Of a stretch of DNA of 64,000 bases, positions 1-64,000 are shown piece after piece. Each line of letters starts with the position of its first letter. Within the stretch, counting starts at the first letter, position 1. Under the pieces are notes generated by a model. The model was given only the letters and a program-made list of their open reading frames with translations, had not been told where the DNA came from and made no database searches. Source of the DNA: an uncultured virus (IMG/VR IMGVR_UViG_3300026116_000037) (lineage: Duplodnaviria; Heunggongvirae; Uroviricota; Caudoviricetes); IMG/VR virus record IMGVR_UViG_3300026116_000037. One strand, 5' to 3'. Made by a program: the position numbers and the translations under genes.

Positions 1-645
1 GTCGTTGACGCCTTTGATGAACGGGAAATGGATCTTCACGATCTTCTTGCTGAAGTCCTGATAGTCCTTCAGCATGTCCAGCGCCTCGCCCACGGGCATC
101 GCGGCGGGCATCCACTGGCGCCGAAACTCCTCGGAGACACTGTAAAGCGAGTAGTAAATCGTCGGCGTGATGAAACGGAACACGTCGCGCAACGACCGCT
201 TAAACGTGGTCGGCATGATCGTCGAGATGTTGAATTTGGAAGGGAGCCGCTCAGCGATCGCGAGCTGGCCCAGCTTGTTCAACAGCTCGTCCGCAGAATC
301 CAGGAAGTGCCGGTTAGCCAGCGGCTCGCCGCGCGCCATGAAGTTGAAGTGAACGAGGTCCGCGGGCGCGTTGTCCCGTTCGCGCTCGCGGCGGTAGTGC
401 CGGAAGACCTGGAGGGCCTGGCTCAAGAAGTCGTTGTGATCGGAGTCCGTGAAGCTCGTTTGGCCCGTGGCGGTGAGGTGGCAGAACGTGCACCCTCGAT
501 TGCACCCGGTCTGCGACGACAAGTAGCAGATGAAATACTCTCGGCACTTCCGAACGTATCGGCTTTCCAGGAACCCGACGAGCTGGTTTTCGACGAAGTT
601 GACTGAGCGATCTTCCGTCGAATTCAGGACCTTCAAGCCGTTCAC
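1..645 (-). CDS. RlmN/Cfr-like radical SAM enzyme (3' end runs off the window)
   Basis: Manual translation from GTG at 645 (GAGG upstream): LSSQTGCNRGCTFC (CxxxCxxC), FMARGEPLAN, ISTIMP, YSLYS...R..WMP, FIKGVND. These match the RlmN motif order. Absent from the ORF track because it has no stop in the window. Confidence 0.8.
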   Translation of the reverse strand, partial: MNGLKVLNSTEDRSVNFVENQLVGFLESRYVRKCREYFICYLSSQTGCNRGCTFCHLTATGQTSFTDSDHNDFLSQALQVFRHYRRERERDNAPADLVHFNFMARGEPLANRHFLDSADELLNKLGQLAIAERLPSKFNISTIMPTTFKRSLRDVFRFITPTIYYSLYSVSEEFRRQWMPAAMPVGEALDMLKDYQDFSKKIVKIHFPFIKGVND

Positions 646-735
646 GTTAGGCGCCTCGTCTCTTGGTTGGGTAGGAGGTCGGCGCGCCTCGGTCTCGGAT
701 TCACACCGCGGAGACCGAGACGCGCCGGAAGATCG

Positions 736-1188
736 TTAGCCCTTCGCCGCCTCGGCGTGAGCCGCGGCCGCGCCCTCGCCGTCGACGATATATTTGACCT
801 TCGTGAACGGCCGGTTGGCCTTGGTCATGATGTTGACCGCGCACGCGCGGACCATCTTGCCCTTGCACGGGTTCGCCGACGACACCATGAACTCGATCAC
901 CTCCTCGGTGATCTTGTCCTCGGTCACGGCGAGGACCGATTGCGCGAACTGCTTGATGTTGCCGAGCGCCGGCTCTTTGTCGAGAGTCACCATCCAGGAG
1001 ACCAGCGAACCCACGGCGCAGTCGACGTTGTTCGACTCCAGGATCTTGAATTCGGCTACGAAAGCGTCCTTCTTGGTCCGGGTCTGAAGGGACTTAACCG
1101 CCTCGATCTCCAGGCGATAAACGCCCGGTTTGAGGTAGTTGCCGCCCTCGCTATACTTCGCCTCGTTGATCTTGCCAAACAGACCCAT
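736..1188 (-). CDS. probable single-stranded DNA-binding (OB-fold) protein
   Basis: LKPGVYRLEIEAVK N-terminal strand pattern, 150 aa, replication-module context, AAGGAG SD. Confidence 0.5.
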   Translation of the reverse strand: MGLFGKINEAKYSEGGNYLKPGVYRLEIEAVKSLQTRTKKDAFVAEFKILESNNVDCAVGSLVSWMVTLDKEPALGNIKQFAQSVLAVTEDKITEEVIEFMVSSANPCKGKMVRACAVNIMTKANRPFTKVKYIVDGEGAAAAHAEAAKG

Positions 1189-1389
1189 AGCATTGCTCCT
1201 TTGTCTTCCGTTCGTTTTCTTGCAACGGGCTTAGCCCTCAAAGGAGCCGAGGCCCTCAACGGACCGGCTACAGCGCCGGTCCCAACACTTTAGAGCTTAA
1301 CTCTGCGGCCGCTCGCGTGGGGCCTATTTTTAAAGGAAAAGAGAGCCCGAATCGCGAGGGGCCGCGACGAGCAACGGGCCCGAACGCAA

Positions 1390-1420
1390 CAACGCCCGCG
1401 GTGGTTAGGCGCGGGCGTTG
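1390..1420 (-). terminator. hairpin downstream of RNR, probable intrinsic terminator
   Basis: 11-bp stem CAACGCCCGCG/CGCGGGCGTTG followed by TTGCGTT on the minus strand. Confidence 0.5.
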
Positions 1421-1446
1421 AACGAACGTAGCGGCTGGCGGCGTTC

Positions 1447-4203
1447 TCAGATCTCGCAAACCCCCGAGCGACACCGGCCCTCGGACGCTTCCGCCTTGGC
1501 CTCTTTGGCGAGCTTGACGGCCTCATCCAAGGAGATCGGCGTGAGTGGCTGATCCTCCCGGCTACCATCGGGGTAGACCGTGATTCCTTTCAGCTCGGGG
1601 AAGAACTCCATGTAGAGATCGGACAGCTCCTCGGCCGACGTACCTTGCGGCAAGTTGATCGTCTTGCTGCAAGCGTTGTCGAGGTGCTTTTGCGCCGCCG
1701 CCTGGATCTCGAAGTGGTTCCGCAGCGACAGATCGAAGGCACCTTGGAAGTGCTTCACCGAGCGGCCCTCGTCAATGAACCGCTTCAACAGCGGGTGGAT
1801 CACGATCTCTTCCCGAAGCGCGTCGCCGTCGCGGAACTTGCGCCGATAGGCGGGCGCAAACATAGGCTCGATCCCGGACGTCACGCCGGAAACCATAGAC
1901 GTGGTCCCCGTGGGCGCGATCGTGAGGAGGGCGCAGTTTCGGATCCCGTGCTCGCGGATCTGGGCCCGGAGCGTTGGCTTCAGGGTCTTCGCGAAGCCTC
2001 CGCGGAGGAACGGCTCGGCCTGGAACCTCGGGAAGGCGCCCTTCTCCTTGGACAGTTCGATCGACGCCTCGTAAGCGGCGACCTTGATAAAGCTCATCAC
2101 CTTCTCCACCATCTCTAGGCCGCGTGCGGAGCTGTACTTGAGACCCAGCAACAACAGCATGTCGTGGAGACCCATCACGCCGAGACCGATCCGGCGGATG
2201 TCGTTCGCCGTCGCCTGAATCGCCGGCAACGGGTAGTTGTTGACGGAGATGACGTTGTCCAGGAAGCGGACGGCCAGGCGCACAGCCGCGCGGAGCATCG
2301 GGAAATCCAGATCGCCGCCGTCAACCGGGTCCACGAACCGGGGGAGCACCAGCGCGCCCAGACAACACACGTCGTTCGCGATCAGCCCGATCTCGCCGCA
2401 GTTCGCTACGTGCAAACCACCGGTCCAATAGGTGTGCTCTGGATCGTCCACCGTGATCGAGTAGACCGGCATATCGCCCCGTTCTTCGACGTCGACGATT
2501 TCGTAGGACAGCTTCGGCGGCTTGCAGGACGGACCCCGAGAGAGAGTTTCGTCCAGACGCTCGGTCTTGTACTTCTGCACGAACCCTATGAGGTCGCGGA
2601 AGATCTTGCGGCACTCCGCCGTTCCGATGTTCAGATCGTAGCTCTCACGACATTCGTAAGAGCCGTTGGAGAAATCGACGACGTTCGCTTGATTCACGGT
2701 GTAGTAGGAGCGAATTCCCAGCGACGATAGCATGTGCTGCACGGTCTCAATGATCGGTAAGCTCGCCGCTTTCAGGGTCACGCGGCCGCCGGTGACCGAT
2801 CCGTTTGCCGAATATAGACCCCGCAAAAACCCCCGTACCTCACGCGCGCAGCCGCGCGCGAAGCGCTCCGGCACTCGACGCTCGAACGTCTTCGGCAACG
2901 GTCCCAGGGTCGTTCGAACTTCCCACGCCTTGGGCTTGAGCCCGTCTCTGTTAGCGCCGATCAGGTGCTTGATTTCGCTCGCATGGTAATCTTCGTCATT
3001 TTGCCCGATGATCAACACGGTCAAGTCATTGCTGGCCCAGTGCGTGGTTCCATCGCCCAGCACCATTCCATCCATGATGTCCTGAGGATCGAGCGCCGTT
3101 GCCTCCGGAGTCGGGCCGACGGCCCAATCGATCGTGGTCGCCTCGCCTACTGGGATCTTCGCGCCGTTCTGGAGCACCTTGTGATTCTCAGTCCCGAGGA
3201 ACTGTCCGGCACGGGTTCGGTACAGCTTGACCGGCTTGATCCCGGTCATCTCCTTACGGATGACCCTTGTCCATCGGCGCCCGGACCAAATCGTAGAGCC
3301 GACATCGATGTCCGCGAATCGTCGGACGCCTTCCGGTGTCAGGACGGTGGCGGTCGCCGGCTGACACGGGTTCGTGCACACGATCGGCGCGTGATAGGAA
3401 ATGTTGCTCATCTTGTTGAAGAGGTACCCGTTCAGCATTCCGGGCTCGCCGCTCTTCAGCGCGTTGGCTATGATCTTGTCCCAGATCTTCCGAGCCGGGA
3501 CCGATCCGATGATCTTGCCCCGGAACTTGAGATGGAGGTCCTCGCCCGCCTTGACCGCCGCGAAAAAGATCTCTGGGTTCTCGTCGAACCACACCGACAC
3601 GTTCGCGTTCGTGAGTTGCTTCAAGTCGAGTTTCTTGTCGAGGAACTCCTCAATGTCGCCGTGCGAGAGCCCGAGCGCGAACATCAGGGCCGTCCTTCGC
3701 CCACCGCCGGCCTTGATGACCTCGCCGGCCGCGTTGAGGATCTCGAAGAGGCTGACGGAGCCCGTCGCGTGGCCTCCGGTCCCCGAAATCGGCGTCCCGC
3801 GGGGACGGATCGGGGAGGCATTGACGCCGAGCCCTCCGCCGGTTCCGCAGATGACGATCATGTCGGAGGTCGTCTTGCCCCAGCCCTCGCGACTGTCGTC
3901 GGTGCCGATCACGAAACAATTCATGAGCTGCCCCTTCGGACGCCCCGAGCCGTACATGATGCGGCCGCCGGGCACGAAGAGATTCTTTCGGAGCAGCCCC
4001 GAGAACTCCTCGCGGTAGCGGATCACCAGCTCGCCGGATTCAGCGGTCGCGACGTGGGACCCGACGCGCTCGCACGCCTCCGTCCACGACTCGTCTCGGT
4101 GAAGGGCGTAGCGTTTCGAGAAGATCTCGGCCGCGAGGCCGGCCGGCGCGTAGTCGGGGACGGAGGCGAACGGATCGGGGCCGAGAGAGGCGGGAGTTTG
4201 CAC
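1447..4203 (-). CDS. nrdJ: class II (adenosylcobalamin) ribonucleotide reductase with intein
   Basis: FVPGGRI, NCFV, GGGRRTA, TNP[intein]CGEI, RRIGLGVMG, TIAPTGTTS, SKTIN, KGITVY motifs; no small subunit gene nearby. Confidence 0.9.
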   Translation of the reverse strand: MQTPASLGPDPFASVPDYAPAGLAAEIFSKRYALHRDESWTEACERVGSHVATAESGELVIRYREEFSGLLRKNLFVPGGRIMYGSGRPKGQLMNCFVIGTDDSREGWGKTTSDMIVICGTGGGLGVNASPIRPRGTPISGTGGHATGSVSLFEILNAAGEVIKAGGGRRTALMFALGLSHGDIEEFLDKKLDLKQLTNANVSVWFDENPEIFFAAVKAGEDLHLKFRGKIIGSVPARKIWDKIIANALKSGEPGMLNGYLFNKMSNISYHAPIVCTNPCQPATATVLTPEGVRRFADIDVGSTIWSGRRWTRVIRKEMTGIKPVKLYRTRAGQFLGTENHKVLQNGAKIPVGEATTIDWAVGPTPEATALDPQDIMDGMVLGDGTTHWASNDLTVLIIGQNDEDYHASEIKHLIGANRDGLKPKAWEVRTTLGPLPKTFERRVPERFARGCAREVRGFLRGLYSANGSVTGGRVTLKAASLPIIETVQHMLSSLGIRSYYTVNQANVVDFSNGSYECRESYDLNIGTAECRKIFRDLIGFVQKYKTERLDETLSRGPSCKPPKLSYEIVDVEERGDMPVYSITVDDPEHTYWTGGLHVANCGEIGLIANDVCCLGALVLPRFVDPVDGGDLDFPMLRAAVRLAVRFLDNVISVNNYPLPAIQATANDIRRIGLGVMGLHDMLLLLGLKYSSARGLEMVEKVMSFIKVAAYEASIELSKEKGAFPRFQAEPFLRGGFAKTLKPTLRAQIREHGIRNCALLTIAPTGTTSMVSGVTSGIEPMFAPAYRRKFRDGDALREEIVIHPLLKRFIDEGRSVKHFQGAFDLSLRNHFEIQAAAQKHLDNACSKTINLPQGTSAEELSDLYMEFFPELKGITVYPDGSREDQPLTPISLDEAVKLAKEAKAEASEGRCRSGVCEI
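2401..3366 (-). mobile_element. intein (322 aa) with LAGLIDADG homing endonuclease in the RNR active-site motif
   Basis: Starts CQPATATVLTPEG after TNP; block B TENHKV; GMVLGDG and FLRGLYSANG endonuclease blocks; ends VYSITVDDPEHTYWTGGLHVAN followed by extein C. Confidence 0.9.
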
Positions 4204-4239
4204 GGTTAGGCTCGTTTGGTGAAGGGTGGGAAAGGCGGG

Positions 4240-4935
4240 CTACGAGGCCGCCAGGGCGGCGGCCTTCTTCTTGGCCTTCAGGATCTTCGGATTCAGGTGC
4301 GGGTAACGTGCACGCGCGGCCTTGTTCCACGCCGCGATCTCGGCGGCCGGCGTGAGCGCCAAGGGCTCCCAGCGGCCGCGATACGCATTGTCGCCGTAAA
4401 CGAACCACGCGTATTCCGTGGCGTCGCCGCCCCATCCGGTGAAGCTCGGACGATTCGGCGACGTGAACAAACCCGGCCGCGTGCGATCCGTGAACTCCGC
4501 GCGCTCTGTCGCGCCTAGGAAGTTCTGCCGCAAGAGCCAGATCGATACCTTCGCGATCCGCTCGGCCGTCTCGATGAACTCTTGCGCGAGCGAATAGGGC
4601 GGGTTGCTGATGACGAAGCCAACCTCATGATCGCCGATCGACTTCGCCAGATCCATGAACGAGCCGATCGCGAAGCCCTTCAGCACGCCAGCCCCTACGA
4701 GCTTTTCCAGCGCGGGCCGGCACTCCTCGCGCAGCTCGAAACCGATCAGGATCAGATCGGGCCGGAGCTTGTGCAACTCCGTCAGAAGCTCGCCCTCAGC
4801 GCAGCACGGATCCAAAACGACCGCTCCCTTATCTATCGAGAGCGTATAGCGTTCCACAAACCGATCGACGGTCCACGTCGGGGTGATATACGCGTCTTCG
4901 GGTTCCCGCTCTGTGCCGCGGCCGGTTGCGCTCAT
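4240..4935 (-). CDS. DNA N6-adenine/N4-cytosine methyltransferase
   Basis: YITP, VLDPCCAEG (SAM motif I), ISNPPY (catalytic motif IV), RPSF, YAWFV. Confidence 0.8.
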   Translation of the reverse strand: MSATGRGTEREPEDAYITPTWTVDRFVERYTLSIDKGAVVLDPCCAEGELLTELHKLRPDLILIGFELREECRPALEKLVGAGVLKGFAIGSFMDLAKSIGDHEVGFVISNPPYSLAQEFIETAERIAKVSIWLLRQNFLGATERAEFTDRTRPGLFTSPNRPSFTGWGGDATEYAWFVYGDNAYRGRWEPLALTPAAEIAAWNKAARARYPHLNPKILKAKKKAAALAAS

Positions 4936-4981
4936 GCCTAAGAGCTTAACAAAAACTTATGCGCTTAGGTCTCCTTTTTCG

Positions 4982-5530
4982 TCAAACCTCCACGTGACCC
5001 CACGCGCGACCGGATCGAATCATGCGGACAAGCTTTCGCGAGACGCCAAAATGTTCCGCGATTCCGGACACGGTACCAACACCGGCGACGGCCAATCGCT
5101 TTAGTCTTGTCGCTTGGCGCAAGGTTAGCTTGTTGCTCCAATGCGCTTCGCCGCGAACCGTGCGGCCGTTTCGTACTTTGTCGGCGCCGTTATCTTTGGG
5201 CGTTCCCCACGCCACGTTTTCCGGCTTGTTGTTCGTCGGGTCGTCGTCAAGGTGTCGAACTAGGGAAGCGCCGTCGGGCCTGGGGCCGTGGAACGCTGCC
5301 GCTATCAATGCGTGGACGGAGCAGTAGACCGGCCGTCCGCGATTCCACAGAGCGACGCGAAGATACCGGCCACGTTTCGAAGGGGACAAAGCTCGAAGAG
5401 GTCCGTCAGTTCCTCCGCTTTGGGTGCGCGTCGAATATATCCGTCCATCGGCGCCGGCCAGATATCCAGGGACGTCGAGCGGTCGAAAATCCATCGTCAT
5501 CGCTTGAACAAGTCGCGCGTGCTTTTCCAC
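4982..5530 (-). CDS. HNH homing endonuclease (NUMOD4-like)
   Basis: YLAGADGRIYS, SVHALIAAAFHG, VRHLDDDPTNN...NVAWGTPKDN, C-terminal HTH. Confidence 0.85.
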   Translation of the reverse strand: MEKHARLVQAMTMDFRPLDVPGYLAGADGRIYSTRTQSGGTDGPLRALSPSKRGRYLRVALWNRGRPVYCSVHALIAAAFHGPRPDGASLVRHLDDDPTNNKPENVAWGTPKDNGADKVRNGRTVRGEAHWSNKLTLRQATRLKRLAVAGVGTVSGIAEHFGVSRKLVRMIRSGRAWGHVEV

Positions 5531-7839
5531 TCGATACCTTCGGACTCGATGTTGATCGACTCGCGACCGGCGAAGTCGAACGCCTTGTCTCCAAAGCCCA
5601 GCTTCTCGGCGAAGTTCAGCTTTTGGCGCTGACCCGTGGTGCTTTCGATATAGCAGGCGTCGCGCACCGAGTTCCTAAACGCGGCCTCGGTCTCCGTGGT
5701 GTGCACGAACACATCCACCGTCACCTCGTCCGCAAGCTGGCCCGGACGGTGCGTGCGGGCGATCAACTGTTCCATGTCGGCACCGCCCGGGATCGGGGTC
5801 GTGAGCAAGTTTTGGCAGAACGGTTGCAAATTCTTGCCAACCCCGTGGGCTTTGGCTGAGCAAATGATCACGGGCGTCGCCTGCGCGTCGACCTGGGTGA
5901 GCGCCTCGTTGGCCTTCGTGCCGGGGCCGAAGAACGGCCAACCCGTTGCGGCCGCCAGCCTCTCGCCAACCGTCGTGTGCAGGTACCAGACGATCGCGGG
6001 CGCGGCCTTGCTGGCGTTCTTCTCCGCCCACGCGATCGCGGCCTTGATGAGGAAGTCGTGGATCCACACCGCCTCACGCGGCGGCTCGGGGCGATCCTTC
6101 ACCGCTCGCCATCGGGCATAGGTCGTGCTCTCGTATTCGCCACGCTCGATAGCCGCAGCGATCAGCATCGGCGAATCCAGCCCCTTACGGCTCAGGCGCA
6201 GGATCTCGCGTACCTCGCGGTTCCATTCCTTCCGGGCGTCGAGCCATTCGACATCCGGAACCCCGTCGGGCCAGGCCCACCGATAATAGAAGCCGGCCGC
6301 CAGCTGGCGCGCGACGCGCGCGACGGCGAGCGCGTCCACCAGCTCTTCGCCCTGGATCTCCCAGCGCGCGCGGACATTCATGATCTCTTGCTGGATCTCG
6401 GCCGGCACCATCGGCCGAACCGCGTTGATGATCAGGGACGTCCCGATCGCGCTTTCGGCCGTGGCGACAACGCCAGGGGTCTCGACCAGCCGGCGACGGA
6501 ACGCCTCACGCACGACGTGCTGGACGTTCTCCATCACGTGCTCGTCTTCGTTCTCCCAAAGCTTCGCGACGTCTCCCAGCTCCTCGTCGGTGCAGAGCTG
6601 CAAGAGCGCGCCCGGTGGCATCGGGTCATCTGAGACGTCGAGGGCCTCGGCCCACTCGCCCAGCGTCGGGAAGTGGTTCGGGAGCGGGGAATTTTTCCGT
6701 AGGGCCAGCTCCGCGAGGTGCTGATAGTCTTTGAGGCTGCGGCGGGTCATCGTTCCCGAGAGGCCCACGAAACGACACTCCGGGTGATCTTTCATGTAGC
6801 GGAGGAAACGCTTCGTCCTAGCCGCCGTTCGGTAGCGTAGTGAATGTGCCTCGTCGGCCACGATCAGATCCGGCTTGATGTCTTCGAGGATGTCCGCGCT
6901 CGTCGCGCTCGAAATCTGGGAGTAAGCGACGACTCGGATCCGGGCGAGCGGGATTTGCCACTCTTTCGAGAGGCGTGGGATATCGACGTTGATCAGCTGC
7001 GCGCGCAGGGCCGGCGGCACGAGGATCACCGTCATCCTGGCATTGAGCGCCGAGCCCATGAGGAGGGAGGTCAAGGTCTTTCCCTGGCCTACGCCGAGGG
7101 CGCCGAACAGTCCGCCCGCGCGCCGCGCTTCGCCGAGCGCCGCCGACTGCACCGGCCAAAGACGCATCTTGCCCGGGGCTCCGGGCTTGCGAAACTCGTC
7201 GGTCAGATCCTCGGCCGTGTCAATGATCGGGGGCCGCCGCTCGATAGTCAGGATCCTCTTAAGCTCGTGCGAATCGCGCACGCCTTCACGGCGCTGCGCC
7301 TTGCCGACCTTGGACGCCTTTGTGAAGCTCGGCTCCTCGGGCAGCTCGAACAACGTGGCGAGAGAGACCCGTCCTTTCGGAAGGGGCTTGCGGTCTTTCT
7401 TCTTCCCGACCTTCTCGACGCCCTTGAAGAGCCCACCCGAGACGGGCCGGGAGACCTCGGAGAAGATCGACGGCCCTTCGAACGGCGCGCCCGCGGCGCC
7501 CTCGGGTGAGTCGAACCACCCGACCTTAGCGAGCGCCTCGGACGCGGCGGCGCGGATATCGATCGCCGCCGTCGCCGGGGCCGCCGTTCGGATTTCGGGA
7601 ACCACGAACGGCTCCGCCTTATTCGCTCGATACGCGGCGACCCCATCCGCTATCGCCTTTTCTCGGGCGGCCTTCTCGGCCTCGGTCTCCGTGCGAGGAG
7701 GGACAGGCGCGGGCGGCGGAGTCGCCTTCCTCATCATCTCGAAGAAAGCATCGGCTCCGGAGGAGGCCGGCTTCGACGCTGGTATAGGCGTCCCGGGGCG
7801 GACCTTGAACAAGGCCGCGAGTTCTTCGGATACGTTCAC
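5497..7839 (-). CDS. SF2 (SNF2/DEAH-like) helicase
   Basis: LWPVQ, GVGQGKT, DEAH, LSGT, EQLIARTHRPGQ. Confidence 0.85.
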   Translation of the reverse strand: MNVSEELAALFKVRPGTPIPASKPASSGADAFFEMMRKATPPPAPVPPRTETEAEKAAREKAIADGVAAYRANKAEPFVVPEIRTAAPATAAIDIRAAASEALAKVGWFDSPEGAAGAPFEGPSIFSEVSRPVSGGLFKGVEKVGKKKDRKPLPKGRVSLATLFELPEEPSFTKASKVGKAQRREGVRDSHELKRILTIERRPPIIDTAEDLTDEFRKPGAPGKMRLWPVQSAALGEARRAGGLFGALGVGQGKTLTSLLMGSALNARMTVILVPPALRAQLINVDIPRLSKEWQIPLARIRVVAYSQISSATSADILEDIKPDLIVADEAHSLRYRTAARTKRFLRYMKDHPECRFVGLSGTMTRRSLKDYQHLAELALRKNSPLPNHFPTLGEWAEALDVSDDPMPPGALLQLCTDEELGDVAKLWENEDEHVMENVQHVVREAFRRRLVETPGVVATAESAIGTSLIINAVRPMVPAEIQQEIMNVRARWEIQGEELVDALAVARVARQLAAGFYYRWAWPDGVPDVEWLDARKEWNREVREILRLSRKGLDSPMLIAAAIERGEYESTTYARWRAVKDRPEPPREAVWIHDFLIKAAIAWAEKNASKAAPAIVWYLHTTVGERLAAATGWPFFGPGTKANEALTQVDAQATPVIICSAKAHGVGKNLQPFCQNLLTTPIPGGADMEQLIARTHRPGQLADEVTVDVFVHTTETEAAFRNSVRDACYIESTTGQRQKLNFAEKLGFGDKAFDFAGRESINIESEGIEWKSTRDLFKR

Positions 7840-7864
7840 GGACCTTCTATCTTAACCGATTAAC

Positions 7865-8230
7865 TCAGCTCAGGGACGAATCGCCGTCGGGCTTTGCCGC
7901 GATCGAAAGAGAAACCCCGCCATCGTCGCCCTGCTCGATCACCAGCCGCTCGATTCGCTCGACCAGCTCCTCCGGGGTCACCTCGATCAGCTTCATGGAG
8001 CCGGCGCGCCGGACGAGCGCCGTCAGGATCATCACCATCATGTTCAAGCTGTTGAGGTGGTCTTGGGCGTGAACATCAGCCAGATGCAGGGCCATCAACA
8101 GATCGCGAATTCTCTCGACGTGCTCGGGCTGGGCCACTCCCTTCGCCCATTCCTCGGCCGCACGAAATTTGTCCTCGGTGTCCTTGCATTCGTCGATCTG
8201 CGCGCGCACGGATTCAATGGAGTCGGGCAT
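7865..8230 (-). CDS. hypothetical protein
   Basis: Packed between integrase and helicase on the coding strand. Confidence 0.6.
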   Translation of the reverse strand: MPDSIESVRAQIDECKDTEDKFRAAEEWAKGVAQPEHVERIRDLLMALHLADVHAQDHLNSLNMMVMILTALVRRAGSMKLIEVTPEELVERIERLVIEQGDDGGVSLSIAAKPDGDSSLS

Positions 8231-8238
8231 AGTGGGGG

Positions 8239-9408
8239 CTAGCCTTTCTTCGTAGGGGCGGGAGGGGAATCCAGAACGTTCAAAAGCTTATCGGACGCGT
8301 CCGGGGCGAGGTGCGCGTAACGCATCGTCATCGTGATCGAGGAGTGGCCTAGCCACTTCTGCACCCGCTGCATTGGGATCCCGCGCATGGCGCAATGGGA
8401 TCCGAAGGTGTGGCGGAGCGCGTGGGGGTGAACTACGCGGAGGCCGGCTGTCTGGAGCGCACCTTCCACGACGGTCTTCAGGTAGGCGCGCGAGAACGGG
8501 CGGCCGCTCAATGGGCCAACGAAGACGAAATCGGATCCCGCAACTACGCGGCGCGCGCGAAGCTCCTGCAAGGCGTCCGAGAGCTGAAGCGACATCGGAA
8601 CTTCTCGCGGACCCGTTTTGACGTCGACGAGTTTGGGCTCTTCCCCCGAGCGGTATCCGGGAATCAGTTGCCGATCGTATTGGATCGTGTTGCGCTCGAA
8701 GTGGACCCGATCCCACGTCAAACCCAGCAGCTCGCCCGCGCGCGGGCCGGTACGGATCGCCGTCAAAATCAAAGCGTAGGCGTTCCATGCCTCCGGCCCG
8801 GAGTTCGCGAGGAGCCGCTCGGCCTCTTCGAACGTGAGAAAGTCGAACTTCGCTTTCGGCACCTTCACCGACGGAAACTCCGGCATCGAATCCAACTCTC
8901 CCCACGAGACGGCCGAGCGCAGGATCCGACGAAGCGTCTGGAGCACCAGGGCCACGGTCCGAGGGGCGAGCGGCTTCTCCCCGCCGTCGAGGCGTCCGCT
9001 CGCGCTCATGTCCGCCGCCATGCGATCGATCACCTTGCTCGTGATCTGGGAGAGGAGGAAGCCGCGCTCCCGGGCCTCGGGCGTCGTGAAGGCCAGCTCT
9101 CGAAAGTAAGGGATAAGGCGCTTGCGCACGTGGTAGGTCTTGCTTTGGATCGTGGTGGGGCGGTTGTTGCGCGACGCGGGGAACGTGTCGAGCCAGGTCT
9201 CGGCGAACTCCTCGAAGGTCTTGACGACCTTCGGTGGGGCCGGCGCCCGGGATAACGCCTTTTGGCGGGCCCGCTCCATGTCTCGGCGCGCCTCGGTCTT
9301 GGTCGGCGCCGTGCCTGAGATCCGCTTCACCGACCCGTCATCGAGTCGGAATTGCCGGCGCCAGCGGTAAACCCCATACTTCGCGTCGTGCCTGATGTTC
9401 AAGGACAT
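8239..9408 (-). CDS. int: tyrosine recombinase / phage integrase
   Basis: TGPRAGELLGL, HALRHTF, WLGHSSITMTMRY (R-HxxR-H-Y); arm-binding-type N-terminus. Confidence 0.92.
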   Translation of the reverse strand: MSLNIRHDAKYGVYRWRRQFRLDDGSVKRISGTAPTKTEARRDMERARQKALSRAPAPPKVVKTFEEFAETWLDTFPASRNNRPTTIQSKTYHVRKRLIPYFRELAFTTPEARERGFLLSQITSKVIDRMAADMSASGRLDGGEKPLAPRTVALVLQTLRRILRSAVSWGELDSMPEFPSVKVPKAKFDFLTFEEAERLLANSGPEAWNAYALILTAIRTGPRAGELLGLTWDRVHFERNTIQYDRQLIPGYRSGEEPKLVDVKTGPREVPMSLQLSDALQELRARRVVAGSDFVFVGPLSGRPFSRAYLKTVVEGALQTAGLRVVHPHALRHTFGSHCAMRGIPMQRVQKWLGHSSITMTMRYAHLAPDASDKLLNVLDSPPAPTKKG

Positions 9409-9429
9409 CGGTGGATCCTCCAGTAAGCT

Positions 9430-9855
9430 TTAATACCCTACCGCAGGAAAGTGATCCGGAAGAACCGTCAGACCCAGCGCGCTAAGATCGTCGTCGGTCT
9501 TGCCGCTCGCCCAGCACCAACGGCGCTCGACGGTGCACGTTCCGGCCTTGTCCGCGATGCCAACCGCGACCACGTGCACTAGGTCGGCGCGCCCGGTCGC
9601 GGCGCCGATCCACTCTCGGAGGAGGAGACGCGCTCCGACGGCCACGTCTCGCACCGTCTCGTCGGTCGGGATCGGAATCTCGACGCGGAAGCGACCGCGG
9701 ATCTGTCGGGCCAGCTCAGGAGACATCCGACACGCCATCGCCTGGCGCGTGAGAACGGAAGAGGGTGCGGCCGGGGCATAGGTCGCGACGCCCTCGACTC
9801 CGCCTAGGGTGATCGTCTTGACCTCGGTCTTCAGACGGGCGGGTTTCTTTGCCAT
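9430..9855 (-). CDS. hypothetical protein
   Basis: Coding-strand ORF; TAACCT -10-like box 8 nt before ATG. Confidence 0.55.
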   Translation of the reverse strand: MAKKPARLKTEVKTITLGGVEGVATYAPAAPSSVLTRQAMACRMSPELARQIRGRFRVEIPIPTDETVRDVAVGARLLLREWIGAATGRADLVHVVAVGIADKAGTCTVERRWCWASGKTDDDLSALGLTVLPDHFPAVGY

Positions 9856-9867
9856 GTGGGTAAAGGT

Positions 9868-10031
9868 TAGAGAGGGCGCGCGGGGCTACTTCCCCACCCG
9901 TAGAAGATTCCTAACGAGTCGGCGTCCCAACCGACCAGCCGGTCAGCCTCCGCCGCGCCCTCTCTAGTGCCTCGTCTTAGGTCTCGAACCTCTCCCGCTT
10001 GCGCGGGCGCCCCGGACGGCGTTGACGAGAC
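9868..10031 (-). ncRNA. structured intergenic RNA: tRNA-like domain (9969-10031) followed by a long hairpin (9868-9966)
   Basis: 8-bp closing stem GTCTCGTC/GACGAGGC, CGCC/GGCG arm, CCCGC-GCAA-GCGGG arm, AGG-TTCGAGA-CCT T-arm; 9868-9887 pairs with 9945-9966. Confidence 0.45.
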
Positions 10032-10036
10032 GCGGA

Positions 10037-10621
10037 CTAGGCCGCCGATTCGACGCGCGGAGAGACCGACTTCCGCGAGACGCGCCCGAGCAAGAGATCG
10101 CTCTTCGTACCGTCGCCGTTGGTCAGGCCCTCGAACAGGACGACCGGGACATCCTTCTGTCCGTCGGCGTAGGTCGGAGAGATCCGCACGTCGTGCTCGA
10201 CCGTCAGGGACGGGAAGTCGAGGTGGAGCTTGTCCAGGCCCTCGGCGCTGAGGGTGATCTTCTGACCCTTCACGAGCGGGATGACCTTCGAGGACCGGGG
10301 AAACCCGACCTTGAACGCCGTGCCCGACGCGGCCAGGGCCTTGAAGGTGTCGGCGAGGGCGTCCGAGGACGACATCACCAAAGCGATCTGCGAAGCCAGC
10401 GGAGCCGCCGCCGGGTTCTGAGCCGCCCACTTCGCCGTCATGCGGGCGATCTTCGCGGCGCGCTTGCTCACCGAGCGCACGGAATCCTCGAAGTGCCCGG
10501 CGGGGTTGTCCTTCAGCTTGCGGATCGGCGGGACCGTGCGGACGTGCTGCTTGCGGGCCGGCTTCTCCGTCGTCTCGCCTTCGGCCTTCGCGGTGTTCGT
10601 GGCGCTCTTCTTCGTGCCCAT
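10037..10621 (-). CDS. basic hypothetical protein
   Basis: GAAGGAG SD, K-rich N-terminus, high-GC3 codon use. Confidence 0.65.
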   Translation of the reverse strand: MGTKKSATNTAKAEGETTEKPARKQHVRTVPPIRKLKDNPAGHFEDSVRSVSKRAAKIARMTAKWAAQNPAAAPLASQIALVMSSSDALADTFKALAASGTAFKVGFPRSSKVIPLVKGQKITLSAEGLDKLHLDFPSLTVEHDVRISPTYADGQKDVPVVLFEGLTNGDGTKSDLLLGRVSRKSVSPRVESAA

Positions 10622-10740
10622 GATTTTCTTATCTCCTTCGGGTGGTTCGTGTCCTGGATGACAATTTGTAGAGTAACAAACTTTTACGCGTTAACTCGTT
10701 CTTTCTTTCGCGGCCGATTCTTTTTTAACGCGTAACGTTT

Positions 10741-12978
10741 TCAGCGGAGGCCGCGGAAGATCGCGGCGGCGTAGGGGGTGATCACACTCTCGAACACATC
10801 AGCTCCGGGCGTGCTGGAGTCGACGATGATCGCCGAAGGCAGGCCCTTCATGAGAAGGCGGATCGCGACGGCCAACCAGCCCTTGCTCTCGTAGCGGATC
10901 AGGCGGTAGTCGAGCGCCTTGGAACTCGACGCGGCCAGGCGTTCAAACCCGTGCATAAAATCGGACAGGTGCGCGGGCGTGGGGCCATCCCAACCCTTGC
11001 CGGGCATGCAGTCGATAAAGAGGATCCGCACCGGGCACTCGAACGCCGGATCCGGATTGTTGAGCTGCTCGCGCAGGGCCTCCAGGGCGTGATCCGCCTT
11101 GGGCGGGGTCGGCGGCACCAACTCGTTCAGCACGCCGCCGAAGCCGGTGAGGATCTCCTCCGCCGACGGCGTGGCCGGCCTGCCGGTCTCCGGGGCCGTG
11201 TAGGCGGCCATGGCCGGCGCGCTCGCCGCAACCGTTGTGGTCCCCGTGAGGCCGGGCTGGATCAGTCCGTTACCGAACAACGAGGCTGGGCCGGCGGTTC
11301 CGGTCGGCGCGGCGCCCGCAGCCGCCTCGGCCGCGCGGGCGGCCTCCATCTCGGCCTTGGTGCGGCGCTTGCGCTTGGCTGGGGCGTCCGTGCCCCCGGG
11401 AGCCTCCGAAGCCGCCGGAGCGGCGCCAGCGGGCGCGGGAGGGGCCTCCGGGGCGCTCTCCTCCGACTCCTCGGCCTTGCCGTCGCCCGCGTTCGCTGCC
11501 GCGACCTCCTCGGGTGTGCTCGTGTCCGGCGGCGCGTCGCCGGGCGTCAAACCACCGATCCCGACCTCGACGGCCGGCGCGGCGGGGGCCGGCGCGGCGG
11601 GGGCCGGCGCGGCGGGGGCCGGCGCGGCGGGGGCCGGCGCGGCGGGGGCCGGCGCGGCGGGGGCCGGCGCGGCGATAGACGTCACCGTGCCGACCGGCGT
11701 CACCGTGCCGACCGGCGCGGCGGGGGCCAGATTGCCGAACAGAGCGGCGAGCCCGTCCGGTGCCTTGGTCGTGGGAGCCTCCGCGCGGGCCACACCCGCC
11801 GCCGGGGCGGCCGCGGGGGCCGGTGCGGCGGCGGGGGTGGCCGGGTTGGAAACTGGAGCCGGAGCGGCCGCGGGGGCGTTCGAATTCGCGGCGGGCGTCC
11901 CGAACAAGCCGGCCAGGCCCGCGGGGGGCGCAGGCGGTGCCGAAGGTGCGGCGGCCGGGGCAGGCGCGGGGGCGGGAGGAGGCGCGGCCTTGGCCGCCTC
12001 CATCATCTTCGCCAAGAGGCTTCCGGGGGCGGGCGCGGCGGAGGGGTTCGTGGGCTCGGACATATTCGCAGGTCTCCTAACTTGAAAGAGTTTCGTTCCG
12101 TTCGCTCCGGCGTTGAAGCCGCAAAGATCTCGATAGAAGCAGCCGCCGTATTTGTCGCAGCTCTCGACGTTGGGCGGCAGCTTGTCCGCGGTAGCCGGGC
12201 CGAGCTTCGCCCAGCTCTGCATTTCCCGAACGACCGCCATGTCACGCGCCCAGATTGCTTCGACCTCTGAGCGCTTCGCCTTCACGAAGACCGGCTTCGT
12301 TTGCGGGTGCACGCGCGAGGTCAGCAGGTACAGGAGCCCGATCTCGATCTCCTCGTAATCGGAGACCGCGAAAAGCCACTTCGCATTGATGTTGAGCTGA
12401 GTATCGTTCCGAACCTCTTCGGGCGTCTTAGCGTAGCGAAAATCCGAAGTGGTCTTGTAGTCGGTGATCTTCGCCGTCTTCCCGTAGCACTCGATAAAGT
12501 CGATGTATTGAATCAGCGAGGGTCCGTCCTCATACGTCGGAAGCGGACCCTCCTGCTCGACCATGATGCCGCCGCCCTCGGACTCGTGCGGCGCCCAGAA
12601 GTCGCGGTCAGTGCGCGGCGGCGGGAGGTACTTTTGCGCCGCCTGGACAAACTCCAGGGTCGTCACCGTCGTCGGGGCGTTGCCGTTCTGATCGTCGGTA
12701 ACCGTGACGGTCGGCAGAACCTCGCCCGTGGTCATGTAGGCTTCGAGCGCGGAGTGGATCGCGACGCCCTTCGTCTGGTTGCCGCGCATGGGCTCGCGGT
12801 TCCCCAAAATCGACGCGTTATACCACTTGCGCGGGCAGCCCTTGAAGCTGACGATCTGGGAAGGGGACACCGTGTTCCACGCGCGCTGTGCGCGCATCTG
12901 CGGCACGGGCGGGGACGTGGGCGCCGCGCCGTCCGCCGCGAGAGGGGGAATCACGACGCCAGGTCCGAAAACGCTCAT
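10741..12978 (-). CDS. PD-(D/E)XK (RecB/Cas4-like) nuclease with long Ala/Pro linker and C-terminal domain
   Basis: SPSQI..F.GCPRKW, G.AIH, YIDF...DYKT, QLNINA, C..YGGCFY..LC; start taken as MSVFG at 12978. Confidence 0.8.
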   Translation of the reverse strand: MSVFGPGVVIPPLAADGAAPTSPPVPQMRAQRAWNTVSPSQIVSFKGCPRKWYNASILGNREPMRGNQTKGVAIHSALEAYMTTGEVLPTVTVTDDQNGNAPTTVTTLEFVQAAQKYLPPPRTDRDFWAPHESEGGGIMVEQEGPLPTYEDGPSLIQYIDFIECYGKTAKITDYKTTSDFRYAKTPEEVRNDTQLNINAKWLFAVSDYEEIEIGLLYLLTSRVHPQTKPVFVKAKRSEVEAIWARDMAVVREMQSWAKLGPATADKLPPNVESCDKYGGCFYRDLCGFNAGANGTKLFQVRRPANMSEPTNPSAAPAPGSLLAKMMEAAKAAPPPAPAPAPAAAPSAPPAPPAGLAGLFGTPAANSNAPAAAPAPVSNPATPAAAPAPAAAPAAGVARAEAPTTKAPDGLAALFGNLAPAAPVGTVTPVGTVTSIAAPAPAAPAPAAPAPAAPAPAAPAPAAPAPAAPAVEVGIGGLTPGDAPPDTSTPEEVAAANAGDGKAEESEESAPEAPPAPAGAAPAASEAPGGTDAPAKRKRRTKAEMEAARAAEAAAGAAPTGTAGPASLFGNGLIQPGLTGTTTVAASAPAMAAYTAPETGRPATPSAEEILTGFGGVLNELVPPTPPKADHALEALREQLNNPDPAFECPVRILFIDCMPGKGWDGPTPAHLSDFMHGFERLAASSSKALDYRLIRYESKGWLAVAIRLLMKGLPSAIIVDSSTPGADVFESVITPYAAAIFRGLR
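11572..11674. repeat. 15-bp tandem repeat (~7 copies) encoding AAPAP
   Basis: GGCCGGCGCGGCGGG units. Confidence 0.9.
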
Positions 12979-13349
12979 GCGACCGCCGATCTTGGTTCGT
13001 AAAGGGAGAAGAATTCCTCGGGCGACTTCTGCGCCGGAGGCTCGGCCGTCGGAAAACGCGTCAGGTCGACGACCGTGAGCCCCAAGCGTTGGGCGGCCTC
13101 GCGCTCGACGGCCATGCGCGAGGACATTTGGCCGAGCATTACCATTGCGTCGCAACGCGCGAGAAGATCAAGATTACCGCGGGCGGCGCGGATCGCGTGG
13201 TCGATCGTCGGCATGTCCTCGGCGCGCGTCACGCCCAGCACGAACGAGACGTTGGGCGACGTCGACTCGACACACCAGCGAAGCCAGCGGTGCAACCGCG
13301 GGTCGCGCTCGGGGAATTCGTGGAACGAGTGGCTCACATAAACCAGCAT
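12975..13349 (-). CDS. DUF4406 / nucleoside-deoxyribosyltransferase-like small protein
   Basis: VYVSH, LARCDAMVML...SSRMAVEREAA..LGL pattern. Confidence 0.55.
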   Translation of the reverse strand: MLVYVSHSFHEFPERDPRLHRWLRWCVESTSPNVSFVLGVTRAEDMPTIDHAIRAARGNLDLLARCDAMVMLGQMSSRMAVEREAAQRLGLTVVDLTRFPTAEPPAQKSPEEFFSLYEPRSAVA

Positions 13350-13401
13350 GACCGGTTCCAACCTTAGCACGCTAAAAGTTAGCGCGGTAAAAATTTTTGC
13401 G

Positions 13402-13731
13402 TCAGCGAAACGAGGTCAGGACGAGCCCGACCGAACAGCACGCGAGGCCAGCCCAGACGTTCCAGGTGAGGGCCTCGCCGAAGACGAAGCGGCCCAGCAT
13501 CACGGGTACGATCACGCCGGTCGCCGCCCAGAAGATGGCGGCCCGGCCGAGCGCCCCGCCGCTCGCGCGCAGGACTCCGAGCCAAAGCGCCGACACGAGG
13601 ACGTAGGACGCGAGCGCGGCCGCGAGATAGCCGCGTCCAAGCGAGTCCGCCCACCGCTTCGCCGCGAGATCCCCGAGAGCCACGATCGCGTCGCCCGCGA
13701 GCGCGAGCGCGATCATGGTGCCGAGCTTCAC
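13402..13731 (-). CDS. SMR/DMT-family small membrane protein
   Basis: Four hydrophobic helices, FGEALT, AIFWAATG. Confidence 0.7.
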   Translation of the reverse strand: MKLGTMIALALAGDAIVALGDLAAKRWADSLGRGYLAAALASYVLVSALWLGVLRASGGALGRAAIFWAATGVIVPVMLGRFVFGEALTWNVWAGLACCSVGLVLTSFR

Positions 13732-13822
13732 GGCAGCGCCCGCGCCAGGATAGAGATCGCCAAACCGGCCGTGATCAAGAAAGCCGCGACGCCGCTGAGC
13801 ACGCGCATTTCATCGGGGGAGA

Positions 13823-14290
13823 TCACGACTCGCCTCCGGCGGGGCCGTCGCGGTCGTCGGAACGCACCAGCCGCAGCGCCGGACGGGCCTGCACCGCGTT
13901 CGAGGGGCCGGCCGCTTCGGCGTCGAAAGGCGCGTCCATCGGCACCGCGGTAAGACGGCGCTCCGCCTTCTCGGGCGCCTTCGGCTCGCCGCCGTCTTTC
14001 GCCCGCACCATGCCGATCGCTTCCCAGGGGAGCGTTACGAAGAACGGAGAGCGCGCGAAAGAGAGCGTCGCCGTGATTCCGAGCGGGCTCACGACGAGAT
14101 CCGGGATCGGGGTTTTCATGTCGAGGCCCAGCTCCAACACCGTGACCTCGTTCGCGGCCTTGATGTAGTCGGGAAGTGTGACGCCTTCCACCTCGTTCAG
14201 GACCCAAACGAGGATCGAGTCACACTCTTTGAGAAGGGCCCGGACGGCCTCGACCTTCATCTCCTTCGTGATCGGCTCCGAGTCCATCAT
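13823..14290 (-). CDS. sspB: ClpXP adaptor SspB homologue
   Basis: PIPDLVV...ITATLSFARSPFFVTLPWEAI core, disordered tail ending RPALRLV (ClpX-binding-like). Confidence 0.75.
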   Translation of the reverse strand: MMDSEPITKEMKVEAVRALLKECDSILVWVLNEVEGVTLPDYIKAANEVTVLELGLDMKTPIPDLVVSPLGITATLSFARSPFFVTLPWEAIGMVRAKDGGEPKAPEKAERRLTAVPMDAPFDAEAAGPSNAVQARPALRLVRSDDRDGPAGGES

Positions 14291-14526
14291 CGAATCTCCC
14301 GCGCAATTTTTTCGACGGCCGCGATCTTCTTTTTCAGCGAGACGATCTTGCGCGCCGCGAGCTTTCTTACCGCCTCGACCGCCTCGGCTCGGAGCGTGAA
14401 TGCCGTACGCCCTATGACGAATTGCCGGTGATAGGGCTCGGCGTAGACGTACGCCCCATCCGGCGGCGAAGCCTCAGTCTCTTGAATTCCTCTCGTCTCC
14501 CAATATTTGACCGTGTAATACCTCAT
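14287..14526 (-). CDS. hypothetical protein
   Basis: Overlapping start/stop packing; YTVKYWETRGI. Confidence 0.6.
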   Translation of the reverse strand: MRYYTVKYWETRGIQETEASPPDGAYVYAEPYHRQFVIGRTAFTLRAEAVEAVRKLAARKIVSLKKKIAAVEKIAREIR

Positions 14527-14764
14527 GACCGACTCCCGTCCTTGAACAGCTTCCAGCCCAGCGCCCCTAGGAACACGGCCACCGCGACGACGAACGGCGT
14601 CAGGAGCACGCCCATCAAGGAAAGCGAAAGGTCGGTCGTCACGGGCGCCTCCATCCGATTTCGAATTCGAGTTGATCGATCTCGTCGTCCGTGAGCCACA
14701 CGACGGCGTGAAGCCACGTGACGCCGAAGAACTTCGAGATCTCTTTCACGTAGGCGTGCACGGC

Positions 14765-15391
14765 TTATCGTAGGGCGCCCGGCGGCAGCTTCGAGACGTC
14801 CACGATCCCGGCGCGCTCCACCAGGGCCGCGAAAGGGTCGTGCGGGCCGGGGCTCTTCAGGCCGCGGGACATCAGCCACTCCGTCGCCTCTTTCCCGTGC
14901 GCGATGCTTTCGAGGACGTCGTCCTTTGCCCTGTGCGCTTCCGCTCGGGGGAACTTGTCGCGGCCCATGGCTCGGGCTAAGAGCTTGATCGACGAGACGT
15001 CGAAGACCCGATAGTGAAGGCGCTTCGCAAGCGTGGGCATGTAGGCGCGCAGGAACCCGAGATCGAAGTGGACGGTTGAGCCGGCCAACGTCGGCAAGTC
15101 GGCGCGGTCCTCGACCTCAGGAATCAGCGCCAGCAATGCCGCCTCCACCTCGGCGATCGTGATCGCGCTGAGCGAGCACTCTAGGACAAGGCCGTTTTGA
15201 TTGTGCATCGCCTGCACGTATGGGTCCCATTTCGTGAAGCTCTTCGCATAGACAGAACTGAGAACCGCGTGATACAGCGGCTTGACGTTGAACGGATCGT
15301 TAAGTTCCGCCTCGGCGGCGTAGATCTCAAGGATTGCGTCGTTGCGAGGGTCGAGGCCTGTGGTTTCGAGATCGCACCAGATCAATTTCAT
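14765..15391 (-). CDS. orn: oligoribonuclease (DEDDh)
   Basis: LIWCDLETTGLDP, MHNQNGL, LAGSTVHFD..FL, LHYRVFDVSSIK, HRAKDDV.ESI. Confidence 0.88.
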   Translation of the reverse strand: MKLIWCDLETTGLDPRNDAILEIYAAEAELNDPFNVKPLYHAVLSSVYAKSFTKWDPYVQAMHNQNGLVLECSLSAITIAEVEAALLALIPEVEDRADLPTLAGSTVHFDLGFLRAYMPTLAKRLHYRVFDVSSIKLLARAMGRDKFPRAEAHRAKDDVLESIAHGKEATEWLMSRGLKSPGPHDPFAALVERAGIVDVSKLPPGALR

Positions 15392-16125
15392 TTCGCGTCC
15401 GCATCCTTTCCGACTTCCGTTTTCCATCTCTGCCAGCGCGCTATTGCCGCCGCGCTGAGCTTGGCGCGCACGTCTTCCGATACAGTCCGCCCTTTTCGTG
15501 TCGCGCTCATCTTGGCTCGCGTCTCAGCGGACGCGCTTCGGCCACGCTGCGCTTGGCGTAGTCGCTCCTTTGCTTCCTCCGAGTGGCGCCGTCCACGAAA
15601 GGAGCTAGGCCGGTCCTTTTTCGCCGCACTCATGTTAGCGCGGGCCGTCGCAGATTTGGGACGACCCTTCAGTGATCGGCTACGTTTCTGCCGTTCTTCC
15701 GCCGACTGCTTCCGACCGGTCCGTCCGAACTTAGCGACACTCATCTTGGCGCGAGCCTCGGGCGTGTGCTTGCGTCCGAGGGTAGGAGATCGTCCTCCGG
15801 TGCCGACGTTCGTCAGTGGCTCCCCGGCGGCCCGCAATCGTATGATCCAATCGTTCTCGGCGTCATAGACTTCGTCTGATGAGCCGTAGCGCTGCAACAC
15901 CCGCACATCGTACGGAAGAGATCCTGGACGCTTAGGAAGGGAGCGCAGCCATGCCGCTTTACTGCCGTCACGTCGGCGCTCATCCTGACGTATATGACAC
16001 TCCTGCGCGTGGGCGGCGCTTCGAGCCAGTCCTCTAGCGGACGCTCCGACATAGTGACAACGTCCGGTCCGCGGGTCGATTAGCCCGTAGATCAGAAACG
16101 CCGAGACATGTTCGTCGGAGGCCAT
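15388..16125 (-). CDS. GIY-YIG homing endonuclease with NUMOD3 repeats
   Basis: LIYGLIDPR...YVG, E..WI, LTN, repeated HTPEARAKMS / HSEEAKERL. Confidence 0.85.
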   Translation of the reverse strand: MASDEHVSAFLIYGLIDPRTGRCHYVGASARGLARSAAHAQECHIRQDERRRDGSKAAWLRSLPKRPGSLPYDVRVLQRYGSSDEVYDAENDWIIRLRAAGEPLTNVGTGGRSPTLGRKHTPEARAKMSVAKFGRTGRKQSAEERQKRSRSLKGRPKSATARANMSAAKKDRPSSFRGRRHSEEAKERLRQAQRGRSASAETRAKMSATRKGRTVSEDVRAKLSAAAIARWQRWKTEVGKDADAK

Positions 16126-16133
16126 CGTAACCC

Positions 16134-16823
16134 TCACTCGTATTTTGAGGCCTCGATGCGGCTGCGTCGCATTCGTTCGTTGAGCCAGGCGCCAACGTTC
16201 ACTCGTGTGCCGGCTCCGTTCGGTGGCAGGACGGCGGCGTGATCGGGTATGGCAAAGTACACGATTGACTTTTGCCGCTCGTCCGACGACAAGACCTCGT
16301 GCATCGTCGCTGTACCGAGCCCGATCTCCTCGGCGATTTCCCCCAGGTGCGCCTGAGGGTTGAGCGAGCGGATCCGGCGAATGACTCGGCTCGGCTCTGT
16401 CTCGATCGCGCGGAAGCACTTCGGCTGATCTCGGTAACACATGAGCGTGTACAAGGAAAAATCGAAGTGCGGGTTGGACGTTGACCCAGGTGGATAATCC
16501 AGCACGCGCAGGGCCCCGTAACGAATATCCGGGAGGAACGCCTCCGGGATCTCGGCCTCCATGGCGGCCGCCGTCGCGATGTCGTGCGCGCGCTGGAGGT
16601 AGTCCATCAAGAGGATGGCGTCCTCGTCCGGCACGGCCGCCGTCAAGTATTTAGTCGCGACGTGCGCGTATCTTTTTCCGTAGTCGATCCTGCCGTCGCC
16701 GTTCGGGATCTCCTTCACGGTCGGTCGATAGCCCGGATAGTCGTCGCGGAACACGAGCGCGTGAAGCGCGTTGTAATCGTCTTCGGAAAAAATCGTCTTG
16801 GGCATTGGGCGGGGTCCTTTCAC
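16134..16823 (-). CDS. 2OG-Fe(II) dioxygenase (IPNS-like)
   Basis: LRVLDYP, HFD (HxD), distal MHEV, RQKSIVYF. Confidence 0.65.
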   Translation of the reverse strand: MKGPRPMPKTIFSEDDYNALHALVFRDDYPGYRPTVKEIPNGDGRIDYGKRYAHVATKYLTAAVPDEDAILLMDYLQRAHDIATAAAMEAEIPEAFLPDIRYGALRVLDYPPGSTSNPHFDFSLYTLMCYRDQPKCFRAIETEPSRVIRRIRSLNPQAHLGEIAEEIGLGTATMHEVLSSDERQKSIVYFAIPDHAAVLPPNGAGTRVNVGAWLNERMRRSRIEASKYE

Positions 16824-17938
16824 TCGTAGTCGCGGATGGATTTTCCGATCGGGAACCTAGGGATCCCATCGGCCGTGAGGTTCTGATAGGCGACGGTTAG
16901 GAGCTTCCCTTGCCATTGCTCCGGGTGCGCGAACAACTCAGCCCGACGCGCGTAGCTCGTCTTTAGGCGTGCCCGGAACTCCTTGCCCTCGGCCGTGACG
17001 CACACGAAGGATCCGACGGTGCCGACGTCCTTGCCACGGCCTTCTTCTGCGCCCGTGATTTTGTACTCGCTATCAACGAAGTTCTTCAGCTTTTGCAGGA
17101 ACATCGATCGTTTGCCGAACTCGTACGGACCCTCGCCACGGATCATAGAGCCTTCATAACCGCGCGCTAGATTCAGATCATGGCAACCCATGATCTCCTC
17201 GTGGTTCGCCGCGACGTCGGTGCGCACCTGCACCAGCGGCGCCCCGGCCCCGTCCAGCAAGCGCTTAAGCTTCCAGTGCCGACCGGAAAACGGGGCGTCC
17301 TCAGACGGCAGATCGTACACGTGATATTCGATCACTTCGTGACCGGCTACCGGCTCCGCGCTTCGGATCAAGCTGATCAACCCCTCGAAGTCTCCATTCA
17401 TGGAATGGACGTAGGCCTCCCCGTCGAAGACGTAGGAACCCGACGGAAATCGAGCCTCTAGTGCGGCAGCGATATGCGGAAGCGAATTCACCCGCTTGCG
17501 GGTGCGGCTCCAAAGCTCACAAACGCCGTCCTCGACCACCGCGATCAGGCGCGTTCCATCGAACTTGGGTTGGACGAAAACCGGAAACGCGAGCTTTGAA
17601 GCAAAGTGCGGATAGATCTTCGAAGGCGCCAACATCGGAAGAATCCCGCCCTCGATCACGGCGTCGACCTCGCCCGCCTGCGCCGCCTCGATGCTCTCGA
17701 CGTATCCTTTTTTGCGCTGCTTCGTGTGACGAGCGAGCGCCTCGGCCTCCGCCTGTTGCTCGGGCGTCGTAGCGTTGGCGCGCCCGAGGTTCTTCCCCTC
17801 GGTGATCGTCTCAGTGCCGGACTGGATCGCACCGCCGACTTGCCCGTGGCAGGTCACGATCGCGGCGCCCTCGACGTCGATGCCCCACATGAGAATCGCG
17901 CCGGTCGCTCCGCGTCGGTAGAGGATCGGGAGGTCCAC
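16820..17938 (-). CDS. lig: ATP-dependent DNA ligase
   Basis: VQPKFDGTR, FDGEAY, YDL, EGSMIR, KLK, PRFP. Confidence 0.9.
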   Translation of the reverse strand: MDLPILYRRGATGAILMWGIDVEGAAIVTCHGQVGGAIQSGTETITEGKNLGRANATTPEQQAEAEALARHTKQRKKGYVESIEAAQAGEVDAVIEGGILPMLAPSKIYPHFASKLAFPVFVQPKFDGTRLIAVVEDGVCELWSRTRKRVNSLPHIAAALEARFPSGSYVFDGEAYVHSMNGDFEGLISLIRSAEPVAGHEVIEYHVYDLPSEDAPFSGRHWKLKRLLDGAGAPLVQVRTDVAANHEEIMGCHDLNLARGYEGSMIRGEGPYEFGKRSMFLQKLKNFVDSEYKITGAEEGRGKDVGTVGSFVCVTAEGKEFRARLKTSYARRAELFAHPEQWQGKLLTVAYQNLTADGIPRFPIGKSIRDYE

Positions 17939-18192
17939 TACAGCCGCTCCCCGTAGAAGTCCTCGGCCTCGTTGGCGAGGATGATCTCCATGTCGCGAAT
18001 GGCGTCGGCGAAGACGCGCCGCACGTAGGCCTTGGGCAGCTCGCCGGCTTCGAAGGCGTCCTCCGCCTCGTCGTTGACGAGGTAGGGATCGTGATCCGCG
18101 AACATGTCGCCGCGCGCGAGAAGGGAACTCGCGTAGGCGGCCGCGCGGCGCTTCCAGGTGGTGAGGGTCTTGGGGAATTCGTTGGGCATGGC

Positions 18193-19065
18193 TCAGGCCT
18201 TCCTTCCGGGAGCGCGGCAGGCATAGACCTCAGGTGCTCGGCAATTGATATGGTCGGCGTGCCCGCAGACCGGGCCGACCTCGTAGGACGTCGACGCGAG
18301 ACCGGCGCGGGCCTTATCTACGCGCGCAGCGGGCCACCGCTCCGGCCATGCCGCTGAAGCGGGAGCGGAAGCATCTCCGCGAAGGTTGGCCGCGACAAAC
18401 TCGGCGAAGCGGTGCGGAAACTCGACCGGAGTCGACACCTCCACGACCTCAAACCACGGATCGCCCTCGAAAGCGTCCTCGGGCGGAGTCGGCTCGTTCG
18501 GGCAGCGTAGGAACGTGCGCCAGTCGACCCACTTCTTACCGCCCCAATCCTTGTGAATGCTGGACACCCAAAAGCCCCACTCGCGATAGGAGGGACCGGC
18601 GAAAACGAGCGTCCATACGGGGCGCACGATCTCCAGGCGGTGCGTGTGCTCGGCCTTGTTGCGAAGGACGCGGCCGAACCGGGCGCGTTTCCGCACCAGC
18701 ACCAGCGGCGCGTCACCGGGCGACGGGACGGAGTGCTCGATGTATTCGCCGCCGAGAATGATCGAGGTGAACGCCCACGGGTGATCGTGCATGGTGCGCT
18801 CGTCGCTCAGCCGAATCCGGTGGAGGAAGATCTTCCGGAAGCGAACCGGCACCCAAGAGAGCACCCGCGGCCAGCGGCCGGGCCCGAGCCAGCGCCGGGG
18901 CGTGATGAAGAAGCGGACCAAGTACAGCCGGCCGTCCGGCTTGTAGATCGTGTGCGAGCTGAAGACGAGGCCGAGGAGGAACAGCGCCAAGCGCTCGCGC
19001 GTCTCGGGGCTCCGGTAGAGCGTGAGGCCGACGCAGAGGGAGAAGATCAGAAGGGCGGTGAGCAT
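18193..19065 (-). CDS. membrane-anchored cupin-like protein
   Basis: N-terminal hydrophobic segments; LHRI..SD..HDHPW.F.SIIL.G.Y.E, HRL, WTL.F.GP..REWGF. Confidence 0.65.
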   Translation of the reverse strand: MLTALLIFSLCVGLTLYRSPETRERLALFLLGLVFSSHTIYKPDGRLYLVRFFITPRRWLGPGRWPRVLSWVPVRFRKIFLHRIRLSDERTMHDHPWAFTSIILGGEYIEHSVPSPGDAPLVLVRKRARFGRVLRNKAEHTHRLEIVRPVWTLVFAGPSYREWGFWVSSIHKDWGGKKWVDWRTFLRCPNEPTPPEDAFEGDPWFEVVEVSTPVEFPHRFAEFVAANLRGDASAPASAAWPERWPAARVDKARAGLASTSYEVGPVCGHADHINCRAPEVYACRAPGRKA

Positions 19066-19068
19066 GAC

Positions 19069-19656
19069 TTAGGAGACCTTGGAAGAGGACTTTTTCGCGG
19101 CCTTGACCGGCTTCAACTCGACGAGCTTGAATCGCTTCTCGGCGTTCGCTGGGCCCTCGACCTGGTGGATCCCGTCGATCATCTTGAGGAGCTTCTGGCG
19201 CCAGAACTCAGCGATGGCCAACTCCTCGCGGGCCTTCAAGAGCTTGGCGGCAGTCTCTTCCGCCGGCCCGAGGAGGTTCTCCAGGCTATGAACACGCCCG
19301 CGAGCCTCGGACAGCTGACTGCAATAATTTTCGGCACGACAAGTCTCCTCGTCCAGCCGCTTCGTCAAGACCTCCACATTGCTCTGTGCGTGGAAGAGCT
19401 TCGAAGAGTCCTCGCGCGCGGCCACGCGGAACAAATTGAACTCGTCCGTGGTCGCCTTCGCGCGCTCGACGTGATCCTCTACGTGGCTCATCAGCTCCGC
19501 GCAGCGTGCCGTCAGCCGGCGGCGAGAGTGCTCCAAGAAGAGCGACAGGAGAATCAATCCCAGAAGCAGCGAGACAGGATAGACGAGCGGGATCTCGAAC
19601 ATGATGCTTGCCCTTTCGTAGCGGGTTTCGTGCGGGTTGTGTGCCGTACCCTGCAA
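19069..19656 (-). CDS. membrane-anchored coiled-coil protein
   Basis: TM segment followed by heptad-rich region. Confidence 0.55.
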   Translation of the reverse strand: MQGTAHNPHETRYERASIMFEIPLVYPVSLLLGLILLSLFLEHSRRRLTARCAELMSHVEDHVERAKATTDEFNLFRVAAREDSSKLFHAQSNVEVLTKRLDEETCRAENYCSQLSEARGRVHSLENLLGPAEETAAKLLKAREELAIAEFWRQKLLKMIDGIHQVEGPANAEKRFKLVELKPVKAAKKSSSKVS

Positions 19657-20422
19657 CCGAAAGAACAGCTTAGCACTAAGAGCTTAAGGCTAGGCGGATA
19701 AAATTTTACTTTTTGTCGCCCGCGGTCCACCGTCGATCGGCCTGGATCAGTGCCTCGCGCAAGCGCGCCAATTCCGCGGTGGTGGGCTCGGGCTTCGTGG
19801 CCTCCGGCGGCCAGAAGACCTCAGTTTTCACGGTCGAGACCTCGTCCCACTCGTCGGCCAGCTCGCGGCGCTCATCGGCGTCGGTGTAGGTCTCCAGGCT
19901 CAGATAGTGGCCATCAACTTCAGCGCGTCTCATCAGCCGATCCTCCATACGGTGTAAAGCGTTGCGCGCAGGAGCCCGACACAGTAGCCGGCCGCCCCAC
20001 ACGCGAACATGACCACCCACAACGGGATCTCGATCTGCTCGTCCCACGCGGGCCAGCGCCAGGGCTTCACTTCCGAGCCTTCCGGCGGCGCTTCTCCGCC
20101 CGCAGCTGCGACAATCGGGCGCGGCGCTGGTCGTGGTTGAGCAAGGCCAATTGTGTGGCCAGCGCCGGATCGCTGATTCGGCCGAAGATCTTCAGCCGCT
20201 TCATCGCGTGCGGGTTGCCGGCTCGGGCGTCCTCGACCAGCGCGCGGAGTCCGCTCTCCATGTTCTGCCGCGCCAGCTCGATGAGACGCTCGGCCTCAGA
20301 CGGCCTCCCGTAGTACGGAAACGCCGGTAACCCTACGCCGCCCGCGCCGGTCACGTCTCCGGTCGATCGTCGGACTATGATCCTCGCCGCTTCGCGGATG
20401 TCGTCTGTTTTCACCGGACCGG

Positions 20423-23400
20423 TCATGGAGTGCCTTTCTTCGTCGGGTCGTTTCCGAACGCGGCCGCGATCTCACTCTTGTCGAACTTGTTGCGCGACGG
20501 ACCTTCGACGGTGCGCCGTAGCACGGCCGGATCGCCGATGCCGCTCTCTTCCGCGTGCTTGAGAATCTGCTCGACGTTGATCCGGTGGTAGGCGATCCGC
20601 TTTCCGTTGATTTGCTCGCGGTGCAATTCGCCGTCCGGGCCCGCGGCCTTGATCGAGAGGTTGCCGAGCGCCTTGTTGATCCTGTGCAGCGTCGGACGGC
20701 GGTCGCCCTTGATGAAGAGGTCCCAATGCTCGACCAGCCGGGGCGCGCTCACCCAGAAGCGGCCCTCGCCGAGGAGGATCGCGGACGAGCGGAGCATGAC
20801 CTCGGGCGGCTTCTCCAGGCAGTAGAGGAGCCAGTCGATCACGAGCCCCGGCACGGTTCCGTTAGACGCGAGCCGATGTTGCACGCCGCTCGCCTCACCT
20901 TCGACGACGAACCGATCACCGTACCTCACCGGGCGGTTGTCGCGGAGCCAAAGGAAGTGACGGGCGACGATGCCTTTGTCGATCCAGTCCTTCGTTCCCG
21001 CGAGCCCCTTCTCCGCATCGCCGTGGCGGCCGCCCAAACTCCGGAGGAATTCCGCGCCGGCTTCCTTCGCGTGAATGTGGAGGAACCGACCCGCGACGGC
21101 CGCGAGCGCTTCGACGCCGAGATCTTCGTCGCCGGTTGACAACATGTTCTCGTCGTTCGCGCTGAAGATCGCACGAATCGCGCCCTTGACCACGCAGTTC
21201 GCCGAGAACTTGATCCGAACCTCGTGGCTGGAGTCGCCGACGATCTTGCGGATCTTGTGCGTGCTGACCCGCTTTCCGTTCGAGTCCGGCGGCAGCATCT
21301 CATCCGCGAACACGACCGGGCACGCGATCAATCCGGCGTTGAATGACGACAGATAGGCGCTCATTTCGAGCGGAAAGCCGCCGTTCCACAGAGAGGCGCA
21401 CCCGAGCGCGAACATGGTTTTTCCGGCGCTCTTCGGGCCGCTTAGGTAGAGACCACTCGTCGGTGAGTCGAGCTTCGTCAGCGTCGCGACCCAATCTAGG
21501 AACTTGTCGGTCTCGGCCGCGGTGTCGCCGAACGTGCGGAGCCAGCGATCGACGTCCGGGTTGAATTCCGGATACAGATCCGCACGCACCGTCGCGGCCG
21601 CAATGTGGAGCGTCTGATCGGTCGGATCATAGAACGAGCGCGGGATCGTGAAGTCGTAAATCACGCCGTTGCGCGCTACGGTGCTCAGCTCTTCGAGGAT
21701 CTCGGAGGTGGTCTTCTTCCGCGTCGTCCCGTCGGACTTCATCCCTTCCCAATCGAAAAACGTCATGGTCTCCGGCGTGCGGGCCGTGACAACCTCTCCC
21801 GGTGCGGGGAGGTAGGGAATCTGGCGCGGGAGGCACCGCAGATCGCGCGGCAGCGAAACGGCCAGCTCGCCGCGCTGGATGCCCGCCTGGTAGCGCCAGA
21901 CGCCGTCCGGGCAGCGCTGGAGCACGTAGAACGTCTCGCCTCGCTGGATGAGGAAAAGCTTCTTCAGGTCCGTCACCGTGACATTGACGCCGGAGAGCTT
22001 CGATTGATCCTCGGCCGCCTCTTGCAGCTCGGTCAGGGTGTAGTAGCCGGCTGGACCGGGGGCCGGCTCCGAGCCTTCTTGGATTGAGTCCTTAGGGACG
22101 AGCGCAAGGGCGGTGGAAAGGGGCAAAGCGCCCCCCGGCGCGGCCTCCGACGCGTCGGACGAAGGGGCACAACCTTCGGCGGACGTAGAGTCGGAGGCAA
22201 AGGCGGCCAGGGGGGCGCTTGCCGAAATCGCGGGGCTCGGGGGGACCGGCGAAACCTCGGTAAAAACGGCCGAATCGGACCGTTTAGAGGGCTCGGGAGA
22301 GGCGGTCGGGGGGACCGGCGGCGCGGCCGGCACCGAAGCCAGCGGCGCGCGCTTTTCGTGGATGCCGCGCCCTTGGGCGAGGAGCCGCGCCCGGAACCGC
22401 TCGTCCATGCTGCGGGTCGCATCACACGCCTCGCGCGCTTCCGACATGGCCCGAGCTACCTTGTCCTCGAAGGCGTCCTCCGAGATGAAGTCCTCTGGGC
22501 TCTCGGCCTCCATCGCCGCCAGGGACGGCGCGGCCATGTCGCAGATCGCCGCGATCGAGCCACGGCCGGCCACGTACCAGCAGAGCCAGGACGCCAGCCT
22601 TTGGGCCGTCGCGTCGCGCTCGCCCTTGCCGGCCCACGGCTTCCCGTCGCGAAAGGCTTCGAGAACGGCTGTCCGCTCGGGCCGACGGTTGCCCTTGAGC
22701 TTGCGGAGGATCGTCTCCTTGGTCTGCTCGTCGTCCAGGTTGAGGGCGGCGTCGGGACCGGACAGGCGAGCCGGCTCCAGCTCCTCCGGCGTGGGCTCGT
22801 GGGAAGCGATTGCCGGGGCGACGGTTTGCCCGAATAGGCTGGCGAGGTCGGAGGCCGCCGCGGCCGCCTTGACGCTCGTGAAGCTGCGGAGGATGGGGTA
22901 GGCGTAGCGCTGGCCGTCCCGGATCAGGTAGTAGACCTCGGGGGCCGGCGCGTTGTCCTTCGCGGCCCGCTTCCAGTTGTGCGTCCCCGGGATCCGGAGC
23001 ACGCGGGCCATGTCGCTAGTGTTGTCGACGTGCCAGGACTTCGTTTTCGCGAACGCCGCCGCGTGCTCCTGCCACTCTTTCAGAAATTTCTGAACCTCGG
23101 CGCGGTTCTTCTCCAGCGCTACCGGAGCGTCGAATAACCAGTAGCAGTGAAGCCCGCCGCCGGTCCAGATCACCAGGGTCGGATCGAACTTGAACGACTG
23201 GAGGATCTCCGTCGCTTCCGCGAGCGAGCGCGGCAGGTTCGTCGCCGCGTGGTTGGGGCCCGCGATGTCGATGTCTAGCCAGGCGCCGGGGGCTAGGATC
23301 TTTTGCGCGCGGCCGCCACGCTTGTACGGGCCGAGGTCCTCGGCGTGCGCACAGAGTGTCAGGTAAACGTCGCGGCCTGCACTGTCCTCGGCTTCTGCGT

Positions 23401-23557
23401 AAGCTACGATACTATTCGGGTCGTCGGTGCGGAAATGCTTTGTAAGCATGCCCCCAGTTTTTTGACCGGGCGTCGAAGAGCAAACGCCAACGACGCCGTG
23501 CGGGCCGGCGCTCGGGTACAGGGCCCGGACGAACTCTAAGGCCGCGTCCTGATTCAC
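20423..23557 (-). CDS. primase-polymerase (RepB-type) fused to P-loop helicase
   Basis: WLDID, TGGGLH, RVLRIPGTHN N-terminal primase; SGPKSAGKT, FADE, SAN helicase domain. Confidence 0.85.
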   Translation of the reverse strand: MNQDAALEFVRALYPSAGPHGVVGVCSSTPGQKTGGMLTKHFRTDDPNSIVAYAEAEDSAGRDVYLTLCAHAEDLGPYKRGGRAQKILAPGAWLDIDIAGPNHAATNLPRSLAEATEILQSFKFDPTLVIWTGGGLHCYWLFDAPVALEKNRAEVQKFLKEWQEHAAAFAKTKSWHVDNTSDMARVLRIPGTHNWKRAAKDNAPAPEVYYLIRDGQRYAYPILRSFTSVKAAAAASDLASLFGQTVAPAIASHEPTPEELEPARLSGPDAALNLDDEQTKETILRKLKGNRRPERTAVLEAFRDGKPWAGKGERDATAQRLASWLCWYVAGRGSIAAICDMAAPSLAAMEAESPEDFISEDAFEDKVARAMSEAREACDATRSMDERFRARLLAQGRGIHEKRAPLASVPAAPPVPPTASPEPSKRSDSAVFTEVSPVPPSPAISASAPLAAFASDSTSAEGCAPSSDASEAAPGGALPLSTALALVPKDSIQEGSEPAPGPAGYYTLTELQEAAEDQSKLSGVNVTVTDLKKLFLIQRGETFYVLQRCPDGVWRYQAGIQRGELAVSLPRDLRCLPRQIPYLPAPGEVVTARTPETMTFFDWEGMKSDGTTRKKTTSEILEELSTVARNGVIYDFTIPRSFYDPTDQTLHIAAATVRADLYPEFNPDVDRWLRTFGDTAAETDKFLDWVATLTKLDSPTSGLYLSGPKSAGKTMFALGCASLWNGGFPLEMSAYLSSFNAGLIACPVVFADEMLPPDSNGKRVSTHKIRKIVGDSSHEVRIKFSANCVVKGAIRAIFSANDENMLSTGDEDLGVEALAAVAGRFLHIHAKEAGAEFLRSLGGRHGDAEKGLAGTKDWIDKGIVARHFLWLRDNRPVRYGDRFVVEGEASGVQHRLASNGTVPGLVIDWLLYCLEKPPEVMLRSSAILLGEGRFWVSAPRLVEHWDLFIKGDRRPTLHRINKALGNLSIKAAGPDGELHREQINGKRIAYHRINVEQILKHAEESGIGDPAVLRRTVEGPSRNKFDKSEIAAAFGNDPTKKGTP

Positions 23558-23723
23558 GCGTTCACGGTCCGTGGGCGCCGCGCGGGAGGAAGAAAAGCCG
23601 AAATTTTTAGGTCGTGTGTGCTCACGTTGCGCCGGTCCACCGACGGTGGTTGAGTGTGCCGCTCAATCGGACCGTAGTTAAGACCTTAACACGCTTCACC
23701 GTGAGCGCGGGGCGCCAAAACGC

Positions 23724-23753
23724 AAAACGCCGGGACCCTCTCGGATCCCGGCG
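23724..23753 (-). terminator. intrinsic terminator
   Basis: CGCCGGGA/TCCCGGCG stem followed by TTTT on the minus strand. Confidence 0.7.
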
Positions 23754-23801
23754 CTTCCGGTTTAGAAGACCCTACGGATAGGGCCTTAGTTTTCGACGGT
23801 G

Positions 23802-24563
23802 CTACTTGCGGACCGCCGCGCGAGCCGTCTCGACGATCACCGCCTTCTCCTCGGCGGAGAGCTTTTCAGCGCCCTCGCCCTTCACCTCGCCCGTCTCCAG
23901 GTCGATCACGATCGAGCCGTCGGCAATCGCGGCGGCGATTTGGGTCCCGCGCGCTTCCGCCCACCGCTTCGCGTCCTCGGCGTCCTTCACCGCCTTCGCC
24001 TCAGCGTCGGCCTTGCGCTTCGCCTCCTCGACCTCCTTCGCGGCGCCGTGGTACGTCTTGAACTCGGCGGTGAGCTGCTCTTGCACGTCGGCCGCGCCGC
24101 TCTCCAACATGTAGATCGAGGACTTCAGCTCGCGCTCGATCGTGGTCGTCGCGTCGGAGAATTCCGCGGCGTGCAGCGCCGCGCGGTCGTCCCGATCTTC
24201 CTTCGCCTTCGCCAGCGCATGATCGCGCTTGCTCTGCGCGCGACGAATCGCCCGCGTGTATTCCTCCTCGGCGTCCTGGACGTCACGCCGATAGGTGCGC
24301 GTGTTGAGATCTCGGTTCTCCGCGTCCGTCTTCGCCAGCGGCGCGATCTTGTTCGCGGCCTCCATCTGGAGCCGGGCCTTGCCCGTCTTCAAGGCCTCGC
24401 GACTGCCGGCGCTCTTGCGATCGAAAACGATCTCGATTTCGCGCGAGGAGGTCGCCGGGCCGGGCACACCCAAGAGCGGCGACGGGTAGGCGAGGCCGGA
24501 GGCCGCCTTTGGGGCGGGCTTGGCGGCGGGGGCGGTCTTTTCGGAGGCGAAAACGGCGGGCAT
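23802..24563 (-). CDS. coiled-coil hypothetical protein
   Basis: GAAAGGA SD before ATG 24563; own promoter and terminator. Confidence 0.7.
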   Translation of the reverse strand: MPAVFASEKTAPAAKPAPKAASGLAYPSPLLGVPGPATSSREIEIVFDRKSAGSREALKTGKARLQMEAANKIAPLAKTDAENRDLNTRTYRRDVQDAEEEYTRAIRRAQSKRDHALAKAKEDRDDRAALHAAEFSDATTTIERELKSSIYMLESGAADVQEQLTAEFKTYHGAAKEVEEAKRKADAEAKAVKDAEDAKRWAEARGTQIAAAIADGSIVIDLETGEVKGEGAEKLSAEEKAVIVETARAAVRK

Positions 24564-24622
24564 GTTGGTCCTTTCGTGCGGGCGTGGGGTCGCGGCAGCG
24601 CCGCGGGTATCTGGTACGAGAG

Positions 24623-24652
24623 ACATCGGCACACGGGCCTGAAATCTTTAGG
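24623..24652 (-). promoter_or_regulatory. sigma28-like promoter copy
   Basis: CCTAAAG-N15-GCCGATGT. Confidence 0.7.
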
Positions 24653-24668
24653 CCCTAAGCGCCTGGGC

Positions 24669-25109
24669 CTAAATCCGGACGCTTCCCGATCCGCGGCACG
24701 GGGCGCACAGACGGCCGTCAGGGGCGCCGCCAGTTCCATCGCAGCCGGCGCAGGCTCGCCGGGAGGGCTTGGGCTCGGGCGAATCGGCGATGCCTTCGCC
24801 GTAGTAGGCTCGGCGGCGGGCCGGGTCGGTCAGCGGATCGGCCTTTGCCTCGCCGACAAGAGCGCGCGAGAACAGGCCGAGTCGCGTCGCTTCCGCTTTG
24901 CCGCGCGATTCCGCCTCAGCGTTAGAGCGTGCGGCGTCGGCTTCGGAGCGTACGATCTCGGCGCACGTGCACGGATCACAGTTGTCACAGACCGCTTGCT
25001 GACGCTCGCAATAGCACCCGACGGGCGACGTCCCCGTTGTAATAGCCGAGGATAGGAGGAATATCGCCTTTCCGCGCAGGCATCCTTTGGCATGAAGTTT
25101 CGTGCTCAC
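24669..25109 (-). CDS. Cys-rich protein with DnaJ-type zinc finger
   Basis: CAGCDGTG and CAPCRGSG. Confidence 0.5.
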   Translation of the reverse strand: MSTKLHAKGCLRGKAIFLLSSAITTGTSPVGCYCERQQAVCDNCDPCTCAEIVRSEADAARSNAEAESRGKAEATRLGLFSRALVGEAKADPLTDPARRRAYYGEGIADSPEPKPSRRACAGCDGTGGAPDGRLCAPCRGSGSVRI

Positions 25110-25991
25110 GGTCTAGCCTCCAGCGCCGCGCCTACGCACTTATCGATCGAGCCCCCGCGCTCACGGCACGCGGCGAAGGCCTGTCCGGCAGGGCTGCACG
25201 CGAGCACCGCGATCGTGAACAAGATCGTGAGGGCCGCCCAGAAGCTTCGGTGTTTCACCACGCGTCACCTCGACAATGGCGGCAGCATTCGGGCTCGCTA
25301 CGCTCCTCCGGGTTGTGATGCGCCCACAACAGAAACGCGGTCGCGCCGTGCAAGACGCTCTCCATGACCCGCTTCGCCGTGATGCTGTGAAGCAGAGACC
25401 GGCCGCGCTTGCGGATCTCACCTTCGAGAGAAAGGAGGCGCATCTTCAACCGCCAGCGGCCGTTGTTCGAAAGCTTGACGCTACCGGATAGCGCCGACGC
25501 CTCGCCGTGTTCCTTGATGAGGGTCGAGAAGCGGCATATCTTCGACCTCGGCCACAAAATTCGCTTCGGGGTTGTACATGCCTCACCACCCGATCGCCCG
25601 GTACTTGAAGACCCGAGAACGGGCGCGGGCCTCGCGCTCTTTCCGTCGGCGGCGCTCGCGGCGCAGCTCTCTCCGATACTCGCGGGCCCGGAGCACGACC
25701 TCGCCCACGCAGAGCAAGATCAGCGCGCCGAGCCCGAGCGAGAAGGCGACTTGGCGTGAGATGATGAAGACTTTCATTTGGTTGATCATTGAGTGACTTT
25801 CCCCGCGATCCGGTGCTCCAGATCCGTGATCCGTTTCTTCAGGTCCGCGATCTCTCGATCCTTGCTCTCGTCGGCTTCCTTGCGGCGCTCCTCGCGCCGC
25901 CGGCCGCGAGCGTCGCCGATGGCGATCACTCCGTTCGAGATCGAGACCGCCAGATCGATCAGGAGCTTGAACGTGTCGAGCGGGCTTCGGG

Positions 25992-26396
25992 TCATGACGC
26001 CGCGTCGACGGGCGCCGCGACTGCGACCGGCTCCGGATTCTTCTCCTCCGACTTGAGCGCGATCGAGTAGAACTTGACCACGACGCGCTCTGTGAGCAAC
26101 TCATCGAGGGAGTTGTCAAGCCGAATGGTGTAGGACTTGAGCGACCCTTGTTCAACGATCAACGATCGCTCTGTTTCGCCGTTCCGGTTCATGAGGCGGA
26201 TCTCGATGCTCCGCACGTCGCCACGCGCCGCCCACGACGCCAGATCGTGATCGTCTTTGGAAGCTCCTCGCTCCAGGATGAGGACGCCGGACTTCCCGCG
26301 GACGCGCAGGCTACAGCGGCTGAAGCCGTAGTTTTTGGCGCCTTGGATCTTGACGATGAAGGCGTAGGACCTCAGAAACGTGCGACCGATCTTCAT
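25992..26396 (-). CDS. T4 gp19 / contractile-injection tail-tube-like protein (divergent)
   Basis: FIVKIQG...GFSRCS, ILERG, LASW, RSIEIRLMNRNGE, DELLTERVVVKF pattern; AAGGAG SD. Confidence 0.55.
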   Translation of the reverse strand: MKIGRTFLRSYAFIVKIQGAKNYGFSRCSLRVRGKSGVLILERGASKDDHDLASWAARGDVRSIEIRLMNRNGETERSLIVEQGSLKSYTIRLDNSLDELLTERVVVKFYSIALKSEEKNPEPVAVAAPVDAAS

Positions 26397-26519
26397 GGGA
26401 GTCTCCTTCTGACGTGGCGTTGTCTCGGCTCTGTGGCGCGAGAGACTTTAGAGCTTGAACCTAAGCGCTTAGGAAGTCAACAAGGATTTTTTACTGGAGC
26501 TTGTCGGGGCCGATAAACG

Positions 26520-26557
26520 AAAAGGGGCCTGGTACCCTCTCGGGAAGCCTAGGCCCC
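26520..26557 (-). terminator. intrinsic terminator
   Basis: GGGGCCT/AGGCCCC stem followed by TTTT on the minus strand. Confidence 0.65.
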
Positions 26558-27321
26558 TCGGCGATATCCGCCGTAGACGTGTCCTACCGCTCTTCCGCGT
26601 AGGTGCGTTAAAGAGCGGCGGTTGGGTTCAGGGTGCGGGCCGCGTTCAGGCTATTCGCCCCGCGGCCTCGGCTAAACCCTCGGCGCGAAGCCACCACCTC
26701 CACTCGACTCGCGTGGATGATTGCGCATTGGTGGGCGCTTGGCCCCTCGGTGCCGGCACTTCTTGGGAGGTCCGGCGCACCCACGAGCCGGCGTCTCCGC
26801 GCGACTCGCCACAGGGACGACCGTCGAACCAGAACACTTCGGCGGCCAGAAGCCACACGAGAGCGATCGCGGCCAGAAGGACGGTCCCCATGCTCACCTC
26901 GAACAATAGCAGAAAGCTAGGGTCTTAGGAAGGCCGCGAGCGCCTCACGCGCTTGAAAAAGATCCGGAAGTCCACGCGTGTGGGGCAGACGGCCGCGGTG
27001 CCGTCGGGCCGGTAGGCGAGGAACACGAACGCGCGATCCGCGCCCACGACGTAGAGCCGCGTCCCCTTCTCGACCTCGACCACGGTCCAGCCTCGATAGG
27101 TCGGGAGGTTCACGGACGCACGCCCCGGACGTCGACAGATTGCCAATACACGGCGCGGCGCCCGTCGGCAAACTCGAAGATGAAGCGTTGCCAACGCCTC
27201 ATCTCACGCCCATCGCGGAAGTGGTCGATCCAGAATTCCGCGAAGATTCCCTCCGGACACGCCGGCTCCGCGCAGGGCATTCCGGGCTGCCGGTCGTGCT
27301 CGCACCGTGTTGTCCCTGTGC

Positions 27322-28155
27322 TCACGATTTCTTCTCCGGCTTACCGTCGGGGCCGATCTTGAACGTGGTGCGCTTGCCGCCGCTCTCGATCGCGATCTCG
27401 TCTGACGGCATAGACGGATCGGCCTTGATCGTCGTGTTCCACGCCTCGGAGCGCGCTCGTTCGGCGCCTTTGATTGGGATCGCAATGTGCCGGCGCGACG
27501 GATCCAGCACGAACACCTCGTGCCGAAGGGGCGCCGACGCCTCGTAATCCGGCGGCCCGGTCGTGGCGCGGCCGAGCGACACCTCCTCCGGACCGGCCTT
27601 CGGCGCGTAGTACCCGACGGAGTGCCAGATCCGCGCGCTCGCGACGTCGCACATGTGGCAGAACGCCGCCAGATCGTTCATGGTCCGGGCCCGTCCGGAG
27701 TAGTTGTCGCCCTCGCCCTCGACGTACTTGATCGCGTTCTCCTGCTCGGCCGAGAGCACGATCCCGTAGCCCCGGATCCGGGCCATGCGAAACGCGTGGC
27801 GCTCGGCCTTGTCCTTCCACGACACGAAATCGGGGCGCGGCTCGCCGGGCACGGCCTTCCAGGGCTTTTCGAGGTCGTGGAGGAACAGCGGCAGGAGCGC
27901 GTCATCGAGATCGAACAGCAACGGCCCCAGCCCCATCATCACCGGCCACAGCTCGATCGCGATCTGGAGCACGGCGGCCACGTGGTCGAGGTAGCCGCTC
28001 GGCCAGGCCTGGTGATTGAATGACGAGCCCCACGCCTTCGCGAAGCGCTCCCGCTCGTCGTGCATGAGCCGCACGCACGGGCTCCGATCCTTCGGGTGAA
28101 AATGGTGCGAGATGACGTCTAGGATCAGTCCTACGGGCTCTTGGCCGAGCTTCAC
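27322..28155 (-). CDS. HD-domain phosphohydrolase
   Basis: HQAWPSGYLDHV, FLHDLEK, HMCD. Confidence 0.7.
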   Translation of the reverse strand: MKLGQEPVGLILDVISHHFHPKDRSPCVRLMHDERERFAKAWGSSFNHQAWPSGYLDHVAAVLQIAIELWPVMMGLGPLLFDLDDALLPLFLHDLEKPWKAVPGEPRPDFVSWKDKAERHAFRMARIRGYGIVLSAEQENAIKYVEGEGDNYSGRARTMNDLAAFCHMCDVASARIWHSVGYYAPKAGPEEVSLGRATTGPPDYEASAPLRHEVFVLDPSRRHIAIPIKGAERARSEAWNTTIKADPSMPSDEIAIESGGKRTTFKIGPDGKPEKKS

Positions 28156-28570
28156 GACGCGCCCCCGTCGGTCTTCGTCTCGTCCAGGTCCGTGCGCATG
28201 ACGGGCGGCGTGTTCTCCTCGTCGGTGTCGAAGTCCGCCACCACGCCCAGCGCGCGGCAGTAGATGAGCACCCGGCGCGCAAGGCGCCAGTCCATGCGGA
28301 AGACCAGCGTGGCGCGGCCGGTCTCGCCCACCTCGACGGAGACGGGCAGGCCGTTGGCGGCGCGGTTCAGGATCTCCGTCGCCTCGGCGTGGAATGCCCA
28401 CGTCGACCGTCGCGGGGTACTCACCGCGCCCCCTTTCCGGCGGGGCGGCGGTAGGGCCGGTAGGTCGAGACGAAAACGGCGTCGGGGAGCGTGAGCTTCG
28501 AGGCGTCGAGGGCGGGACGGGGCTTCGAGGTGGTAGGCAACACGGCGGGACCTCCTAAGGGTGGGGACGT

Positions 28571-29812
28571 TTAAGGGGCGGACACGATTTCACACCGACA
28601 GGGGAACGTGCCAGACGGGCCGGCGCTGTACTTCTTCCGACACCTACCGTCGGCGTCGTGAAGGTGTCGGCACCCGGGGCACTTAGTCGGCTTCGCCATC
28701 CCGCCGTCTCGGGTGAGCATCTCGCGCACCGCGGGGGAGACATCGACCTCTCGGCTGTAGGGATTCAGGCGGTTCGGTTCAGCGGCAGTTTCCGCGGCCG
28801 CTGGATCGTCGCCGGCCTCGGCGCTCTCTTCATCCTCGATTGTTTCGCCGCACCAGCAACACGTCGCGCTGCTCCACGAGTGGTTGCAGTGGTGCGAGCA
28901 AGAGCGCTTGCTCTTCGAGCATTCGCCACCCGGCATACCCTCGCCGCACGACACGCACTCGTCTTTCTCTTCCTCGGCGGCCGCCGGATCGTCAAGTCCG
29001 TCCGCTAGGGTGACGTCCCAAAGCTCGCGCTCGGCCCGATCTTCCGCGTCTTCTTCGGCGGCTGCCCGCGCCATCCCGCCCGGGTTCTCGCGCTCGAACT
29101 TCTCGATGTAGGACTCCTCGTCCGGCGCGTGGGTGCGCGGCTCGAAGCGCTCGAAATCTCGAATCTCCTCGGCCAACGCATCCAAGGTCTGCCGAACGCT
29201 CTTGGCCGTGTCGTCCTCGTTCACTCGGCTCGCGATGACCGGATCCTTCAACAGACCTTCGATCTCGCCCTTGGCGATCTTCAGCGTGAGGAGCAAACGC
29301 GAACGGTCAAGCTCGCGCGCAGCGTCCGCGGCCTCGTGAAGGCCGGCGATCGCGGCGTCCTCGCCGTGAAGCGCGGGCCGCTCTCCGGCGTCCGCTAGCC
29401 AGCGACGCATGTTGGCCTCACCGAGCTTCCGCGCGACCGTCTCGCGTCCTACCGGCGAAGAGAGATAGCGATCGAGGCGGCGCTCCACCTCCCAGCACGA
29501 GGCGCAGATCTTGATCGCGGTCGCGTCGGTCGCCGTGCCGCACACGCGGCAGGGGACCGTCTCCGGGAGAGCGCAATCGCCTTTGCACCAGAACGCATCG
29601 GAAAGGGTACGACGAAAACAGGTATGTCCGCGTCCCAGATTGAAGGGCGGCTCGCCGTCGCGCGCCGTCGCCACGCGTTCCCGGCGGCGCTCGGCCTCGG
29701 TCGTCGCGGTCGCCAAAGCTCGTCCAAGCCCGTCGGCCGCTCGTTGCTGACGGCGCTCCGAACAATCGCACGCCTCGCCCTCTTTGCCCATGTTGCAGTC
29801 GATGAAGTGCAT
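28571..29812 (-). CDS. multi-module Cys-rich hypothetical protein
   Basis: GAGGAAAGG SD; several CxxC clusters; DDPAAAE repeated twice. Confidence 0.6.
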   Translation of the reverse strand: MHFIDCNMGKEGEACDCSERRQQRAADGLGRALATATTEAERRRERVATARDGEPPFNLGRGHTCFRRTLSDAFWCKGDCALPETVPCRVCGTATDATAIKICASCWEVERRLDRYLSSPVGRETVARKLGEANMRRWLADAGERPALHGEDAAIAGLHEAADAARELDRSRLLLTLKIAKGEIEGLLKDPVIASRVNEDDTAKSVRQTLDALAEEIRDFERFEPRTHAPDEESYIEKFERENPGGMARAAAEEDAEDRAERELWDVTLADGLDDPAAAEEEKDECVSCGEGMPGGECSKSKRSCSHHCNHSWSSATCCWCGETIEDEESAEAGDDPAAAETAAEPNRLNPYSREVDVSPAVREMLTRDGGMAKPTKCPGCRHLHDADGRCRKKYSAGPSGTFPCRCEIVSAP

Positions 29813-29815
29813 TGG

Positions 29816-30877
29816 TTACCTTTCCTCACGGCGCGTGTTGTCGGCTACCTCCGAGGCGGGCCCCTCGTACCCTGCGCCGCCGGAGGCGATGCCTTGCGCG
29901 TAGGCGATCGCGGTCGGGTTCGCGTAGCTCTGCCACGTTCCGCCGTCGACGGATGGCGCCCACCGGAAGCCGTTCGCTTTGAGCTGCGCCCGCGTGCGCG
30001 CGTCGGGCTTGCCCGGGAACTTGAGGCGGACGCGGTTCTCGGAGTGGACGATCTTGATCGCGATCATCGTCGTCACGTGGTAGTCCTCGACGTCCGGCGT
30101 AGCCTTCGCGCGGCGGACTTCTTCGATCCGCGCCTTGAGGCGCCGGATCTCCGCGCCGTTGTTTTTGAGGCGATAGTCCGGGATCCCTATCCGGCCGAGC
30201 GGGTCGGGCGCGAGGAACTCCTCCGCCTTGGCGCGAACGTCCTTCGCCGTCGCCTTGTGGTGGCGAACGAGACACGCCTGGATATTCGAAAGCGTCCACG
30301 ATCGGGCGACCGCTTCGTCCTTCGAAGACCGTAGCCCCTTGCGGATCGTCGCGTTCAAGTCGACCGCAAAGGCCTGGAACTTCTCCGCCTCTTCAAGCTT
30401 CGCGACGAGGCGAGCGACGGCGTCCTCGTCCTCGGTGCGGATCGGCTGGCTCGCCGAATCGACGATCCGGAGGATGTTCCTAAGGGCCGCGTTCCGGAAG
30501 TCCATCAGCTCTCGCTGGCGCTTGTCGGCCGTGTCGCTGGACTTGCGCGCGCGGCTCGTGTTGAAGTTCGAGGGCCCGGCAATCATCGTCGAGACGCACC
30601 GGCTCTTCGCCTGGAGGTACGTTCGGAAGTGGTGCGCGTAGCCCGACCGGTATCGCTGAAACTCGGCCTCGAACGCCGCGCGCGTCTCGTCGTTCGCGAA
30701 CTCGGCATAGTGCCTGTGATCGGCTTCGAGCTGGCGGACGTAAGACGCGATCTCTTGCTCGCCGCGTCGCTCGGGAATGTGCGAGGTTCCTCGGTGAGCT
30801 GTGATCGCCAGTTCGAGCGGGATATCGTGCTCGAAGTTCCCGGCCCTGATGTCTTCGGAGGTGGTTTTCGTGCTCAT
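29816..30877 (-). CDS. DUF3560-like / polyvalent-protein-associated domain protein
   Basis: STMIAGPSNF; C-terminal RVRLKFPGKPD..TRAQLKANGFRWAPS...WQ; start reassigned by the leaderless promoter. Confidence 0.6.
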   Translation of the reverse strand: MSTKTTSEDIRAGNFEHDIPLELAITAHRGTSHIPERRGEQEIASYVRQLEADHRHYAEFANDETRAAFEAEFQRYRSGYAHHFRTYLQAKSRCVSTMIAGPSNFNTSRARKSSDTADKRQRELMDFRNAALRNILRIVDSASQPIRTEDEDAVARLVAKLEEAEKFQAFAVDLNATIRKGLRSSKDEAVARSWTLSNIQACLVRHHKATAKDVRAKAEEFLAPDPLGRIGIPDYRLKNNGAEIRRLKARIEEVRRAKATPDVEDYHVTTMIAIKIVHSENRVRLKFPGKPDARTRAQLKANGFRWAPSVDGGTWQSYANPTAIAYAQGIASGGAGYEGPASEVADNTRREER

Positions 30878-30885
30878 ACTGGACA

Positions 30886-30920
30886 CCATCGTCTCGTTCG
30901 GACCCATTCTTAAGGCCTTA
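30886..30920 (-). promoter_or_regulatory. sigma28-like promoter copy (leaderless)
   Basis: TAAGGCCTTAAG-N15-GACGATGG-N8-ATG. Confidence 0.7.
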
Positions 30921-30925
30921 CCTTT

Positions 30926-31138
30926 CTATGCGGACTCGCGCCACGTCCTCAGCGTCGTCCGAGCCTCCGCGACCGCCTCCTCGACCGTGTGGCCGGCGCC
31001 GAGGATCTCGATCGTTTGGCCGCGCTCGTCGTTCAGGTAGATCGCGACCTCGAACTCCGTCTGACCGCCCCACATGTCGGCGAGGTCGGCCGCGGTGTCG
31101 ATCCTGATTCCGGGCTTGGCGACGTTCCGAGTGCTCAT
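30926..31138 (-). CDS. small hypothetical protein
   Basis: ATG 7 nt after conserved promoter. Confidence 0.7.
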   Translation of the reverse strand: MSTRNVAKPGIRIDTAADLADMWGGQTEFEVAIYLNDERGQTIEILGAGHTVEEAVAEARTTLRTWRESA

Positions 31139-31145
31139 GATCTAT

Positions 31146-31180
31146 CCATCGGCTCAGGGCGATAAAAACTTAAGGCCTTA
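31146..31180 (-). promoter_or_regulatory. sigma28-like promoter copy (leaderless)
   Basis: TAAGGCCTTAAG-N15-GCCGATGG-ATAGATC-ATG. Confidence 0.8.
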
Positions 31181-32026
31181 GCTTTCCTGTCTAATCGAAC
31201 CGCTTCGACTTGAGCGCCTTCCGTCCCTCGTCGGTCAGCTCCCACTTTCCACCACGACTCACGACCAAGCGCATGGAGGCCGCGGTGGCAAGAAGAAGGC
31301 CTTGAGCAGGACGCCGCGAGGGGCCTTCCTCGTCGAGCCGACGGAGAAGCGCGCTCATGACGTTGACGAGCTTCATCTCGCCGCCTCCATCACCTCGCCC
31401 GCGATGCCCTCGCGCATAGCCCTCTCCAACGTGGCGCGTTGCATTTCGAGCGCGAAGCGGTTCGAGGCGGCTCGGCGCTCCGGCGGCGGCGGGCCGGCGG
31501 TACCGTCAAACGCGTCACACGCGAGGTAATACTCGGCCCAAAGCTCGACGGCGCGCACGTAATTCGGGTCCGGCGGAGGGAACTCCCCGTGCCAATCGCG
31601 GCGCGAGTCGGGAGGGCTCACGGCTCACGCTCGTAGGTGTGAGGTGCCCCGCGAACCATCCGCCGATCGCCGAACGGCCGACGCCCGGTCTTGCGCACCG
31701 TGATCTCGATCTCGTCGCCGTCCCGAACCTCAGCGGCCGCGATCGCCTCCTGAATGACGTGCGGCTGCACCTGTCCTAAATCGGCGTCGGTCTCACTGTT
31801 ATGCAGCACGTTGCGGTATGGTCGGTGGTTCCCAGACCAGTATTCGGTGTAGGTCACTACGACTTTACCGACGGGCGTCGGCTTCGTGGTGGCGTCCTCC
31901 CACACCCCGAGGTTCTGATCAGCGGCGGCGTGGCTATCGTAGTGCCCCGCCTCGCGGGCGCACCTTCTTCCGTGAAACTCGGACACGCTCTCGCACTGCA
32001 TTTGAGTCCTCTTGTTGGGTGTTCGA

Positions 32027-32158
32027 TTACTTCGCCGCCGGCTCCGGCCGCGGCGCGACCTTGCGCACCAGGGCGAACCACGCGGCGGCGAGTAGGCCGA
32101 AGTCCTCGACGTCGAAGGGGAGGACCGCGGCGGGGTGGGGAGCGTTCGTCGTGTTCAT
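32027..32158 (-). CDS. 43-aa microprotein (not in ORF track)
   Basis: MNTTNAPHPAAVLPFDVEDFGLLAAAWFALVRKVAPRPEPAAK; leaderless promoter. Confidence 0.7.
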   Translation of the reverse strand: MNTTNAPHPAAVLPFDVEDFGLLAAAWFALVRKVAPRPEPAAK

Positions 32159-32165
32159 GATCTAT

Positions 32166-32200
32166 CCATCGGCTCGTGGCGAAAAAAACTTAAGGCTTTA
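32166..32200 (-). promoter_or_regulatory. sigma28-like promoter copy (leaderless)
   Basis: TAAAGCCTTAAG-N15-GCCGATGG-ATAGATC-ATG. Confidence 0.8.
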
Positions 32201-32461
32201 GAATCACCAGTTCATGGCGCAATGATTCGCTGCGCGGCTTGTCCGTAAACAGCACCTCGCCCGGCTCGGTCACGCCCGCGATCAGCATCGTGACTCCGTA
32301 CTCGTTATCGGAGGTCTGGACGCAAAACGCGAGCAAGCCCCCTCCTTCGAGGTGAATCTCGACATTTTGGAGCGGCGTTCCTCCGTTGGATTTGCCGCCC
32401 GAGTTCAGCTCGACGCGCGCGATCTTCCGGCCGCGCAAGAGCTTCGAGACCTCGCGGCTTG

Positions 32462-32887
32462 TCACGACGCGGCCTTGTGCCCTTCGCAGTCGTGGCACGC
32501 CTCCGCGTGCGCCTGGCGAACGAAGTCGGCCCGGTTGGCGGCGTGGTCGAGTGAATAGCCGAAGCCGTGATCGGTGATGAAGCTCTCGATCTGATCCTCG
32601 CGGAGGTAATGCCGCGTCGAGACCCGCGCCGTGACGTAGCAGCTCGCCCACCGGCCGCCGGTCAGCCCATCGGCTCGCTCCGCCAGCGCGTATGAAGTAG
32701 GAGTCTTGAACCACGTGCCGTCCGGGAGCGGCTCCCAGAAGCCGTCATAGTCGAACGCTACGAGCTGGAGGGGCTCTTGTTGCGGGTAGACGTCCCACCG
32801 CGTGGAGCGACGCGCCCAATAGAGCCCGTCTTGCGGGCGGTCGGCGGTCGGCTTAGGGGCTTCGGTGCGGGTATTGGTCGTGTTCAT
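32462..32887 (-). CDS. hypothetical protein
   Basis: ATG 7 nt after conserved promoter. Confidence 0.7.
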   Translation of the reverse strand: MNTTNTRTEAPKPTADRPQDGLYWARRSTRWDVYPQQEPLQLVAFDYDGFWEPLPDGTWFKTPTSYALAERADGLTGGRWASCYVTARVSTRHYLREDQIESFITDHGFGYSLDHAANRADFVRQAHAEACHDCEGHKAAS

Positions 32888-32894
32888 GATCTAT

Positions 32895-32931
32895 CCATCG
32901 GCTCGCGGTAAGAAAAACTTAAGGCCTTAAG
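32895..32931 (-). promoter_or_regulatory. sigma28-like promoter copy (leaderless)
   Basis: CTTAAGGCCTTAAG-N15-GCCGATGG-ATAGATC-ATG. Confidence 0.8.
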
Positions 32932-33687
32932 TGGTTAAGCCGCAAGACATCCTCGTCAACCACCCTACCGTCAGGGTGGCGCCACAGCAAATCCGTGGGG
33001 CTGGGGACGAAACCGCTCAGCCGTAGCGCCTCGATCAACTTCTCGCGCTCGGACCTACGTCGCGGCGGAGGTGGCGGTAGAGGAGCGGCTATCGGCTCCG
33101 ACCCGGGTGTCAACGCGTCCACCTCTCGGCGCGCCGCCTCTATGAAGTCCTCGACGTACTCCCTCATAACCCCTCCTAGCAGTCTTTGTGGCAGGCAAAC
33201 CTTATAAGACCTCAAAAGCAGCCAGACCGTGAAAAGCGATCAGCCGCCAGCTCGGCGGCCGCCTTGGTGTTGGGGTTGTCGATCCCGTACAGGTCCATAG
33301 GAAGATCGTCGCGGGACATGCCCAGCTCCGCGGCGGCGCGCCGGAGCGGCTCCCGGTGGTGGTGGTTGTCGTCTATCCGCCACAGCTTCACCAGGCGCTC
33401 CCGCAGCACCTCCACGGGCTCGGCGATCTCCTCGACCGTCACTCGGTACCGCCGAATGTGGACGACGCCGTTGAAGCACGATGGCTCGACGCGCGACGCG
33501 GTGATCGCACTGCCTAGGTAGGGCTCGCCCATGACCTCGTGCGTCTGCGGGTATTTCGGGGCGGCCGGCGCGGCGGGCTTCTTCGATCGGCGTTTGGTGG
33601 GCATTTGTGTCCGGCTTTCTTTTCGGTACCTTTGCGGGCTTGTTTGGGTCCTCCGATCCTTTTCACAGGCATCGGAGGCGAAGTTAT

Positions 33688-34434
33688 TTACTCTTGGAAG
33701 ATCAGCGAGCGAAACGGAGTGAGTTGCGGGAAAGACCAGCCCGCCGGAAACGCGAGCGGCGGAGCGCCGCCGCTATCGAAGTTGACGTTTTGATAGCCCG
33801 TCGCTGAGACATAGGCCCCGAGCTTCACCGACGCGACCGGATAGTGCGCCGGATCCCAGCCAAAATACGACAGATCCGGAATCCAGTAGGCATTGGGGTA
33901 GATTCCGGTGAACACGGCACAGACACCTCCGTACGAGGTTCCGTTGAAGAGGATCAGATCCTTCACTCCCGGAGTCGTGATGTTGGGCGAGTAGCAAACC
34001 GACTGCCCTCCGCCGTCAGAGCGATAGCCGATCGGAAGCATCGCCAACGAGTGCGGGCCGTTGGGCAGGCCCCAACTCGTCATATTCGAGAACGGTTGCA
34101 CGGATGGGCTGTCCGGAATGGTCGCGGCTACGGAGCCGGTGAAGTTATCGCCCGTGAAGTACCGGATGATCGTGTGAGGGCCGACTTTGATCGAGTACGG
34201 CCACAAATAGGTGCCGTAAAAGGTGCCGACCTGGGTGTAGGGAGGGATTCGCGTACAAGTCCCGGTGAAGTTGATTCCGGTGTAGGTGTCAACCATGTGC
34301 TCCGGGGTGGTGCCGGTGCAAGAGCCGAAGACGGCCGACGTTTTGGACGAGACCTCCTCCGGAGGCTCGCCGCACCCGGCGAAGCCGAGGCAAGCGATGG
34401 TGAGCGCGATCAGGGCGGTGTGCAGGGTTTTCAT
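33688..34434 (-). CDS. lipoprotein with beta/gamma-crystallin-like repeats
   Basis: Lipobox FAGC; YTGINFTG...SIKVG...FTGDNFTG and FNGTSYGG...SVKLG...YQNVNF Greek-key motifs. Confidence 0.6.
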   Translation of the reverse strand: MKTLHTALIALTIACLGFAGCGEPPEEVSSKTSAVFGSCTGTTPEHMVDTYTGINFTGTCTRIPPYTQVGTFYGTYLWPYSIKVGPHTIIRYFTGDNFTGSVAATIPDSPSVQPFSNMTSWGLPNGPHSLAMLPIGYRSDGGGQSVCYSPNITTPGVKDLILFNGTSYGGVCAVFTGIYPNAYWIPDLSYFGWDPAHYPVASVKLGAYVSATGYQNVNFDSGGAPPLAFPAGWSFPQLTPFRSLIFQE

Positions 34435-34475
34435 TTGGTTACACGGTTCCTTTCTTGGTTGGGGCGAGAGGGGCT

Positions 34476-34631
34476 CTACTGCTTCCGAACGGCGTCAAAC
34501 CAGGCGGCCGCGACCGGGCCGAAAAAGAGGATGTCGAGGCGGAGCTTGTCGGCCTTCGTGACGGCGGCGCTCACGAGGGTGACAACGGAGGTCTTCGAGG
34601 GGCAGGTCTGGGCGAAGGGCTTGGAGTTCAT
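34476..34631 (-). CDS. 51-aa microprotein (not in ORF track)
   Basis: MNSKPFAQ...FFGPVAAAWFDAVRKQ; AAAAGGA SD. Confidence 0.65.
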   Translation of the reverse strand: MNSKPFAQTCPSKTSVVTLVSAAVTKADKLRLDILFFGPVAAAWFDAVRKQ

Positions 34632-34676
34632 GGCGTTGGTCCTTTTGGTTTGGGGCGACGTCTCGTTACACTATGA

Positions 34677-34713
34677 ACATCGGCACGCCCTTCGAAAACC
34701 TTAAGGCCTTAAG
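34677..34713 (-). promoter_or_regulatory. sigma28-like promoter copy
   Basis: CTTAAGGCCTTAAG-N15-GCCGATGT. Confidence 0.75.
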
Positions 34714-35192
34714 AACTATTTTTTAACTACTTAGGTAGCGACTTCGGTACCGGCTCGGCGAGAGCCACCGCGCGGCCGAACCGGGTGATCGTGAACTCGG
34801 GCGCGCCGTCGGGGGCGAGGTAGCGGTGGAGAAGTCCACGACGGTGTAGGGCGATCAAGACGGTGGGGTTGGTAGGGCCCGTACCCGAGGCCCGCACCGG
34901 CCGCCCGTCAAGGGCCGCGCTCAGCGCCTCGATCATGGCGTCGGTGAGCGGGCCGGCGTCGTTCACGTCACGGGCTCCAATATGGCGACGCGCGACTCCA
35001 GCAGATGTCGGCCGGAGTCAAGCTCTCGCTGTATCGCCGCCAGCGACGACCGCAGCCGCTTGTTTTCGTCGTCCAGCGCGACGATGGTTCCGTGCATCCT
35101 GTTCGCGGTCTTAAGCCCCTTGCCAGCGAACTTGTCCAGCCAACGCCGAGACCGACCGACCTCGGCCGCGATCTCCTCCTTGCTCGGCGGAA

Positions 35193-36035
35193 TCATGGCC
35201 CTACCCCCGCGGCGCGCGCCTTCGCCTCGTCCAGCGCCCGCTGTAGGGAAGCGAGCTGCGCCTCCGCGTTCTCGTGGTACACGGCCCACGTGTCTAGGTC
35301 GCGTTTCTGATCCGCGAGCCGCGCTTCGAGGTCGGCGACCTCCTCGGCGAGCGCGCGGAACGCCCGAACCGCCTCCAGCGCGGCCGGGGAAGGCGAGTGA
35401 AGGCGGCCGTCGTCTCCGCGCGTGATGAGCGCTGATCGCAAGGCCTTGATCGCGTCGAAAATCCGCGCGCTCAGCGGCGCGGCCGGCGCGCCCTGTTCGT
35501 CTCTGCGGCATTTTCCACATACCGAATACTCGTCAACCTCCGAGACTTCTCCGCAGCCTTCACACGCGTGAATCGAGTCGGCGGGCGCGCCCTGGCAATA
35601 CTCTCCGGTGCACGGCGGGTGGTCGTGCGCGACAGGCCTGATCTGTGGGCAATCGCTGTAATTGTGGAGACCTTGGCACTTCGGGCACCAAGGCACGCCG
35701 ATAGCGGCTGGTGCGCCCTGGACCGGCGGGCGAGGCTCGATGGGCCCCAAGATGTCGTAGCATCCGCCGTCCCACAGGTCCCGCAATGGACGCGAGCCCT
35801 TGCCCACAAACCACGGCCGACGAGCGTCCGGCCCTTCTTCTCCGTCGTATCTCGCTAGCACCACCCACTTACCGACGCTGTCCGCGCCAGGCCCGCTCCG
35901 CCCGACCACGCGGAACCCTAGGGGTGCCGTCCTCGCGCTCGGCGGCTCGGCGGGCGCGCCCTGGACCGGCGCGGGCGGCACGAGTCGAACCGTCTCGCAT
36001 CCGTGCTTGCTCTTCGGTTTGTAGGAGGTGATCAT
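35193..36035 (-). CDS. mosaic hypothetical protein with QGAPA-delimited segments
   Basis: Four QGAPA motifs; GAGGA SD. Confidence 0.6.
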   Translation of the reverse strand: MITSYKPKSKHGCETVRLVPPAPVQGAPAEPPSARTAPLGFRVVGRSGPGADSVGKWVVLARYDGEEGPDARRPWFVGKGSRPLRDLWDGGCYDILGPIEPRPPVQGAPAAIGVPWCPKCQGLHNYSDCPQIRPVAHDHPPCTGEYCQGAPADSIHACEGCGEVSEVDEYSVCGKCRRDEQGAPAAPLSARIFDAIKALRSALITRGDDGRLHSPSPAALEAVRAFRALAEEVADLEARLADQKRDLDTWAVYHENAEAQLASLQRALDEAKARAAGVGP

Positions 36036-36562
36036 CGGCTTTTCCTCTTCTTCGGGTTCCGTGGCTCGGCGCGAGTCCGACTCAGCGCCTCGATCTTCTT
36101 CTCCAGTTCGTCGATTCTCTTCGAGAGCTTGTCGTGAACTAGGTGCGCCCCGATTTCGTGGCCGCCGACATCCCCGCAGACCTCGCACTCCTCTTCGTCT
36201 TCGTCCTCAATCGGGCGGTTGGCCGGGTTGAACATGTCGGCGAGGGCCTCGGCTTCGCGTTCGTCCCTCTCGATCTCGTGCATTGTCCGATCGCGTCCGT
36301 GCCAAAGTCCCATGTGCTTAGCCTTTCTTCTTCGGATCATTGCGGCGGGCGAGGGCGGCCTCCCACACGCGGAGCGAGATCGCGCGGTCGAGGTCCAGGC
36401 CGAGAGCGTCGAGGGCGTCGGCGAGCGTGCGGTAGGCGCCGGAGGCGCGGAGCCGCTCGGCCTCGGTGTAGATGGTGGTGAAGCTCCCCTCGTTCGCGTG
36501 CGGGTTCGCGCGCGGGGCCGTGGGCTCGTCTTCATCGATCAGGGTCGGGACGGCTTCGGTGA

Positions 36563-36949
36563 TCATCGGGATCCTTTCGCGGTTCCTAGGCGCGTGACGA
36601 GGACGTGTTCCGGACATCGGCGCTCCACCCAGCCGGCGGCCTGCGCCAGCTTCCAGGCCTTCTCATGCGTTGGCGCCGACGGTCCGAGCGCAGAGCATCC
36701 GGGATGGACGCACGCGACCCGGACACCCGATGGAGAAACGCCCGCCCCTTCTCGGAGCGCTTCCTTGTGCGCCCGGTGCCAACGCTTAACCTCGGCTTGG
36801 CTCGGAAGCCGACCGTTGGAGTACGTCGCCGGCTTCGCGCCGCACCGGCACCCGCCTAGAGGGCGTTCCGGGTAGCCGGGGACACGCTTCAATTGCATTT
36901 TGCCTTCGCTGATCAGCTCGTGACCTCGAATCGGTGGGTTACTCTTCAT
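36563..36949 (-). CDS. hypothetical Cys/His protein
   Basis: Start reassigned to ATG 36949, 8 nt after conserved promoter. Confidence 0.6.
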   Translation of the reverse strand: MKSNPPIRGHELISEGKMQLKRVPGYPERPLGGCRCGAKPATYSNGRLPSQAEVKRWHRAHKEALREGAGVSPSGVRVACVHPGCSALGPSAPTHEKAWKLAQAAGWVERRCPEHVLVTRLGTAKGSR

Positions 36950-36957
36950 GATTGATC

Positions 36958-36989
36958 CCTTCGGCACCTTAGCCCTAAACCTTTAGGCC
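36958..36989 (-). promoter_or_regulatory. sigma28-like promoter copy (leaderless)
   Basis: CCTAAAG-N15-GCCGAAGG-N8-ATG. Confidence 0.7.
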
Positions 36990-37303
36990 TAGGTGCGTGG
37001 AGCTTTCGCCTCGTAGGCCTTAGCCTTCCAGGTGGCCAGGGCCGCCTCAGCTTGGCCCAGACGCTCGCGGGCGATCTTCATGGTGACGGGCGTGGTGCAG
37101 GTCGCGAGGTGGGCGCGGCGGCTATCCACCATCGCGGAGCGCTCCGCAATCTCGCGCGCCAGCATCTCGGCCGCCGGCACCTTCTTATCCTTGGCGAAGG
37201 TCCCGCGCCCGTCGCAGCGATTGCAGCGGCCCCCGTTGTTGTGGGCGTAGAACTTGATGAATCCGGTGCCGTCGCACTTCCCGCATTTGGTTTGATTCGC
37301 CAT
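36989..37303 (-). CDS. DnaJ-type zinc-finger small protein
   Basis: CGKCDGTG, CNRCDGRG. Confidence 0.65.
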   Translation of the reverse strand: MANQTKCGKCDGTGFIKFYAHNNGGRCNRCDGRGTFAKDKKVPAAEMLAREIAERSAMVDSRRAHLATCTTPVTMKIARERLGQAEAALATWKAKAYEAKAPRT

Positions 37304-37315
37304 GTCTACCTCTCC

Positions 37316-37432
37316 TGCACCGCCCGTGCCTACGCTGGGCCGTTCGGCGGGCCCCGCCTAGCCTCGGGTAATATCTCCCGACGTTGCTTCCGAGTCTACG
37401 GTTTTTGTTGCTTCTGTTGCCTCCGAGGCTAC
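37316..37432 (-). promoter_or_regulatory. sigma54 promoter with upstream enhancer
   Basis: AGGCACGGGCGGTGCA (37331-37316); GTAG-N9-CAAC-N5-CAAC-N7-GTAG-N9-CAAC at 37432-37383. Confidence 0.75.
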
Positions 37433-38053
37433 GCCCTCCTGCTCCTCCGCCGCCGCCGCCTTCCGCTCCAAGTAAGCCTTTCTCGATAGCGCCCGAATGG
37501 CGACGATCTCCGCCGCCGAACGCTCCGCGTAGCCCTCCTCTGGTATTTCTTCGACGTCCTCCGCATCCGCCTCCGCCTCCGCGAATGAATGGAGCCACCG
37601 AGCAAACTCCGGCTCGTAATGAGGGCTGTGCGGGTTGCCGTGGCGCTTGATAATGTAGGCGTCTTTGCGTCCTGTCGGTAGGCGGCCGGAGTCGATGCAG
37701 CGATTCATAACGGAGCCGATCCACCCGTTCGTTCGCAGGTACTTTTCTTGCGTGTCGTTGATCTCTCGCGTGAGCCTGGCTCTTTCCTCGGCGTCGGCGG
37801 TGCCGCGAAGGCGCGCGCGGAGAGTTTGCAGGGCGTAGCGCAGCTCGGCTTTGTATTCCGCCTTACGCATTATACGATTCATGATCTTTTCCGCCCTGGA
37901 GAGCTTCGGGCGCCCGCGCGGGCGGGGGGCCGTGCCGGCGTCGAAAGCCTCCGCCCGCGCGGCGGCGCGCTTGGCCTTGGTCACCGTCTGATAGTAGCTC
38001 TGGTCGGCCGCCTTCTTACGCTGGGCACGAAGTGCCGGATCCAGCCTCTTCAC
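37358..38053 (-). CDS. hypothetical protein with AT-hook-like RGRP motif
   Basis: RPRGRPK; GTG overlapping upstream stop. Confidence 0.55.
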   Translation of the reverse strand: MKRLDPALRAQRKKAADQSYYQTVTKAKRAAARAEAFDAGTAPRPRGRPKLSRAEKIMNRIMRKAEYKAELRYALQTLRARLRGTADAEERARLTREINDTQEKYLRTNGWIGSVMNRCIDSGRLPTGRKDAYIIKRHGNPHSPHYEPEFARWLHSFAEAEADAEDVEEIPEEGYAERSAAEIVAIRALSRKAYLERKAAAAEEQEGVASEATEATKTVDSEATSGDITRG

Positions 38054-38464
38054 GGCTTGGGACTTTCTCCGCCGGACCCCACCGCACGCGCTGCGGTCTC
38101 GGCCTGACGAATCCCATCCAAGCGCGCCGGGTCCCACCACGAATCGCGGCGAGAGGTCCACCCGTTCCGCGGGCCTGGCCTCCAGTCCGAAGGGAGCCCG
38201 TACTTTTCGGCCTGCGCTAGGGCGAAGAGAGCGACTTCGAGCTTTAGGGCCTGTTGGCGCGTACGCGGCTCGGCCTGGAGCGATGGAAGATCCCGACGCG
38301 CCAGCGCGATCTTTTCCGGCACCAGCGGCGCCTTACCCAAGGTCAAGCGATCACGGATCTCGCCGGGATTGACGCCGTAGAGGCGCTCGGTCTGGATCAG
38401 GATCCTCGCGTCAGAGGTGTTTCGCTCTTTTCCGTAAATCAACGTCGTGGGCATGGCAGACCTC

Positions 38465-39334
38465 CTAGGCGTCCGGCGCCGCGCCGGGCTCCAACTGTTG
38501 CAAGCGCTCCTTGGTCGTCGTGATCAAGCTCTGAACATCTTTCGTCTGTAGGTTGAGGTCCGCGGCCCGCGTCTCCAGGGAATGCAGCCGCGCTTTCAAA
38601 GCGACGATCTCGCCCTCTCTCGCGCGCTCCTGCGCCCGCTTCAACTTCGCTGCCTCCCGCGCCTTCCGGACCTCCTCCGCGGCGCGGATCTTGGCCTCGC
38701 GGTCTCGCTCCTTGGCTTCGAGGCGGGCCCGCGCCTTGGCCTGCCTTACTTCCTCGGGCTCGGGCGGTCGCCCGGGGGATCTTTTCGGCGCCTCGGGCGA
38801 GCGCGCCCGGCGGCGGTTGTCCAGCTCGGCATCGCGAGCGATTCTAAACGCCTCCGATGGCACGACGGTAGGAGGCACGCGCTCGGCTTCGTGAGCGGCG
38901 CGGATCAACTCGGCCCGGAATTGCTCCTGTAGGCGCTGGACGTCCGACAGATCCCACACGTCCCCGTGCTCTGCCTCCCACAACGCCAAGGACCGCGCCG
39001 CGCTCGGACCCAGCATCTCGACCAGCGCGTTCACGTCTTCGGGCTGCAAAGGTCCGTAGCCTCGTTTGTAGCGGTACGCGTAGACCACCGCGAAGACCTG
39101 TACAAGGGTCATGAGCCCGTGAGAGGGGCGGTCACCCGGTCTCTCGGAGCCGGGGCGCCTCTCGATCAAGCGGTCGACCGGATCACCGATCAAGAAGTCT
39201 CGGACGATGGCCTTGCGCCAGCTCTGATCGAAGTGGCAAAAGCGGTCGATCTTGATCGCTATTTCGTATTTCGGCGGAGGGGCCGAGAGCGAGTTAGAGG
39301 AATTCGTCTCAGGACCGTTCGGACGGTTAATCAT
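38465..39334 (-). CDS. hypothetical coiled-coil protein, first gene of left arm
   Basis: Long ORF adjacent to the divergence region. Confidence 0.6.
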   Translation of the reverse strand: MINRPNGPETNSSNSLSAPPPKYEIAIKIDRFCHFDQSWRKAIVRDFLIGDPVDRLIERRPGSERPGDRPSHGLMTLVQVFAVVYAYRYKRGYGPLQPEDVNALVEMLGPSAARSLALWEAEHGDVWDLSDVQRLQEQFRAELIRAAHEAERVPPTVVPSEAFRIARDAELDNRRRARSPEAPKRSPGRPPEPEEVRQAKARARLEAKERDREAKIRAAEEVRKAREAAKLKRAQERAREGEIVALKARLHSLETRAADLNLQTKDVQSLITTTKERLQQLEPGAAPDA

Positions 39335-39554
39335 CGGTTAATTTTAGCGGCTTCTGGGCCGGACGCTAGTTTTATGTGATTAATCCTTCGAGTGCACCGG
39401 ATCGGTAACTCTAATAATAAATGCGGCGCCGCTGGCGCATTAAGTGCATAAGTAAAGCCGGCATAGGCCTCTCAGGAAATTGCGCTAAACCCGTATGAGA
39501 GCCGAAAAATAACCTACCCGCGTCATGACGGCCGCGAATAATCAAGGTTTCGTT

Positions 39555-39749
39555 ATTCGTCTGACACTTTCATTCCGCTGTATAGATCCTCTCGGCCTCA
39601 AAAAGTATAATCTATTAATTCGAGTCAAGAAAACTTAAAAATGATGCAAGACAGCAGGTAGGGACTTACGGAATTTGGAGCAATAATCATTGATTCTACT
39701 CTTTGTCGAGGAGAGGGTCTATACAGCGGAATGAAAGTGTCAGACGAAT
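39555..39749. repeat. 39-bp inverted repeat (1 mismatch) flanking a 117-bp AT-rich spacer
   Basis: ATTCGTCTGACACTTTCATTCCGCTGTATAGA(T/C)CCTCTC at 39555-39593 and reverse complement at 39711-39749. Confidence 0.95.
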
Positions 39750-39866
39750 GGCAACGACGTGCCGCGGCACTAGACGTAACGAGTAAGTTTTTGTTACTCG
39801 GCCACCGAAAGATCTTGCGTCCTAAGCGCTAAGGATTTAGGCTCTAGCTTCTCGGTCCTGACGCTC

Positions 39867-40400
39867 ATGGCAATCGACTCCCCCGAAAAGGTTCTTTTGA
39901 CGCTCGACGCCGGCCTCCTGGCACGGGTGGACCACGAAGTCGCGATCCTCGCCCGAGCGTCCAAGGAGCGGGCCGCGAAGGCGCAGGGGACCCGACGCTT
40001 GACGCTGCGCCGCAAGCGAATCGCCGGTCACGCCGTGACGCGGCTGGAGGTGCTCCGGGAGCTGATCCGAGAGAGCCTCGACCGGCGCGCGGCCGCGCGC
40101 GGGGAAGAGGTGCCTTCGGTGGAGGTGGCGGGGCCGTTCGGGTTCGCTCCCGAGGTGCCCGAGGTGAGGAGCGAGACCGCGATCGTGGCCGCGCTGGAAG
40201 CCGAGGCGCCCGCGAGCGCGAGCGACTTCGAGGACAGAAGCGGCGGATACCTGTTGCCCGATCCTCCGAAGAACGTGGCCGCGTCTACGCCCGCGCTTGC
40301 TCCGGCCGGTCCCGCTCTTCGGGCTGACGTTCCCCGTAAGGCTGTTGATGGGGGCGCGACGGCGAACTTGCGCCCGATCGGCCTGCGCCCGAAAAAGTAG
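39867..40400 (+). CDS. ribbon-helix-helix-like transcription regulator
   Basis: KVLLTLDAGLLARVD...TRLEVLRELIRESL. Confidence 0.55.
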   Translation: MAIDSPEKVLLTLDAGLLARVDHEVAILARASKERAAKAQGTRRLTLRRKRIAGHAVTRLEVLRELIRESLDRRAAARGEEVPSVEVAGPFGFAPEVPEVRSETAIVAALEAEAPASASDFEDRSGGYLLPDPPKNVAASTPALAPAGPALRADVPRKAVDGGATANLRPIGLRPKK

Positions 40401-41435
40401 CTCGCCCGCGGTCGAGGCACACACAGCGAACCGAAACGCCCGCACGCGCACAACGCACGAAGGAAAGGCACACGAATGCTCTTTGTCGAACCAAACACGG
40501 GTATGGTCATAGAAGTCAACGAGGAGACCGGCATGCGCCAGCTCTGTGAGCGCTGCCGCTTCCTGTCCGTCGAGTCAAGCCACTCGCTCTGCGGCTCCTG
40601 CACGGCCAGCGCCCACGGCACCGACCCGCAAGCCGAGATCGCCCAGCTCCGCCAGGACAAGAATCGCTTGTATCAGGCGATCGAGCACCAGAAGCGCGTG
40701 ATCGCGGCGCTCAGCCGGCAAGCGGGCGAGTCTCAGGCGCGGATCGAGAGCCTCGCGGACACGGCACTGGATCTCGTCGACGGTCTACTCCGCGCCGACG
40801 GGGAATTCCGCCGACTGGCCAAGAAGGCCGGCACGCTTTACGGGGCCCTTTGTTGGATGGCGGAGGTCGCCCGATGAACCACAACGAGATCAAGGGCCTG
40901 ATCGAGACCGCCGCCGGTCCGGACGGGCAAAATGACGAGAATTGGGAGGCCGTCGGCGTCGATCGGCTCTACTTCTCCGACCCACGTGACCCCGAGACCA
41001 GCGGCGCGGTGGACGTCCAGCGCTCGCCCGACGGCGCGCACGTCGCACGGGTGAAGCTGGAGCTGTGGATCACCCCCGAGCGCGCGGCGGAGATCGTCGC
41101 CATCGTCACGGGCGCGAAGCCCCTGGCCCTGGAAGCCCTAGCCCGGCGTCTACAGCCGGAGATCGCCCGCAAGGCGGCCCTCCCGATGGTTGCGCTCGGC
41201 TACGTCGCTCCTGCGAACGATGCGGAGGTTCAGCACGAGGTCAGAACGCACGTCACGCGGGAGCACGAGTCGGATCGCGTCTACGAGCCCACCGCGGTGG
41301 AGAAGGCGGACGAGGCGCGCCGGATCGAGCTGGAGAGGCTCGTCAAGGAGCAGGAGGAAGAGGAGCGGCTAGAAGCGGAGATGGAGCGCAAGCAAAACGA
41401 ACAGGACGAGCCGGAAGAGCTGGCGTTGTAGGATC

Positions 41436-41654
41436 ATGTTCGCCGCCCTCGCTATAGATCACGATCGCGAGACCGATTTCCTGGTCCGAAGTTTTCTCGC
41501 GCTCGTGACTCCGGGTGAGGAGAAGACGCTACGGGCCGCATACGGACTTCCATCTATGGCCTGTCTGGAAGACGTAATGCAGACCTCGGACCCGGAAACG
41601 ATCATCGTCAAGATCCGCAAGTTGGTGTCGAACGCGCGCTTGACTACCGTGTAA
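41436..41654 (+). CDS. sigma70 region-4-like miniprotein
   Basis: FLALVTPGEEKTLRAAYGL resembles RpoD region 4.1 (L..LTPREEKVLRMRFG). Confidence 0.45.
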   Translation: MFAALAIDHDRETDFLVRSFLALVTPGEEKTLRAAYGLPSMACLEDVMQTSDPETIIVKIRKLVSNARLTTV

Positions 41655-41909
41655 ACTTTGTAGGTGGACGCGAGCCAAGCACTTCGAGCGATCCGGCGTC
41701 TTGCGACGCGGCTGAGCCCCGAGGCCGCGGGAGAGGACGATTTGCGTCAGTTCGTGCGGGAGGTCGTCGCGGTGGTCGATGACGTGGACACGCAATCGGA
41801 CCTGGCGCCGGTGGTTGCGTCCGCACCCTATTTGGACGAGCCGGTTATGCTGACCGAGACGTTGGCCGAGCTGCTTCGCCTAGGGGTCGTTTTTACCGCC
41901 TGCACCGGG

Positions 41910-42146
41910 TGCGGCAAGCCTCGTGGAGCTTGCCTCAGCTTGCCTCAGTGCACGAGCAGCTACATCGAGTTGGATGCCGCAGCGCTGGCCAAGCTTGCCG
42001 CAGTTCCTACAGTATAGTCTGTAGGAGCCGCCTTAACGCGGCCTGACTATCCCGCAGTCGTTTTTGGGACCCGAGTCTTTGCGCGCACTTAGCTTGCCGC
42101 AGACCTTGCCGCACGTGAGGCAACGTCCGGCACGCGTGAGGCAAGC
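41910..42146. repeat. cluster of GCTTGCC(G/T)CA repeats in both orientations
   Basis: About 8 copies at 41910(rc), 41928, 41938, 41993, 42092, 42104, 42116(rc), 42137(rc). Confidence 0.8.
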
Positions 42147-42162
42147 TTGCTAAGCTCTTAGG

Positions 42163-43134
42163 ATGGCGTTTAGCAAAATGACCCGGGAGAAGTACGCGGT
42201 TTTAGTTGACGCGTTCGTTAAAATCGGCGGCCCGGTGTTCGCACGGGTGGCTAAAGAGGCCGGCCTAGATCGCGAGACCGTTAAAAAGGGCTGGGATCGC
42301 GGATGGCCCGAGGTCGGCGATTGGGCGGCCCCAATTTCGGCCCGGTTTAAGGACGCCCGCGACCCCCTCGTCTACCCCTCCGAATCTGGGCCCGGCACAG
42401 GAAAAGCGAATGATTCCAAGGACTCCGATATATGGTCACGGCATGACCATACGTTGCCATATGTGACCATACGTGGCGATACGTCCCGACCTGCGCCCGG
42501 CCCGGCCTCAGGGTCAGCGTTTGAGCCGGTTTCTCCCCCATCTACCCCCGTAAGCCAGCCTACTATATCGCCCGACACCGGCGCCTCCGCACCCACAACG
42601 GACATGGCGCCAGCGACCGCGCACCCCGCGGGATGGACAGCCGCCCAAGCAAAGGCCCGGGATCGTGAGCCCACGCTGGTGCTGGCGGCCTCGAATCTGA
42701 CGGTCGGCCTGAGCAACGCTGTGCACGCCGTGATCACGGCCCTCACGCAGAAGGCCCACCTACTCGACCACCTCGGCGAAGTGGGCGACGGCAAAGGCGG
42801 ATTCATGCCTGACCCCCACGCCGCCAAGCACTATGTGGAGGCCCTGGCCTCGATGGTGGCCAGCGCCGATAAGCTGGCGCAAACCACCCTCAAGATCATG
42901 GAGGCCGGCCGCCTCAACACGGGCGAGGCACAGAGCATCACCGAGGAGCGCGGCAAGCGCTCGACACAGGTCGATCCAGGCGAGGCCATGGCCGCCATGG
43001 CACGCATGGCCGCCGTCGCAGCAAGCGCTATGCGGGGGCGTGCGATCGCCACCCACTACAAGGACCGGGACGAGGCGGGCGTGATAGACGCTACGGTCGA
43101 GCCCGCCACTCCAGCGCCCGCGCCCGAGGGCTGA
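42163..43134 (+). CDS. probable terminase small subunit
   Basis: N-terminal HTH with RETVKKGWDRGW, helical core, GEAQSITE and terminal VIDATVE patterns typical of TerS. Confidence 0.45.
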   Translation: MAFSKMTREKYAVLVDAFVKIGGPVFARVAKEAGLDRETVKKGWDRGWPEVGDWAAPISARFKDARDPLVYPSESGPGTGKANDSKDSDIWSRHDHTLPYVTIRGDTSRPAPGPASGSAFEPVSPPSTPVSQPTISPDTGASAPTTDMAPATAHPAGWTAAQAKARDREPTLVLAASNLTVGLSNAVHAVITALTQKAHLLDHLGEVGDGKGGFMPDPHAAKHYVEALASMVASADKLAQTTLKIMEAGRLNTGEAQSITEERGKRSTQVDPGEAMAAMARMAAVAASAMRGRAIATHYKDRDEAGVIDATVEPATPAPAPEG

Positions 43135-43674
43135 ACCCCCTGTTTTCTCGCCCCGCCGTGGCACACACGTTGTAAATACACAGGGGCATAGACCTATCTA
43201 GGCGTAACCATTGGGCCGCAAACGATTAACTAAATCGTTTGCCCTCCCCGCCCGCCCCGAACCGCGTGTCATCTACACCCACAAGGTAGGACAGGGTAGG
43301 GGGTTCGGATACGACTGCCCTACCTCTAGCCTCGGGGGCGCGCCCTACCTGCATGAAATTTTGTGCGGGATCCCCGGCAAACGGTACTTTCTGCACCGCG
43401 TCAATTATTACCGGCCCGCCAGCTAAACTCCCTAAGGTCCGAGCCCGCCCGCTATTCCCATCCGTCCCTAAGACTTAAACCGAGGCCGAGCCCGATCATG
43501 GTCGCCGCGAGGCCGAGCCCAAAGATCGGATCGGCGGCCGGCCCCGCGCGCCCTCCTCCGGAACCGGGTCGAACCCTAAGCGTTTCCGGATCTTGCCTTA
43601 GCTTTCCGCGGTTTTAGGAACCGGTCCCGCTCGCGCACGCGAACCCTCTTGAAAATTTTTTCCAGAAAAATTCC

Positions 43675-43709
43675 TAAGCCCTTAAGGCTCTAGACGTCCG
43701 AGCCGATGA
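43675..43709 (+). promoter_or_regulatory. sigma28-like promoter copy (leaderless)
   Basis: TAAGCCCTTAAG-N15-GCCGATGA-ATAGATC-ATG. Confidence 0.8.
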
Positions 43710-43716
43710 ATAGATC

Positions 43717-44076
43717 ATGAGCACGACGCCGACCGTCCGCCCCGCCACCGGCCCCGCCACCGGCCCCGCCACCGGCCCCGCCACCGGCCCCGCCACCTAC
43801 GTCCCCGAGATCGCCTTGAACCAAATCAAGGCGCTGGATTATTGGGCCTTCGCCCGCTGGGGCGTCAAGGACGTCCTCTCTTTCAACGGGGACACCCTGC
43901 AACTGAACTGCGCCCGCGGGCGCCGGATCCTCGTGACGCTCGACCGCGGCACCGACACCTACCGGATCTCCGTCGGCCGCGTCCGCAACTTCGAGTTCCG
44001 CGAGCTGGCCTCGGATACGGGTGCCCACGCCGAGGATCTCGTCATCGCGATCGACACCTTGATCGAGCGGGCGTAA
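43717..44076 (+). CDS. hypothetical protein with 12-bp (PATG) tandem repeat
   Basis: Leaderless start; CCCCGCCACCGG repeats at ~43740-43797. Confidence 0.7.
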   Translation: MSTTPTVRPATGPATGPATGPATGPATYVPEIALNQIKALDYWAFARWGVKDVLSFNGDTLQLNCARGRRILVTLDRGTDTYRISVGRVRNFEFRELASDTGAHAEDLVIAIDTLIERA

Positions 44077-44128
44077 GTCGCCCGCCCGCTCCGCCACCAC
44101 GAAACGCCCACACGAAAGGAACCCCGCT

Positions 44129-44524
44129 ATGTCCACCCGCCCGACCCGAGCCAAGAACTTCGCCCGCACCCAAGCCCTCGTCAAGGTCTTCGCCCCGAAG
44201 CAGCTCCACGACGCGATCGACGCCACGCGCACCATGGGCGAGCTGGAATTCGTGGCCAAGATCGGCGCTGGCTTCGCGGCCTCCCTCGCGGCCGCGCCCG
44301 CTCCGGAGCGCTTCACGCTCTTTCTCCTGGACGCCGGCCCTAACAAGATCGGCACCATCAAAGCGATCCGCGAGATCACGAATCTCGGGCTCAAGGAGGC
44401 CAAGGACCTGGCGGACGCGGCGGGCGGCCATCCGGTCAAGATCCTGGAAGGGGTCGACCACCGCAGGGCCAAGGCCGGATATGACGTCCTGAGCGGCACG
44501 GGAGCCAAGGCCGAGATCGGCTAG
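44129..44524 (+). CDS. rplL: ribosomal protein bL12 (L7/L12) C-terminal-domain homologue
   Basis: FTLFLLDAGPNKIGTIKAIREITNLGLKEAKDLAD...ILEGV...GAKAEI. Confidence 0.85.
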   Translation: MSTRPTRAKNFARTQALVKVFAPKQLHDAIDATRTMGELEFVAKIGAGFAASLAAAPAPERFTLFLLDAGPNKIGTIKAIREITNLGLKEAKDLADAAGGHPVKILEGVDHRRAKAGYDVLSGTGAKAEIG

Positions 44525-44728
44525 CCCCCGCCCGTCGCTTCGGGACGTGACGCGCTTAGCTCTAAAAACGTCCCTTACGCAATAAAAATTCTTTACTCTC
44601 AAAAGGCAATGACTTAGTTTTGTCGATGCCGACGGACACTGTCCCACACCAGATCCGAGCACGTACCTTTTTCGTAACCGTCCGCCCACCCGTCCCGCCC
44701 AAGCCGCCGCCGACAAGGAGATCACCCA

Positions 44729-45208
44729 ATGAGCCCCAACCGCACCGCCACCGCCAGGACCCATACCGCGCCCCAACCTCACGCCCCGGCCGCCCACACC
44801 TCGCGCCCTTCGCGCCCCGCGAACGCCGACGTCGCCCGCGCGCCGCACGTCCGCGCCGCCGCCAACGCGATCCCCGGCTACGCGCCGCCCTCGCGGAAGC
44901 AGATCACGGACGCCTTGCAGGAGGCCGAGGACCGGAAGAGCCGGCACCAGAAGGTGTTTCAGGTCATCGGGAGCCCCGAGTGGTACACGCCGGCCGGCAC
45001 CCTCCGGGCGAAGGACACGATCAAGATCGGCCTCGACGCCTTCGAGGTCGTCATGAAAACGAACAAGGGCCCAGGCATGATGGAGCTGAAAATCGCGACG
45101 CCCATGGGTGACCGGCTCGTCCCCATGCAGCGAGACGCCCTCGTGCCGATCGTCCGCCTCGCGGACCCGGCCGCCCGCAAGCGCATGCGCTCCGGCGGGA
45201 ATTCGTAA
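44729..45208 (+). CDS. hypothetical protein
   Basis: AAGGAG SD; followed by terminator. Confidence 0.65.
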   Translation: MSPNRTATARTHTAPQPHAPAAHTSRPSRPANADVARAPHVRAAANAIPGYAPPSRKQITDALQEAEDRKSRHQKVFQVIGSPEWYTPAGTLRAKDTIKIGLDAFEVVMKTNKGPGMMELKIATPMGDRLVPMQRDALVPIVRLADPAARKRMRSGGNS

Positions 45209-45273
45209 GCTTTCCACCCACACCCTTAGCCCTATCGGGCCGCGCCGCCCCCGCGCCGTTCGATTCGAAAGCC

Positions 45274-45300
45274 CGGCCGCCCATCTGGAGCGGCCGTTTT
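45274..45300 (+). terminator. intrinsic terminator
   Basis: CGGCCGC/GCGGCCG stem followed by TTTT. Confidence 0.7.
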
Positions 45301-45354
45301 CATTTAGGCCCCCGAGCCGCAGGCCCGAGAAAAAAATTCTTTACGTTCTAGTCT

Positions 45355-45389
45355 TAAGCGCTTAATTTTTAGATCGGTCGAGCCGATGT
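45355..45389 (+). promoter_or_regulatory. sigma28-like promoter copy (leaderless)
   Basis: TAAGCGCTTAAT-N15-GCCGATGT-CTAGATC-ATG. Confidence 0.75.
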
Positions 45390-45396
45390 CTAGATC

Positions 45397-45681
45397 ATGA
45401 TGACAACGACGACGGAAACGACGACAATCAGCGCCGCTATCAGCGACATCATTAGCAACCATCTCGGCTCCGTGCCCGAAATCGAAGTCGACGACGCCGA
45501 GACCACCAACACCTACGATCTCGACGAGCAAACCCACGTGTATAGCGATGACGACTTCGCGGCGGCCGAGCTGGAAGAGGTCCTCCGCCTCACGCGCGCC
45601 GCGCTCTCGGCCTCCGACGCGAACGAATCCGAGTGGTTCACGCGCGAGGCGCTCGACATTCTTTCCCGGATCGATTCCTAA
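45397..45681 (+). CDS. small acidic protein
   Basis: D/E-rich 94 aa; leaderless start. Confidence 0.7.
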   Translation: MMTTTTETTTISAAISDIISNHLGSVPEIEVDDAETTNTYDLDEQTHVYSDDDFAAAELEEVLRLTRAALSASDANESEWFTREALDILSRIDS

Positions 45682-45713
45682 GGCCTTAAGTTTTCTCGCC
45701 CGCGAGCCGATAG
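45679..45713 (+). promoter_or_regulatory. sigma28-like promoter copy (leaderless)
   Basis: TAAGGCCTTAAG-N15-GCCGATAG-N7-ATG. Confidence 0.8.
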
Positions 45714-45720
45714 GATCTGC

Positions 45721-46077
45721 ATGAGCACTACGATTTACACCGGAAAAGAAAAGCGCTACAACGGCAAGTGCAAATGCGGCTCGCGTTTCTCGACGCTCGC
45801 GACGCGAGTGCAGACCGCGGCGCACGTTCTCGGCCCGGTGGCCGACGGCGCTTCCGGCTTCGTCGAGTTCCACGCCGAGGGGCGCAGCTTCTCCGAGTCG
45901 CGGCTCTCGAACGACTCCCTTTGGTTTCGCTGCGCGTGCGGCCGGTGGAACCGCGCCGAGCCGGTGCGCGGGACCATCGTCTCCTCGAAGAAGTGCAACG
46001 CCCTTTGCCTCGCGTCCTCCGGCCACTCGTGCGAGTGCTCGTGCGGTGGTAAAAACCACGGCGCGCAGCACGGGTAG
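45721..46077 (+). CDS. Cys-rich small protein
   Basis: KCNALCLASSGHSCECSCGGKNHG. Confidence 0.7.
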   Translation: MSTTIYTGKEKRYNGKCKCGSRFSTLATRVQTAAHVLGPVADGASGFVEFHAEGRSFSESRLSNDSLWFRCACGRWNRAEPVRGTIVSSKKCNALCLASSGHSCECSCGGKNHGAQHG

Positions 46078-46744
46078 CCCGCTCTCCTCAACCACCGAAA
46101 GAAAGGAACGCCGCCCATGTCCTCCACGCCCAGCGCCTCCCTGCCCAACACCTCCCGGTTCGCCACCTGTCCCACCTGCGCCGCTTCCGTCGCGGTCGTC
46201 GAAGGTCGCCTCATCACGCACGACGCGCCGAAGCCGTGCCGCGCGGCTTGCTCCGGCTCGCGCTCCGCCGAACAGCTCGGCCGCGCCGAGGGCAAGATCG
46301 TCGCCGCCTTCCTCGGCGCGCTCGCCGAGGAGCACGACCTGGATTGGGTGATCTCCTATGAGGACGCGCCCGGCGAGCCCAAGGCCTTCCGCGTCGTGCG
46401 CGACGGGCTGAAGTTGCTGGAGCCGCCGCACGTGATCGGAGAGACCGAGACGGAGGCGCGCGATTGCATCTCGCTCGCGGCCGTGGGAGCCGATGCGATC
46501 CGGCGATACGACGGCGGCCGGCGATGATCAAAGGCACGACCTTCAAGCGCACGCGCTACCGGCTCGGCACGATCGTGTGCGGCGCGGCCTATTACTTCAC
46601 CGACCTCCCCGAGTTCCGAACGGAGATCGCGGCGCGCGCCTACCTCCGCGAGCACCGGACCGCGCTGGGCCGCCCGGTGTATGTCTGGCGCACGCGCGAG
46701 TGCTGGGCCCGCGGCGTGAACTACGGCACCGACGTCGAGGGTCC

Positions 46745-46850
46745 GTTGCCTGAGGAACAACAGAAACAACAGCAGGCGTTGCCGGCCGCTCAACAACCGC
46801 CCGCCCCGGACGCGGATTCGTAAGGGCTTAGAGTCGGCACGGCGCCTGCA
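46745..46850 (+). promoter_or_regulatory. sigma54 promoter with upstream enhancer
   Basis: Enhancer 46745-46794; CGGCACGGCGCCTGCA 46835-46850. Confidence 0.75.
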
Positions 46851-46864
46851 ATACTCCGGATCAT

Positions 46865-47021
46865 CTTCTCAAAACCCCGCCCGGAAGGGCGCCCTAGCAG
46901 GGACCTAGGGAGGAATGGGGGCACACCCGAGAAGGCCTCGAACACTTTCAAAACCCCGCCCGGAAGGGCGCCCTAGCAGGGACCTAGGGAGGAATGGGGC
47001 ACACCCGAAAGTGTTCGAGGC
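46865..47021 (+). ncRNA. tandem structured RNA with GGA loops (CsrA/RsmA-sponge-like)
   Basis: Two ~60-nt near-identical units, each closed by a different stem; starts at the expected sigma54 +1. Confidence 0.6.
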
Positions 47022-47058
47022 GCCCGCTTCCGCAACGCTCAAACCGGAACCTCTTCAC

Positions 47059-47634
47059 ATGTACAAACATTGGATCGCTTTTCGAAAGACGGCACAAGGC
47101 ACCGTGATCCACTTGTGGCCCGACGGCGCGATCACGTGGGCGCTCGGACTCTACGTCAAGGGCTCGCCACACGCGCGAACGGACGCGCAGATCGCCGAAG
47201 CGCGCACGGCTGGCTGGCTCGTTATGGGCGAGGTCGAGCTTTACGACGATGACGAGGTCCCGGCGCTGATCAAGGCGGCTCGATGGGCGGCGGCCCGCGG
47301 ACTGGATCCCGGCGCGATGCGGGCCCATCTTCACCGGCCTACCGTGTTGCGTCCCGTGTGGGAAGTGGTCGAGGCGGATCGCGACGGCAATCCGCGCGTG
47401 CGTGTTTGGAAGCTCCCGCGCCTTCGATGGCCGGGGCTCAGCGTGTGGTCGGACGGCGCCACTTATTCAATCTGGCGAGAGATCTCCGGCGGCCGCGGAA
47501 CCTATGGCCCGACCGGGATCGAGTTCTCGAACCTCGCGGAGCTTTCGGCGCACCTGTTGAGCGACTGTCAACACATGCAACACAAGGCGTTGCCGGCCGC
47601 TCAACAACCGCCCGCCCCGGACGCGGATTCCTAA
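47059..47634 (+). CDS. hypothetical protein
   Basis: MYKHWIAF...; C-terminus runs into the next enhancer. Confidence 0.55.
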   Translation: MYKHWIAFRKTAQGTVIHLWPDGAITWALGLYVKGSPHARTDAQIAEARTAGWLVMGEVELYDDDEVPALIKAARWAAARGLDPGAMRAHLHRPTVLRPVWEVVEADRDGNPRVRVWKLPRLRWPGLSVWSDGATYSIWREISGGRGTYGPTGIEFSNLAELSAHLLSDCQHMQHKALPAAQQPPAPDADS

Positions 47635-47661
47635 CCTTTTCGAGGTGGCACGCCCGGTGCA
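47556..47661 (+). promoter_or_regulatory. sigma54 promoter with upstream enhancer
   Basis: Enhancer 47556-47605; TGGCACGCCCGGTGCA 47646-47661; ATG 47678. Confidence 0.8.
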
Positions 47662-47899
47662 TTCAAGAGAGTCCATCATGGTCAAACTCACCCGCCCCGT
47701 CGATTTCGAGGCCGCGATTCTCGAACAGCAGGAATACGAAAGCGGAGAGTGTGGTGGTGTATACCCCGGGATCGAGAAATTTGATCCGTACGGCCCGCAA
47801 TGCGAGGAGTGCCGCTATTCCGGCGGTCAGCACTCGATATCTTGCCAAAAGGTGAGCGCCCGCAAGCGCGCCCGCCAAGGCGACCTCAAAACCTAACCC

Positions 47900-48005
47900 G
47901 TTGCGCGGGCGACAACAGAAACAACAGCTTTCGTTGCCTCGTGAGCAACATCCGCCCGCCCCGGTCGCGGATTCCTAGCCTCTTAGGGCCGGCACACCCC
48001 GTGCA
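47900..48005 (+). promoter_or_regulatory. sigma54 promoter with upstream enhancer
   Basis: Enhancer 47900-47949; CGGCACACCCCGTGCA 47990-48005; ATG 48022. Confidence 0.8.
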
Positions 48006-48021
48006 TTCAAGAGAGTCCATC

Positions 48022-48243
48022 ATGGAAAACACGACGACCGCCGAGACCGCCACCGTCCACGATCGCGTGATCCTCAAACCGGGCCGCGAGGTGCTCGACC
48101 CGCACAACCGCCGGATCGAGGTCGTGTCGGTCACGCCCGACCCGAGCGGCGACAAGGCCCGAGACGTGGTGACGTGCCGGCTCCGCGGGCCGTACGGGGC
48201 GACCGTGACCTACACGCGGTCTATGCTCCGGCCGGTAGAGTAA
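48022..48243 (+). CDS. small beta-rich protein, paralogue of 50911-51081
   Basis: Shared KPGR..DPH.R...VV.VTPDPSGDKARD.V..RL.G.YGA...Y.RS.LRP. Confidence 0.7.
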   Translation: MENTTTAETATVHDRVILKPGREVLDPHNRRIEVVSVTPDPSGDKARDVVTCRLRGPYGATVTYTRSMLRPVE

Positions 48244-48255
48244 AAATTATTTTTC

Positions 48256-48290
48256 TAAGGCCTTAAGGTTTTGGCGCCCGGTGCCGATGG
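48256..48290 (+). promoter_or_regulatory. sigma28-like promoter copy (leaderless; ATG 48298)
   Basis: TAAGGCCTTAAG-N15-GCCGATGG-GATAGGT-ATG. Confidence 0.8.
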
Positions 48291-48573
48291 GATAGGTATG
48301 AACACGACCAGCACCCCGGACACCAGCCGCTTCCAGACCCGTGGCGTTCTCGCGGGCGCCTACAAGGCCGGCTCCGCCGCCGAGGCCCGCGCGATGCTGA
48401 CCCACCTCGTGGACCTCACGATCAATCACGGTTTCACGGCGCTTTGCCGCCGCGTCAAGGCCGGCAACATGGCGGACGAGTATTCGGGCACGTCGGCCGA
48501 GCTGGCCGCCCGCCCGACGTGCCCGATCTGCGCCGCGAAGTGGGACCGCCTCCAGAAGTAAAAAATAATTTCT

Positions 48574-48608
48574 TAAGGCCTTAAGGTTTACCACGCCCGA
48601 GCCGATGG
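48574..48608 (+). promoter_or_regulatory. sigma28-like promoter copy (45-aa ORF 48620-48757 follows)
   Basis: TAAGGCCTTAAG-N15-GCCGATGG. Confidence 0.8.
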
Positions 48609-49091
48609 AATAGTTAATCATGGCGCTCTCCTCCCTCTCCGGTTTCGGCTTCGGCGGCGCGGTCCTCCCGATCGTCAACCCCGCCGCCCTCGTCAAGGTC
48701 TCGGCCCCGGTGAAAGAAGTAAGGCCGCCCCCGCCCCACGAAAGGGATCTCACATGAGCCGCGAATCCAAGCCCTCCGCGCCCTCCGCGCCCTCCGCGCC
48801 CTCCTACGTCTACAAGGTGCATGACGGCAAGCTCTACCGCGTGAAGGTGAAGAAGATCACGGCCACGGGAACGGTCTTTCTCGAAACGAGGCCGCTTTGT
48901 TTCGGCTGTGCGGCGATGGTCCATCCGCAACGCGCCCACTTCACCGCGGAGTCGGCGCTCGCGGCCGCTCGCCTCCACGCCGAGCGGGCCGCCGCCGATG
49001 CCGCGTTCGCGCTGGAGCAAGTCTCGAACCTCACGCCGGCCGACGCCATCGATCCGAAATCCTGACGGCTGCCTCCGACACAACAGAGTCC

Positions 49092-49188
49092 CAGCCGAAG
49101 CAACACCTTCCGTAGACTCCGAGGCAGCAACAGCCGGCGCTAAGGGCCCGCACGTTTCGAGGGTCCTAAGAACGGCACAGAGCGTGCA
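49092..49188 (+). promoter_or_regulatory. sigma54 promoter with degenerate enhancer
   Basis: CAGC-N5-CAAC-N7-GTAG-N9-CAGC; CGGCACAGAGCGTGCA 49173-49188; ATG 49202. Confidence 0.65.
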
Positions 49189-49926
49189 TTTAGATCCGGA
49201 CATGATGAGGACGACGCCGATGCTGAAAGTCAAAGACGCACAATTCTGGATCGCCGGGCTCGCCGGCCTACCCGAGGCACACGCCCTCCGCCAGATCTCG
49301 CACGAGGTCGAGGCGCAGCGCCTGGCCCTGGCGGCCGCGCGCAGTCTACCAGCCCGCGAGCTGGCCGAGTGGCGCAAGAGCGTTGAGATTCTGGAGCGCA
49401 CCAGCTCCCGCTTTCGCAACGCCATGGAGCGCCGGCTCCGCGCGCGCGAGGGCGCGGCCGCGATGTCGCTCGACGTGGCCGAGGACGGCCCGATCCGCGG
49501 GAACAGCTGATCGCGCGTGGTATCCTTAGGGACTCACATGAGCAAGCTAACCGACGGCCTCAAGACCTGGATCGCTCAGCGCCTCGCCGGCTCCTCCGCG
49601 CGCTTAGCGGTCGCCGAGATCAACGCCGTTCTGAGTCGGCAGCGCGCCGTGCTGGAGCAATGCAAGGCGGATCAGCAGTGGCCCGACGGTATCAACCCGG
49701 ACGACCTGGAGAAGTCGATCAACTTGCTCGAAGTTGGCCTCCGGAGGGCGCAGGAAGCGGCCAGCGCAGAGCTTGAAGCGAGCATGACCAACGCCGCCGC
49801 CGAGGCACGAGCCCTCGCCATGGCCGAGCTGCGTGCGTTCGAGAGCCTCGCGGATGCTCCTTCTCCCGCCGTCCCGGCCACGCCCGCGGCGGCCGACGGG
49901 GATACGTCGGCCGAGCCCGCGACGCT

Positions 49927-50033
49927 GTTGACCAAGAAACAACAGAGGCAACAGAGTTAGTTGTCCGGCGCGCAACCGGCCCGCGCGCCACGCCCCGGAT
50001 CGGCGGGGCTTTCGAAGTGGCACGGGCGCTGCA
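49927..50033 (+). promoter_or_regulatory. sigma54 promoter with upstream enhancer
   Basis: Enhancer 49927-49976; TGGCACGGGCGCTGCA 50018-50033; ATG 50047. Confidence 0.8.
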
Positions 50034-50230
50034 TTGATCCGGAGTCATGAACACCAACGGGATCGAAATCAAGGGCGGCCGGATCGTCAACGTGGGCGAC
50101 ATCGTGACCAACTTCGGGCAGCGTGCCGTTATCGTCGGGATCATCGACGGCTTTCTCCGGGTGAACGGGTTGCGCCACGATGGCAAGAAGGATCGTCGCG
50201 GGACGTGGATCGCGAAGCCGGAACTTTGCG

Positions 50231-50260
50231 CCTAAAGATTTCTTACGCTCTAGCCGATGG
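50231..50260 (+). promoter_or_regulatory. sigma28-like promoter copy (leaderless; ATG 50269)
   Basis: CCTAAAG-N15-GCCGATGG-N8-ATG. Confidence 0.75.
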
Positions 50261-51092
50261 GATCAATCATGAACACGACGACGCCGAAGACGAAGAGCCC
50301 CCGGGCGATCAAGATGGCCGAGCGCCGCGCGGAAGCGGCGGCCCACGCGGAACGGATGGCGAAGATCTACGCCGAGAACGCGGCGATCGTCACTACCGGG
50401 AAGTGCCCGGAGTGCGGCACCAAGCTCTACAGGAACTCCTCGCTCGCCGGTTGGTGGCAATGCGGCCACTACGGCGCGCCTGGCTTCCAGGCTGAGGCGG
50501 GCCCGCACTGTTCCTTCCAGCTCTTCACGAAGTAGCCCACGGCCGCCCACACCAAAGGAGCCCGGACACATGAAGCTCATTCAAGCCGAGACGGCCTATC
50601 GGAAATTCATCGGCCGCCGAGCGTTGTGGACGTCTACCTTCGGAGCGATCTCCGCGGACGGCAAAACGAAATTCGACGCCGAACGTGGGCTCGAAGCCGC
50701 GCTCCACCGGCTCGTGACAGAGGACGGAACGCCCGTCGTCAAGCACGACGCCCGCGGCGGCACGTGGGTCGCGCAGCGCGAGAACCACGGCTCGTGGTCC
50801 TACTACCACATCGACCAGACCACGGGTGAGCATAGGTGCGTGTGCGTGGTCGGGGAGCGAGACACTTGCCTGGCCTTCATGGAGTCCCACATGCGACAAT
50901 GGTGCGAGCCGTGATCAAGCCCGGCCGCAACGCCATCGACCCGCACGGCCGTAACGTGTATGTGGTCGACGTGACTCCGGACCCGAGCGGAGACAAGGCC
51001 CGGGACCTCGTGAAGGTCCGGCTCGCAGGGTCGTACGGCGCGCACCTACAGTATCCGCGCTCGACCCTTCGGCCGGCCTAAAAATCTTTTTC

Positions 51093-51127
51093 TAAGGCCT
51101 TAAGGTTTCCGGCGGCCGAGCCGATGG
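51093..51127 (+). promoter_or_regulatory. sigma28-like promoter copy (leaderless)
   Basis: TAAGGCCTTAAG-N15-GCCGATGG-GATAGGT-ATG. Confidence 0.8.
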
Positions 51128-51134
51128 GATAGGT

Positions 51135-51287
51135 ATGAATGCGACGACGACTCAGAACGAGGTAGCCCGGATCGAGCGCGCCAAGTTCCTGGCCTTCTTC
51201 GCCATCGACCCGGCCCTGTCGCCGGCCGAGCGGATCGCCAAGACCCGCGAGGCGCTGGCCGAGCTGGACGGCATCGGGGAGTGGTAG
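51135..51287 (+). CDS. 50-aa microprotein (not in ORF track)
   Basis: MNATTTQNEVARIERAKFLAFFAIDPALSPAERIAKTREALAELDGIGEW. Confidence 0.7.
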   Translation: MNATTTQNEVARIERAKFLAFFAIDPALSPAERIAKTREALAELDGIGEW

Positions 51288-51373
51288 GCCGCCTGCGCCG
51301 CGAAGGCGCTAGAGCTTAGGCCTTAACGTGGTAGACTTGGGGGCAACTGCTTTCCCCAAGGAGACCCCGCGCC

Positions 51374-51841
51374 ATGAAGCTTCGATCTTTTCTTCCGGTC
51401 CTTGCCCTCGCCGCCCTGTCGTCGTGCTCGATCTTCAAGCCGGTCGTGGACAACGTCAACGACCCGTCCACCACGGCGGGCGCCATCGTGGCGGACTGCG
51501 CCAAGCCCGAGATCGCCGACGCCGTGGCCAACGTCTTGGCCAACATCAATCAGATCATCGTCGACCCGAGCAAGCTGGAGGTGGTGAAGGAGCAGGAGAT
51601 CGCCTCCCTCAAGGCCTCCGGCCAGGAGGTGCTCGCGTGTGCCCTGCGCGCCGGAATTGCCGACATCACCGCCATGATCCAGAACGCGGCCACGCATCAC
51701 GCCGCGATCGATTCGCGCGTCGTCAACTCACGCTCGACGCTCTCGCACGTCGTGAGCGCGCAGGGCTTCGCGTACGCCGACGGCTGGCGCCCCTCCGCTC
51801 CTAGCGGCGCGGGCGGTGCTGGCGGCGCGTCCGGGCGCTAA
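51374..51841 (+). CDS. lipoprotein
   Basis: Signal peptide with lipobox LSSC; AAGGAG SD. Confidence 0.7.
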   Translation: MKLRSFLPVLALAALSSCSIFKPVVDNVNDPSTTAGAIVADCAKPEIADAVANVLANINQIIVDPSKLEVVKEQEIASLKASGQEVLACALRAGIADITAMIQNAATHHAAIDSRVVNSRSTLSHVVSAQGFAYADGWRPSAPSGAGGAGGASGR

Positions 51842-51850
51842 GGCGCTCCA

Positions 51851-51908
51851 GCGAGGCGAGCCTCCGGGCTCGGGTCAAAGCGCGGTTCGATTCCGCGCCC
51901 TCGCCCCA
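51851..51908 (+). ncRNA. 58-nt tRNA-like element with encoded CCA, no anticodon arm
   Basis: GCGAGG/CCTCGC acceptor stem, GCGCGG-TTCGATT-CCGCGC T-arm, discriminator C, CCA; single CGAGCC-TCCG-GGCTCG hairpin. Confidence 0.55.
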
Positions 51909-51996
51909 AAAGGCAGAAGAGGCCACGCCCGCCGCTATCACCGCCAAAATCGACTTCGGCGGCGGGCGTGGCGCTGGTCTTTTAGAAAGGGAAACG

Positions 51997-52746
51997 ATGT
52001 CCATCGCCGCGTTCGTCAACCGCTCGTCCAAGCTCACCGACTCACAAGCCGCGTTGATCGTCGAGGCGTTGCAGATCCAGCAATTCGATCTGTTCGACAC
52101 GTGGCGCGGCGACCTTTCCGACATCGGCGGCCCGGCCGATATCATGACGCCGCTCCTGTGCGCCGACGAGAACCGCCTCCCGGAAGGTTGCTATCCCGTC
52201 GTGTTCGTCGACAATCCCGACGTCGCGGGCGCGCTCGGATATCACAGCGTTGACAACGGTGGCAAATACTACGCCCGGATCTTCACCGATCTTTTGCTCG
52301 CCCGCGGGCCGTGGAATGAAACCGTTTCGGCGTGCGCCTCGCACGAATACGTCGAAATGTGCCTGAACGCCCCGTGCCTGATCGGCGTGATAGGGCCGAA
52401 GCGCGTCGAGGGCTCGCGCTATCAGCGCGAAGGATCGGATCCGGTCGAGAGCGATTCGTATTGGGTGAATGCCGACCGAGACGGATTTCCGCACGCCGTC
52501 GCGGTCAGCAACTTCGTTTTGCCGGACTACTTTCGAGCGAGCACGCCGAACGGTGCGCGTGTCGACTTCATGGGCACGTGCCCCGGTCCATTCCAGCTCG
52601 CCCCCGGCGGCTACATGCTCGTGGGCCAGGACGGCCTCTCTATCCCCACTCCTATCTACGCCGCCAAGCCGCCGGCCCCCGAGCGCGTCTTTTACAAGAC
52701 CCTCGGCCGTCGCTTCTACGGCGGCCGCGGCAAAGTTAAGCCCTAA
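51997..52746 (+). CDS. putative metallopeptidase-like protein (Phi-1/EXORDIUM-like)
   Basis: GALGYH, SHEYVEM, E.SDPVE, VSNFVLP. Confidence 0.5.
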   Translation: MSIAAFVNRSSKLTDSQAALIVEALQIQQFDLFDTWRGDLSDIGGPADIMTPLLCADENRLPEGCYPVVFVDNPDVAGALGYHSVDNGGKYYARIFTDLLLARGPWNETVSACASHEYVEMCLNAPCLIGVIGPKRVEGSRYQREGSDPVESDSYWVNADRDGFPHAVAVSNFVLPDYFRASTPNGARVDFMGTCPGPFQLAPGGYMLVGQDGLSIPTPIYAAKPPAPERVFYKTLGRRFYGGRGKVKP

Positions 52747-52778
52747 ACTCTCCGTCGGTCGTGTATCTTGGGAAGTGC

Positions 52779-54398
52779 GTGAGCGCTTCCACCGACGATA
52801 AGAGGCCGGATTGTCCCAAGTGCGAACGGCCGATGACCAAGGGCGCGCGCACACCGGACGGCCGCGTCCGGTGGACGTGCAAGGGCGGCCGGGCTGAGGG
52901 CCGAGCATACTGCTACTCGACGACCGCTCCCAAGCCCGGCGCCGTGCGTACGCCGAGCGGCAGAGTCATCCAGAAGGGTAAGGCGAAGCCGCCAATCTTC
53001 CGGCGCCCCATCGCCTCCGGCTCTCGCGTCTTCGTCGTGACGAGCGCGCAGAACGCTACGCCAGTGCACCAGGAGTTTTGGGCGTGCCTGACCACGATCG
53101 CGCAAGCGCGCGGTGCGGAATTGATGGTCGTGCCGGTGCGCTATAAGAACCCTACGAGTCGGTGGACCGAGAGCCAGGCCAACGAAGAAACGTGGGCCGC
53201 CGAGGTCCAGCCCTATCTCTGGAACGTTCGCCGCGCCTTCAACGACAATCTGATGTTGCTCGGGGACATCAAGACCCAGCCGACCGCGAGCGATCCTCTC
53301 ACCGGCTTCGACGCCATCTCCGGCGGCTCGTCAGCGATCCTCGGTCACACGAAGCTCGCGCTTCGAAGCATCGCCACGCCTTCGCACAAGATGGCGAAGA
53401 TCTTGACCACCACCGGCGCGTGCACGGTGCCGAATTACACGGACAGCAAGGCCGGCAAGGTGGGCGAGTTCCACCACACGCTGAGCGCCGTCATTGTCGA
53501 GCGCGAGAAGGGCGGACGCTTCCACCTCCGCCAACTCCATTACGACAAGAAGACCGCGACCGTCACCGACCTAGACAAGCGCTATCACGTCGATCACGTC
53601 GAGAAGGCTCCCGCCCCGCTCGCGATTTCGATGGGCGATACCCACGTGGACTTCATCGATCCGGCCGTCGAGCGCGCCACCTTCGGTCCGGGCGGCATGG
53701 TCGAGACCCTCCAGCCCGACTATCTCTTGTGGAACGATCTTCTCGACGGGTACAGCATCAACCCTCACCACGCCGGCAATCCCTTCAATAAGATCGCGAA
53801 AGGCCTGAACGATCGAAGCTCTGTCGCCGACGAGGTTCGACGCGCGTGCGAGTTCGTCCGCGCGCGCACGAAGGGCAAGACGATATCCGTCGTCGTGCCG
53901 AGCAACCATGACGACTTTCTCCGTCGGTGGATCCTGACTCACGACTGGAAGACCGATCCGGAAAACGCGGAGTTCTATCTCGGCCTGGCCCTCGACATGG
54001 TGAAGGGCACGAAGCTCACCGCACGCGGCACGGAAACGCCGAGCCCGTTCCCGTTGGTCTTCCGCCGCTCGGTCGACATGACGAACATCAAGATCCTCCA
54101 CGGCGATGAGAGCTTCGCCCTCGCCGGGGTCGAGCTGTCCATGCACGGAGACCGCGGCCCGAACGGCGCGCGCGGCAGCATCCGCAACCTTCGGCGCATC
54201 GGGGTCAAGTCCGTGATCGGACACTCTCACTCGCCCGGTATCGACGAGGGTTGCGTGCAGACGGGCACGAGCACGTATCTTCGGCTCGAATACAACGGCG
54301 GCCCTTCTTCGTGGCTCAACGCTCACGTGGTTCTCCATCGAGACGGGAAGCGGCAACTGATCATCATCGTTGACGGCCGATGGCGCGCCGCCGCGTAG
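52779..54398 (+). CDS. T5 A1-like metallophosphoesterase/nuclease
   Basis: VTSAQNATPVH, TTTGACTVPNY..KAG..GEFHH, GDTH, SNHD, HGD.G.NGARG, GHSHSP. Confidence 0.7.
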   Translation: MSASTDDKRPDCPKCERPMTKGARTPDGRVRWTCKGGRAEGRAYCYSTTAPKPGAVRTPSGRVIQKGKAKPPIFRRPIASGSRVFVVTSAQNATPVHQEFWACLTTIAQARGAELMVVPVRYKNPTSRWTESQANEETWAAEVQPYLWNVRRAFNDNLMLLGDIKTQPTASDPLTGFDAISGGSSAILGHTKLALRSIATPSHKMAKILTTTGACTVPNYTDSKAGKVGEFHHTLSAVIVEREKGGRFHLRQLHYDKKTATVTDLDKRYHVDHVEKAPAPLAISMGDTHVDFIDPAVERATFGPGGMVETLQPDYLLWNDLLDGYSINPHHAGNPFNKIAKGLNDRSSVADEVRRACEFVRARTKGKTISVVVPSNHDDFLRRWILTHDWKTDPENAEFYLGLALDMVKGTKLTARGTETPSPFPLVFRRSVDMTNIKILHGDESFALAGVELSMHGDRGPNGARGSIRNLRRIGVKSVIGHSHSPGIDEGCVQTGTSTYLRLEYNGGPSSWLNAHVVLHRDGKRQLIIIVDGRWRAAA

Positions 54399-54440
54399 CC
54401 GCCGCGTAGCGCCTAAGAATTTGTTAAGCTCTTAGGGCGG

Positions 54441-56153
54441 ATGCGATGTTCCGTTCCAAATTGCAAGGCTGAGGCTCTCGGCGGCGCCGCTGGCGCGACC
54501 GAGTGCGGCCCGCATCTTCAGGCGACGCAAGAGCAGTGGCACGCGAATTTACTCGCGGCCGCGCGCGAGGACTTCAACGTTTTTTGTGAACTTTGCGCCG
54601 TTCACGACGAAACACAGGAGCCGGTCAAACAAGCCGAGATCCATTATCGATGGTCCGCGCTGTGCGACAAATATGATCGGCTCATCATTTGGAGCCACAT
54701 CGAATCGGGTAAGACCAACCAGCTTTCGATCTATCGCACGGTGTGGGAGCTTGGAAGAAAACCGGAGCTTCGCTTTGTAATTCTTTCGAACACGGCCGGC
54801 CAGGCCGCGAAGATCGTGAAGTCGATCGCGGCCATGATCAAGAGTCCGCAAGTGCGGGAGGTCTTCCCGCGCATGGCCCCGGATCCCGAAGGTCCGTGGA
54901 CGAGCACAGAGCTTCAGGTCCTTCGTAAGGGCACGGCGAAGGACCCCTCCGTCCGCGCGGTCGGCGTCCACGGCGCCCTCACGTCGGCCCGCTGCGATCG
55001 CCTCATCATCGACGATATCCTAGACCCCGAGAACACCGACACCGAGGCCAAGCGCGAGAACCTCGCGAAGTGGGTGCGCTCGGCGGCGCTCTCCCGCATC
55101 ACGGCCAACGGGCGGGTGATCATCGTCGGGACCGCGTACCACCCGAAGGACCTCCTTCACATGCTCGCGCAAAACAAGCGCTTCAAGTGGTTCCGGTTCC
55201 CGATCATCGACGCGGAGGGGAAGATCACGTGGCCGGAGGCGTGGTCCCCGAAACGCATCGCCGACAAGCGCGAGGAGCTGGGGCCGGCGGAGTTCTCGCG
55301 GAGCCTCATGTGCCAGGCCCGCGACGACGGCGACGCGCCTTTCAAAGAGCAGTGGATCAACGCCGCGATCGCCCGCGGCGAGGGCCGACGCCTCGTCTAC
55401 TCGCTCGCCGAGTTGCCCGACAACGCCCCGGACGATCCGGAGGCGAACCCCTACGGCGACCTCCCGGAAGGCTGCGCCACGTTCACGGGCGTGGACCTCG
55501 CGACCGGAAAACAAACCCGGCGGCGCTCGGGCGACGACACCGTATTTTTTACCTTCCTCCAGTATCCGAACGGGGATCGGTTGATCCTGAACATAGAACT
55601 CGGAAAGTTCGGCGGACAGGCGATCGTAAATAAATTGGTCGACCATCATCAGCGCTACAAATCAACGCTGGTCGTGGAAAACAATCAGGCGCAGGACTTC
55701 ATACTCCAGTTCGTGCGCGAACAATCTAACATCCCAGTCGTTCCGTTCACCACCACGCAGCGCAAACACGATCCAGTTCTCGGTGTGCAAGGTTTAGCGG
55801 TCGAGCTTTCGAACAACAAATGGATCATTCCCTCGGATAACACGAAAACGGATCCCAGCGTCGAGCGCTTCATTTCCGAAATGCTCTTCTACTCGCCGAA
55901 GGCCCACACCGGCGACGTGCTCATGGCGTCGTATTTCGCGCGCGACTACGCGCGCCGGCTCTTGGGTAGCGTCACCACGCCAACGGTCACGGTCCGGATC
56001 GTCGGGGCGCGAGGCGAGGAAGGGGGAGGCTCGGGCGGCTCTAGCGCCCCCTTGGGCGGTGGGATGCTGGCGCGTCTCTTCAGCGCGCCGACCAAGAGCC
56101 TGCCCGCGAAGGCGGCCGCGAACAGCCCCCACCGCGACAGACCTAAGGTGTAA
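54441..56153 (+). CDS. terL: terminase large subunit
   Basis: ESGKT Walker A, LIIDD Walker B, GVDLA nuclease, VENNQAQ, HTGD. Confidence 0.9.
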   Translation: MRCSVPNCKAEALGGAAGATECGPHLQATQEQWHANLLAAAREDFNVFCELCAVHDETQEPVKQAEIHYRWSALCDKYDRLIIWSHIESGKTNQLSIYRTVWELGRKPELRFVILSNTAGQAAKIVKSIAAMIKSPQVREVFPRMAPDPEGPWTSTELQVLRKGTAKDPSVRAVGVHGALTSARCDRLIIDDILDPENTDTEAKRENLAKWVRSAALSRITANGRVIIVGTAYHPKDLLHMLAQNKRFKWFRFPIIDAEGKITWPEAWSPKRIADKREELGPAEFSRSLMCQARDDGDAPFKEQWINAAIARGEGRRLVYSLAELPDNAPDDPEANPYGDLPEGCATFTGVDLATGKQTRRRSGDDTVFFTFLQYPNGDRLILNIELGKFGGQAIVNKLVDHHQRYKSTLVVENNQAQDFILQFVREQSNIPVVPFTTTQRKHDPVLGVQGLAVELSNNKWIIPSDNTKTDPSVERFISEMLFYSPKAHTGDVLMASYFARDYARRLLGSVTTPTVTVRIVGARGEEGGGSGGSSAPLGGGMLARLFSAPTKSLPAKAAANSPHRDRPKV

Positions 56154-56163
56154 ACTCTTACTC

Positions 56164-58116
56164 GTGGCCGCCAAGAAATCCCCCGATCGCGTTAGCCTTT
56201 TGGAGACGGTCGCCCCTGAATCGGGGGCGCTCACGCCCACGGTGAAGGCCTACTTCGTCGGCGAGGAGGGCGGCGACCGGTCCAACGCCATCGTCCAGCA
56301 GGAGAAGGACAACAGCGCGTTCGCCGGCTCCGGCGCCATCTCGCCGCCCTACGATCCGAACGTCCTGGCGCAGGTTTTCGAGGGCTCCTCAACCCTAGGC
56401 CAGTGCGTTGACGCTTACGTCGTCAACATCGATTCGTTTGGGCATCACTTCGAGCCCGTGATCGATCTTGAATCACCCGAGTCGGACGAGCTGATCCGCG
56501 ATGCGCTCCGCGCCGAGCGGCTCCACGACCGCGAGACGGGCGAGGCGGCCAAGGATGACGCGAAACTTTTGCTTCCGGCCGAGCCGAAGGACGCGGAGGT
56601 CACCGCGCGTAAGAAGGAACTCGCGATCGAGATGCGCGCCGAGCGCGTGCGGCTGGAGAATTTCTTCGAAAACTGCACCTCGGGGATCCCGTTTGCCGGC
56701 CCGGAAGGGCTTCGAGGGCTCACGCGAAAGGACATCGAGGTCCTTGGGAATGGCTTTTGGGAGGTCCTTCGCAACTCCATGGGCGAGGTGACGAGGCTGA
56801 ATCACCTTGTCGGCCGCACGATGCGCTACATGCCGGTCGACGAAACGCCGGTTGACGTCACGGTCCCTCGTCGGATTTCGCTCCTGAAGTTCACCGAAGA
56901 GACGGTCACGAAGCGTTTCCGCAATCTCGTCCAGGTGCAGGATTACACCAACCGGATCGTATTCTTCAAGGAGTTCGATGATCCTCGGATCACCGACTCG
57001 GCCACCGGCAAGACCTACCCGACGATCGAAGCGGCGCGCGCCGATTACGCCTCCAACGGAAAAAATGGCGAGGAGTTCCGCCCGGCGACGGAGGTCCTGT
57101 CCTTCAAGATCTCGTCGGTCCGCAGCGTCTACGGCACACCCCGGTGGATGGGCGCCCTACTCGCCGTGATGGGCAACCGTCAGGCCGAGGAGGTCAATTT
57201 CCTCTATTTCGAGAACCGTTCCGTTCCTCCGCTCGCGATCATCGTTTCCGGCGGCCGCCTCAACGCTGAGACCGTGCCTCAGCTGGAGGACTACATCGCT
57301 AACAACATCCGCGGCAAACGGAACTCGCACAAGATCATGATCATCGAGGGCGAGACCGGCGGCGGTCCCGCGCAGGCCAACAACGGGCGCATGAAGATCG
57401 AGCTTCGCCCGCTCACCGACGCCCAGCAGAAGGACGCGCTTTTCAACGAATACGACAAGCGCAACGCGGAGAAGATCGGTCAGACGTTCCGGCTCCCCCG
57501 CATCCTCCGCGGCGACGCTCAGGATCAGAGCCCCGGCACCGCCGAGGCCTCGATTGATTTCACGGAGGTTCAGGTCTTCGGCCCCATCCGAGGGAGCTTC
57601 GATTGGGTGATGAACCGCGTGCTCCTTCCCGAGCTGAAGATCAACCTTCACCGGTTCGTCTCGAACGGTCCGGTCATCAAGGATCCGAACGGCCTCACGA
57701 CGATGATCAAGGATCTCGTCACGTGCAACGTTCTCACGCCCGGCGAAGGACGCGAGTTGGCACAGGACGTGTTTCACCGGGTCTTCCGCAAGATCGATGC
57801 GGATTGGACGAATCAGCCCGTCGGGATCACGGTCTCGGGCCGCAACGCCGCGGGCTCGGAAGGCGCGGACGGCGCGCAGGGCTTCGGCGCTGGGGCCCTT
57901 TCTCAGCCCGGCGCGGCCGCGGCTCAGGCCGCCGCAGGGGTTGATCAGTCGAAGGCGGCGTGGTCCGCGACCGATCCGAGAAGCGTCGCCGACATGCTCG
58001 TCAAGATGCACGAGACCCTCATCCGCAAGGAAGTCGAGGAGGGCGGCAAGGACGTGGAGACGATTCGGATACCAATGGACCTTTTCGCGTCGTGCTTTAC
58101 GCCCGATCCGACCTAA
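56164..58116 (+). CDS. portal protein (PBSX-like)
   Basis: PPYDP..L, D.EVLGNGFWEV.RN, YGTPRW, YFEN..VP, QKDALF..Y; start taken at GTG 56164. Confidence 0.88.
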   Translation: MAAKKSPDRVSLLETVAPESGALTPTVKAYFVGEEGGDRSNAIVQQEKDNSAFAGSGAISPPYDPNVLAQVFEGSSTLGQCVDAYVVNIDSFGHHFEPVIDLESPESDELIRDALRAERLHDRETGEAAKDDAKLLLPAEPKDAEVTARKKELAIEMRAERVRLENFFENCTSGIPFAGPEGLRGLTRKDIEVLGNGFWEVLRNSMGEVTRLNHLVGRTMRYMPVDETPVDVTVPRRISLLKFTEETVTKRFRNLVQVQDYTNRIVFFKEFDDPRITDSATGKTYPTIEAARADYASNGKNGEEFRPATEVLSFKISSVRSVYGTPRWMGALLAVMGNRQAEEVNFLYFENRSVPPLAIIVSGGRLNAETVPQLEDYIANNIRGKRNSHKIMIIEGETGGGPAQANNGRMKIELRPLTDAQQKDALFNEYDKRNAEKIGQTFRLPRILRGDAQDQSPGTAEASIDFTEVQVFGPIRGSFDWVMNRVLLPELKINLHRFVSNGPVIKDPNGLTTMIKDLVTCNVLTPGEGRELAQDVFHRVFRKIDADWTNQPVGITVSGRNAAGSEGADGAQGFGAGALSQPGAAAAQAAAGVDQSKAAWSATDPRSVADMLVKMHETLIRKEVEEGGKDVETIRIPMDLFASCFTPDPT

Positions 58117-58132
58117 GGCGGAGGCCGGTACC

Positions 58133-58438
58133 GTGGCGAAAACCAAGCTGAATGAGTTGACCGATCTGGCGCTGGAGGTCTACGCGCTCAGCGCCGCCGC
58201 TCGCGGGTGCGTCGACTACGAGTCGAGCATTCGGATCGCCGGGGCCCTCAAGGCGATCGGCGAGAAGCTCGTGAAGCTCTCTCCCGAGGTCTTCGACGAG
58301 ATGACGGAGAACGTCCTACGCCGACTCATGGAGCGCAAATTTCCGGAGGTCGCGCCCAACGATATCCGTCAGATTGTGCAGGAATCCAGCGCTCGCGCTG
58401 CGTCTGTCGCGATCGAAGACGAGGACGGAGCTGCGTGA
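58133..58438 (+). CDS. hypothetical protein
   Basis: GGAGG SD before GTG. Confidence 0.6.
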   Translation: MAKTKLNELTDLALEVYALSAAARGCVDYESSIRIAGALKAIGEKLVKLSPEVFDEMTENVLRRLMERKFPEVAPNDIRQIVQESSARAASVAIEDEDGAA

Positions 58439-58515
58439 GCCCGTTCATAATTTACGCCCTAGTCGATCCCCGCGCGGCTTGGGTCAACCGACGTGCGCGC
58501 GAGGCGGCGCTATGA
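58435..58515 (+). pseudogene. collapsed GIY-YIG endonuclease remnant (26 aa)
   Basis: MSPFIIYALVDPR matches the N-terminus FLIYGLIDPR of the intact gene at 15388-16125. Confidence 0.5.
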
Positions 58516-59549
58516 GTTGTTGCGATTGGGCCCGACGAGGCTCGTGGGCGGCGGAGCAACTCTTAGCCAAGCTCGGGCATCCGATCACTAAATCGTTGGA
58601 TCCGCTGGATCCTTCCGACTTCGTCCTGATCTCCGTGCGCTTAGCGCGCGCCCTGCGCGGCGCCGCCATCGGCACCGAGGGCGCGACTATCAAAGCGGCC
58701 ATAGAGGCGCTTGATGTCGACTGGCCCACCATCTCCGAGGACCGACGCGACCAAATCATCGCGGCCGCGCGCGCTGAGGTGGCCGGTCTCGCCGTCCGCG
58801 TTCCGCCTTTGGTCGAGCCCATCCTCGAACGGTCGGCGTCGAGTCTAGTTCCGCTCACCCGCAAGGCGGCGATCAGTCTGTACGATCTGAACCTGGAGCA
58901 GTCCGCTGAATGGGCGGCCAGTCTAGTCGAATCTCTTCGAGATAGTCAGATGGTCTATGTGAAATCGCAGTTTGATACCCGCGCCACGCTTTTCGACTCG
59001 GCTGCAAAGGACGTCGTCCGCTCCGGCCTGGAGAGCGGGCTGGGCCGCGACGACATCAGTGAGGCCCTCTCGACAAAGTTGACTCCGCTGGGTGTCGAGC
59101 GCGGGACCGACTACTGGAACTTGATCGCCACGGACTTTTCTAACAAGACTCGCACCACGTCCCAGCTCAGCACTTTTTCGGACGCCGGTGTTAAGCGCTA
59201 CAAATATGACGCCGTGATGGATCAGGCGACTAGCGAATTTTGCCGCCTTCTCAATGGGCGAGTTTTTTCCGTGGAGAAGGCGCGCAAACGAACTTATCAA
59301 GCGCTAGCGCTTCGCGATCCGGAAGAGATCCGGGACGCTATGCCGTGGGTGCAACAAAGCGGCTCGCGTCTCTATTTTCGTCGCGGCGGCGAGCAACATC
59401 CCGTTGCGCACGTCGATAGTCCTGGAGTCGGATCGCTGGACAATCCGGGAAATTATTCCGACGTCATGTCTAACAAACAGTTGGAAGCGGCGGGCGTAAC
59501 AGTTCCTCCGCGACACGGTCACTGCCGTTCAACGATCACCGCCGTTTGA
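58512..59549 (+). CDS. head morphogenesis protein (SPP1 gp7 / Mu F-like)
   Basis: AVMDQATSEFCRLLNG, PPRHGHCRS. Confidence 0.85.
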   Translation: MSCCDWARRGSWAAEQLLAKLGHPITKSLDPLDPSDFVLISVRLARALRGAAIGTEGATIKAAIEALDVDWPTISEDRRDQIIAAARAEVAGLAVRVPPLVEPILERSASSLVPLTRKAAISLYDLNLEQSAEWAASLVESLRDSQMVYVKSQFDTRATLFDSAAKDVVRSGLESGLGRDDISEALSTKLTPLGVERGTDYWNLIATDFSNKTRTTSQLSTFSDAGVKRYKYDAVMDQATSEFCRLLNGRVFSVEKARKRTYQALALRDPEEIRDAMPWVQQSGSRLYFRRGGEQHPVAHVDSPGVGSLDNPGNYSDVMSNKQLEAAGVTVPPRHGHCRSTITAV

Positions 59550-59579
59550 AAACAGAAACAACGAAAGGCACACAAACAA

Positions 59580-59897
59580 ATGCACGTCATCGGCAAGAAG
59601 GAAACGATCCTCAGTCTCTTCCCTCCCGGTCCGGATCTCGGCCGACTTACCAACGGCGTGACGGCCGCTGTTCACCGCAGCTTCGAACAGCAGAGCATGC
59701 GCAATCCTACGAACGACGAGGTAAAGCGGCGCTTCGAAATCTGCGTGAAATGGGCCCTCACGTTCCGAGGGGAGTTGAAGTGGGGGATCCAAAGGATTGT
59801 TGACGAATTGGATAACGTCTTGCGATCGGAGTTGCTCGGCACGCCGTACCAAGTTCCAACACGGCAATGCTGGATTCCGAGCGACGGGGCGATTTAA
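59580..59897 (+). CDS. hypothetical protein in head module
   Basis: GAAAGG SD, coding-strand ORF. Confidence 0.6.
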   Translation: MHVIGKKETILSLFPPGPDLGRLTNGVTAAVHRSFEQQSMRNPTNDEVKRRFEICVKWALTFRGELKWGIQRIVDELDNVLRSELLGTPYQVPTRQCWIPSDGAI

Positions 59898-59971
59898 GCC
59901 CTAAACTTTCCGGCCACCTGTTAAGCTAATGGCTCTGAACCGCGAATTCACCAATCGGGAGACCTGAACAC

Positions 59972-60907
59972 ATGGACAAGTTTTCGTATCTGAATCAGAT
60001 TCGCGGCATCGCCAAGGCGAAGCGCGATCAGTTGTGCCCCCCGCAGACCGCGACCCTGGTGAAGGCCGGCAAGCTGCTCGCTCAGCTGACCGCCGCCTCC
60101 GGGCAGTGCGAGGCCATGGGGCATCCGCTCTCGAAGGAGTTCCGGAAGACCTTGGCCGAGGTGATCCGCGACATGCGGTCGTTCCAGTCCGGCTACGCCT
60201 CGAACGATCCGAGCCAGCAGATCGACGACCTGGCCGCCGCGCCCGCGTTCGCCGAGACGAACACCGTCAAGGTGGACTCCGCCGAGAAGCGCGTCACGGT
60301 CGCCGAGTTCGGCGTCTACTCGCTCAACCTGATCAAGTCGGTCGAGGGACTCGACGTCCCCGAGGCGCTGGCCAGCCTGGACGCGTTCCTTGCCCTCGTG
60401 GACAAGGCCATCCTCGACGCGGACGTCTCCGGCGTCCTGCTCCCGGCCCAGAACGATCCGGCTCAGGTCAAGACGACCGTGAGCAACGGCGCGGTGACCA
60501 GCCTCGCGGGCGGCACCTCGGCTCCGTCGACGGCCTCCTCGAACTTCGCGACGAACCCCGAGGCGGCCAACGGCGCGCCTCCCTCTTCCATGCCCGCCAG
60601 CACTGGCGCCGCAGCGGCCGCAGCGGCTTCGAACACCGTGACGGATCCGACCGTGGTTCCGGCCCCGGCCGGCCCCGGCCCGGCCGCCAGCACCGGCAAC
60701 GTGGCCACCGCGGCCACCGCGGCGGGCGGCGGAGACACGCAGGCCTTCAAGGCGGCCACGGCGCCCGCGGCCGAGCCCACGCCCGAGGAGATCGCCAAGG
60801 CAGCGGCCGGCGCCTCGAACCCGGTCGGCTGGACCCGCGACCTGAACACCCGCGAGTTCATGACCGGCAAGCGTCGTGTGGATTTCGGTAAGGACGGCAG
60901 CAAGTAA
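59972..60907 (+). CDS. Ala-rich head-associated protein
   Basis: C-terminal VGWTRDLN similar to VSWPRDLA of 61770-63008. Confidence 0.6.
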   Translation: MDKFSYLNQIRGIAKAKRDQLCPPQTATLVKAGKLLAQLTAASGQCEAMGHPLSKEFRKTLAEVIRDMRSFQSGYASNDPSQQIDDLAAAPAFAETNTVKVDSAEKRVTVAEFGVYSLNLIKSVEGLDVPEALASLDAFLALVDKAILDADVSGVLLPAQNDPAQVKTTVSNGAVTSLAGGTSAPSTASSNFATNPEAANGAPPSSMPASTGAAAAAAASNTVTDPTVVPAPAGPGPAASTGNVATAATAAGGGDTQAFKAATAPAAEPTPEEIAKAAAGASNPVGWTRDLNTREFMTGKRRVDFGKDGSK

Positions 60908-60919
60908 GGTCCCACTTCG

Positions 60920-61708
60920 GTGAGCGTCGACTATAACAAAGGCGATGTTTCGTTCGTGCGGATGATGATTCCGCACCACGAAACCGCCGTGTCGGCGGCC
61001 GCAGCGGAATTCAAAAGCGCTTCCAGCCCCGAGATCAAGGAGTTGGCGCGAAACATTCTAGCTGGGCAACAGGTCGAGATCGCGCAGATGAAGACTTGGC
61101 TCAACCTACGCGGACTTGCGGAAGCGGATCCAGACGACGCCACTGAAGAGGAGACTACAATGCGGAAGGCCGACGGGGTGCTCGACGCCGACACCGCCCG
61201 GATCATCCGGGCGGCGGCCGGCGTCGGGCCCGACGAGCAGATCGAGATCTTCGAGATCCGCGAAGAGATCACCGAAGGCGCGGCCATCGTCGGCAAAGGC
61301 GCCGAGCCCAGCGTCACCCGCGTGATCAAAGGCGTTCTTCCGGCGGAGGAGCGCTTCGTTTTGGGGATCGTGCTGGAGCCGACGCTCGAAATGGGTCAGC
61401 CGGACTCGCAAAACGACGTCTATTCAGCGGCGGAAATTGAAAAGGCCGCCCACAACTGGATGCAGCGCTACAAACAACTCGGCGTCCAGCACAAAGAAAA
61501 AGCCGACAACAGGATCGAAATTCTCGAATCGTACATCCAGCGCGGAGATACGGTCGTCAACGGACAGATCGTCAAATCCGGGACGTGGTGCATGGCCGTT
61601 CGGGTGGTCGATGATCAGCTTTGGGCGGACGTGAAGGCCGGCAATTTCACCGGGTTCTCAATCGGCGGAATGGCCAATCGACAGCCCGTCGAATCAACGA
61701 CCGCCTAA
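60920..61708 (+). CDS. DUF305 domain fused to XkdF-like prohead serine protease
   Basis: DVSFVRMMIPHHE...QQVEIAQM..WL; D.QND..SA.EIEKAAH, ESY, GTW, TGFSIGG. Confidence 0.8.
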   Translation: MSVDYNKGDVSFVRMMIPHHETAVSAAAAEFKSASSPEIKELARNILAGQQVEIAQMKTWLNLRGLAEADPDDATEEETTMRKADGVLDADTARIIRAAAGVGPDEQIEIFEIREEITEGAAIVGKGAEPSVTRVIKGVLPAEERFVLGIVLEPTLEMGQPDSQNDVYSAAEIEKAAHNWMQRYKQLGVQHKEKADNRIEILESYIQRGDTVVNGQIVKSGTWCMAVRVVDDQLWADVKAGNFTGFSIGGMANRQPVESTTA

Positions 61709-61769
61709 TATATCGAATTCAACCAACGACGCTTTGCCGCGCCTACCGGCGCTAGACTGAGGAGACATC

Positions 61770-63008
61770 ATGCCCCGTTTGACGAGCATCCATAAGAACG
61801 CTTCCGCTTCGGTGGCCGCGGTCGCCAAAGACGGTGATGCCGATGGCGTCCACGAGCTGACGGATCTGCGCGTTCACGAGGTATCGATCGTCGACGCCGC
61901 CGCCAACCGCCGCAAGTTCCTCGTGACGAAGCAGCGCGAAGCGACGGATCCGAATGATCGCGCCGCCGTCGCGGCGAAGATGCAGGCGAAGGCGGCCTCC
62001 GGCAAAGTGTTGCCGGGCGCCGAGCTGGACGCGGCGGATGCCGGCGCGCCAGCCGTCAAAGCGGACGCCCCCGCCGCCGTCGCGGCCCCCGCCGCCGTCG
62101 CGGCCCCCGCCGCCGCCGTCGCGGCCCCCGCCGCCGTCGCGGCCCCCGCCGCCGTCGCGGCCCCCGCCCAGAAGGCCGGCGACGTTACGCCGCTGCCGCC
62201 CGCGAGCGCCGGAAACGCCGTCGCCGCCGTCGAGGCCCTGAACAAGTCGATCGAGGTGGACGTGGTTCCGCAGCTCGACGGCTCGATCGCCATCGCGGTT
62301 TCGGACACCACGCCGGCCCCGACCAGCAACGCGCCAGCCGAGGTTCAGGACAAGATCAAGCTCGCAGTCATGGGCGGGATCGATGCGATCATTGCTCGGC
62401 TCCAGACGCTCAGCGCCGCAGTCGCGGCCTCGAAGGGGACGTGGAGCGATTCCGGCGTGCCACAGGAGCTTTACGGCCTCTGGTACATCCGGGACATGAT
62501 CTCGGCGCTCTACGATATCGGCGGCCCGAGCTGGGAGATCGAGGCGGCCGCCGATGCCGCGATCGAGGGCGCCGGCAACTCGATCGAGATGGCGAAGGCG
62601 CAGCACAAGGCGATCACCGCCTCCCACGTGGGCAAGCTCATGGGCACGCACCGCGCCCTGAAGTTCTGCGCCGCGGATCTGGGCTCTCTGTTGAAGCAGC
62701 TTCAGGGCGTCGTTGCGGTTGCGGCCGCCGCCGAGCCGGCGAAGACCGAGAAGGCCGCCGACGCGATCGATATCTTTTCCGATCCTCGCGTCGTCGAGAT
62801 GCAGAAAGCCGCAACGGAATCGGCGAAGGTGATCGCGGCATTGCGCGCCACCGTCAACGAACAGGCCGCCACAATCGCGAAGGCCCGCAATTCCGTTGCG
62901 CCTTCCAATTCCTTTTCGAACAACCCGACCCGCCCCACCGAAAAAACTGCTACTGTTAGTTGGCCAAGGGATCTCGCCGCGACCGGGCCGACGTCCCGTA
63001 AATTCTAA
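61770..63008 (+). CDS. scaffold-like protein with 18-bp (PAAVAA) tandem repeat
   Basis: LTDLRVHEVSIVDAAANRRKFLVTK; directly upstream of the capsid gene; repeat at ~62070-62168. Confidence 0.6.
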   Translation: MPRLTSIHKNASASVAAVAKDGDADGVHELTDLRVHEVSIVDAAANRRKFLVTKQREATDPNDRAAVAAKMQAKAASGKVLPGAELDAADAGAPAVKADAPAAVAAPAAVAAPAAAVAAPAAVAAPAAVAAPAQKAGDVTPLPPASAGNAVAAVEALNKSIEVDVVPQLDGSIAIAVSDTTPAPTSNAPAEVQDKIKLAVMGGIDAIIARLQTLSAAVAASKGTWSDSGVPQELYGLWYIRDMISALYDIGGPSWEIEAAADAAIEGAGNSIEMAKAQHKAITASHVGKLMGTHRALKFCAADLGSLLKQLQGVVAVAAAAEPAKTEKAADAIDIFSDPRVVEMQKAATESAKVIAALRATVNEQAATIAKARNSVAPSNSFSNNPTRPTEKTATVSWPRDLAATGPTSRKF

Positions 63009-63051
63009 ACCGCAACCAAACCAAGACACCGACCAAGGAGATTCGAACACC

Positions 63052-63987
63052 ATGCTCACCAATGACTCCATTCTGCAAAAGGCCGACATGGCGTTGTCGG
63101 ATCTCACCACGGGCGGGTTGCTCCTGCCGGCGCAGGCTCAGAACTTCATCCGCGTCCTGATCGACGAGGCCGTGATGCTGAAGATGGCGACCGTGACTCC
63201 GATGCGGTCGCAGAAGCAGCGCATGGAGAAGATCAAGTTCGGTTCGCGCATCCTGCGCAACGGAACCTCCGGCGTCGCGCTGTCCGAGGCCGACCGCTCG
63301 AAGCCGGACACGGGCCAGGTCGAGTTGGACACCAAGCTGTTCAAGGCCGAGGTCCGGCTGAACAACGAGGTGTTGGAGGATTCGATCGAGCGTCAGGATC
63401 TCCGTCAGACGATCCTCACCCTCATGGCCGAGCGCATCGCGGTCGACATGGACGAGGTGATCGTCAAGGGTGACACCACGTCGCCGGATCCGTTCCTGGC
63501 GCAGTTCAACGGCCTGCTCGCGTCGATCTCGACGCACACGGTGGACCACGCCGCCGCGACGGCCAACCGCACCCTCTGGAAGAACATGCTCAAGGCCATG
63601 CCTTCGGCGTTCCTCCGCAACAAGAAGGCGCTCCGGTTCCTGACCTCGGTCGACGCCGAGATCGATTACCGCGACTCGCTCGCGGACCGCGCGACCGCCA
63701 ACGTGGGCGATCGCTTCGTGGAGCAGGACGCCCCCTCGATGTATTCGGGCGTGCCGGTCTCCAGCGTTCCGGTGTTCCCCGAGAACATCGGCACGGGCTC
63801 GCACTGCACGGACGCGGTGCTGATCGACCCGAAGAACATCAACGTCGGCGTGTGGCGGGACATCGCCATCGAGACCGACAAGCTGGTCTCCGAGGGCGTG
63901 CTCTTGGTGGTCGCCACCATCCGCTTCGACATGAAGCTGATCGAGGAGACCGCGGCCGTCAAGGGCATCAACATCAGCGTGACCTAA
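63052..63987 (+). CDS. major capsid protein (HK97 fold, XkdG-like)
   Basis: GGLLLPAQAQNFI, EVLEDSIE, QFNGLL, DPKNINVG..RDI; AAGGAG SD before ATG 63052. Confidence 0.88.
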   Translation: MLTNDSILQKADMALSDLTTGGLLLPAQAQNFIRVLIDEAVMLKMATVTPMRSQKQRMEKIKFGSRILRNGTSGVALSEADRSKPDTGQVELDTKLFKAEVRLNNEVLEDSIERQDLRQTILTLMAERIAVDMDEVIVKGDTTSPDPFLAQFNGLLASISTHTVDHAAATANRTLWKNMLKAMPSAFLRNKKALRFLTSVDAEIDYRDSLADRATANVGDRFVEQDAPSMYSGVPVSSVPVFPENIGTGSHCTDAVLIDPKNINVGVWRDIAIETDKLVSEGVLLVVATIRFDMKLIEETAAVKGINISVT

Positions 63988-64000
63988 TTAGGTCGCGAGG

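Follow-up and report, generated by a model that had tools for sequence, protein, structure and literature searches.

The window analysed here, a 64-kb stretch of DNA, comes from an uncultured, probably temperate, high-GC soil phage with a genome of roughly 100 kb. It contains a tyrosine integrase gene (8239-9408), and the nearest virus record is rated 60% complete by CheckV, with ~40% of the genome lying outside the window. Between 24.6 and 51.3 kb we found two hyperplastic, divergent arms of small unknown genes on either side of a control region that holds a 61-nt inverted repeat (39555-39615 / 39689-39749, 87% complementary). The arms are made up of small accessory operons ("cassettes"), each with its own promoter, and these promoters form two non-housekeeping classes: 13 of the sigma28/FliA type (class A) and 6 of the sigma54 type (class B), which together serve ~19 cassettes (Table 1). 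Both classes occur far above chance, have the same orientation as the genes in every copy and stand at such a short distance from the ATG that leaderless or nearly leaderless mRNAs are predicted.

Table 1. Promoters and other features of the window, with the genes that follow them.
Feature	Position	Strand	Associated elements and genes
Class A, variant -35 CCTAAAGATTT	24624..24659 (G of GCCGAT 24630)	-	~50-nt leader, GAAAGGA before ATG 24562
Degenerate class A, TAAGAATG-N11-GACGATGG-N8-ATG	30887..30922	-	Primase-like gene; likely true start the MSTKT codon run at 30877
Class A	31147..31182 (G of GCCGAT 31153)	-	Leaderless ATG, 70-aa ORF 30926-31138
Class A	32167..32202 (G of GCCGAT 32173)	-	Leaderless 43-aa ORF 32027-32158 and three downstream ORFs
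Class A	32896..32931 (G of GCCGAT 32902)	-	Cassette 32190-32887
Class A	34678..34713 (G of GCCGAT 34684)	-	A/T-rich upstream tract, ~40-nt leader; 34476-34631, lipoprotein gene 33688-34434, 33212-33604
Class A	43666..43729 (G of GCCGAT 43702)	+	Leaderless 43717-44076, then L7/L12 C-terminal-domain homologue 44129-44524
Class A, variant -35 CTTAATTTTT	45346..45409 (G of GCCGAT 45382)	+	Leaderless 45397-45681
Class A	45670..45733 (G of GCCGAT 45706)	+	Leaderless 45721-46077, then 46117-46823
Class A, AAAAATTATTTTT upstream tract	48247..48310 (G of GCCGAT 48283)	+	Leaderless 48298-48561
Class A	48561..48639 (G of GCCGAT 48601)	+	ATG 48620, 12 nt past GCCGAT
Class A, variant -35 CCTAAAGATTT	50230..50263 (G of GCCGAT 50253)	+	ATG 50269
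Class A	51084..51147 (G of GCCGAT 51120)	+	Leaderless 50-aa ORF 51135-51287
Class B, GGCACGGGCGGTGCA at 37316-37330	37316..37440	-	Dyads 37383 and 37416; zinc-ribbon ORF 36989-37303, ATG 12 nt past TGCA
Class B, 46836-46850	46745..46850	+	Dyads 46745 and 46778
Class B, 47647-47661	47556..47661	+	Dyads 47556 and 47589; ATG 47678, 16 nt past TGCA
Class B, 47991-48005	47900..48005	+	Dyads 47900 and 47933; ATG 48022
Class B, 49174-49188	49066..49188	+	Degenerate dyads; ATG 49202; promoter kept in related contig L008
Class B, 50019-50033	49927..50033	+	Dyads 49927 and 49960; ATG 50047
Class C, TAAGCT as -10	42150..42159	+	Leaderless 42163-43134, small-terminase-like helix-turn-helix protein (Atlas features)
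Class C	54424..54433	+	Directly before large terminase gene (54441)
Class C, further copies	1291, 4940, 19678, 26450	-	
GGA-rich structured leader	46851..47010	+	Two 62-nt tandem repeats
A/T-rich divergent control region	39335..39866	.	Separates the two arms

The class A motif is TAAGGTTT-N11-GCCGATGG, in which a -35 element (C)TTAAGG is followed by an 11-nt spacer after TAAGGTTT and the -10 element GCCGATGG, often with an A/T-rich tract upstream. A loose regular expression returned 12 distinct sites, all with GCCGAT at -10, besides which there is one degenerate copy with GACGAT (30887-30922). The strict fixed-gap pattern matched 8 sites compared with a mean of 0.005 and a maximum of 1 in 200 dinucleotide shuffles; these 8 copies carry TAAGGTTT or TAAGTTTT before N11, while the remaining ones are variants. 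The consensus of sigma28/FliA promoters with canonical spacing is TAAAGTTT-N11-GCCGATAA. In the open complex of Pseudomonas aeruginosa sigma28, as described in PMC12784957, GCCGATAA occupies -15 to -8 and TCTAAAG occupies -36 to -30, and applying this numbering to the class A spacing would make the A of the phage ATG position +1. An ATG lies 9-12 nt past GCCGAT in 11 of the 13 copies, and these 11 should therefore be placed for transcription to start at its A. Class A shares with sigma28 promoters the -10 element and its position, the -35 element with its spacing and the occurrence before FliA-regulon genes described below. The -35 element sits inside a palindrome, CT(T)AAGGCCTTAAG, which hints at an additional dimeric regulator, and the near-identity of the promoter copies may be partly due to recent duplication.

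Class B has the form GGCAC-N5-NTGCA, and the six copies, all co-oriented with genes, are the only matches of GGCAC-N5-NTGC[AT] in the window (shuffle mean 0.66, maximum 4). The GG (-24) and GC (-12) are invariant and exactly 10 nt apart in all six, but the base before the GC is G in four copies and C in two, compared with the T of the textbook -12 consensus TTGC(A/T). Upstream of five of the six copies lie two GT[TA]G-N9-CAAC dyads spaced 33 bp apart (22 strand-hits of this pattern vs 1.41 expected) at about -75 and -107, that is, within the ~70-150 bp upstream where activator sites are found. The distance from the start of the proximal dyad to the GG is 58-59 nt in four copies and ~11 nt, or one helical turn, more in the fifth. 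Such an arrangement resembles an enhancer to which an AAA+ activator binds, and leaders of about 2-6 nt are predicted for the mRNAs. A third, sigma70-like class (TAAGCTCTTAGG; class C) serves genes outside the cassettes, the terminase gene among them, with 7 sites of [TC]AAGCTCT[TA]A[AG] vs 0.035 expected. An earlier note on this DNA had proposed sigma28-type promoters, sigma54-type promoters and a third promoter class for core genes, and these counts bear out all three, the sigma54 type as a motif family.

Class A is also found in front of bacterial genes. Scanning metagenome contigs with GGCCTTAAGNTTT-N11-GCCGAT returned 50 loci, 13 of them in strain variants of the phage and 37 elsewhere, and 33 of these 37 were examined after dropping 3 near-duplicates and 1 edge hit. 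At 26 examined loci the motif is followed within 200 nt by the start of an ORF of ≥50 aa; 3 of these 26 ORFs encode FlgM (38.2, 42.3 and 30.3 bits, cut-off 25), and an HDOD protein and an HD-GYP-like protein are encoded by one ORF each. The extended class A motif, without the palindrome seen in the phage, hence immediately precedes flgM, which encodes the anti-sigma28 factor, in three bacterial contigs from the environment. In two of these contigs, L230 and L263, the gene order is an enhancer-binding-protein gene (receiver domain, Sigma54_activat and HTH_8), fliA and flgM. Here, flgM is leaderless with its ATG 9-10 nt past GCCGAT, and fliA is preceded by a sigma54 promoter, TGGCAC-N5-CTGCA, then 12 nt and the ATG, which is the same ATG-proximal geometry as in phage class B and likewise has no T before the -12 GC. 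The dyads differ, being GTTGC-N7-NCAAC in the phage vs GTCA-N6-TGAC upstream of bacterial fliA. FliA of both contigs is closest to proteins labelled Myxococcales/Polyangia; for the L230 protein, the three matches whose names give an organism share 80-84% identity with it.

A link of the phage promoters to the flagellar sigma54-to-sigma28 cascade of the host is plausible because the class A motif precedes flgM and a class B-like geometry is found at fliA, and the accessory genes of the phage may depend on host motility state. The best explanation overall, which we consider rather probable, is that the sigma28/sigma54-type cassette promoters are read by host RNA polymerase and that the arms are mosaic. 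It builds on what is directly observed, i.e., the motifs with their statistics and geometry, their presence before flgM and fliA in bacteria, and strain mosaics. Host multisubunit RNA polymerase would read class A with a sigma28-family factor and class B with sigma54 and an enhancer-binding protein, and use of the host's own FliA and RpoN is the most economical reading; the cassettes would in that case be expressed in step with the flagellar cascade of the host, while genes outside the cassettes, such as that for the terminase, would be expressed from the leaderless, sigma70-like class C. Start sites, the sigma factors used and host-state dependence are inferred from sequence. The non-T base before the -12 GC, the class A palindrome, the near-identity of the copies and the dyad mismatch with bacterial fliA were counted against this explanation.

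More tentatively, it is possible that this phage is temperate, infects uncultured, flagellated Myxococcota in soil, does not itself encode a transcription factor for its ~19 accessory operons and is wired into the host's flagellar checkpoint cascade, in which an enhancer-binding protein and sigma54 would lead to FliA that is freed on FlgM export. The suggested link to Myxococcota rests on three protein names and promoter similarity rather than phage-host DNA. If true, the cassette set that is made would be selected by the host's commitment to motility rather than by a phage clock. This might support infection by way of the flagellum or restrict the expression of prophage cargo to swimming cells, and the leaderless starts would free cassettes from ribosome-binding sites.

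We regard it as rather unlikely that the promoters, though of sigma28/sigma54 type, are read by phage-encoded factors from outside the window. Class A would then be a middle or late class served by a captured FliA-family sigma factor, and class B would rely on an enhancer-binding protein of the phage, so that expression would track the timing programme of the phage and not host motility state. Sets of near-identical promoters like the thirteen here are typical of the regulons of phage sigma factors, the phage dyads are unlike those of bacterial fliA, and with the nearest record only 60% complete, the unseen ~40% of the genome could encode a FliA-like sigma factor or an enhancer-binding protein, which we also counted against host readers. 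Furthermore, one of the class A copies stands before a primase-like operon, and reading by the host would make replication hostage to host FliA. However, no gene for a sigma factor, enhancer-binding protein or RNA polymerase was found in the 64-kb window, including in both early-looking operons beside the control region, and neither the six frames of G001 (bases 1-61,341) nor the called proteins gave a sigma, Sigma54_activat, FlgM or CsrA domain or a cognate AAA+ activator. In addition, flgM promoters of cells have the same motif and leaderless geometry as class A, and no phage sigma54 homologue is known to us. The sigma70 region-4-like miniprotein of the earlier note was not recovered either: six-frame searches with PF04545 and PF08281 returned nothing at E≤10, and Pfam and NCBIfam scans of the 60-70 called proteins found no sigma70 region 4 (Sigma70_r4, Sigma70_r4_2).

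The GGA-rich leader forms four hairpins (GCCC-GGAA-GGGC and CCCUAG-CAGGGAC-CUAGGG; fold z = -4.13) and is non-coding because a strain variant has a 1-nt indel there. It contains 9 GGA in 160 nt vs ~2.9 expected from the window rate of 0.018 per nt, and all four hairpins have GGA in their loops, as GGAA and CAGGGAC. These features would suit an element bound by CsrA/RsmA, which would give the system a third tier of flagellar type, but we find this improbable given that the leader has no Rfam match at gathering score or at E≤1, that no CsrA is encoded in the window, that there is one such leader only and that GGAA is also a plain GNRA tetraloop. What stands of the GGA-loop RNA proposed earlier is a real, structured tandem-repeat leader that matched no CsrA-related family. 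The wider hypothesis of a phage plugged into host motility control keeps its three-class architecture and sigma28/sigma54 assignment, and its CsrA tier and miniprotein are not supported.

Strain variants of the phage differ by cassettes gained or lost at class A and class B promoters. One variant lacks window positions 32201-32873, with the junction inside a 56-nt promoter repeat of the class A copy at 32896..32931, and carries an extra 464-nt cassette; another lacks 49953-51080 (boundary 51081), and in another, 35919-37300 is replaced with the boundary (37301) at a class B promoter. Repeated promoters would in this way act as recombination points at which cassettes are added, deleted or swapped between strains. 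It is very improbable that the repeats serve mainly as sites of recombination or as operators, in the form of palindromes to which a phage regulator or a cassette-shuffling recombinase binds, with their promoter likeness secondary: the palindromes CTTAAGGCCTTAAG and GCAC-N5-GTGC (4 of 6 copies), the indel junctions inside repeats and the integrase gene would agree with this, but both the GG in GGCAC and the GC in TGCA are present in every copy, asymmetric and exactly spaced, the ATG distance is fixed in both classes, the class A motif precedes flgM in bacteria without such cassettes, and the 56-nt junction overlap fits ordinary homologous recombination.

Among known systems, class A has -10 and -35 elements and a spacing in common with late flagellar promoters of sigma28 (FliA/SigD/WhiG) such as that of P. 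aeruginosa fliC, for which PMC12784957 gives a -10 GCCGAT(A/G)(A/G) at -15 to -8 and a -35 (C)T(A/T)AAG near -36 to -30. It differs from them in its presence in a phage in 13 copies, with predicted leaderless mRNAs and no flagellar gene downstream, in a -10 that ends in GG instead of AA and in a -35 inside a palindrome. Class B shares GG-N10-GC and two helically phased dyads with sigma54 promoters that have enhancers for AAA+ activators of the NtrC/FleQ/FlbD type, but has G/C before the -12 GC, 2-6 nt leaders, a dyad (GTTGC-N7-NCAAC) matched to no known activator and no activator gene in the window. Phage sigma-factor regulons (SPO1 gp28 and gp33/34, T4 gp55) likewise organise gene classes by many near-identical non-sigma70 promoters; here, in contrast, no phage sigma factor is found in 64 kb and the motifs are those of cellular flagellar promoters and not a phage-private consensus. 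Repeated promoters also flank small genes in the "morons" of lambdoid phages, a parallel to the cassettes. The PeSLs of T4-type phages are mobile regulatory cassettes that combine sigma70-like promoters with terminator stem-loops (Arbiol et al. 2010, PMC2839356), whereas the promoters of our phage are of sigma28/sigma54 type and terminator-like sites are not enriched (18 vs 13.2 and 16 vs 14.5 expected), so that promoter-terminator coupling is not seen. Strain indels bounded by a repeated promoter are seen, and as with the PeSLs described there, small ORFan genes of hyperplastic regions have repeated promoters on their flanks, and recombination between repeats leads to insertions, deletions and replacements between close strains.

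Leftward genes run from 39.3 kb to base 1 of this tailed-phage fragment (64% GC) and encode a class II ribonucleotide reductase with a LAGLIDADG insert, a DEAD-box helicase, a tyrosine integrase, a PD-(D/E)XK nuclease, an RNase T-like exonuclease, an ATP-dependent ligase, a DUF5906 primase-helicase, and a primase-like protein. Rightward genes extend from 39.9 kb to the window end and encode an L7/L12 C-terminal-domain homologue, a T5 A1-like protein, the large terminase, portal, a MuF-like protein, an XkdF-type protease, and the major capsid protein. The nearest record (G001; 61,341 bases) runs collinear with the window and has a completeness rating of 60%, which implies a genome of about 100 kb with roughly 40% outside our view, and the DNA runs with a matching stretch are labelled rhizosphere or soil metagenome. 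Nucleotide searches gave zero matches among cultured phages. At the protein level, the large terminase shares no more than 30% identity with its phage relatives, the primase has weak matches only, and the capsid protein shares 37-41% identity with those of Stenotrophomonas, Rhodobacter, and Rhizobium siphoviruses of ~100 kb; species genomes scanned with the large terminase yielded zero prophages. Almost none of the proteins encoded between 24.6 and 51.3 kb, where small accessory operons ("cassettes") with a promoter each form two divergent arms, were named by Pfam, PHROGs, or NCBIfam, and a sequence search of three candidate proteins against solved structures returned coiled-coil noise only.

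Coordinates of promoters, genes, and repeats in the window, with segments that differ in strain-variant contigs
Position (strand)	Feature	Observation
1447-4203 (-)	Class II ribonucleotide reductase gene	Split by a LAGLIDADG or Hom_end-type insert with the look of an intein
4240-4935	Gene behind a class C site	
11568-11728	In-frame GC-rich tandem repeat, 15-nt unit	In the PD-(D/E)XK protein; probably encodes a Pro/Ala/Gly-rich linker
14765-15427	Exonuclease gene	Class C copy inside it at 14977 (-): possible internal promoter or chance match
15388-16440 (-)	NUMOD3-motif ORF, likely homing endonuclease	Flanked by the exonuclease gene and the next replication gene; codon usage poor relative to neighbours
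24630; 34684	Class A copies	Leaders of 40-50 nt with Shine-Dalgarno-like GAAAGGA or AAAAGGA
30887-30922	13th class A copy	GACGAT variant
32027-32158; 34476-34631	Paralogous small genes	
32201-32873	Absent from variant 1	Junction within a 56-nt class A repeat; variant 1 has an additional 464-nt cassette under a class A promoter of its own
33688-34434 (-)	Predicted lipoprotein, 248 aa, behind a class A promoter	Signal peptide and lipobox cysteine; moron-like cargo; repeated Y/F-x-x-x-N-F-x-G motifs, beta-gamma-crystallin-like by eye; no Pfam match
34963-35196	Helix-turn-helix and coiled-coil ORF, 77 aa	Nearest region-4 look-alike by eye; solved-structure search gave coiled-coil noise only
35919-37300	Replaced in variant 3	Boundary at a class B promoter
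37316 (-); 46836, 47647, 47991, 49174, 50019 (+)	Class B copies	49174 has degenerate dyads and is kept in a related contig (L008)
38465-39334	First gene of the leftward operon	No Atlas look-alike
39555-39749	Inverted repeat, 61 nt, 87% complementary, 73 nt between arms	Inside an A/T-rich 532-nt interdivergent region; partly replaced in one strain variant; may be an origin or early control element
42163-43134	Gene behind a class C site, 323 aa	Small-terminase-like helix-turn-helix signal (Atlas look-alike search)
43739-43798	In-frame GC-rich tandem repeat, 12-nt unit	In a class A cassette protein; probable Pro/Ala/Gly-rich linker
44129-44524 (+)	L7/L12 C-terminal-domain homologue in a class A cassette	Pfam 56 bits; N-terminal half unrelated to L12
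48022-48243; 50899-51081	Paralogous small genes	
49953-51080	Absent from variant 2	Spans two cassettes, one of class A and one of class B
52761-54398 (+)	T5 A1-like "DNA transfer" protein	phrog_1745, E 1.8e-141; 43% identity to Xanthomonas and Stenotrophomonas jumbo phage proteins; directly 5' of the large terminase gene
60920-61708 (+)	XkdF-type prohead protease	Fused DUF305 domain
62049-62238	In-frame GC-rich tandem repeat, 18-21-nt units	In the protein encoded ahead of the capsid gene; probable Pro/Ala/Gly-rich linker

The first class of cassette promoters (class A) is of the sigma28/FliA type and has the consensus CT(T)AAGGCCTTAAG(G/T)TTT-N11-G(A/T)GCCGATGG, of which repeat finding and regex scans recovered 12 copies in addition to the variant copy listed in the table. 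The left arm holds six copies (minus strand) and the right arm seven (plus strand), each co-oriented with its genes. A strict fixed-gap version of the pattern has 8 sites in the window, compared with an average of 0.005 over 200 dinucleotide shuffles. Several copies directly follow A/T-rich tracts such as AAAAATTATTTTT, which we take to be UP elements; on this reading a multisubunit host polymerase would be implied. Eleven of the 13 copies have an ATG 9-12 nt after GCCGAT, most commonly in the form GCCGATGGATAGATCATG, and the N-termini encoded behind these promoters read MNTT or MSTT. In a study of the Pseudomonas aeruginosa sigma28 open complex (PMC12784957), GCCGATAA occupies positions -15 to -8 and TCTAAAG positions -36 to -30, and with this numbering the A of the phage ATG would be +1, so that class A mRNAs are predicted to be leaderless.

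A cellular reference for these promoters came from metagenome contigs scanned with GGCCTTAAGNTTT-N11-GCCGAT, which gave 50 loci including 13 strain variants of the phage; 33 of the remaining 37 were examined, with three near-duplicates and one contig-edge match excluded. An ORF of at least 50 aa begins within 200 nt downstream at 26 of the examined loci, and three of these ORFs encode FlgM (L230, 38.2 bits; L260, 42.3 bits; L263, 30.3 bits; cut-off 25), the other named ones being one HDOD protein and one HD-GYP-like protein. FlgM is the anti-sigma28 factor, and its gene is a classic example of FliA dependence. The bacterial flgM promoters resemble phage class A also in features that the search pattern left free, namely the GG after GCCGAT and an ATG 9-10 nt after GCCGAT (L230 GCCGATgggtaggatATG versus phage GCCGATGGGATAGGTATG), and the GC content of their contigs (62-63%) agrees with that of the phage. 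L230 has the order enhancer-binding protein, fliA, class A motif, flgM, with Response_reg, Sigma54_activat, AAA_lid, HTH_8, and (marginally) FleQ domains in the enhancer-binding protein, and L263 shares the fliA-flgM arrangement. As an observation in its own right, the enhancer-binding-protein, fliA, and flgM genes are consecutive in both contigs (L230:1-3530 and L263:1-2033), with a sigma54 promoter ahead of fliA, a leaderless flgM behind the FliA-type promoter, and a FliA most similar to proteins labelled Myxococcales/Polyangia, which points to a flagellar cascade with near-leaderless regulators in uncultured Myxococcota.

The second, sigma54-type class of cassette promoters (class B) matches GGCAC-N5-NTGC[AT] at six sites in the window, compared with a mean of 0.66 and a maximum of 4 in shuffles, and its GG and GC are invariant and spaced by exactly 10 nt. 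By the convention that sigma54 promoters have their GC at -13/-12, leaders of about 2-6 nt are predicted, since an ATG lies 12, 13, 13, 16, and 16 nt after TGCA in five copies. Five of the six copies have paired GT(T/A)G-N9-CAAC dyads exactly 33 bp apart; across the window this pattern has 22 strand-hits where 1.41 would be expected. In four copies, 58-59 nt separate the start of the proximal dyad from the GG, and in the fifth this distance is ~11 nt (one helical turn) longer. Judged by sequence, this layout is that of an enhancer recognised by an AAA+ activator. Upstream of fliA, L230 and L263 both carry cTGGCAC-N5-CTGCA followed by 12 nt and the ATG, which is the geometry of phage class B, and the C before the -12 GC is common to two phage copies. 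The dyads upstream of bacterial fliA are GTCA-N6-TGAC, whereas those of the phage are GTTGC-N7-NCAAC, so that a different activator must serve the phage. Matches to the phage dyads in other viral contigs were rejected as chance, with a -24/-12-like site downstream in 1 of 80 fetched loci, a contig of 38% GC.

Behind the class B promoter at 46836 lies a 160-nt leader, at 46851-47010, with two 62-nt repeats, each forming the hairpins GCCC-GGAA-GGGC and CCCUAG-CAGGGAC-CUAGGG (fold z = -4.13), and with 9 GGA motifs compared with ~2.9 expected. A 1-nt indel in a strain variant argues that this leader is non-coding, and Rfam gave zero matches to it. Where an earlier note had seen a GGA-loop RNA, a structured, GGA-rich repeat leader remains but the CsrA component falls away, and any link to CsrA is speculation.

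Genes other than the cassettes carry a third, sigma70-like promoter (class C), [TC]AAGCTCT[TA]A[AG], which occurs in seven copies versus 0.035 expected and precedes the large terminase gene as well as others (see the table). The ATG follows TAAGCT by 6-10 nt, a spacing consistent with TANNNT as the -10 element, at -12 to -7, that thus predicts leaderless starts, and three copies have TGN before TAAGCT.

No Sigma70_r2, r4, r4_2, Sigma54_activat, FlgM, or CsrA domain was found in the six frames of G001, and the called window proteins include no polymerase, sigma factor, or AAA+ activator. From a window representing ~60% of the genome, the economical reading is that class A would be transcribed via host FliA and class B via host sigma54 with an activator. 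Three features weigh against simple host dependence: the class A -35 element sits inside a palindrome absent from the bacterial flgM promoters, the class A copies differ little from each other, and one of them stands before a primase-like operon. Under the reading by host FliA and sigma54, the cassettes would depend on the motility state of the host. The earlier note had placed the phage in the motility hierarchy of its host, and this proposal is partly supported, through its promoters: sigma28-type sites far above shuffles and with their motif before flgM in three bacterial contigs, a family of sigma54-type motifs with paired dyads and the geometry of a bacterial fliA promoter, and a separate class for core genes. 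It loses its CsrA tier and its sigma70 region-4-like miniprotein, for which every profile search came back empty. The observation is largely real, and both promoter types now have an independent cellular reference.

Regarding the host, 2,952 of 8,000 candidates scored against the FliA of L230 are related to it at E<=1e-40, and the three organism-bearing names among the 120 matches listed are Deltaproteobacteria bacterium (84% identity), Myxococcales bacterium (80%), and Polyangia bacterium (80%). Uncultured Myxococcota genomes have been reported to contain flagellar assembly genes (preprint 10.1101/2021.07.06.451402). A total of 53 enhancer-binding proteins has been reported for Myxococcus xanthus, and sigma54 is reported to be absent from Actinobacteria and Cyanobacteria (PMC3162934). 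Together, the FliA names, the flagellar genes, and this sigma54/enhancer-binding protein record make an uncultured flagellated Myxococcota lineage the best host candidate, an assignment that we consider an even call. Phylum-level samples of genomes around two metagenome-assembled genomes did not contain the L230 lineage: the best FliA identity among 251 genomes was 40%, and 401 genomes gave no match at E<=1e-70. A scan with the L7/L12 domain was uninformative on the host, returning 80 loci of 35-70% identity from many phyla.

Among viral contigs, the class A pattern occurs in only one close relative and one unrelated low-GC phage. The latter (G002; 57 kb, direct terminal repeats, 36% GC) is a complete phage with two near-identical sigma28-like promoters, GGGGCCTTAAGTTTTATTGAGCTGCA[G/A]CCGAT[A/G]AG, ~1.4 kb apart near one genome end. 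To our knowledge, phage transcription programmes have been described almost wholly through host sigma70, phage sigma factors, or phage RNA polymerases, and we found no described phage with many genes on FliA- and sigma54-type promoters in the open-access literature. Should these promoters be read by host factors, the phage would exemplify a virus that reads a bacterial developmental checkpoint by promoter mimicry alone. Promoter likeness is also a route for linking an uncultured phage to a host lineage, and here the link would indicate flagellated Myxococcota with leaderless fliA and flgM mRNAs.

The DNA contigs of four runs show strain variation and contig breaks at repeats, and strain-variant contigs differ from the window by indels that are bounded by promoters. 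Scans of the window for the sigma70 consensus and for terminators gave no enrichment. The PeSL cassettes of T4-type phages (PMC2839356) differ from those of our phage in having sigma70-like promoters and terminator stem-loops, but they are a parallel to its promoter-bounded cassette indels, and the mobile-promoter-cassette model of phage genome plasticity now covers alternative-sigma promoters as well.

Follow-up and report, generated by a model that had tools for sequence, protein, structure and literature searches.

Tandem helix-enclosed modules behind a sigma54-type promoter in an uncultivated soil phage: a candidate modular 5' leader RNA

In the DNA of an uncultivated soil phage, we found a tandem element of two units that share a near-identical core, each unit being enclosed in a closing helix of its own. 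The element occupies positions 46865-47021 of the stretch analysed here, which comprises 64,000 nucleotides of phage DNA and is called the window below. That the tandem element is real is confirmed. We tentatively favour the view that it is a lineage-specific modular 5' leader RNA belonging to the cassette of the gene that follows it, ORF47059. Transcription, strand, start site and function of the element are what we infer here. A first-pass annotation, made from the letters of the sequence, had proposed that the phage uses this RNA as a sponge for the host regulator CsrA. Its interpretation as a whole is partly supported: the description of the units, of their stems and of their place behind a promoter agrees with our results, and the sponge is discussed below together with the other explanations.

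The element consists of two exact copies of a core of 52 nt plus 13 nt, located at 46869-46930 and 46948-47008. Using a repeat search, we found 100% identity over 52 nt between 46869-46920 and 46948-46999, and identity over 13 nt between 46918-46930 and 46996-47008. The sole difference within the core is a run of five G in unit 1 (GGGGG) against a run of four in unit 2 (GGGG). A pattern built on 50 nt of the core matched the window twice, compared with 0.00 matches expected from 100 shuffles, which confirms the earlier statement that the two units are near-identical (100% identity of the cores save one G). The repeat period is 79 nt; 65 nt of it are identical, and the approximately 14 nt between have diverged yet still pair. 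Unit 1 (46865..46934, plus strand) is closed by the helix of CTTCTC at 46865-46870 with GAGAAG at 46929-46934, which has 6-7 bp. It contains a hairpin with a GGAA tetraloop (46878-46891), a hairpin with the 7-nt loop CAGGGAC (46892-46910), the junction AGGAAT (46911-46916) and a G-run with CACACCC (46917-46928), all on the plus strand. Unit 2 (46935..47021, plus strand) repeats this core at 46950-47006 and is closed by a perfect 15-bp helix, formed by a 15-nt inverted repeat (46935-46949 and 47007-47021) that is 100% complementary. Perfect inverted repeats of at least 13 nt, within 120 nt, number only three in the 64 kb, this one included. The separate closing stems that had been described earlier, CTTCTC/GAGAAG for unit 1 and the perfect 15 bp for unit 2, were thus both recovered. 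Unit 2 is followed by a weakly structured spacer of 37 nt (47022..47058, plus strand), which reaches the start codon of ORF47059 and contains no Shine-Dalgarno motif and no U-tract.

The junction between unit 1 and unit 2 is bridged by contigs of two independent Logan assemblies (record 3 of X1 and record 7 of X2). Both units and the junction are also present in two metagenome contigs, L036 and L037. In four sequencing runs that contain the stretch, we obtained DNA contigs that were broken at the repeat and had no joints. Among the sequencing runs matching the stretch, there were no RNA runs. Tandem Repeats Finder with default settings did not report the two-unit array.

We compared the folding of the region with that of shuffled sequences. 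The whole region on the plus strand gave -80.2 kcal/mol (z -4.13), and 0 of 200 shuffles were as good. The minus strand gave -85 kcal/mol (z -3.93). As the minus strand folds as well as the plus strand or better, the strand of the element is assigned from its context alone. Unit 2 taken separately had a z of -5.86 (0 of 200 shuffles as good), unit 1 a z of -1.53 (13 of 200), and the 58-nt core without its helices a z of -0.27 (76 of 200). A scan of the window, whose DNA has 64% G+C, showed that closed multi-branch folds are common across it. The structural evidence is supplied by the closing helices; the inner hairpins are thermodynamically unexceptional. In the predicted fold of a unit, the closing helix surrounds a 5-bp hairpin with the GGAA tetraloop, an abutting 6-bp hairpin with the CAGGGAC loop, the junction AGGAAT and, last, a weak GGG/CCC hairpin of 3 bp. 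Within 2 kcal/mol of this fold, CCCC may pair with GGGG instead. In a 271-nt context, units 1 and 2 fold independently of each other.

The alignment of unit 1 with unit 2 gives further information on the helices. In this alignment, all 42 of 42 cells were paired, and the 14 inner pairs were invariant. It turned out that three of the seven closing pairs were changed on both sides and one was changed on one side. The annotation had pointed to the same core within different closing stems, and this observation holds, with a shuffle control for compensatory changes that is weak when two sequences are compared (55 of 500). A plain recent duplication of 79 nt is unlikely, because the flanks would then be identical, and the helices differ at four of the seven pairs.

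Using a pattern search, we found the sequence GGCACGGCGCCTGCA at 46836-46850, upstream of the element. It has the form of a sigma54-type -24/-12 promoter on the plus strand (GGCACG-N5-TGCA, 46836..46850). By the usual -24/-12 spacing, its +1 is predicted at about 46860-46863, and the promoter itself is deduced from sequence evidence only. The first stem of the element would then begin 2-5 nt after the +1, in line with the earlier claim that the element starts near the +1 of a sigma54-type promoter. A stricter promoter pattern had four matches in the window, compared with 0.19 expected. The pattern GGCAC-N6-TGCA has six sites there, at 37330 on the minus strand and at 46836, 47647, 47991, 49174 and 50019 on the plus strand. 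At the other five of these six promoters, an ATG is found 12-16 nt past TGCA, and therefore the AUG would be located at approximately +3 to +7 by standard spacing. Only the promoter at 46836 leads into the element, and it reads ...GATCATC where the others read ...CATCATG.

CAAC repeats are found upstream of all six promoters. The promoter of the element is preceded by the first of three copies of an upstream module of about 98 nt (46743..46840, plus strand), which contains CAACAG-AAA-CAACAG together with an imperfect dyad and extends over the final codons of the ORF at 46464-46823. The other two copies are located at 47554-47651 and 47898-47995; three matches in all compare with 0.03 expected. 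Since the module overlaps the end of the preceding ORF, two ORFs share their final 15 residues. From its sequence and place, we read the module as a putative enhancer, that is, the activator-binding region of the promoter. None of the 76 window ORFs scanned contains the ATPase domain of an activator. Sigma54 was found in all three metagenome-assembled genomes (MAGs) that carry relatives of phage genes; these MAGs, which hold relatives of the phrog_1745 gene, are only loosely linked to the host of the phage, and the related phages show just 55-71% identity in one protein. Related phage loci do not have the design of a promoter plus CAAC repeats, except for one site in locus L002. The phage also has a second class of intergenic modules, with CTTAGG/CCTAAG palindromes.

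On the minus strand, the window encodes an integrase (8239-9408), a ribonucleotide reductase, a helicase, a nuclease, a primase and a polymerase. From 39.8 kb onward, all genes are on the plus strand: small ORFs without assigned function are followed by a phrog_1745 protein, the large terminase, the portal and the major head protein. The terminase (TerL) has at most about 30% identity to those of cultured phages, relatives of the integrase are at most 32% identical, and the scores of an atlas search with an L7/L12-like protein do not exceed 0.85. Among the 76 window ORFs scanned, none has a reverse transcriptase domain. Terminator-like sites number three in 46300-47700, compared with 1.1 expected, and none of them lies within 46865-47058. 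There is no such site at or after 47021, and no U-run past the last helix. A sigma70-type promoter was not found within 46865-47058 either. Because the genes from 39.8 kb onward are all on the plus strand and this interval contains neither a sigma70-type promoter nor a terminator-like site, the transcript should run through the element into ORF47059.

ORF47059 (P0001; 47059..47634, plus strand) encodes 191 amino acids, and its last codons overlap the next upstream module. Among 238 candidates, 79 relatives were found at E<=0.01, none of them with a Pfam domain. The ATG of ORF47059 agrees with the N-termini of several homologues. Judging from these homologues, ORF47059 is a real protein family. 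Its fold is predicted with a pLDDT of 90.5. Searches against PHROG, Pfam and PADLOC models gave no match; with the predicted fold, Foldseek found nothing at E<=0.001, and the best Z in VIA was 5.4, under the noise level given for VIA. The best E of a PDB profile search was 0.71. Scans with patterns of the single protein detected no relatives, and an alignment-based scan detected two viral loci and no genome loci. At these two loci, L038 (68% identity) and L039, the element is absent: in one, a plain hairpin and a Shine-Dalgarno motif precede the gene, and in the other the gene overlaps the upstream gene. Thus, judging from the two loci compared among the 79 relatives, the element is not a conserved leader of the ORF47059 family. 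A motif of the GAAAGGA/AAGGAG type precedes many genes of the window and is absent before ORF47059. We also considered a longer ORF beginning at the in-frame AUG at 46915 and rejected it: in L036, L037 and X3 the frame is not kept, owing to an additional G, and the homologues start at the position of 47059.

The annotation had suggested a comparison with Rfam as a check of its reading. In our search, Rfam 15 gave 0 matches at the gathering score in the whole window, and at E<=10 the region 46750-47120 gave only SorY, on the minus strand, with E 0.78. The SorY match, with 15.9 bits where the gathering score is 111, was considered to be noise; in these searches, no Rfam family is matched by the element. 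The tRNA families of Rfam had no match at E<=10 in 46750-47120. ARAGORN found 0 tRNA genes in the window, and the calls that appeared only at the 70% threshold, on both strands, were also regarded as noise. Then exact and degenerate patterns were applied, with the loops and the junction fixed and the stems free. They had 0 matches in 2.9 million viral contigs. In 185,579 species genomes they had 12 matches, and in no case were the two stems both complementary; L034 came closest, with 3 of 4 and 5 of 6 pairs, and all 12 were taken as chance. In metagenome contigs, the patterns found three contigs, L035, L036 and L037.

Over 6 kb, L036 and L037 share 92-95% identity with the window, and the divergence is mosaic. 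Between 46752 and 47500 they differ from the window at two positions, one of which is an extra G in unit 2. This block includes the promoter module, the element and most of ORF47059, and on both sides it passes into diverged DNA at the repeated upstream modules. Because the whole block is near-identical, the identity of the element in L036 and L037 says nothing of selection. The block does show that the promoter, the RNA and ORF47059 are inherited as one cassette. Covariation with related phages had also been suggested as a check, and it gave nothing: the relatives that bear the element are identical across the block, coding sequence included. The third contig, L035 (1,477 nt), has one unit, flanked on the left as unit 1 is and on the right as unit 2 is, so that the closing helix is lost; this single unit folds no better than shuffles (z +0.18). 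A collapse of the repeat during assembly would yield just such a contig, and it cannot be counted as a real variant. If L035 were real, the closing helices would be dispensable. A blastn-short comparison of the units with 21 related loci gave nothing beyond 16 nt. A covariance model of the two units (R1) reached a best E of 0.42 in 23 related loci and of 0.18 in 15 whole viral records, neither of them convincing. In the window, the same model found both units and one weak match at 9969-10031 on the minus strand (17 bits, E 0.008). A collection of phage DNA had no match to 46700-47700. In these sequence searches, the element was found only in near-identical relatives of the phage, from metagenomes.

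In the leader reading that we tentatively favour, the element would be the first approximately 160 nt of a plus-strand transcript from the sigma54-type promoter at 46836-46850, that is, the leader of the ORF47059 message. Two cores of about 57 nt, each in its own closing helix, would fold separately and display identical loops and an identical junction: the GGAA tetraloop, the loop CAGGGAC and the Shine-Dalgarno-like GGGAGGAAT. The action would most likely be in cis. The message may be shielded by a stable structure close to its 5' end, only a few nucleotides away, and two identical platforms could bind a protein or the 30S subunit; a protein-binding leader for ORF47059 was among the alternatives that the annotation itself had offered. 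A platform so bound may set the stability, the processing or the translation of ORF47059, which, unlike its neighbours, would have a long leader and no Shine-Dalgarno motif. The ompA-type 5' stem-loop, Shine-Dalgarno-like stabilisers, HK022 put, lambda nut and P1 c4 RNA are 5' stabilisers or structured phage leaders. Like these, the element has a stable structure near the predicted 5' end, a Shine-Dalgarno-like leader sequence and a place behind a phage promoter. Unlike it, they are not known to have tandem identical modules with covarying closing helices, nor are they known to be homologous to the element. A tandem aptamer, which the annotation had offered as an alternative, finds no backing in our data: no riboswitch class of Rfam matches, no relatives were found outside the phage lineage, and the closing helix of unit 2 is a perfect 15 bp. 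A helix of this kind is too stable for a switch.

The element may also act in trans. It is possible, though rather unlikely in our opinion, that it is a modular sRNA whose transcript ends or is cut in the long helix of unit 2, so that the released modules pair with host or phage targets through their loops or, as a decoy, capture some RNA-binding protein that is not CsrA. Here the closest documented analogue in design is NrsZ of Pseudomonas, an RpoN/NtrC-dependent RNA. According to PMC4253122, NrsZ has an RpoN promoter and similar stem-loop modules with an identical loop motif; it is cut into single modules, and one to six modules occur across species. The element resembles it in the sigma54-type promoter with a start about 12 nt downstream, and in the repeated modules with an identical loop motif; the number of NrsZ modules varies between genomes, and the element has a possible one-unit variant in L035. 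The full identity of the loops and junctions in the two units is in favour of the trans-acting sRNA too, as is the fact that the RNA occupies the place behind the promoter where the other cassettes have their ATG. However, no terminator follows the element. The 7-nt loop region has no complement of at least 8 nt elsewhere in the window, and outside the element the complementary stretches found by blastn-short did not exceed 12 nt. The element also matches neither NrsZ nor any Rfam family and does not belong to that family: it is phage-borne and runs into an ORF, and it forms multi-hairpin, helix-enclosed domains of about 70-87 nt, in contrast to the single stem-loops of about 40 nt between U-triplets in NrsZ. 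A related idea, which we find unlikely, is a sigma54-driven decoy RNA with two helix-insulated modules that mimic a translation-initiation region. When the sigma54 regulon fires, such a decoy would titrate a host factor, for example a CsrA-like or another RNA-binding regulator, a nuclease or the 30S subunit. In each module, a GGA-bearing loop is located next to a Shine-Dalgarno-like stretch, with an AUG directly after it. The original proposal was a phage-encoded sponge that titrates the host CsrA/RsmA through GGA motifs. GGA is indeed enriched (8 in 157 nt, compared with a window mean of 2.8 +/- 1.7; 0.66% of windows reach 8), and each unit places one GGA in a hairpin loop and another in the single-stranded junction, which resembles CsrB, CsrC, RsmX, RsmY and RsmZ. 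The 7-nt loop CAGGGAC has an A-N-G-G-A core, which we take to be a CsrA-type motif, and the single-stranded AGGAAT lies 12 nt downstream. The claim that GGA stands in the loops is correct for one GGA in the GGAA tetraloop and one in the 7-nt loop of each unit, but two others fall in the Shine-Dalgarno-like GGGAGGAAT, partly inside a stem. The sites that look usable by CsrA are about two per unit, or about four in all: in each unit, a GNRA-type tetraloop takes up one GGA, and half of another lies within a stem. Unlike the known sponges, the element has few sites, enclosing helices and no terminator that ends the RNA; a sponge would have no need of closing helices of 6-15 bp. No Csr/Rsm family of Rfam matched the element, and none of the 76 window ORFs scanned has a CsrA domain. 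In the three loosely linked MAGs in which sigma54 was present, CsrA (PF02599) was found in none, and the PF02599 controls were positive in 3 of 14 genomes; the absence is weak evidence, given the 55-71% identity of the phages concerned. The sequence data do not support the CsrA-sponge inference and weakly disfavour it, and as an explanation of the element it seems to us very unlikely.

The remaining explanations place the element in a locus of another kind or at the level of DNA. In a type III toxin-antitoxin-like or autoregulatory pair, the repeats would bind the product of ORF47059 and perhaps be cut by it. The locus has a promoter, tandem direct repeats, a palindrome and then, 38 nt downstream, an ORF of 191 aa, and the RNA and ORF47059 are inherited as one block. 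This layout loosely resembles the criteria given in PMC3401426, where type III loci have repeats of 31-62 nt in 1.9-5.6 copies, components 1-50 bp apart and toxins of 45-288 aa; ToxI, CptI and TenpI likewise have tandem repeats between a promoter and a toxin-sized ORF, with a palindrome before the ORF. However, the period of 79 nt is above the published range of 31-62 nt, and the palindrome here encloses repeat 2 instead of following it. Profile searches did not assign ORF47059 to ToxN, CptN or TenpN, and it has no match in Pfam, PHROG or PADLOC. Other loci of its family have no repeats, and Tandem Repeats Finder at default settings misses the array, so a toxin-antitoxin pair has only a slight chance of being correct. 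The same low expectation applies to processive antitermination in cis, in which two adjacent hairpins of the nascent RNA would modify the polymerase, by analogy with HK022 put or lambda nut. The element is directly behind the promoter, the two hairpins abut or are one base apart, and an A-rich spacer precedes the hairpin with the GNRA-type tetraloop. Yet there are no terminator-like sites downstream to overcome, and every cassette that follows is served by a promoter of its own. The two units differ in the boxA-like stretch, which is base-paired, and no N-like protein was recognised. A cis-antisense mechanism similar to that of c4 was rejected, as only 6 nt are complementary between the tetraloop region and the spacer, and in the 271-nt fold the units do not pair with the start region of the gene. 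Finally, the element may act as DNA or have no function, being a protein-binding or recombination site, a cruciform, or a duplicated hairpin-rich spacer whose copies gene conversion has kept uniform. The two strands fold equally well, the fold of the core is unexceptional, and the mosaic block explains the conservation in relatives; CCCTAG...CTAGGG also recalls the palindromes of the second class of intergenic modules. On the other hand, a 15-bp inverted repeat around an insert of 57 bp, together with a different one around the other copy, fits a single-strand hairpin better than a binding site in duplex DNA. The element lies exactly at the predicted transcript start, and int (8239-9408), the terminase and the replication genes are all distant from it. 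We regard the DNA-level explanation as doubtful.

A structured leader or a modular sRNA behind a sigma54 promoter is a kind of RNA already known. What is new is the phage setting and the helix-insulated identical modules, and no catalogued family fits the element. In a limited literature search, phage genes driven by sigma54 promoters were not found described. Should the predicted transcription take place, the element would be a structured RNA of a phage, outside the catalogued families and driven by an enhancer-dependent promoter. With a host regulator as its partner, it would add a new case of RNA-based host takeover; if it is only a protective leader, this would be ordinary biology in an unusual regulatory setting. 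Identical modules with different compensating helices make a clean natural test object. The element also belongs to a wider arrangement: judging from the promoter patterns, the phage appears to run a gene block from six sigma54-type promoters with near-leaderless starts.

We found six sigma54-type promoters of the form GGCAC-N6-TGCA in the window. One is on the minus strand (37316-37330), and five are on the plus strand (46836-46850, 47647-47661, 47991-48005, 49174-49188 and 50019-50033). Every one of them (6/6) has CAACAG-type repeats upstream, at a distance of about 70-100 nt. In five of the six cases the ATG follows TGCA by 12-16 nt, so the messages are predicted from the sequence to be nearly leaderless. 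No activator ATPase was found within the window. The use of enhancer-dependent promoters to drive a phage gene block seems unusual.

Two unrelated ORFs, 46464-46823 and 47059-47634, have identical 15-residue C-termini (46779-46823 and 47590-47634), because the repeated promoter-upstream module overlaps both 3' ends. We compared window positions 43868-49998 with L036 and L037, metagenome contigs of close phage relatives, and divergence between these relatives was blockwise. The block borders lie at the repeated promoter-upstream modules, at about 46750 and 47550. This suggests that the repeats act as joints for recombination, by which gene cassettes are shuffled.

Besides the sigma54-type promoter modules, another family of intergenic modules recurs in the window. 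In each, an A/T-rich run is followed by a palindrome, either TAAGGCCTTA or one of its CTTAGG/CCTAAG variants, and after that comes GAGCCGATGGATAGATC, immediately 5' of the ATG. The modules lie at about 31135-31181, 32148-32203, 32883-32929, 34678-34725, 43655-43720, 45340-45397, 45660-45721, 48239-48298, 48557-48619, 50235-50270 and 51080-51135, with related forms at about 4935-4965, 19656-19700 and 54410-54440. They probably represent another class of promoters or operators, present on both strands.

In each of the two tandem RNA units, an AUG directly follows GGAGGA (46915-46917 in unit 1, 46994-46996 in unit 2). A normal start would need wider spacing than this. The window sequence has the unit-1 AUG in the frame of the downstream ORF 47059-47634; an extra G in L036, L037 and X3, a Logan assembly, shifts the frame, and it is the unit-2 AUG that is in frame instead. 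Homologues argue against an N-terminal extension of this ORF from the unit AUGs.

On its sense (minus) strand, the intergenic region 9856-10040, near the integrase, folds into a cloverleaf with an 8-bp closing helix (9969-10031). Directly after it comes a domain enclosed by a perfect 13-bp inverted repeat (9868-9880/9954-9966). The fold z-score was -3.24 on the minus strand (1 of 200 shuffles) and -1.44 on the other. The cloverleaf is a weak match of the covariance model built from units 1 and 2 (17 bits, E 0.008), and the region had no Rfam match. Like the tandem units (46865-47021), it places a short-helix unit before a long-helix unit, but it lacks their sequence repeat.

Elsewhere, a plus-strand phage ORF (44129-44524) encodes the C-terminal domain of ribosomal protein L7/L12 (PF00542, E 4.9e-15). 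Another (60920-61708, plus strand), which lies upstream of the gene for the major head protein, combines a DUF305 domain with a phage serine protease domain of the XkdF type. A 15-nt tandem repeat (11572-11674; 6.9 copies, 100% identity) lies inside the nuclease-like ORF 10741-13155, and a perfect inverted repeat (51922-51972; 14-bp stem, 23-nt loop) separates ORFs 51374-51841 and 51997-52746.
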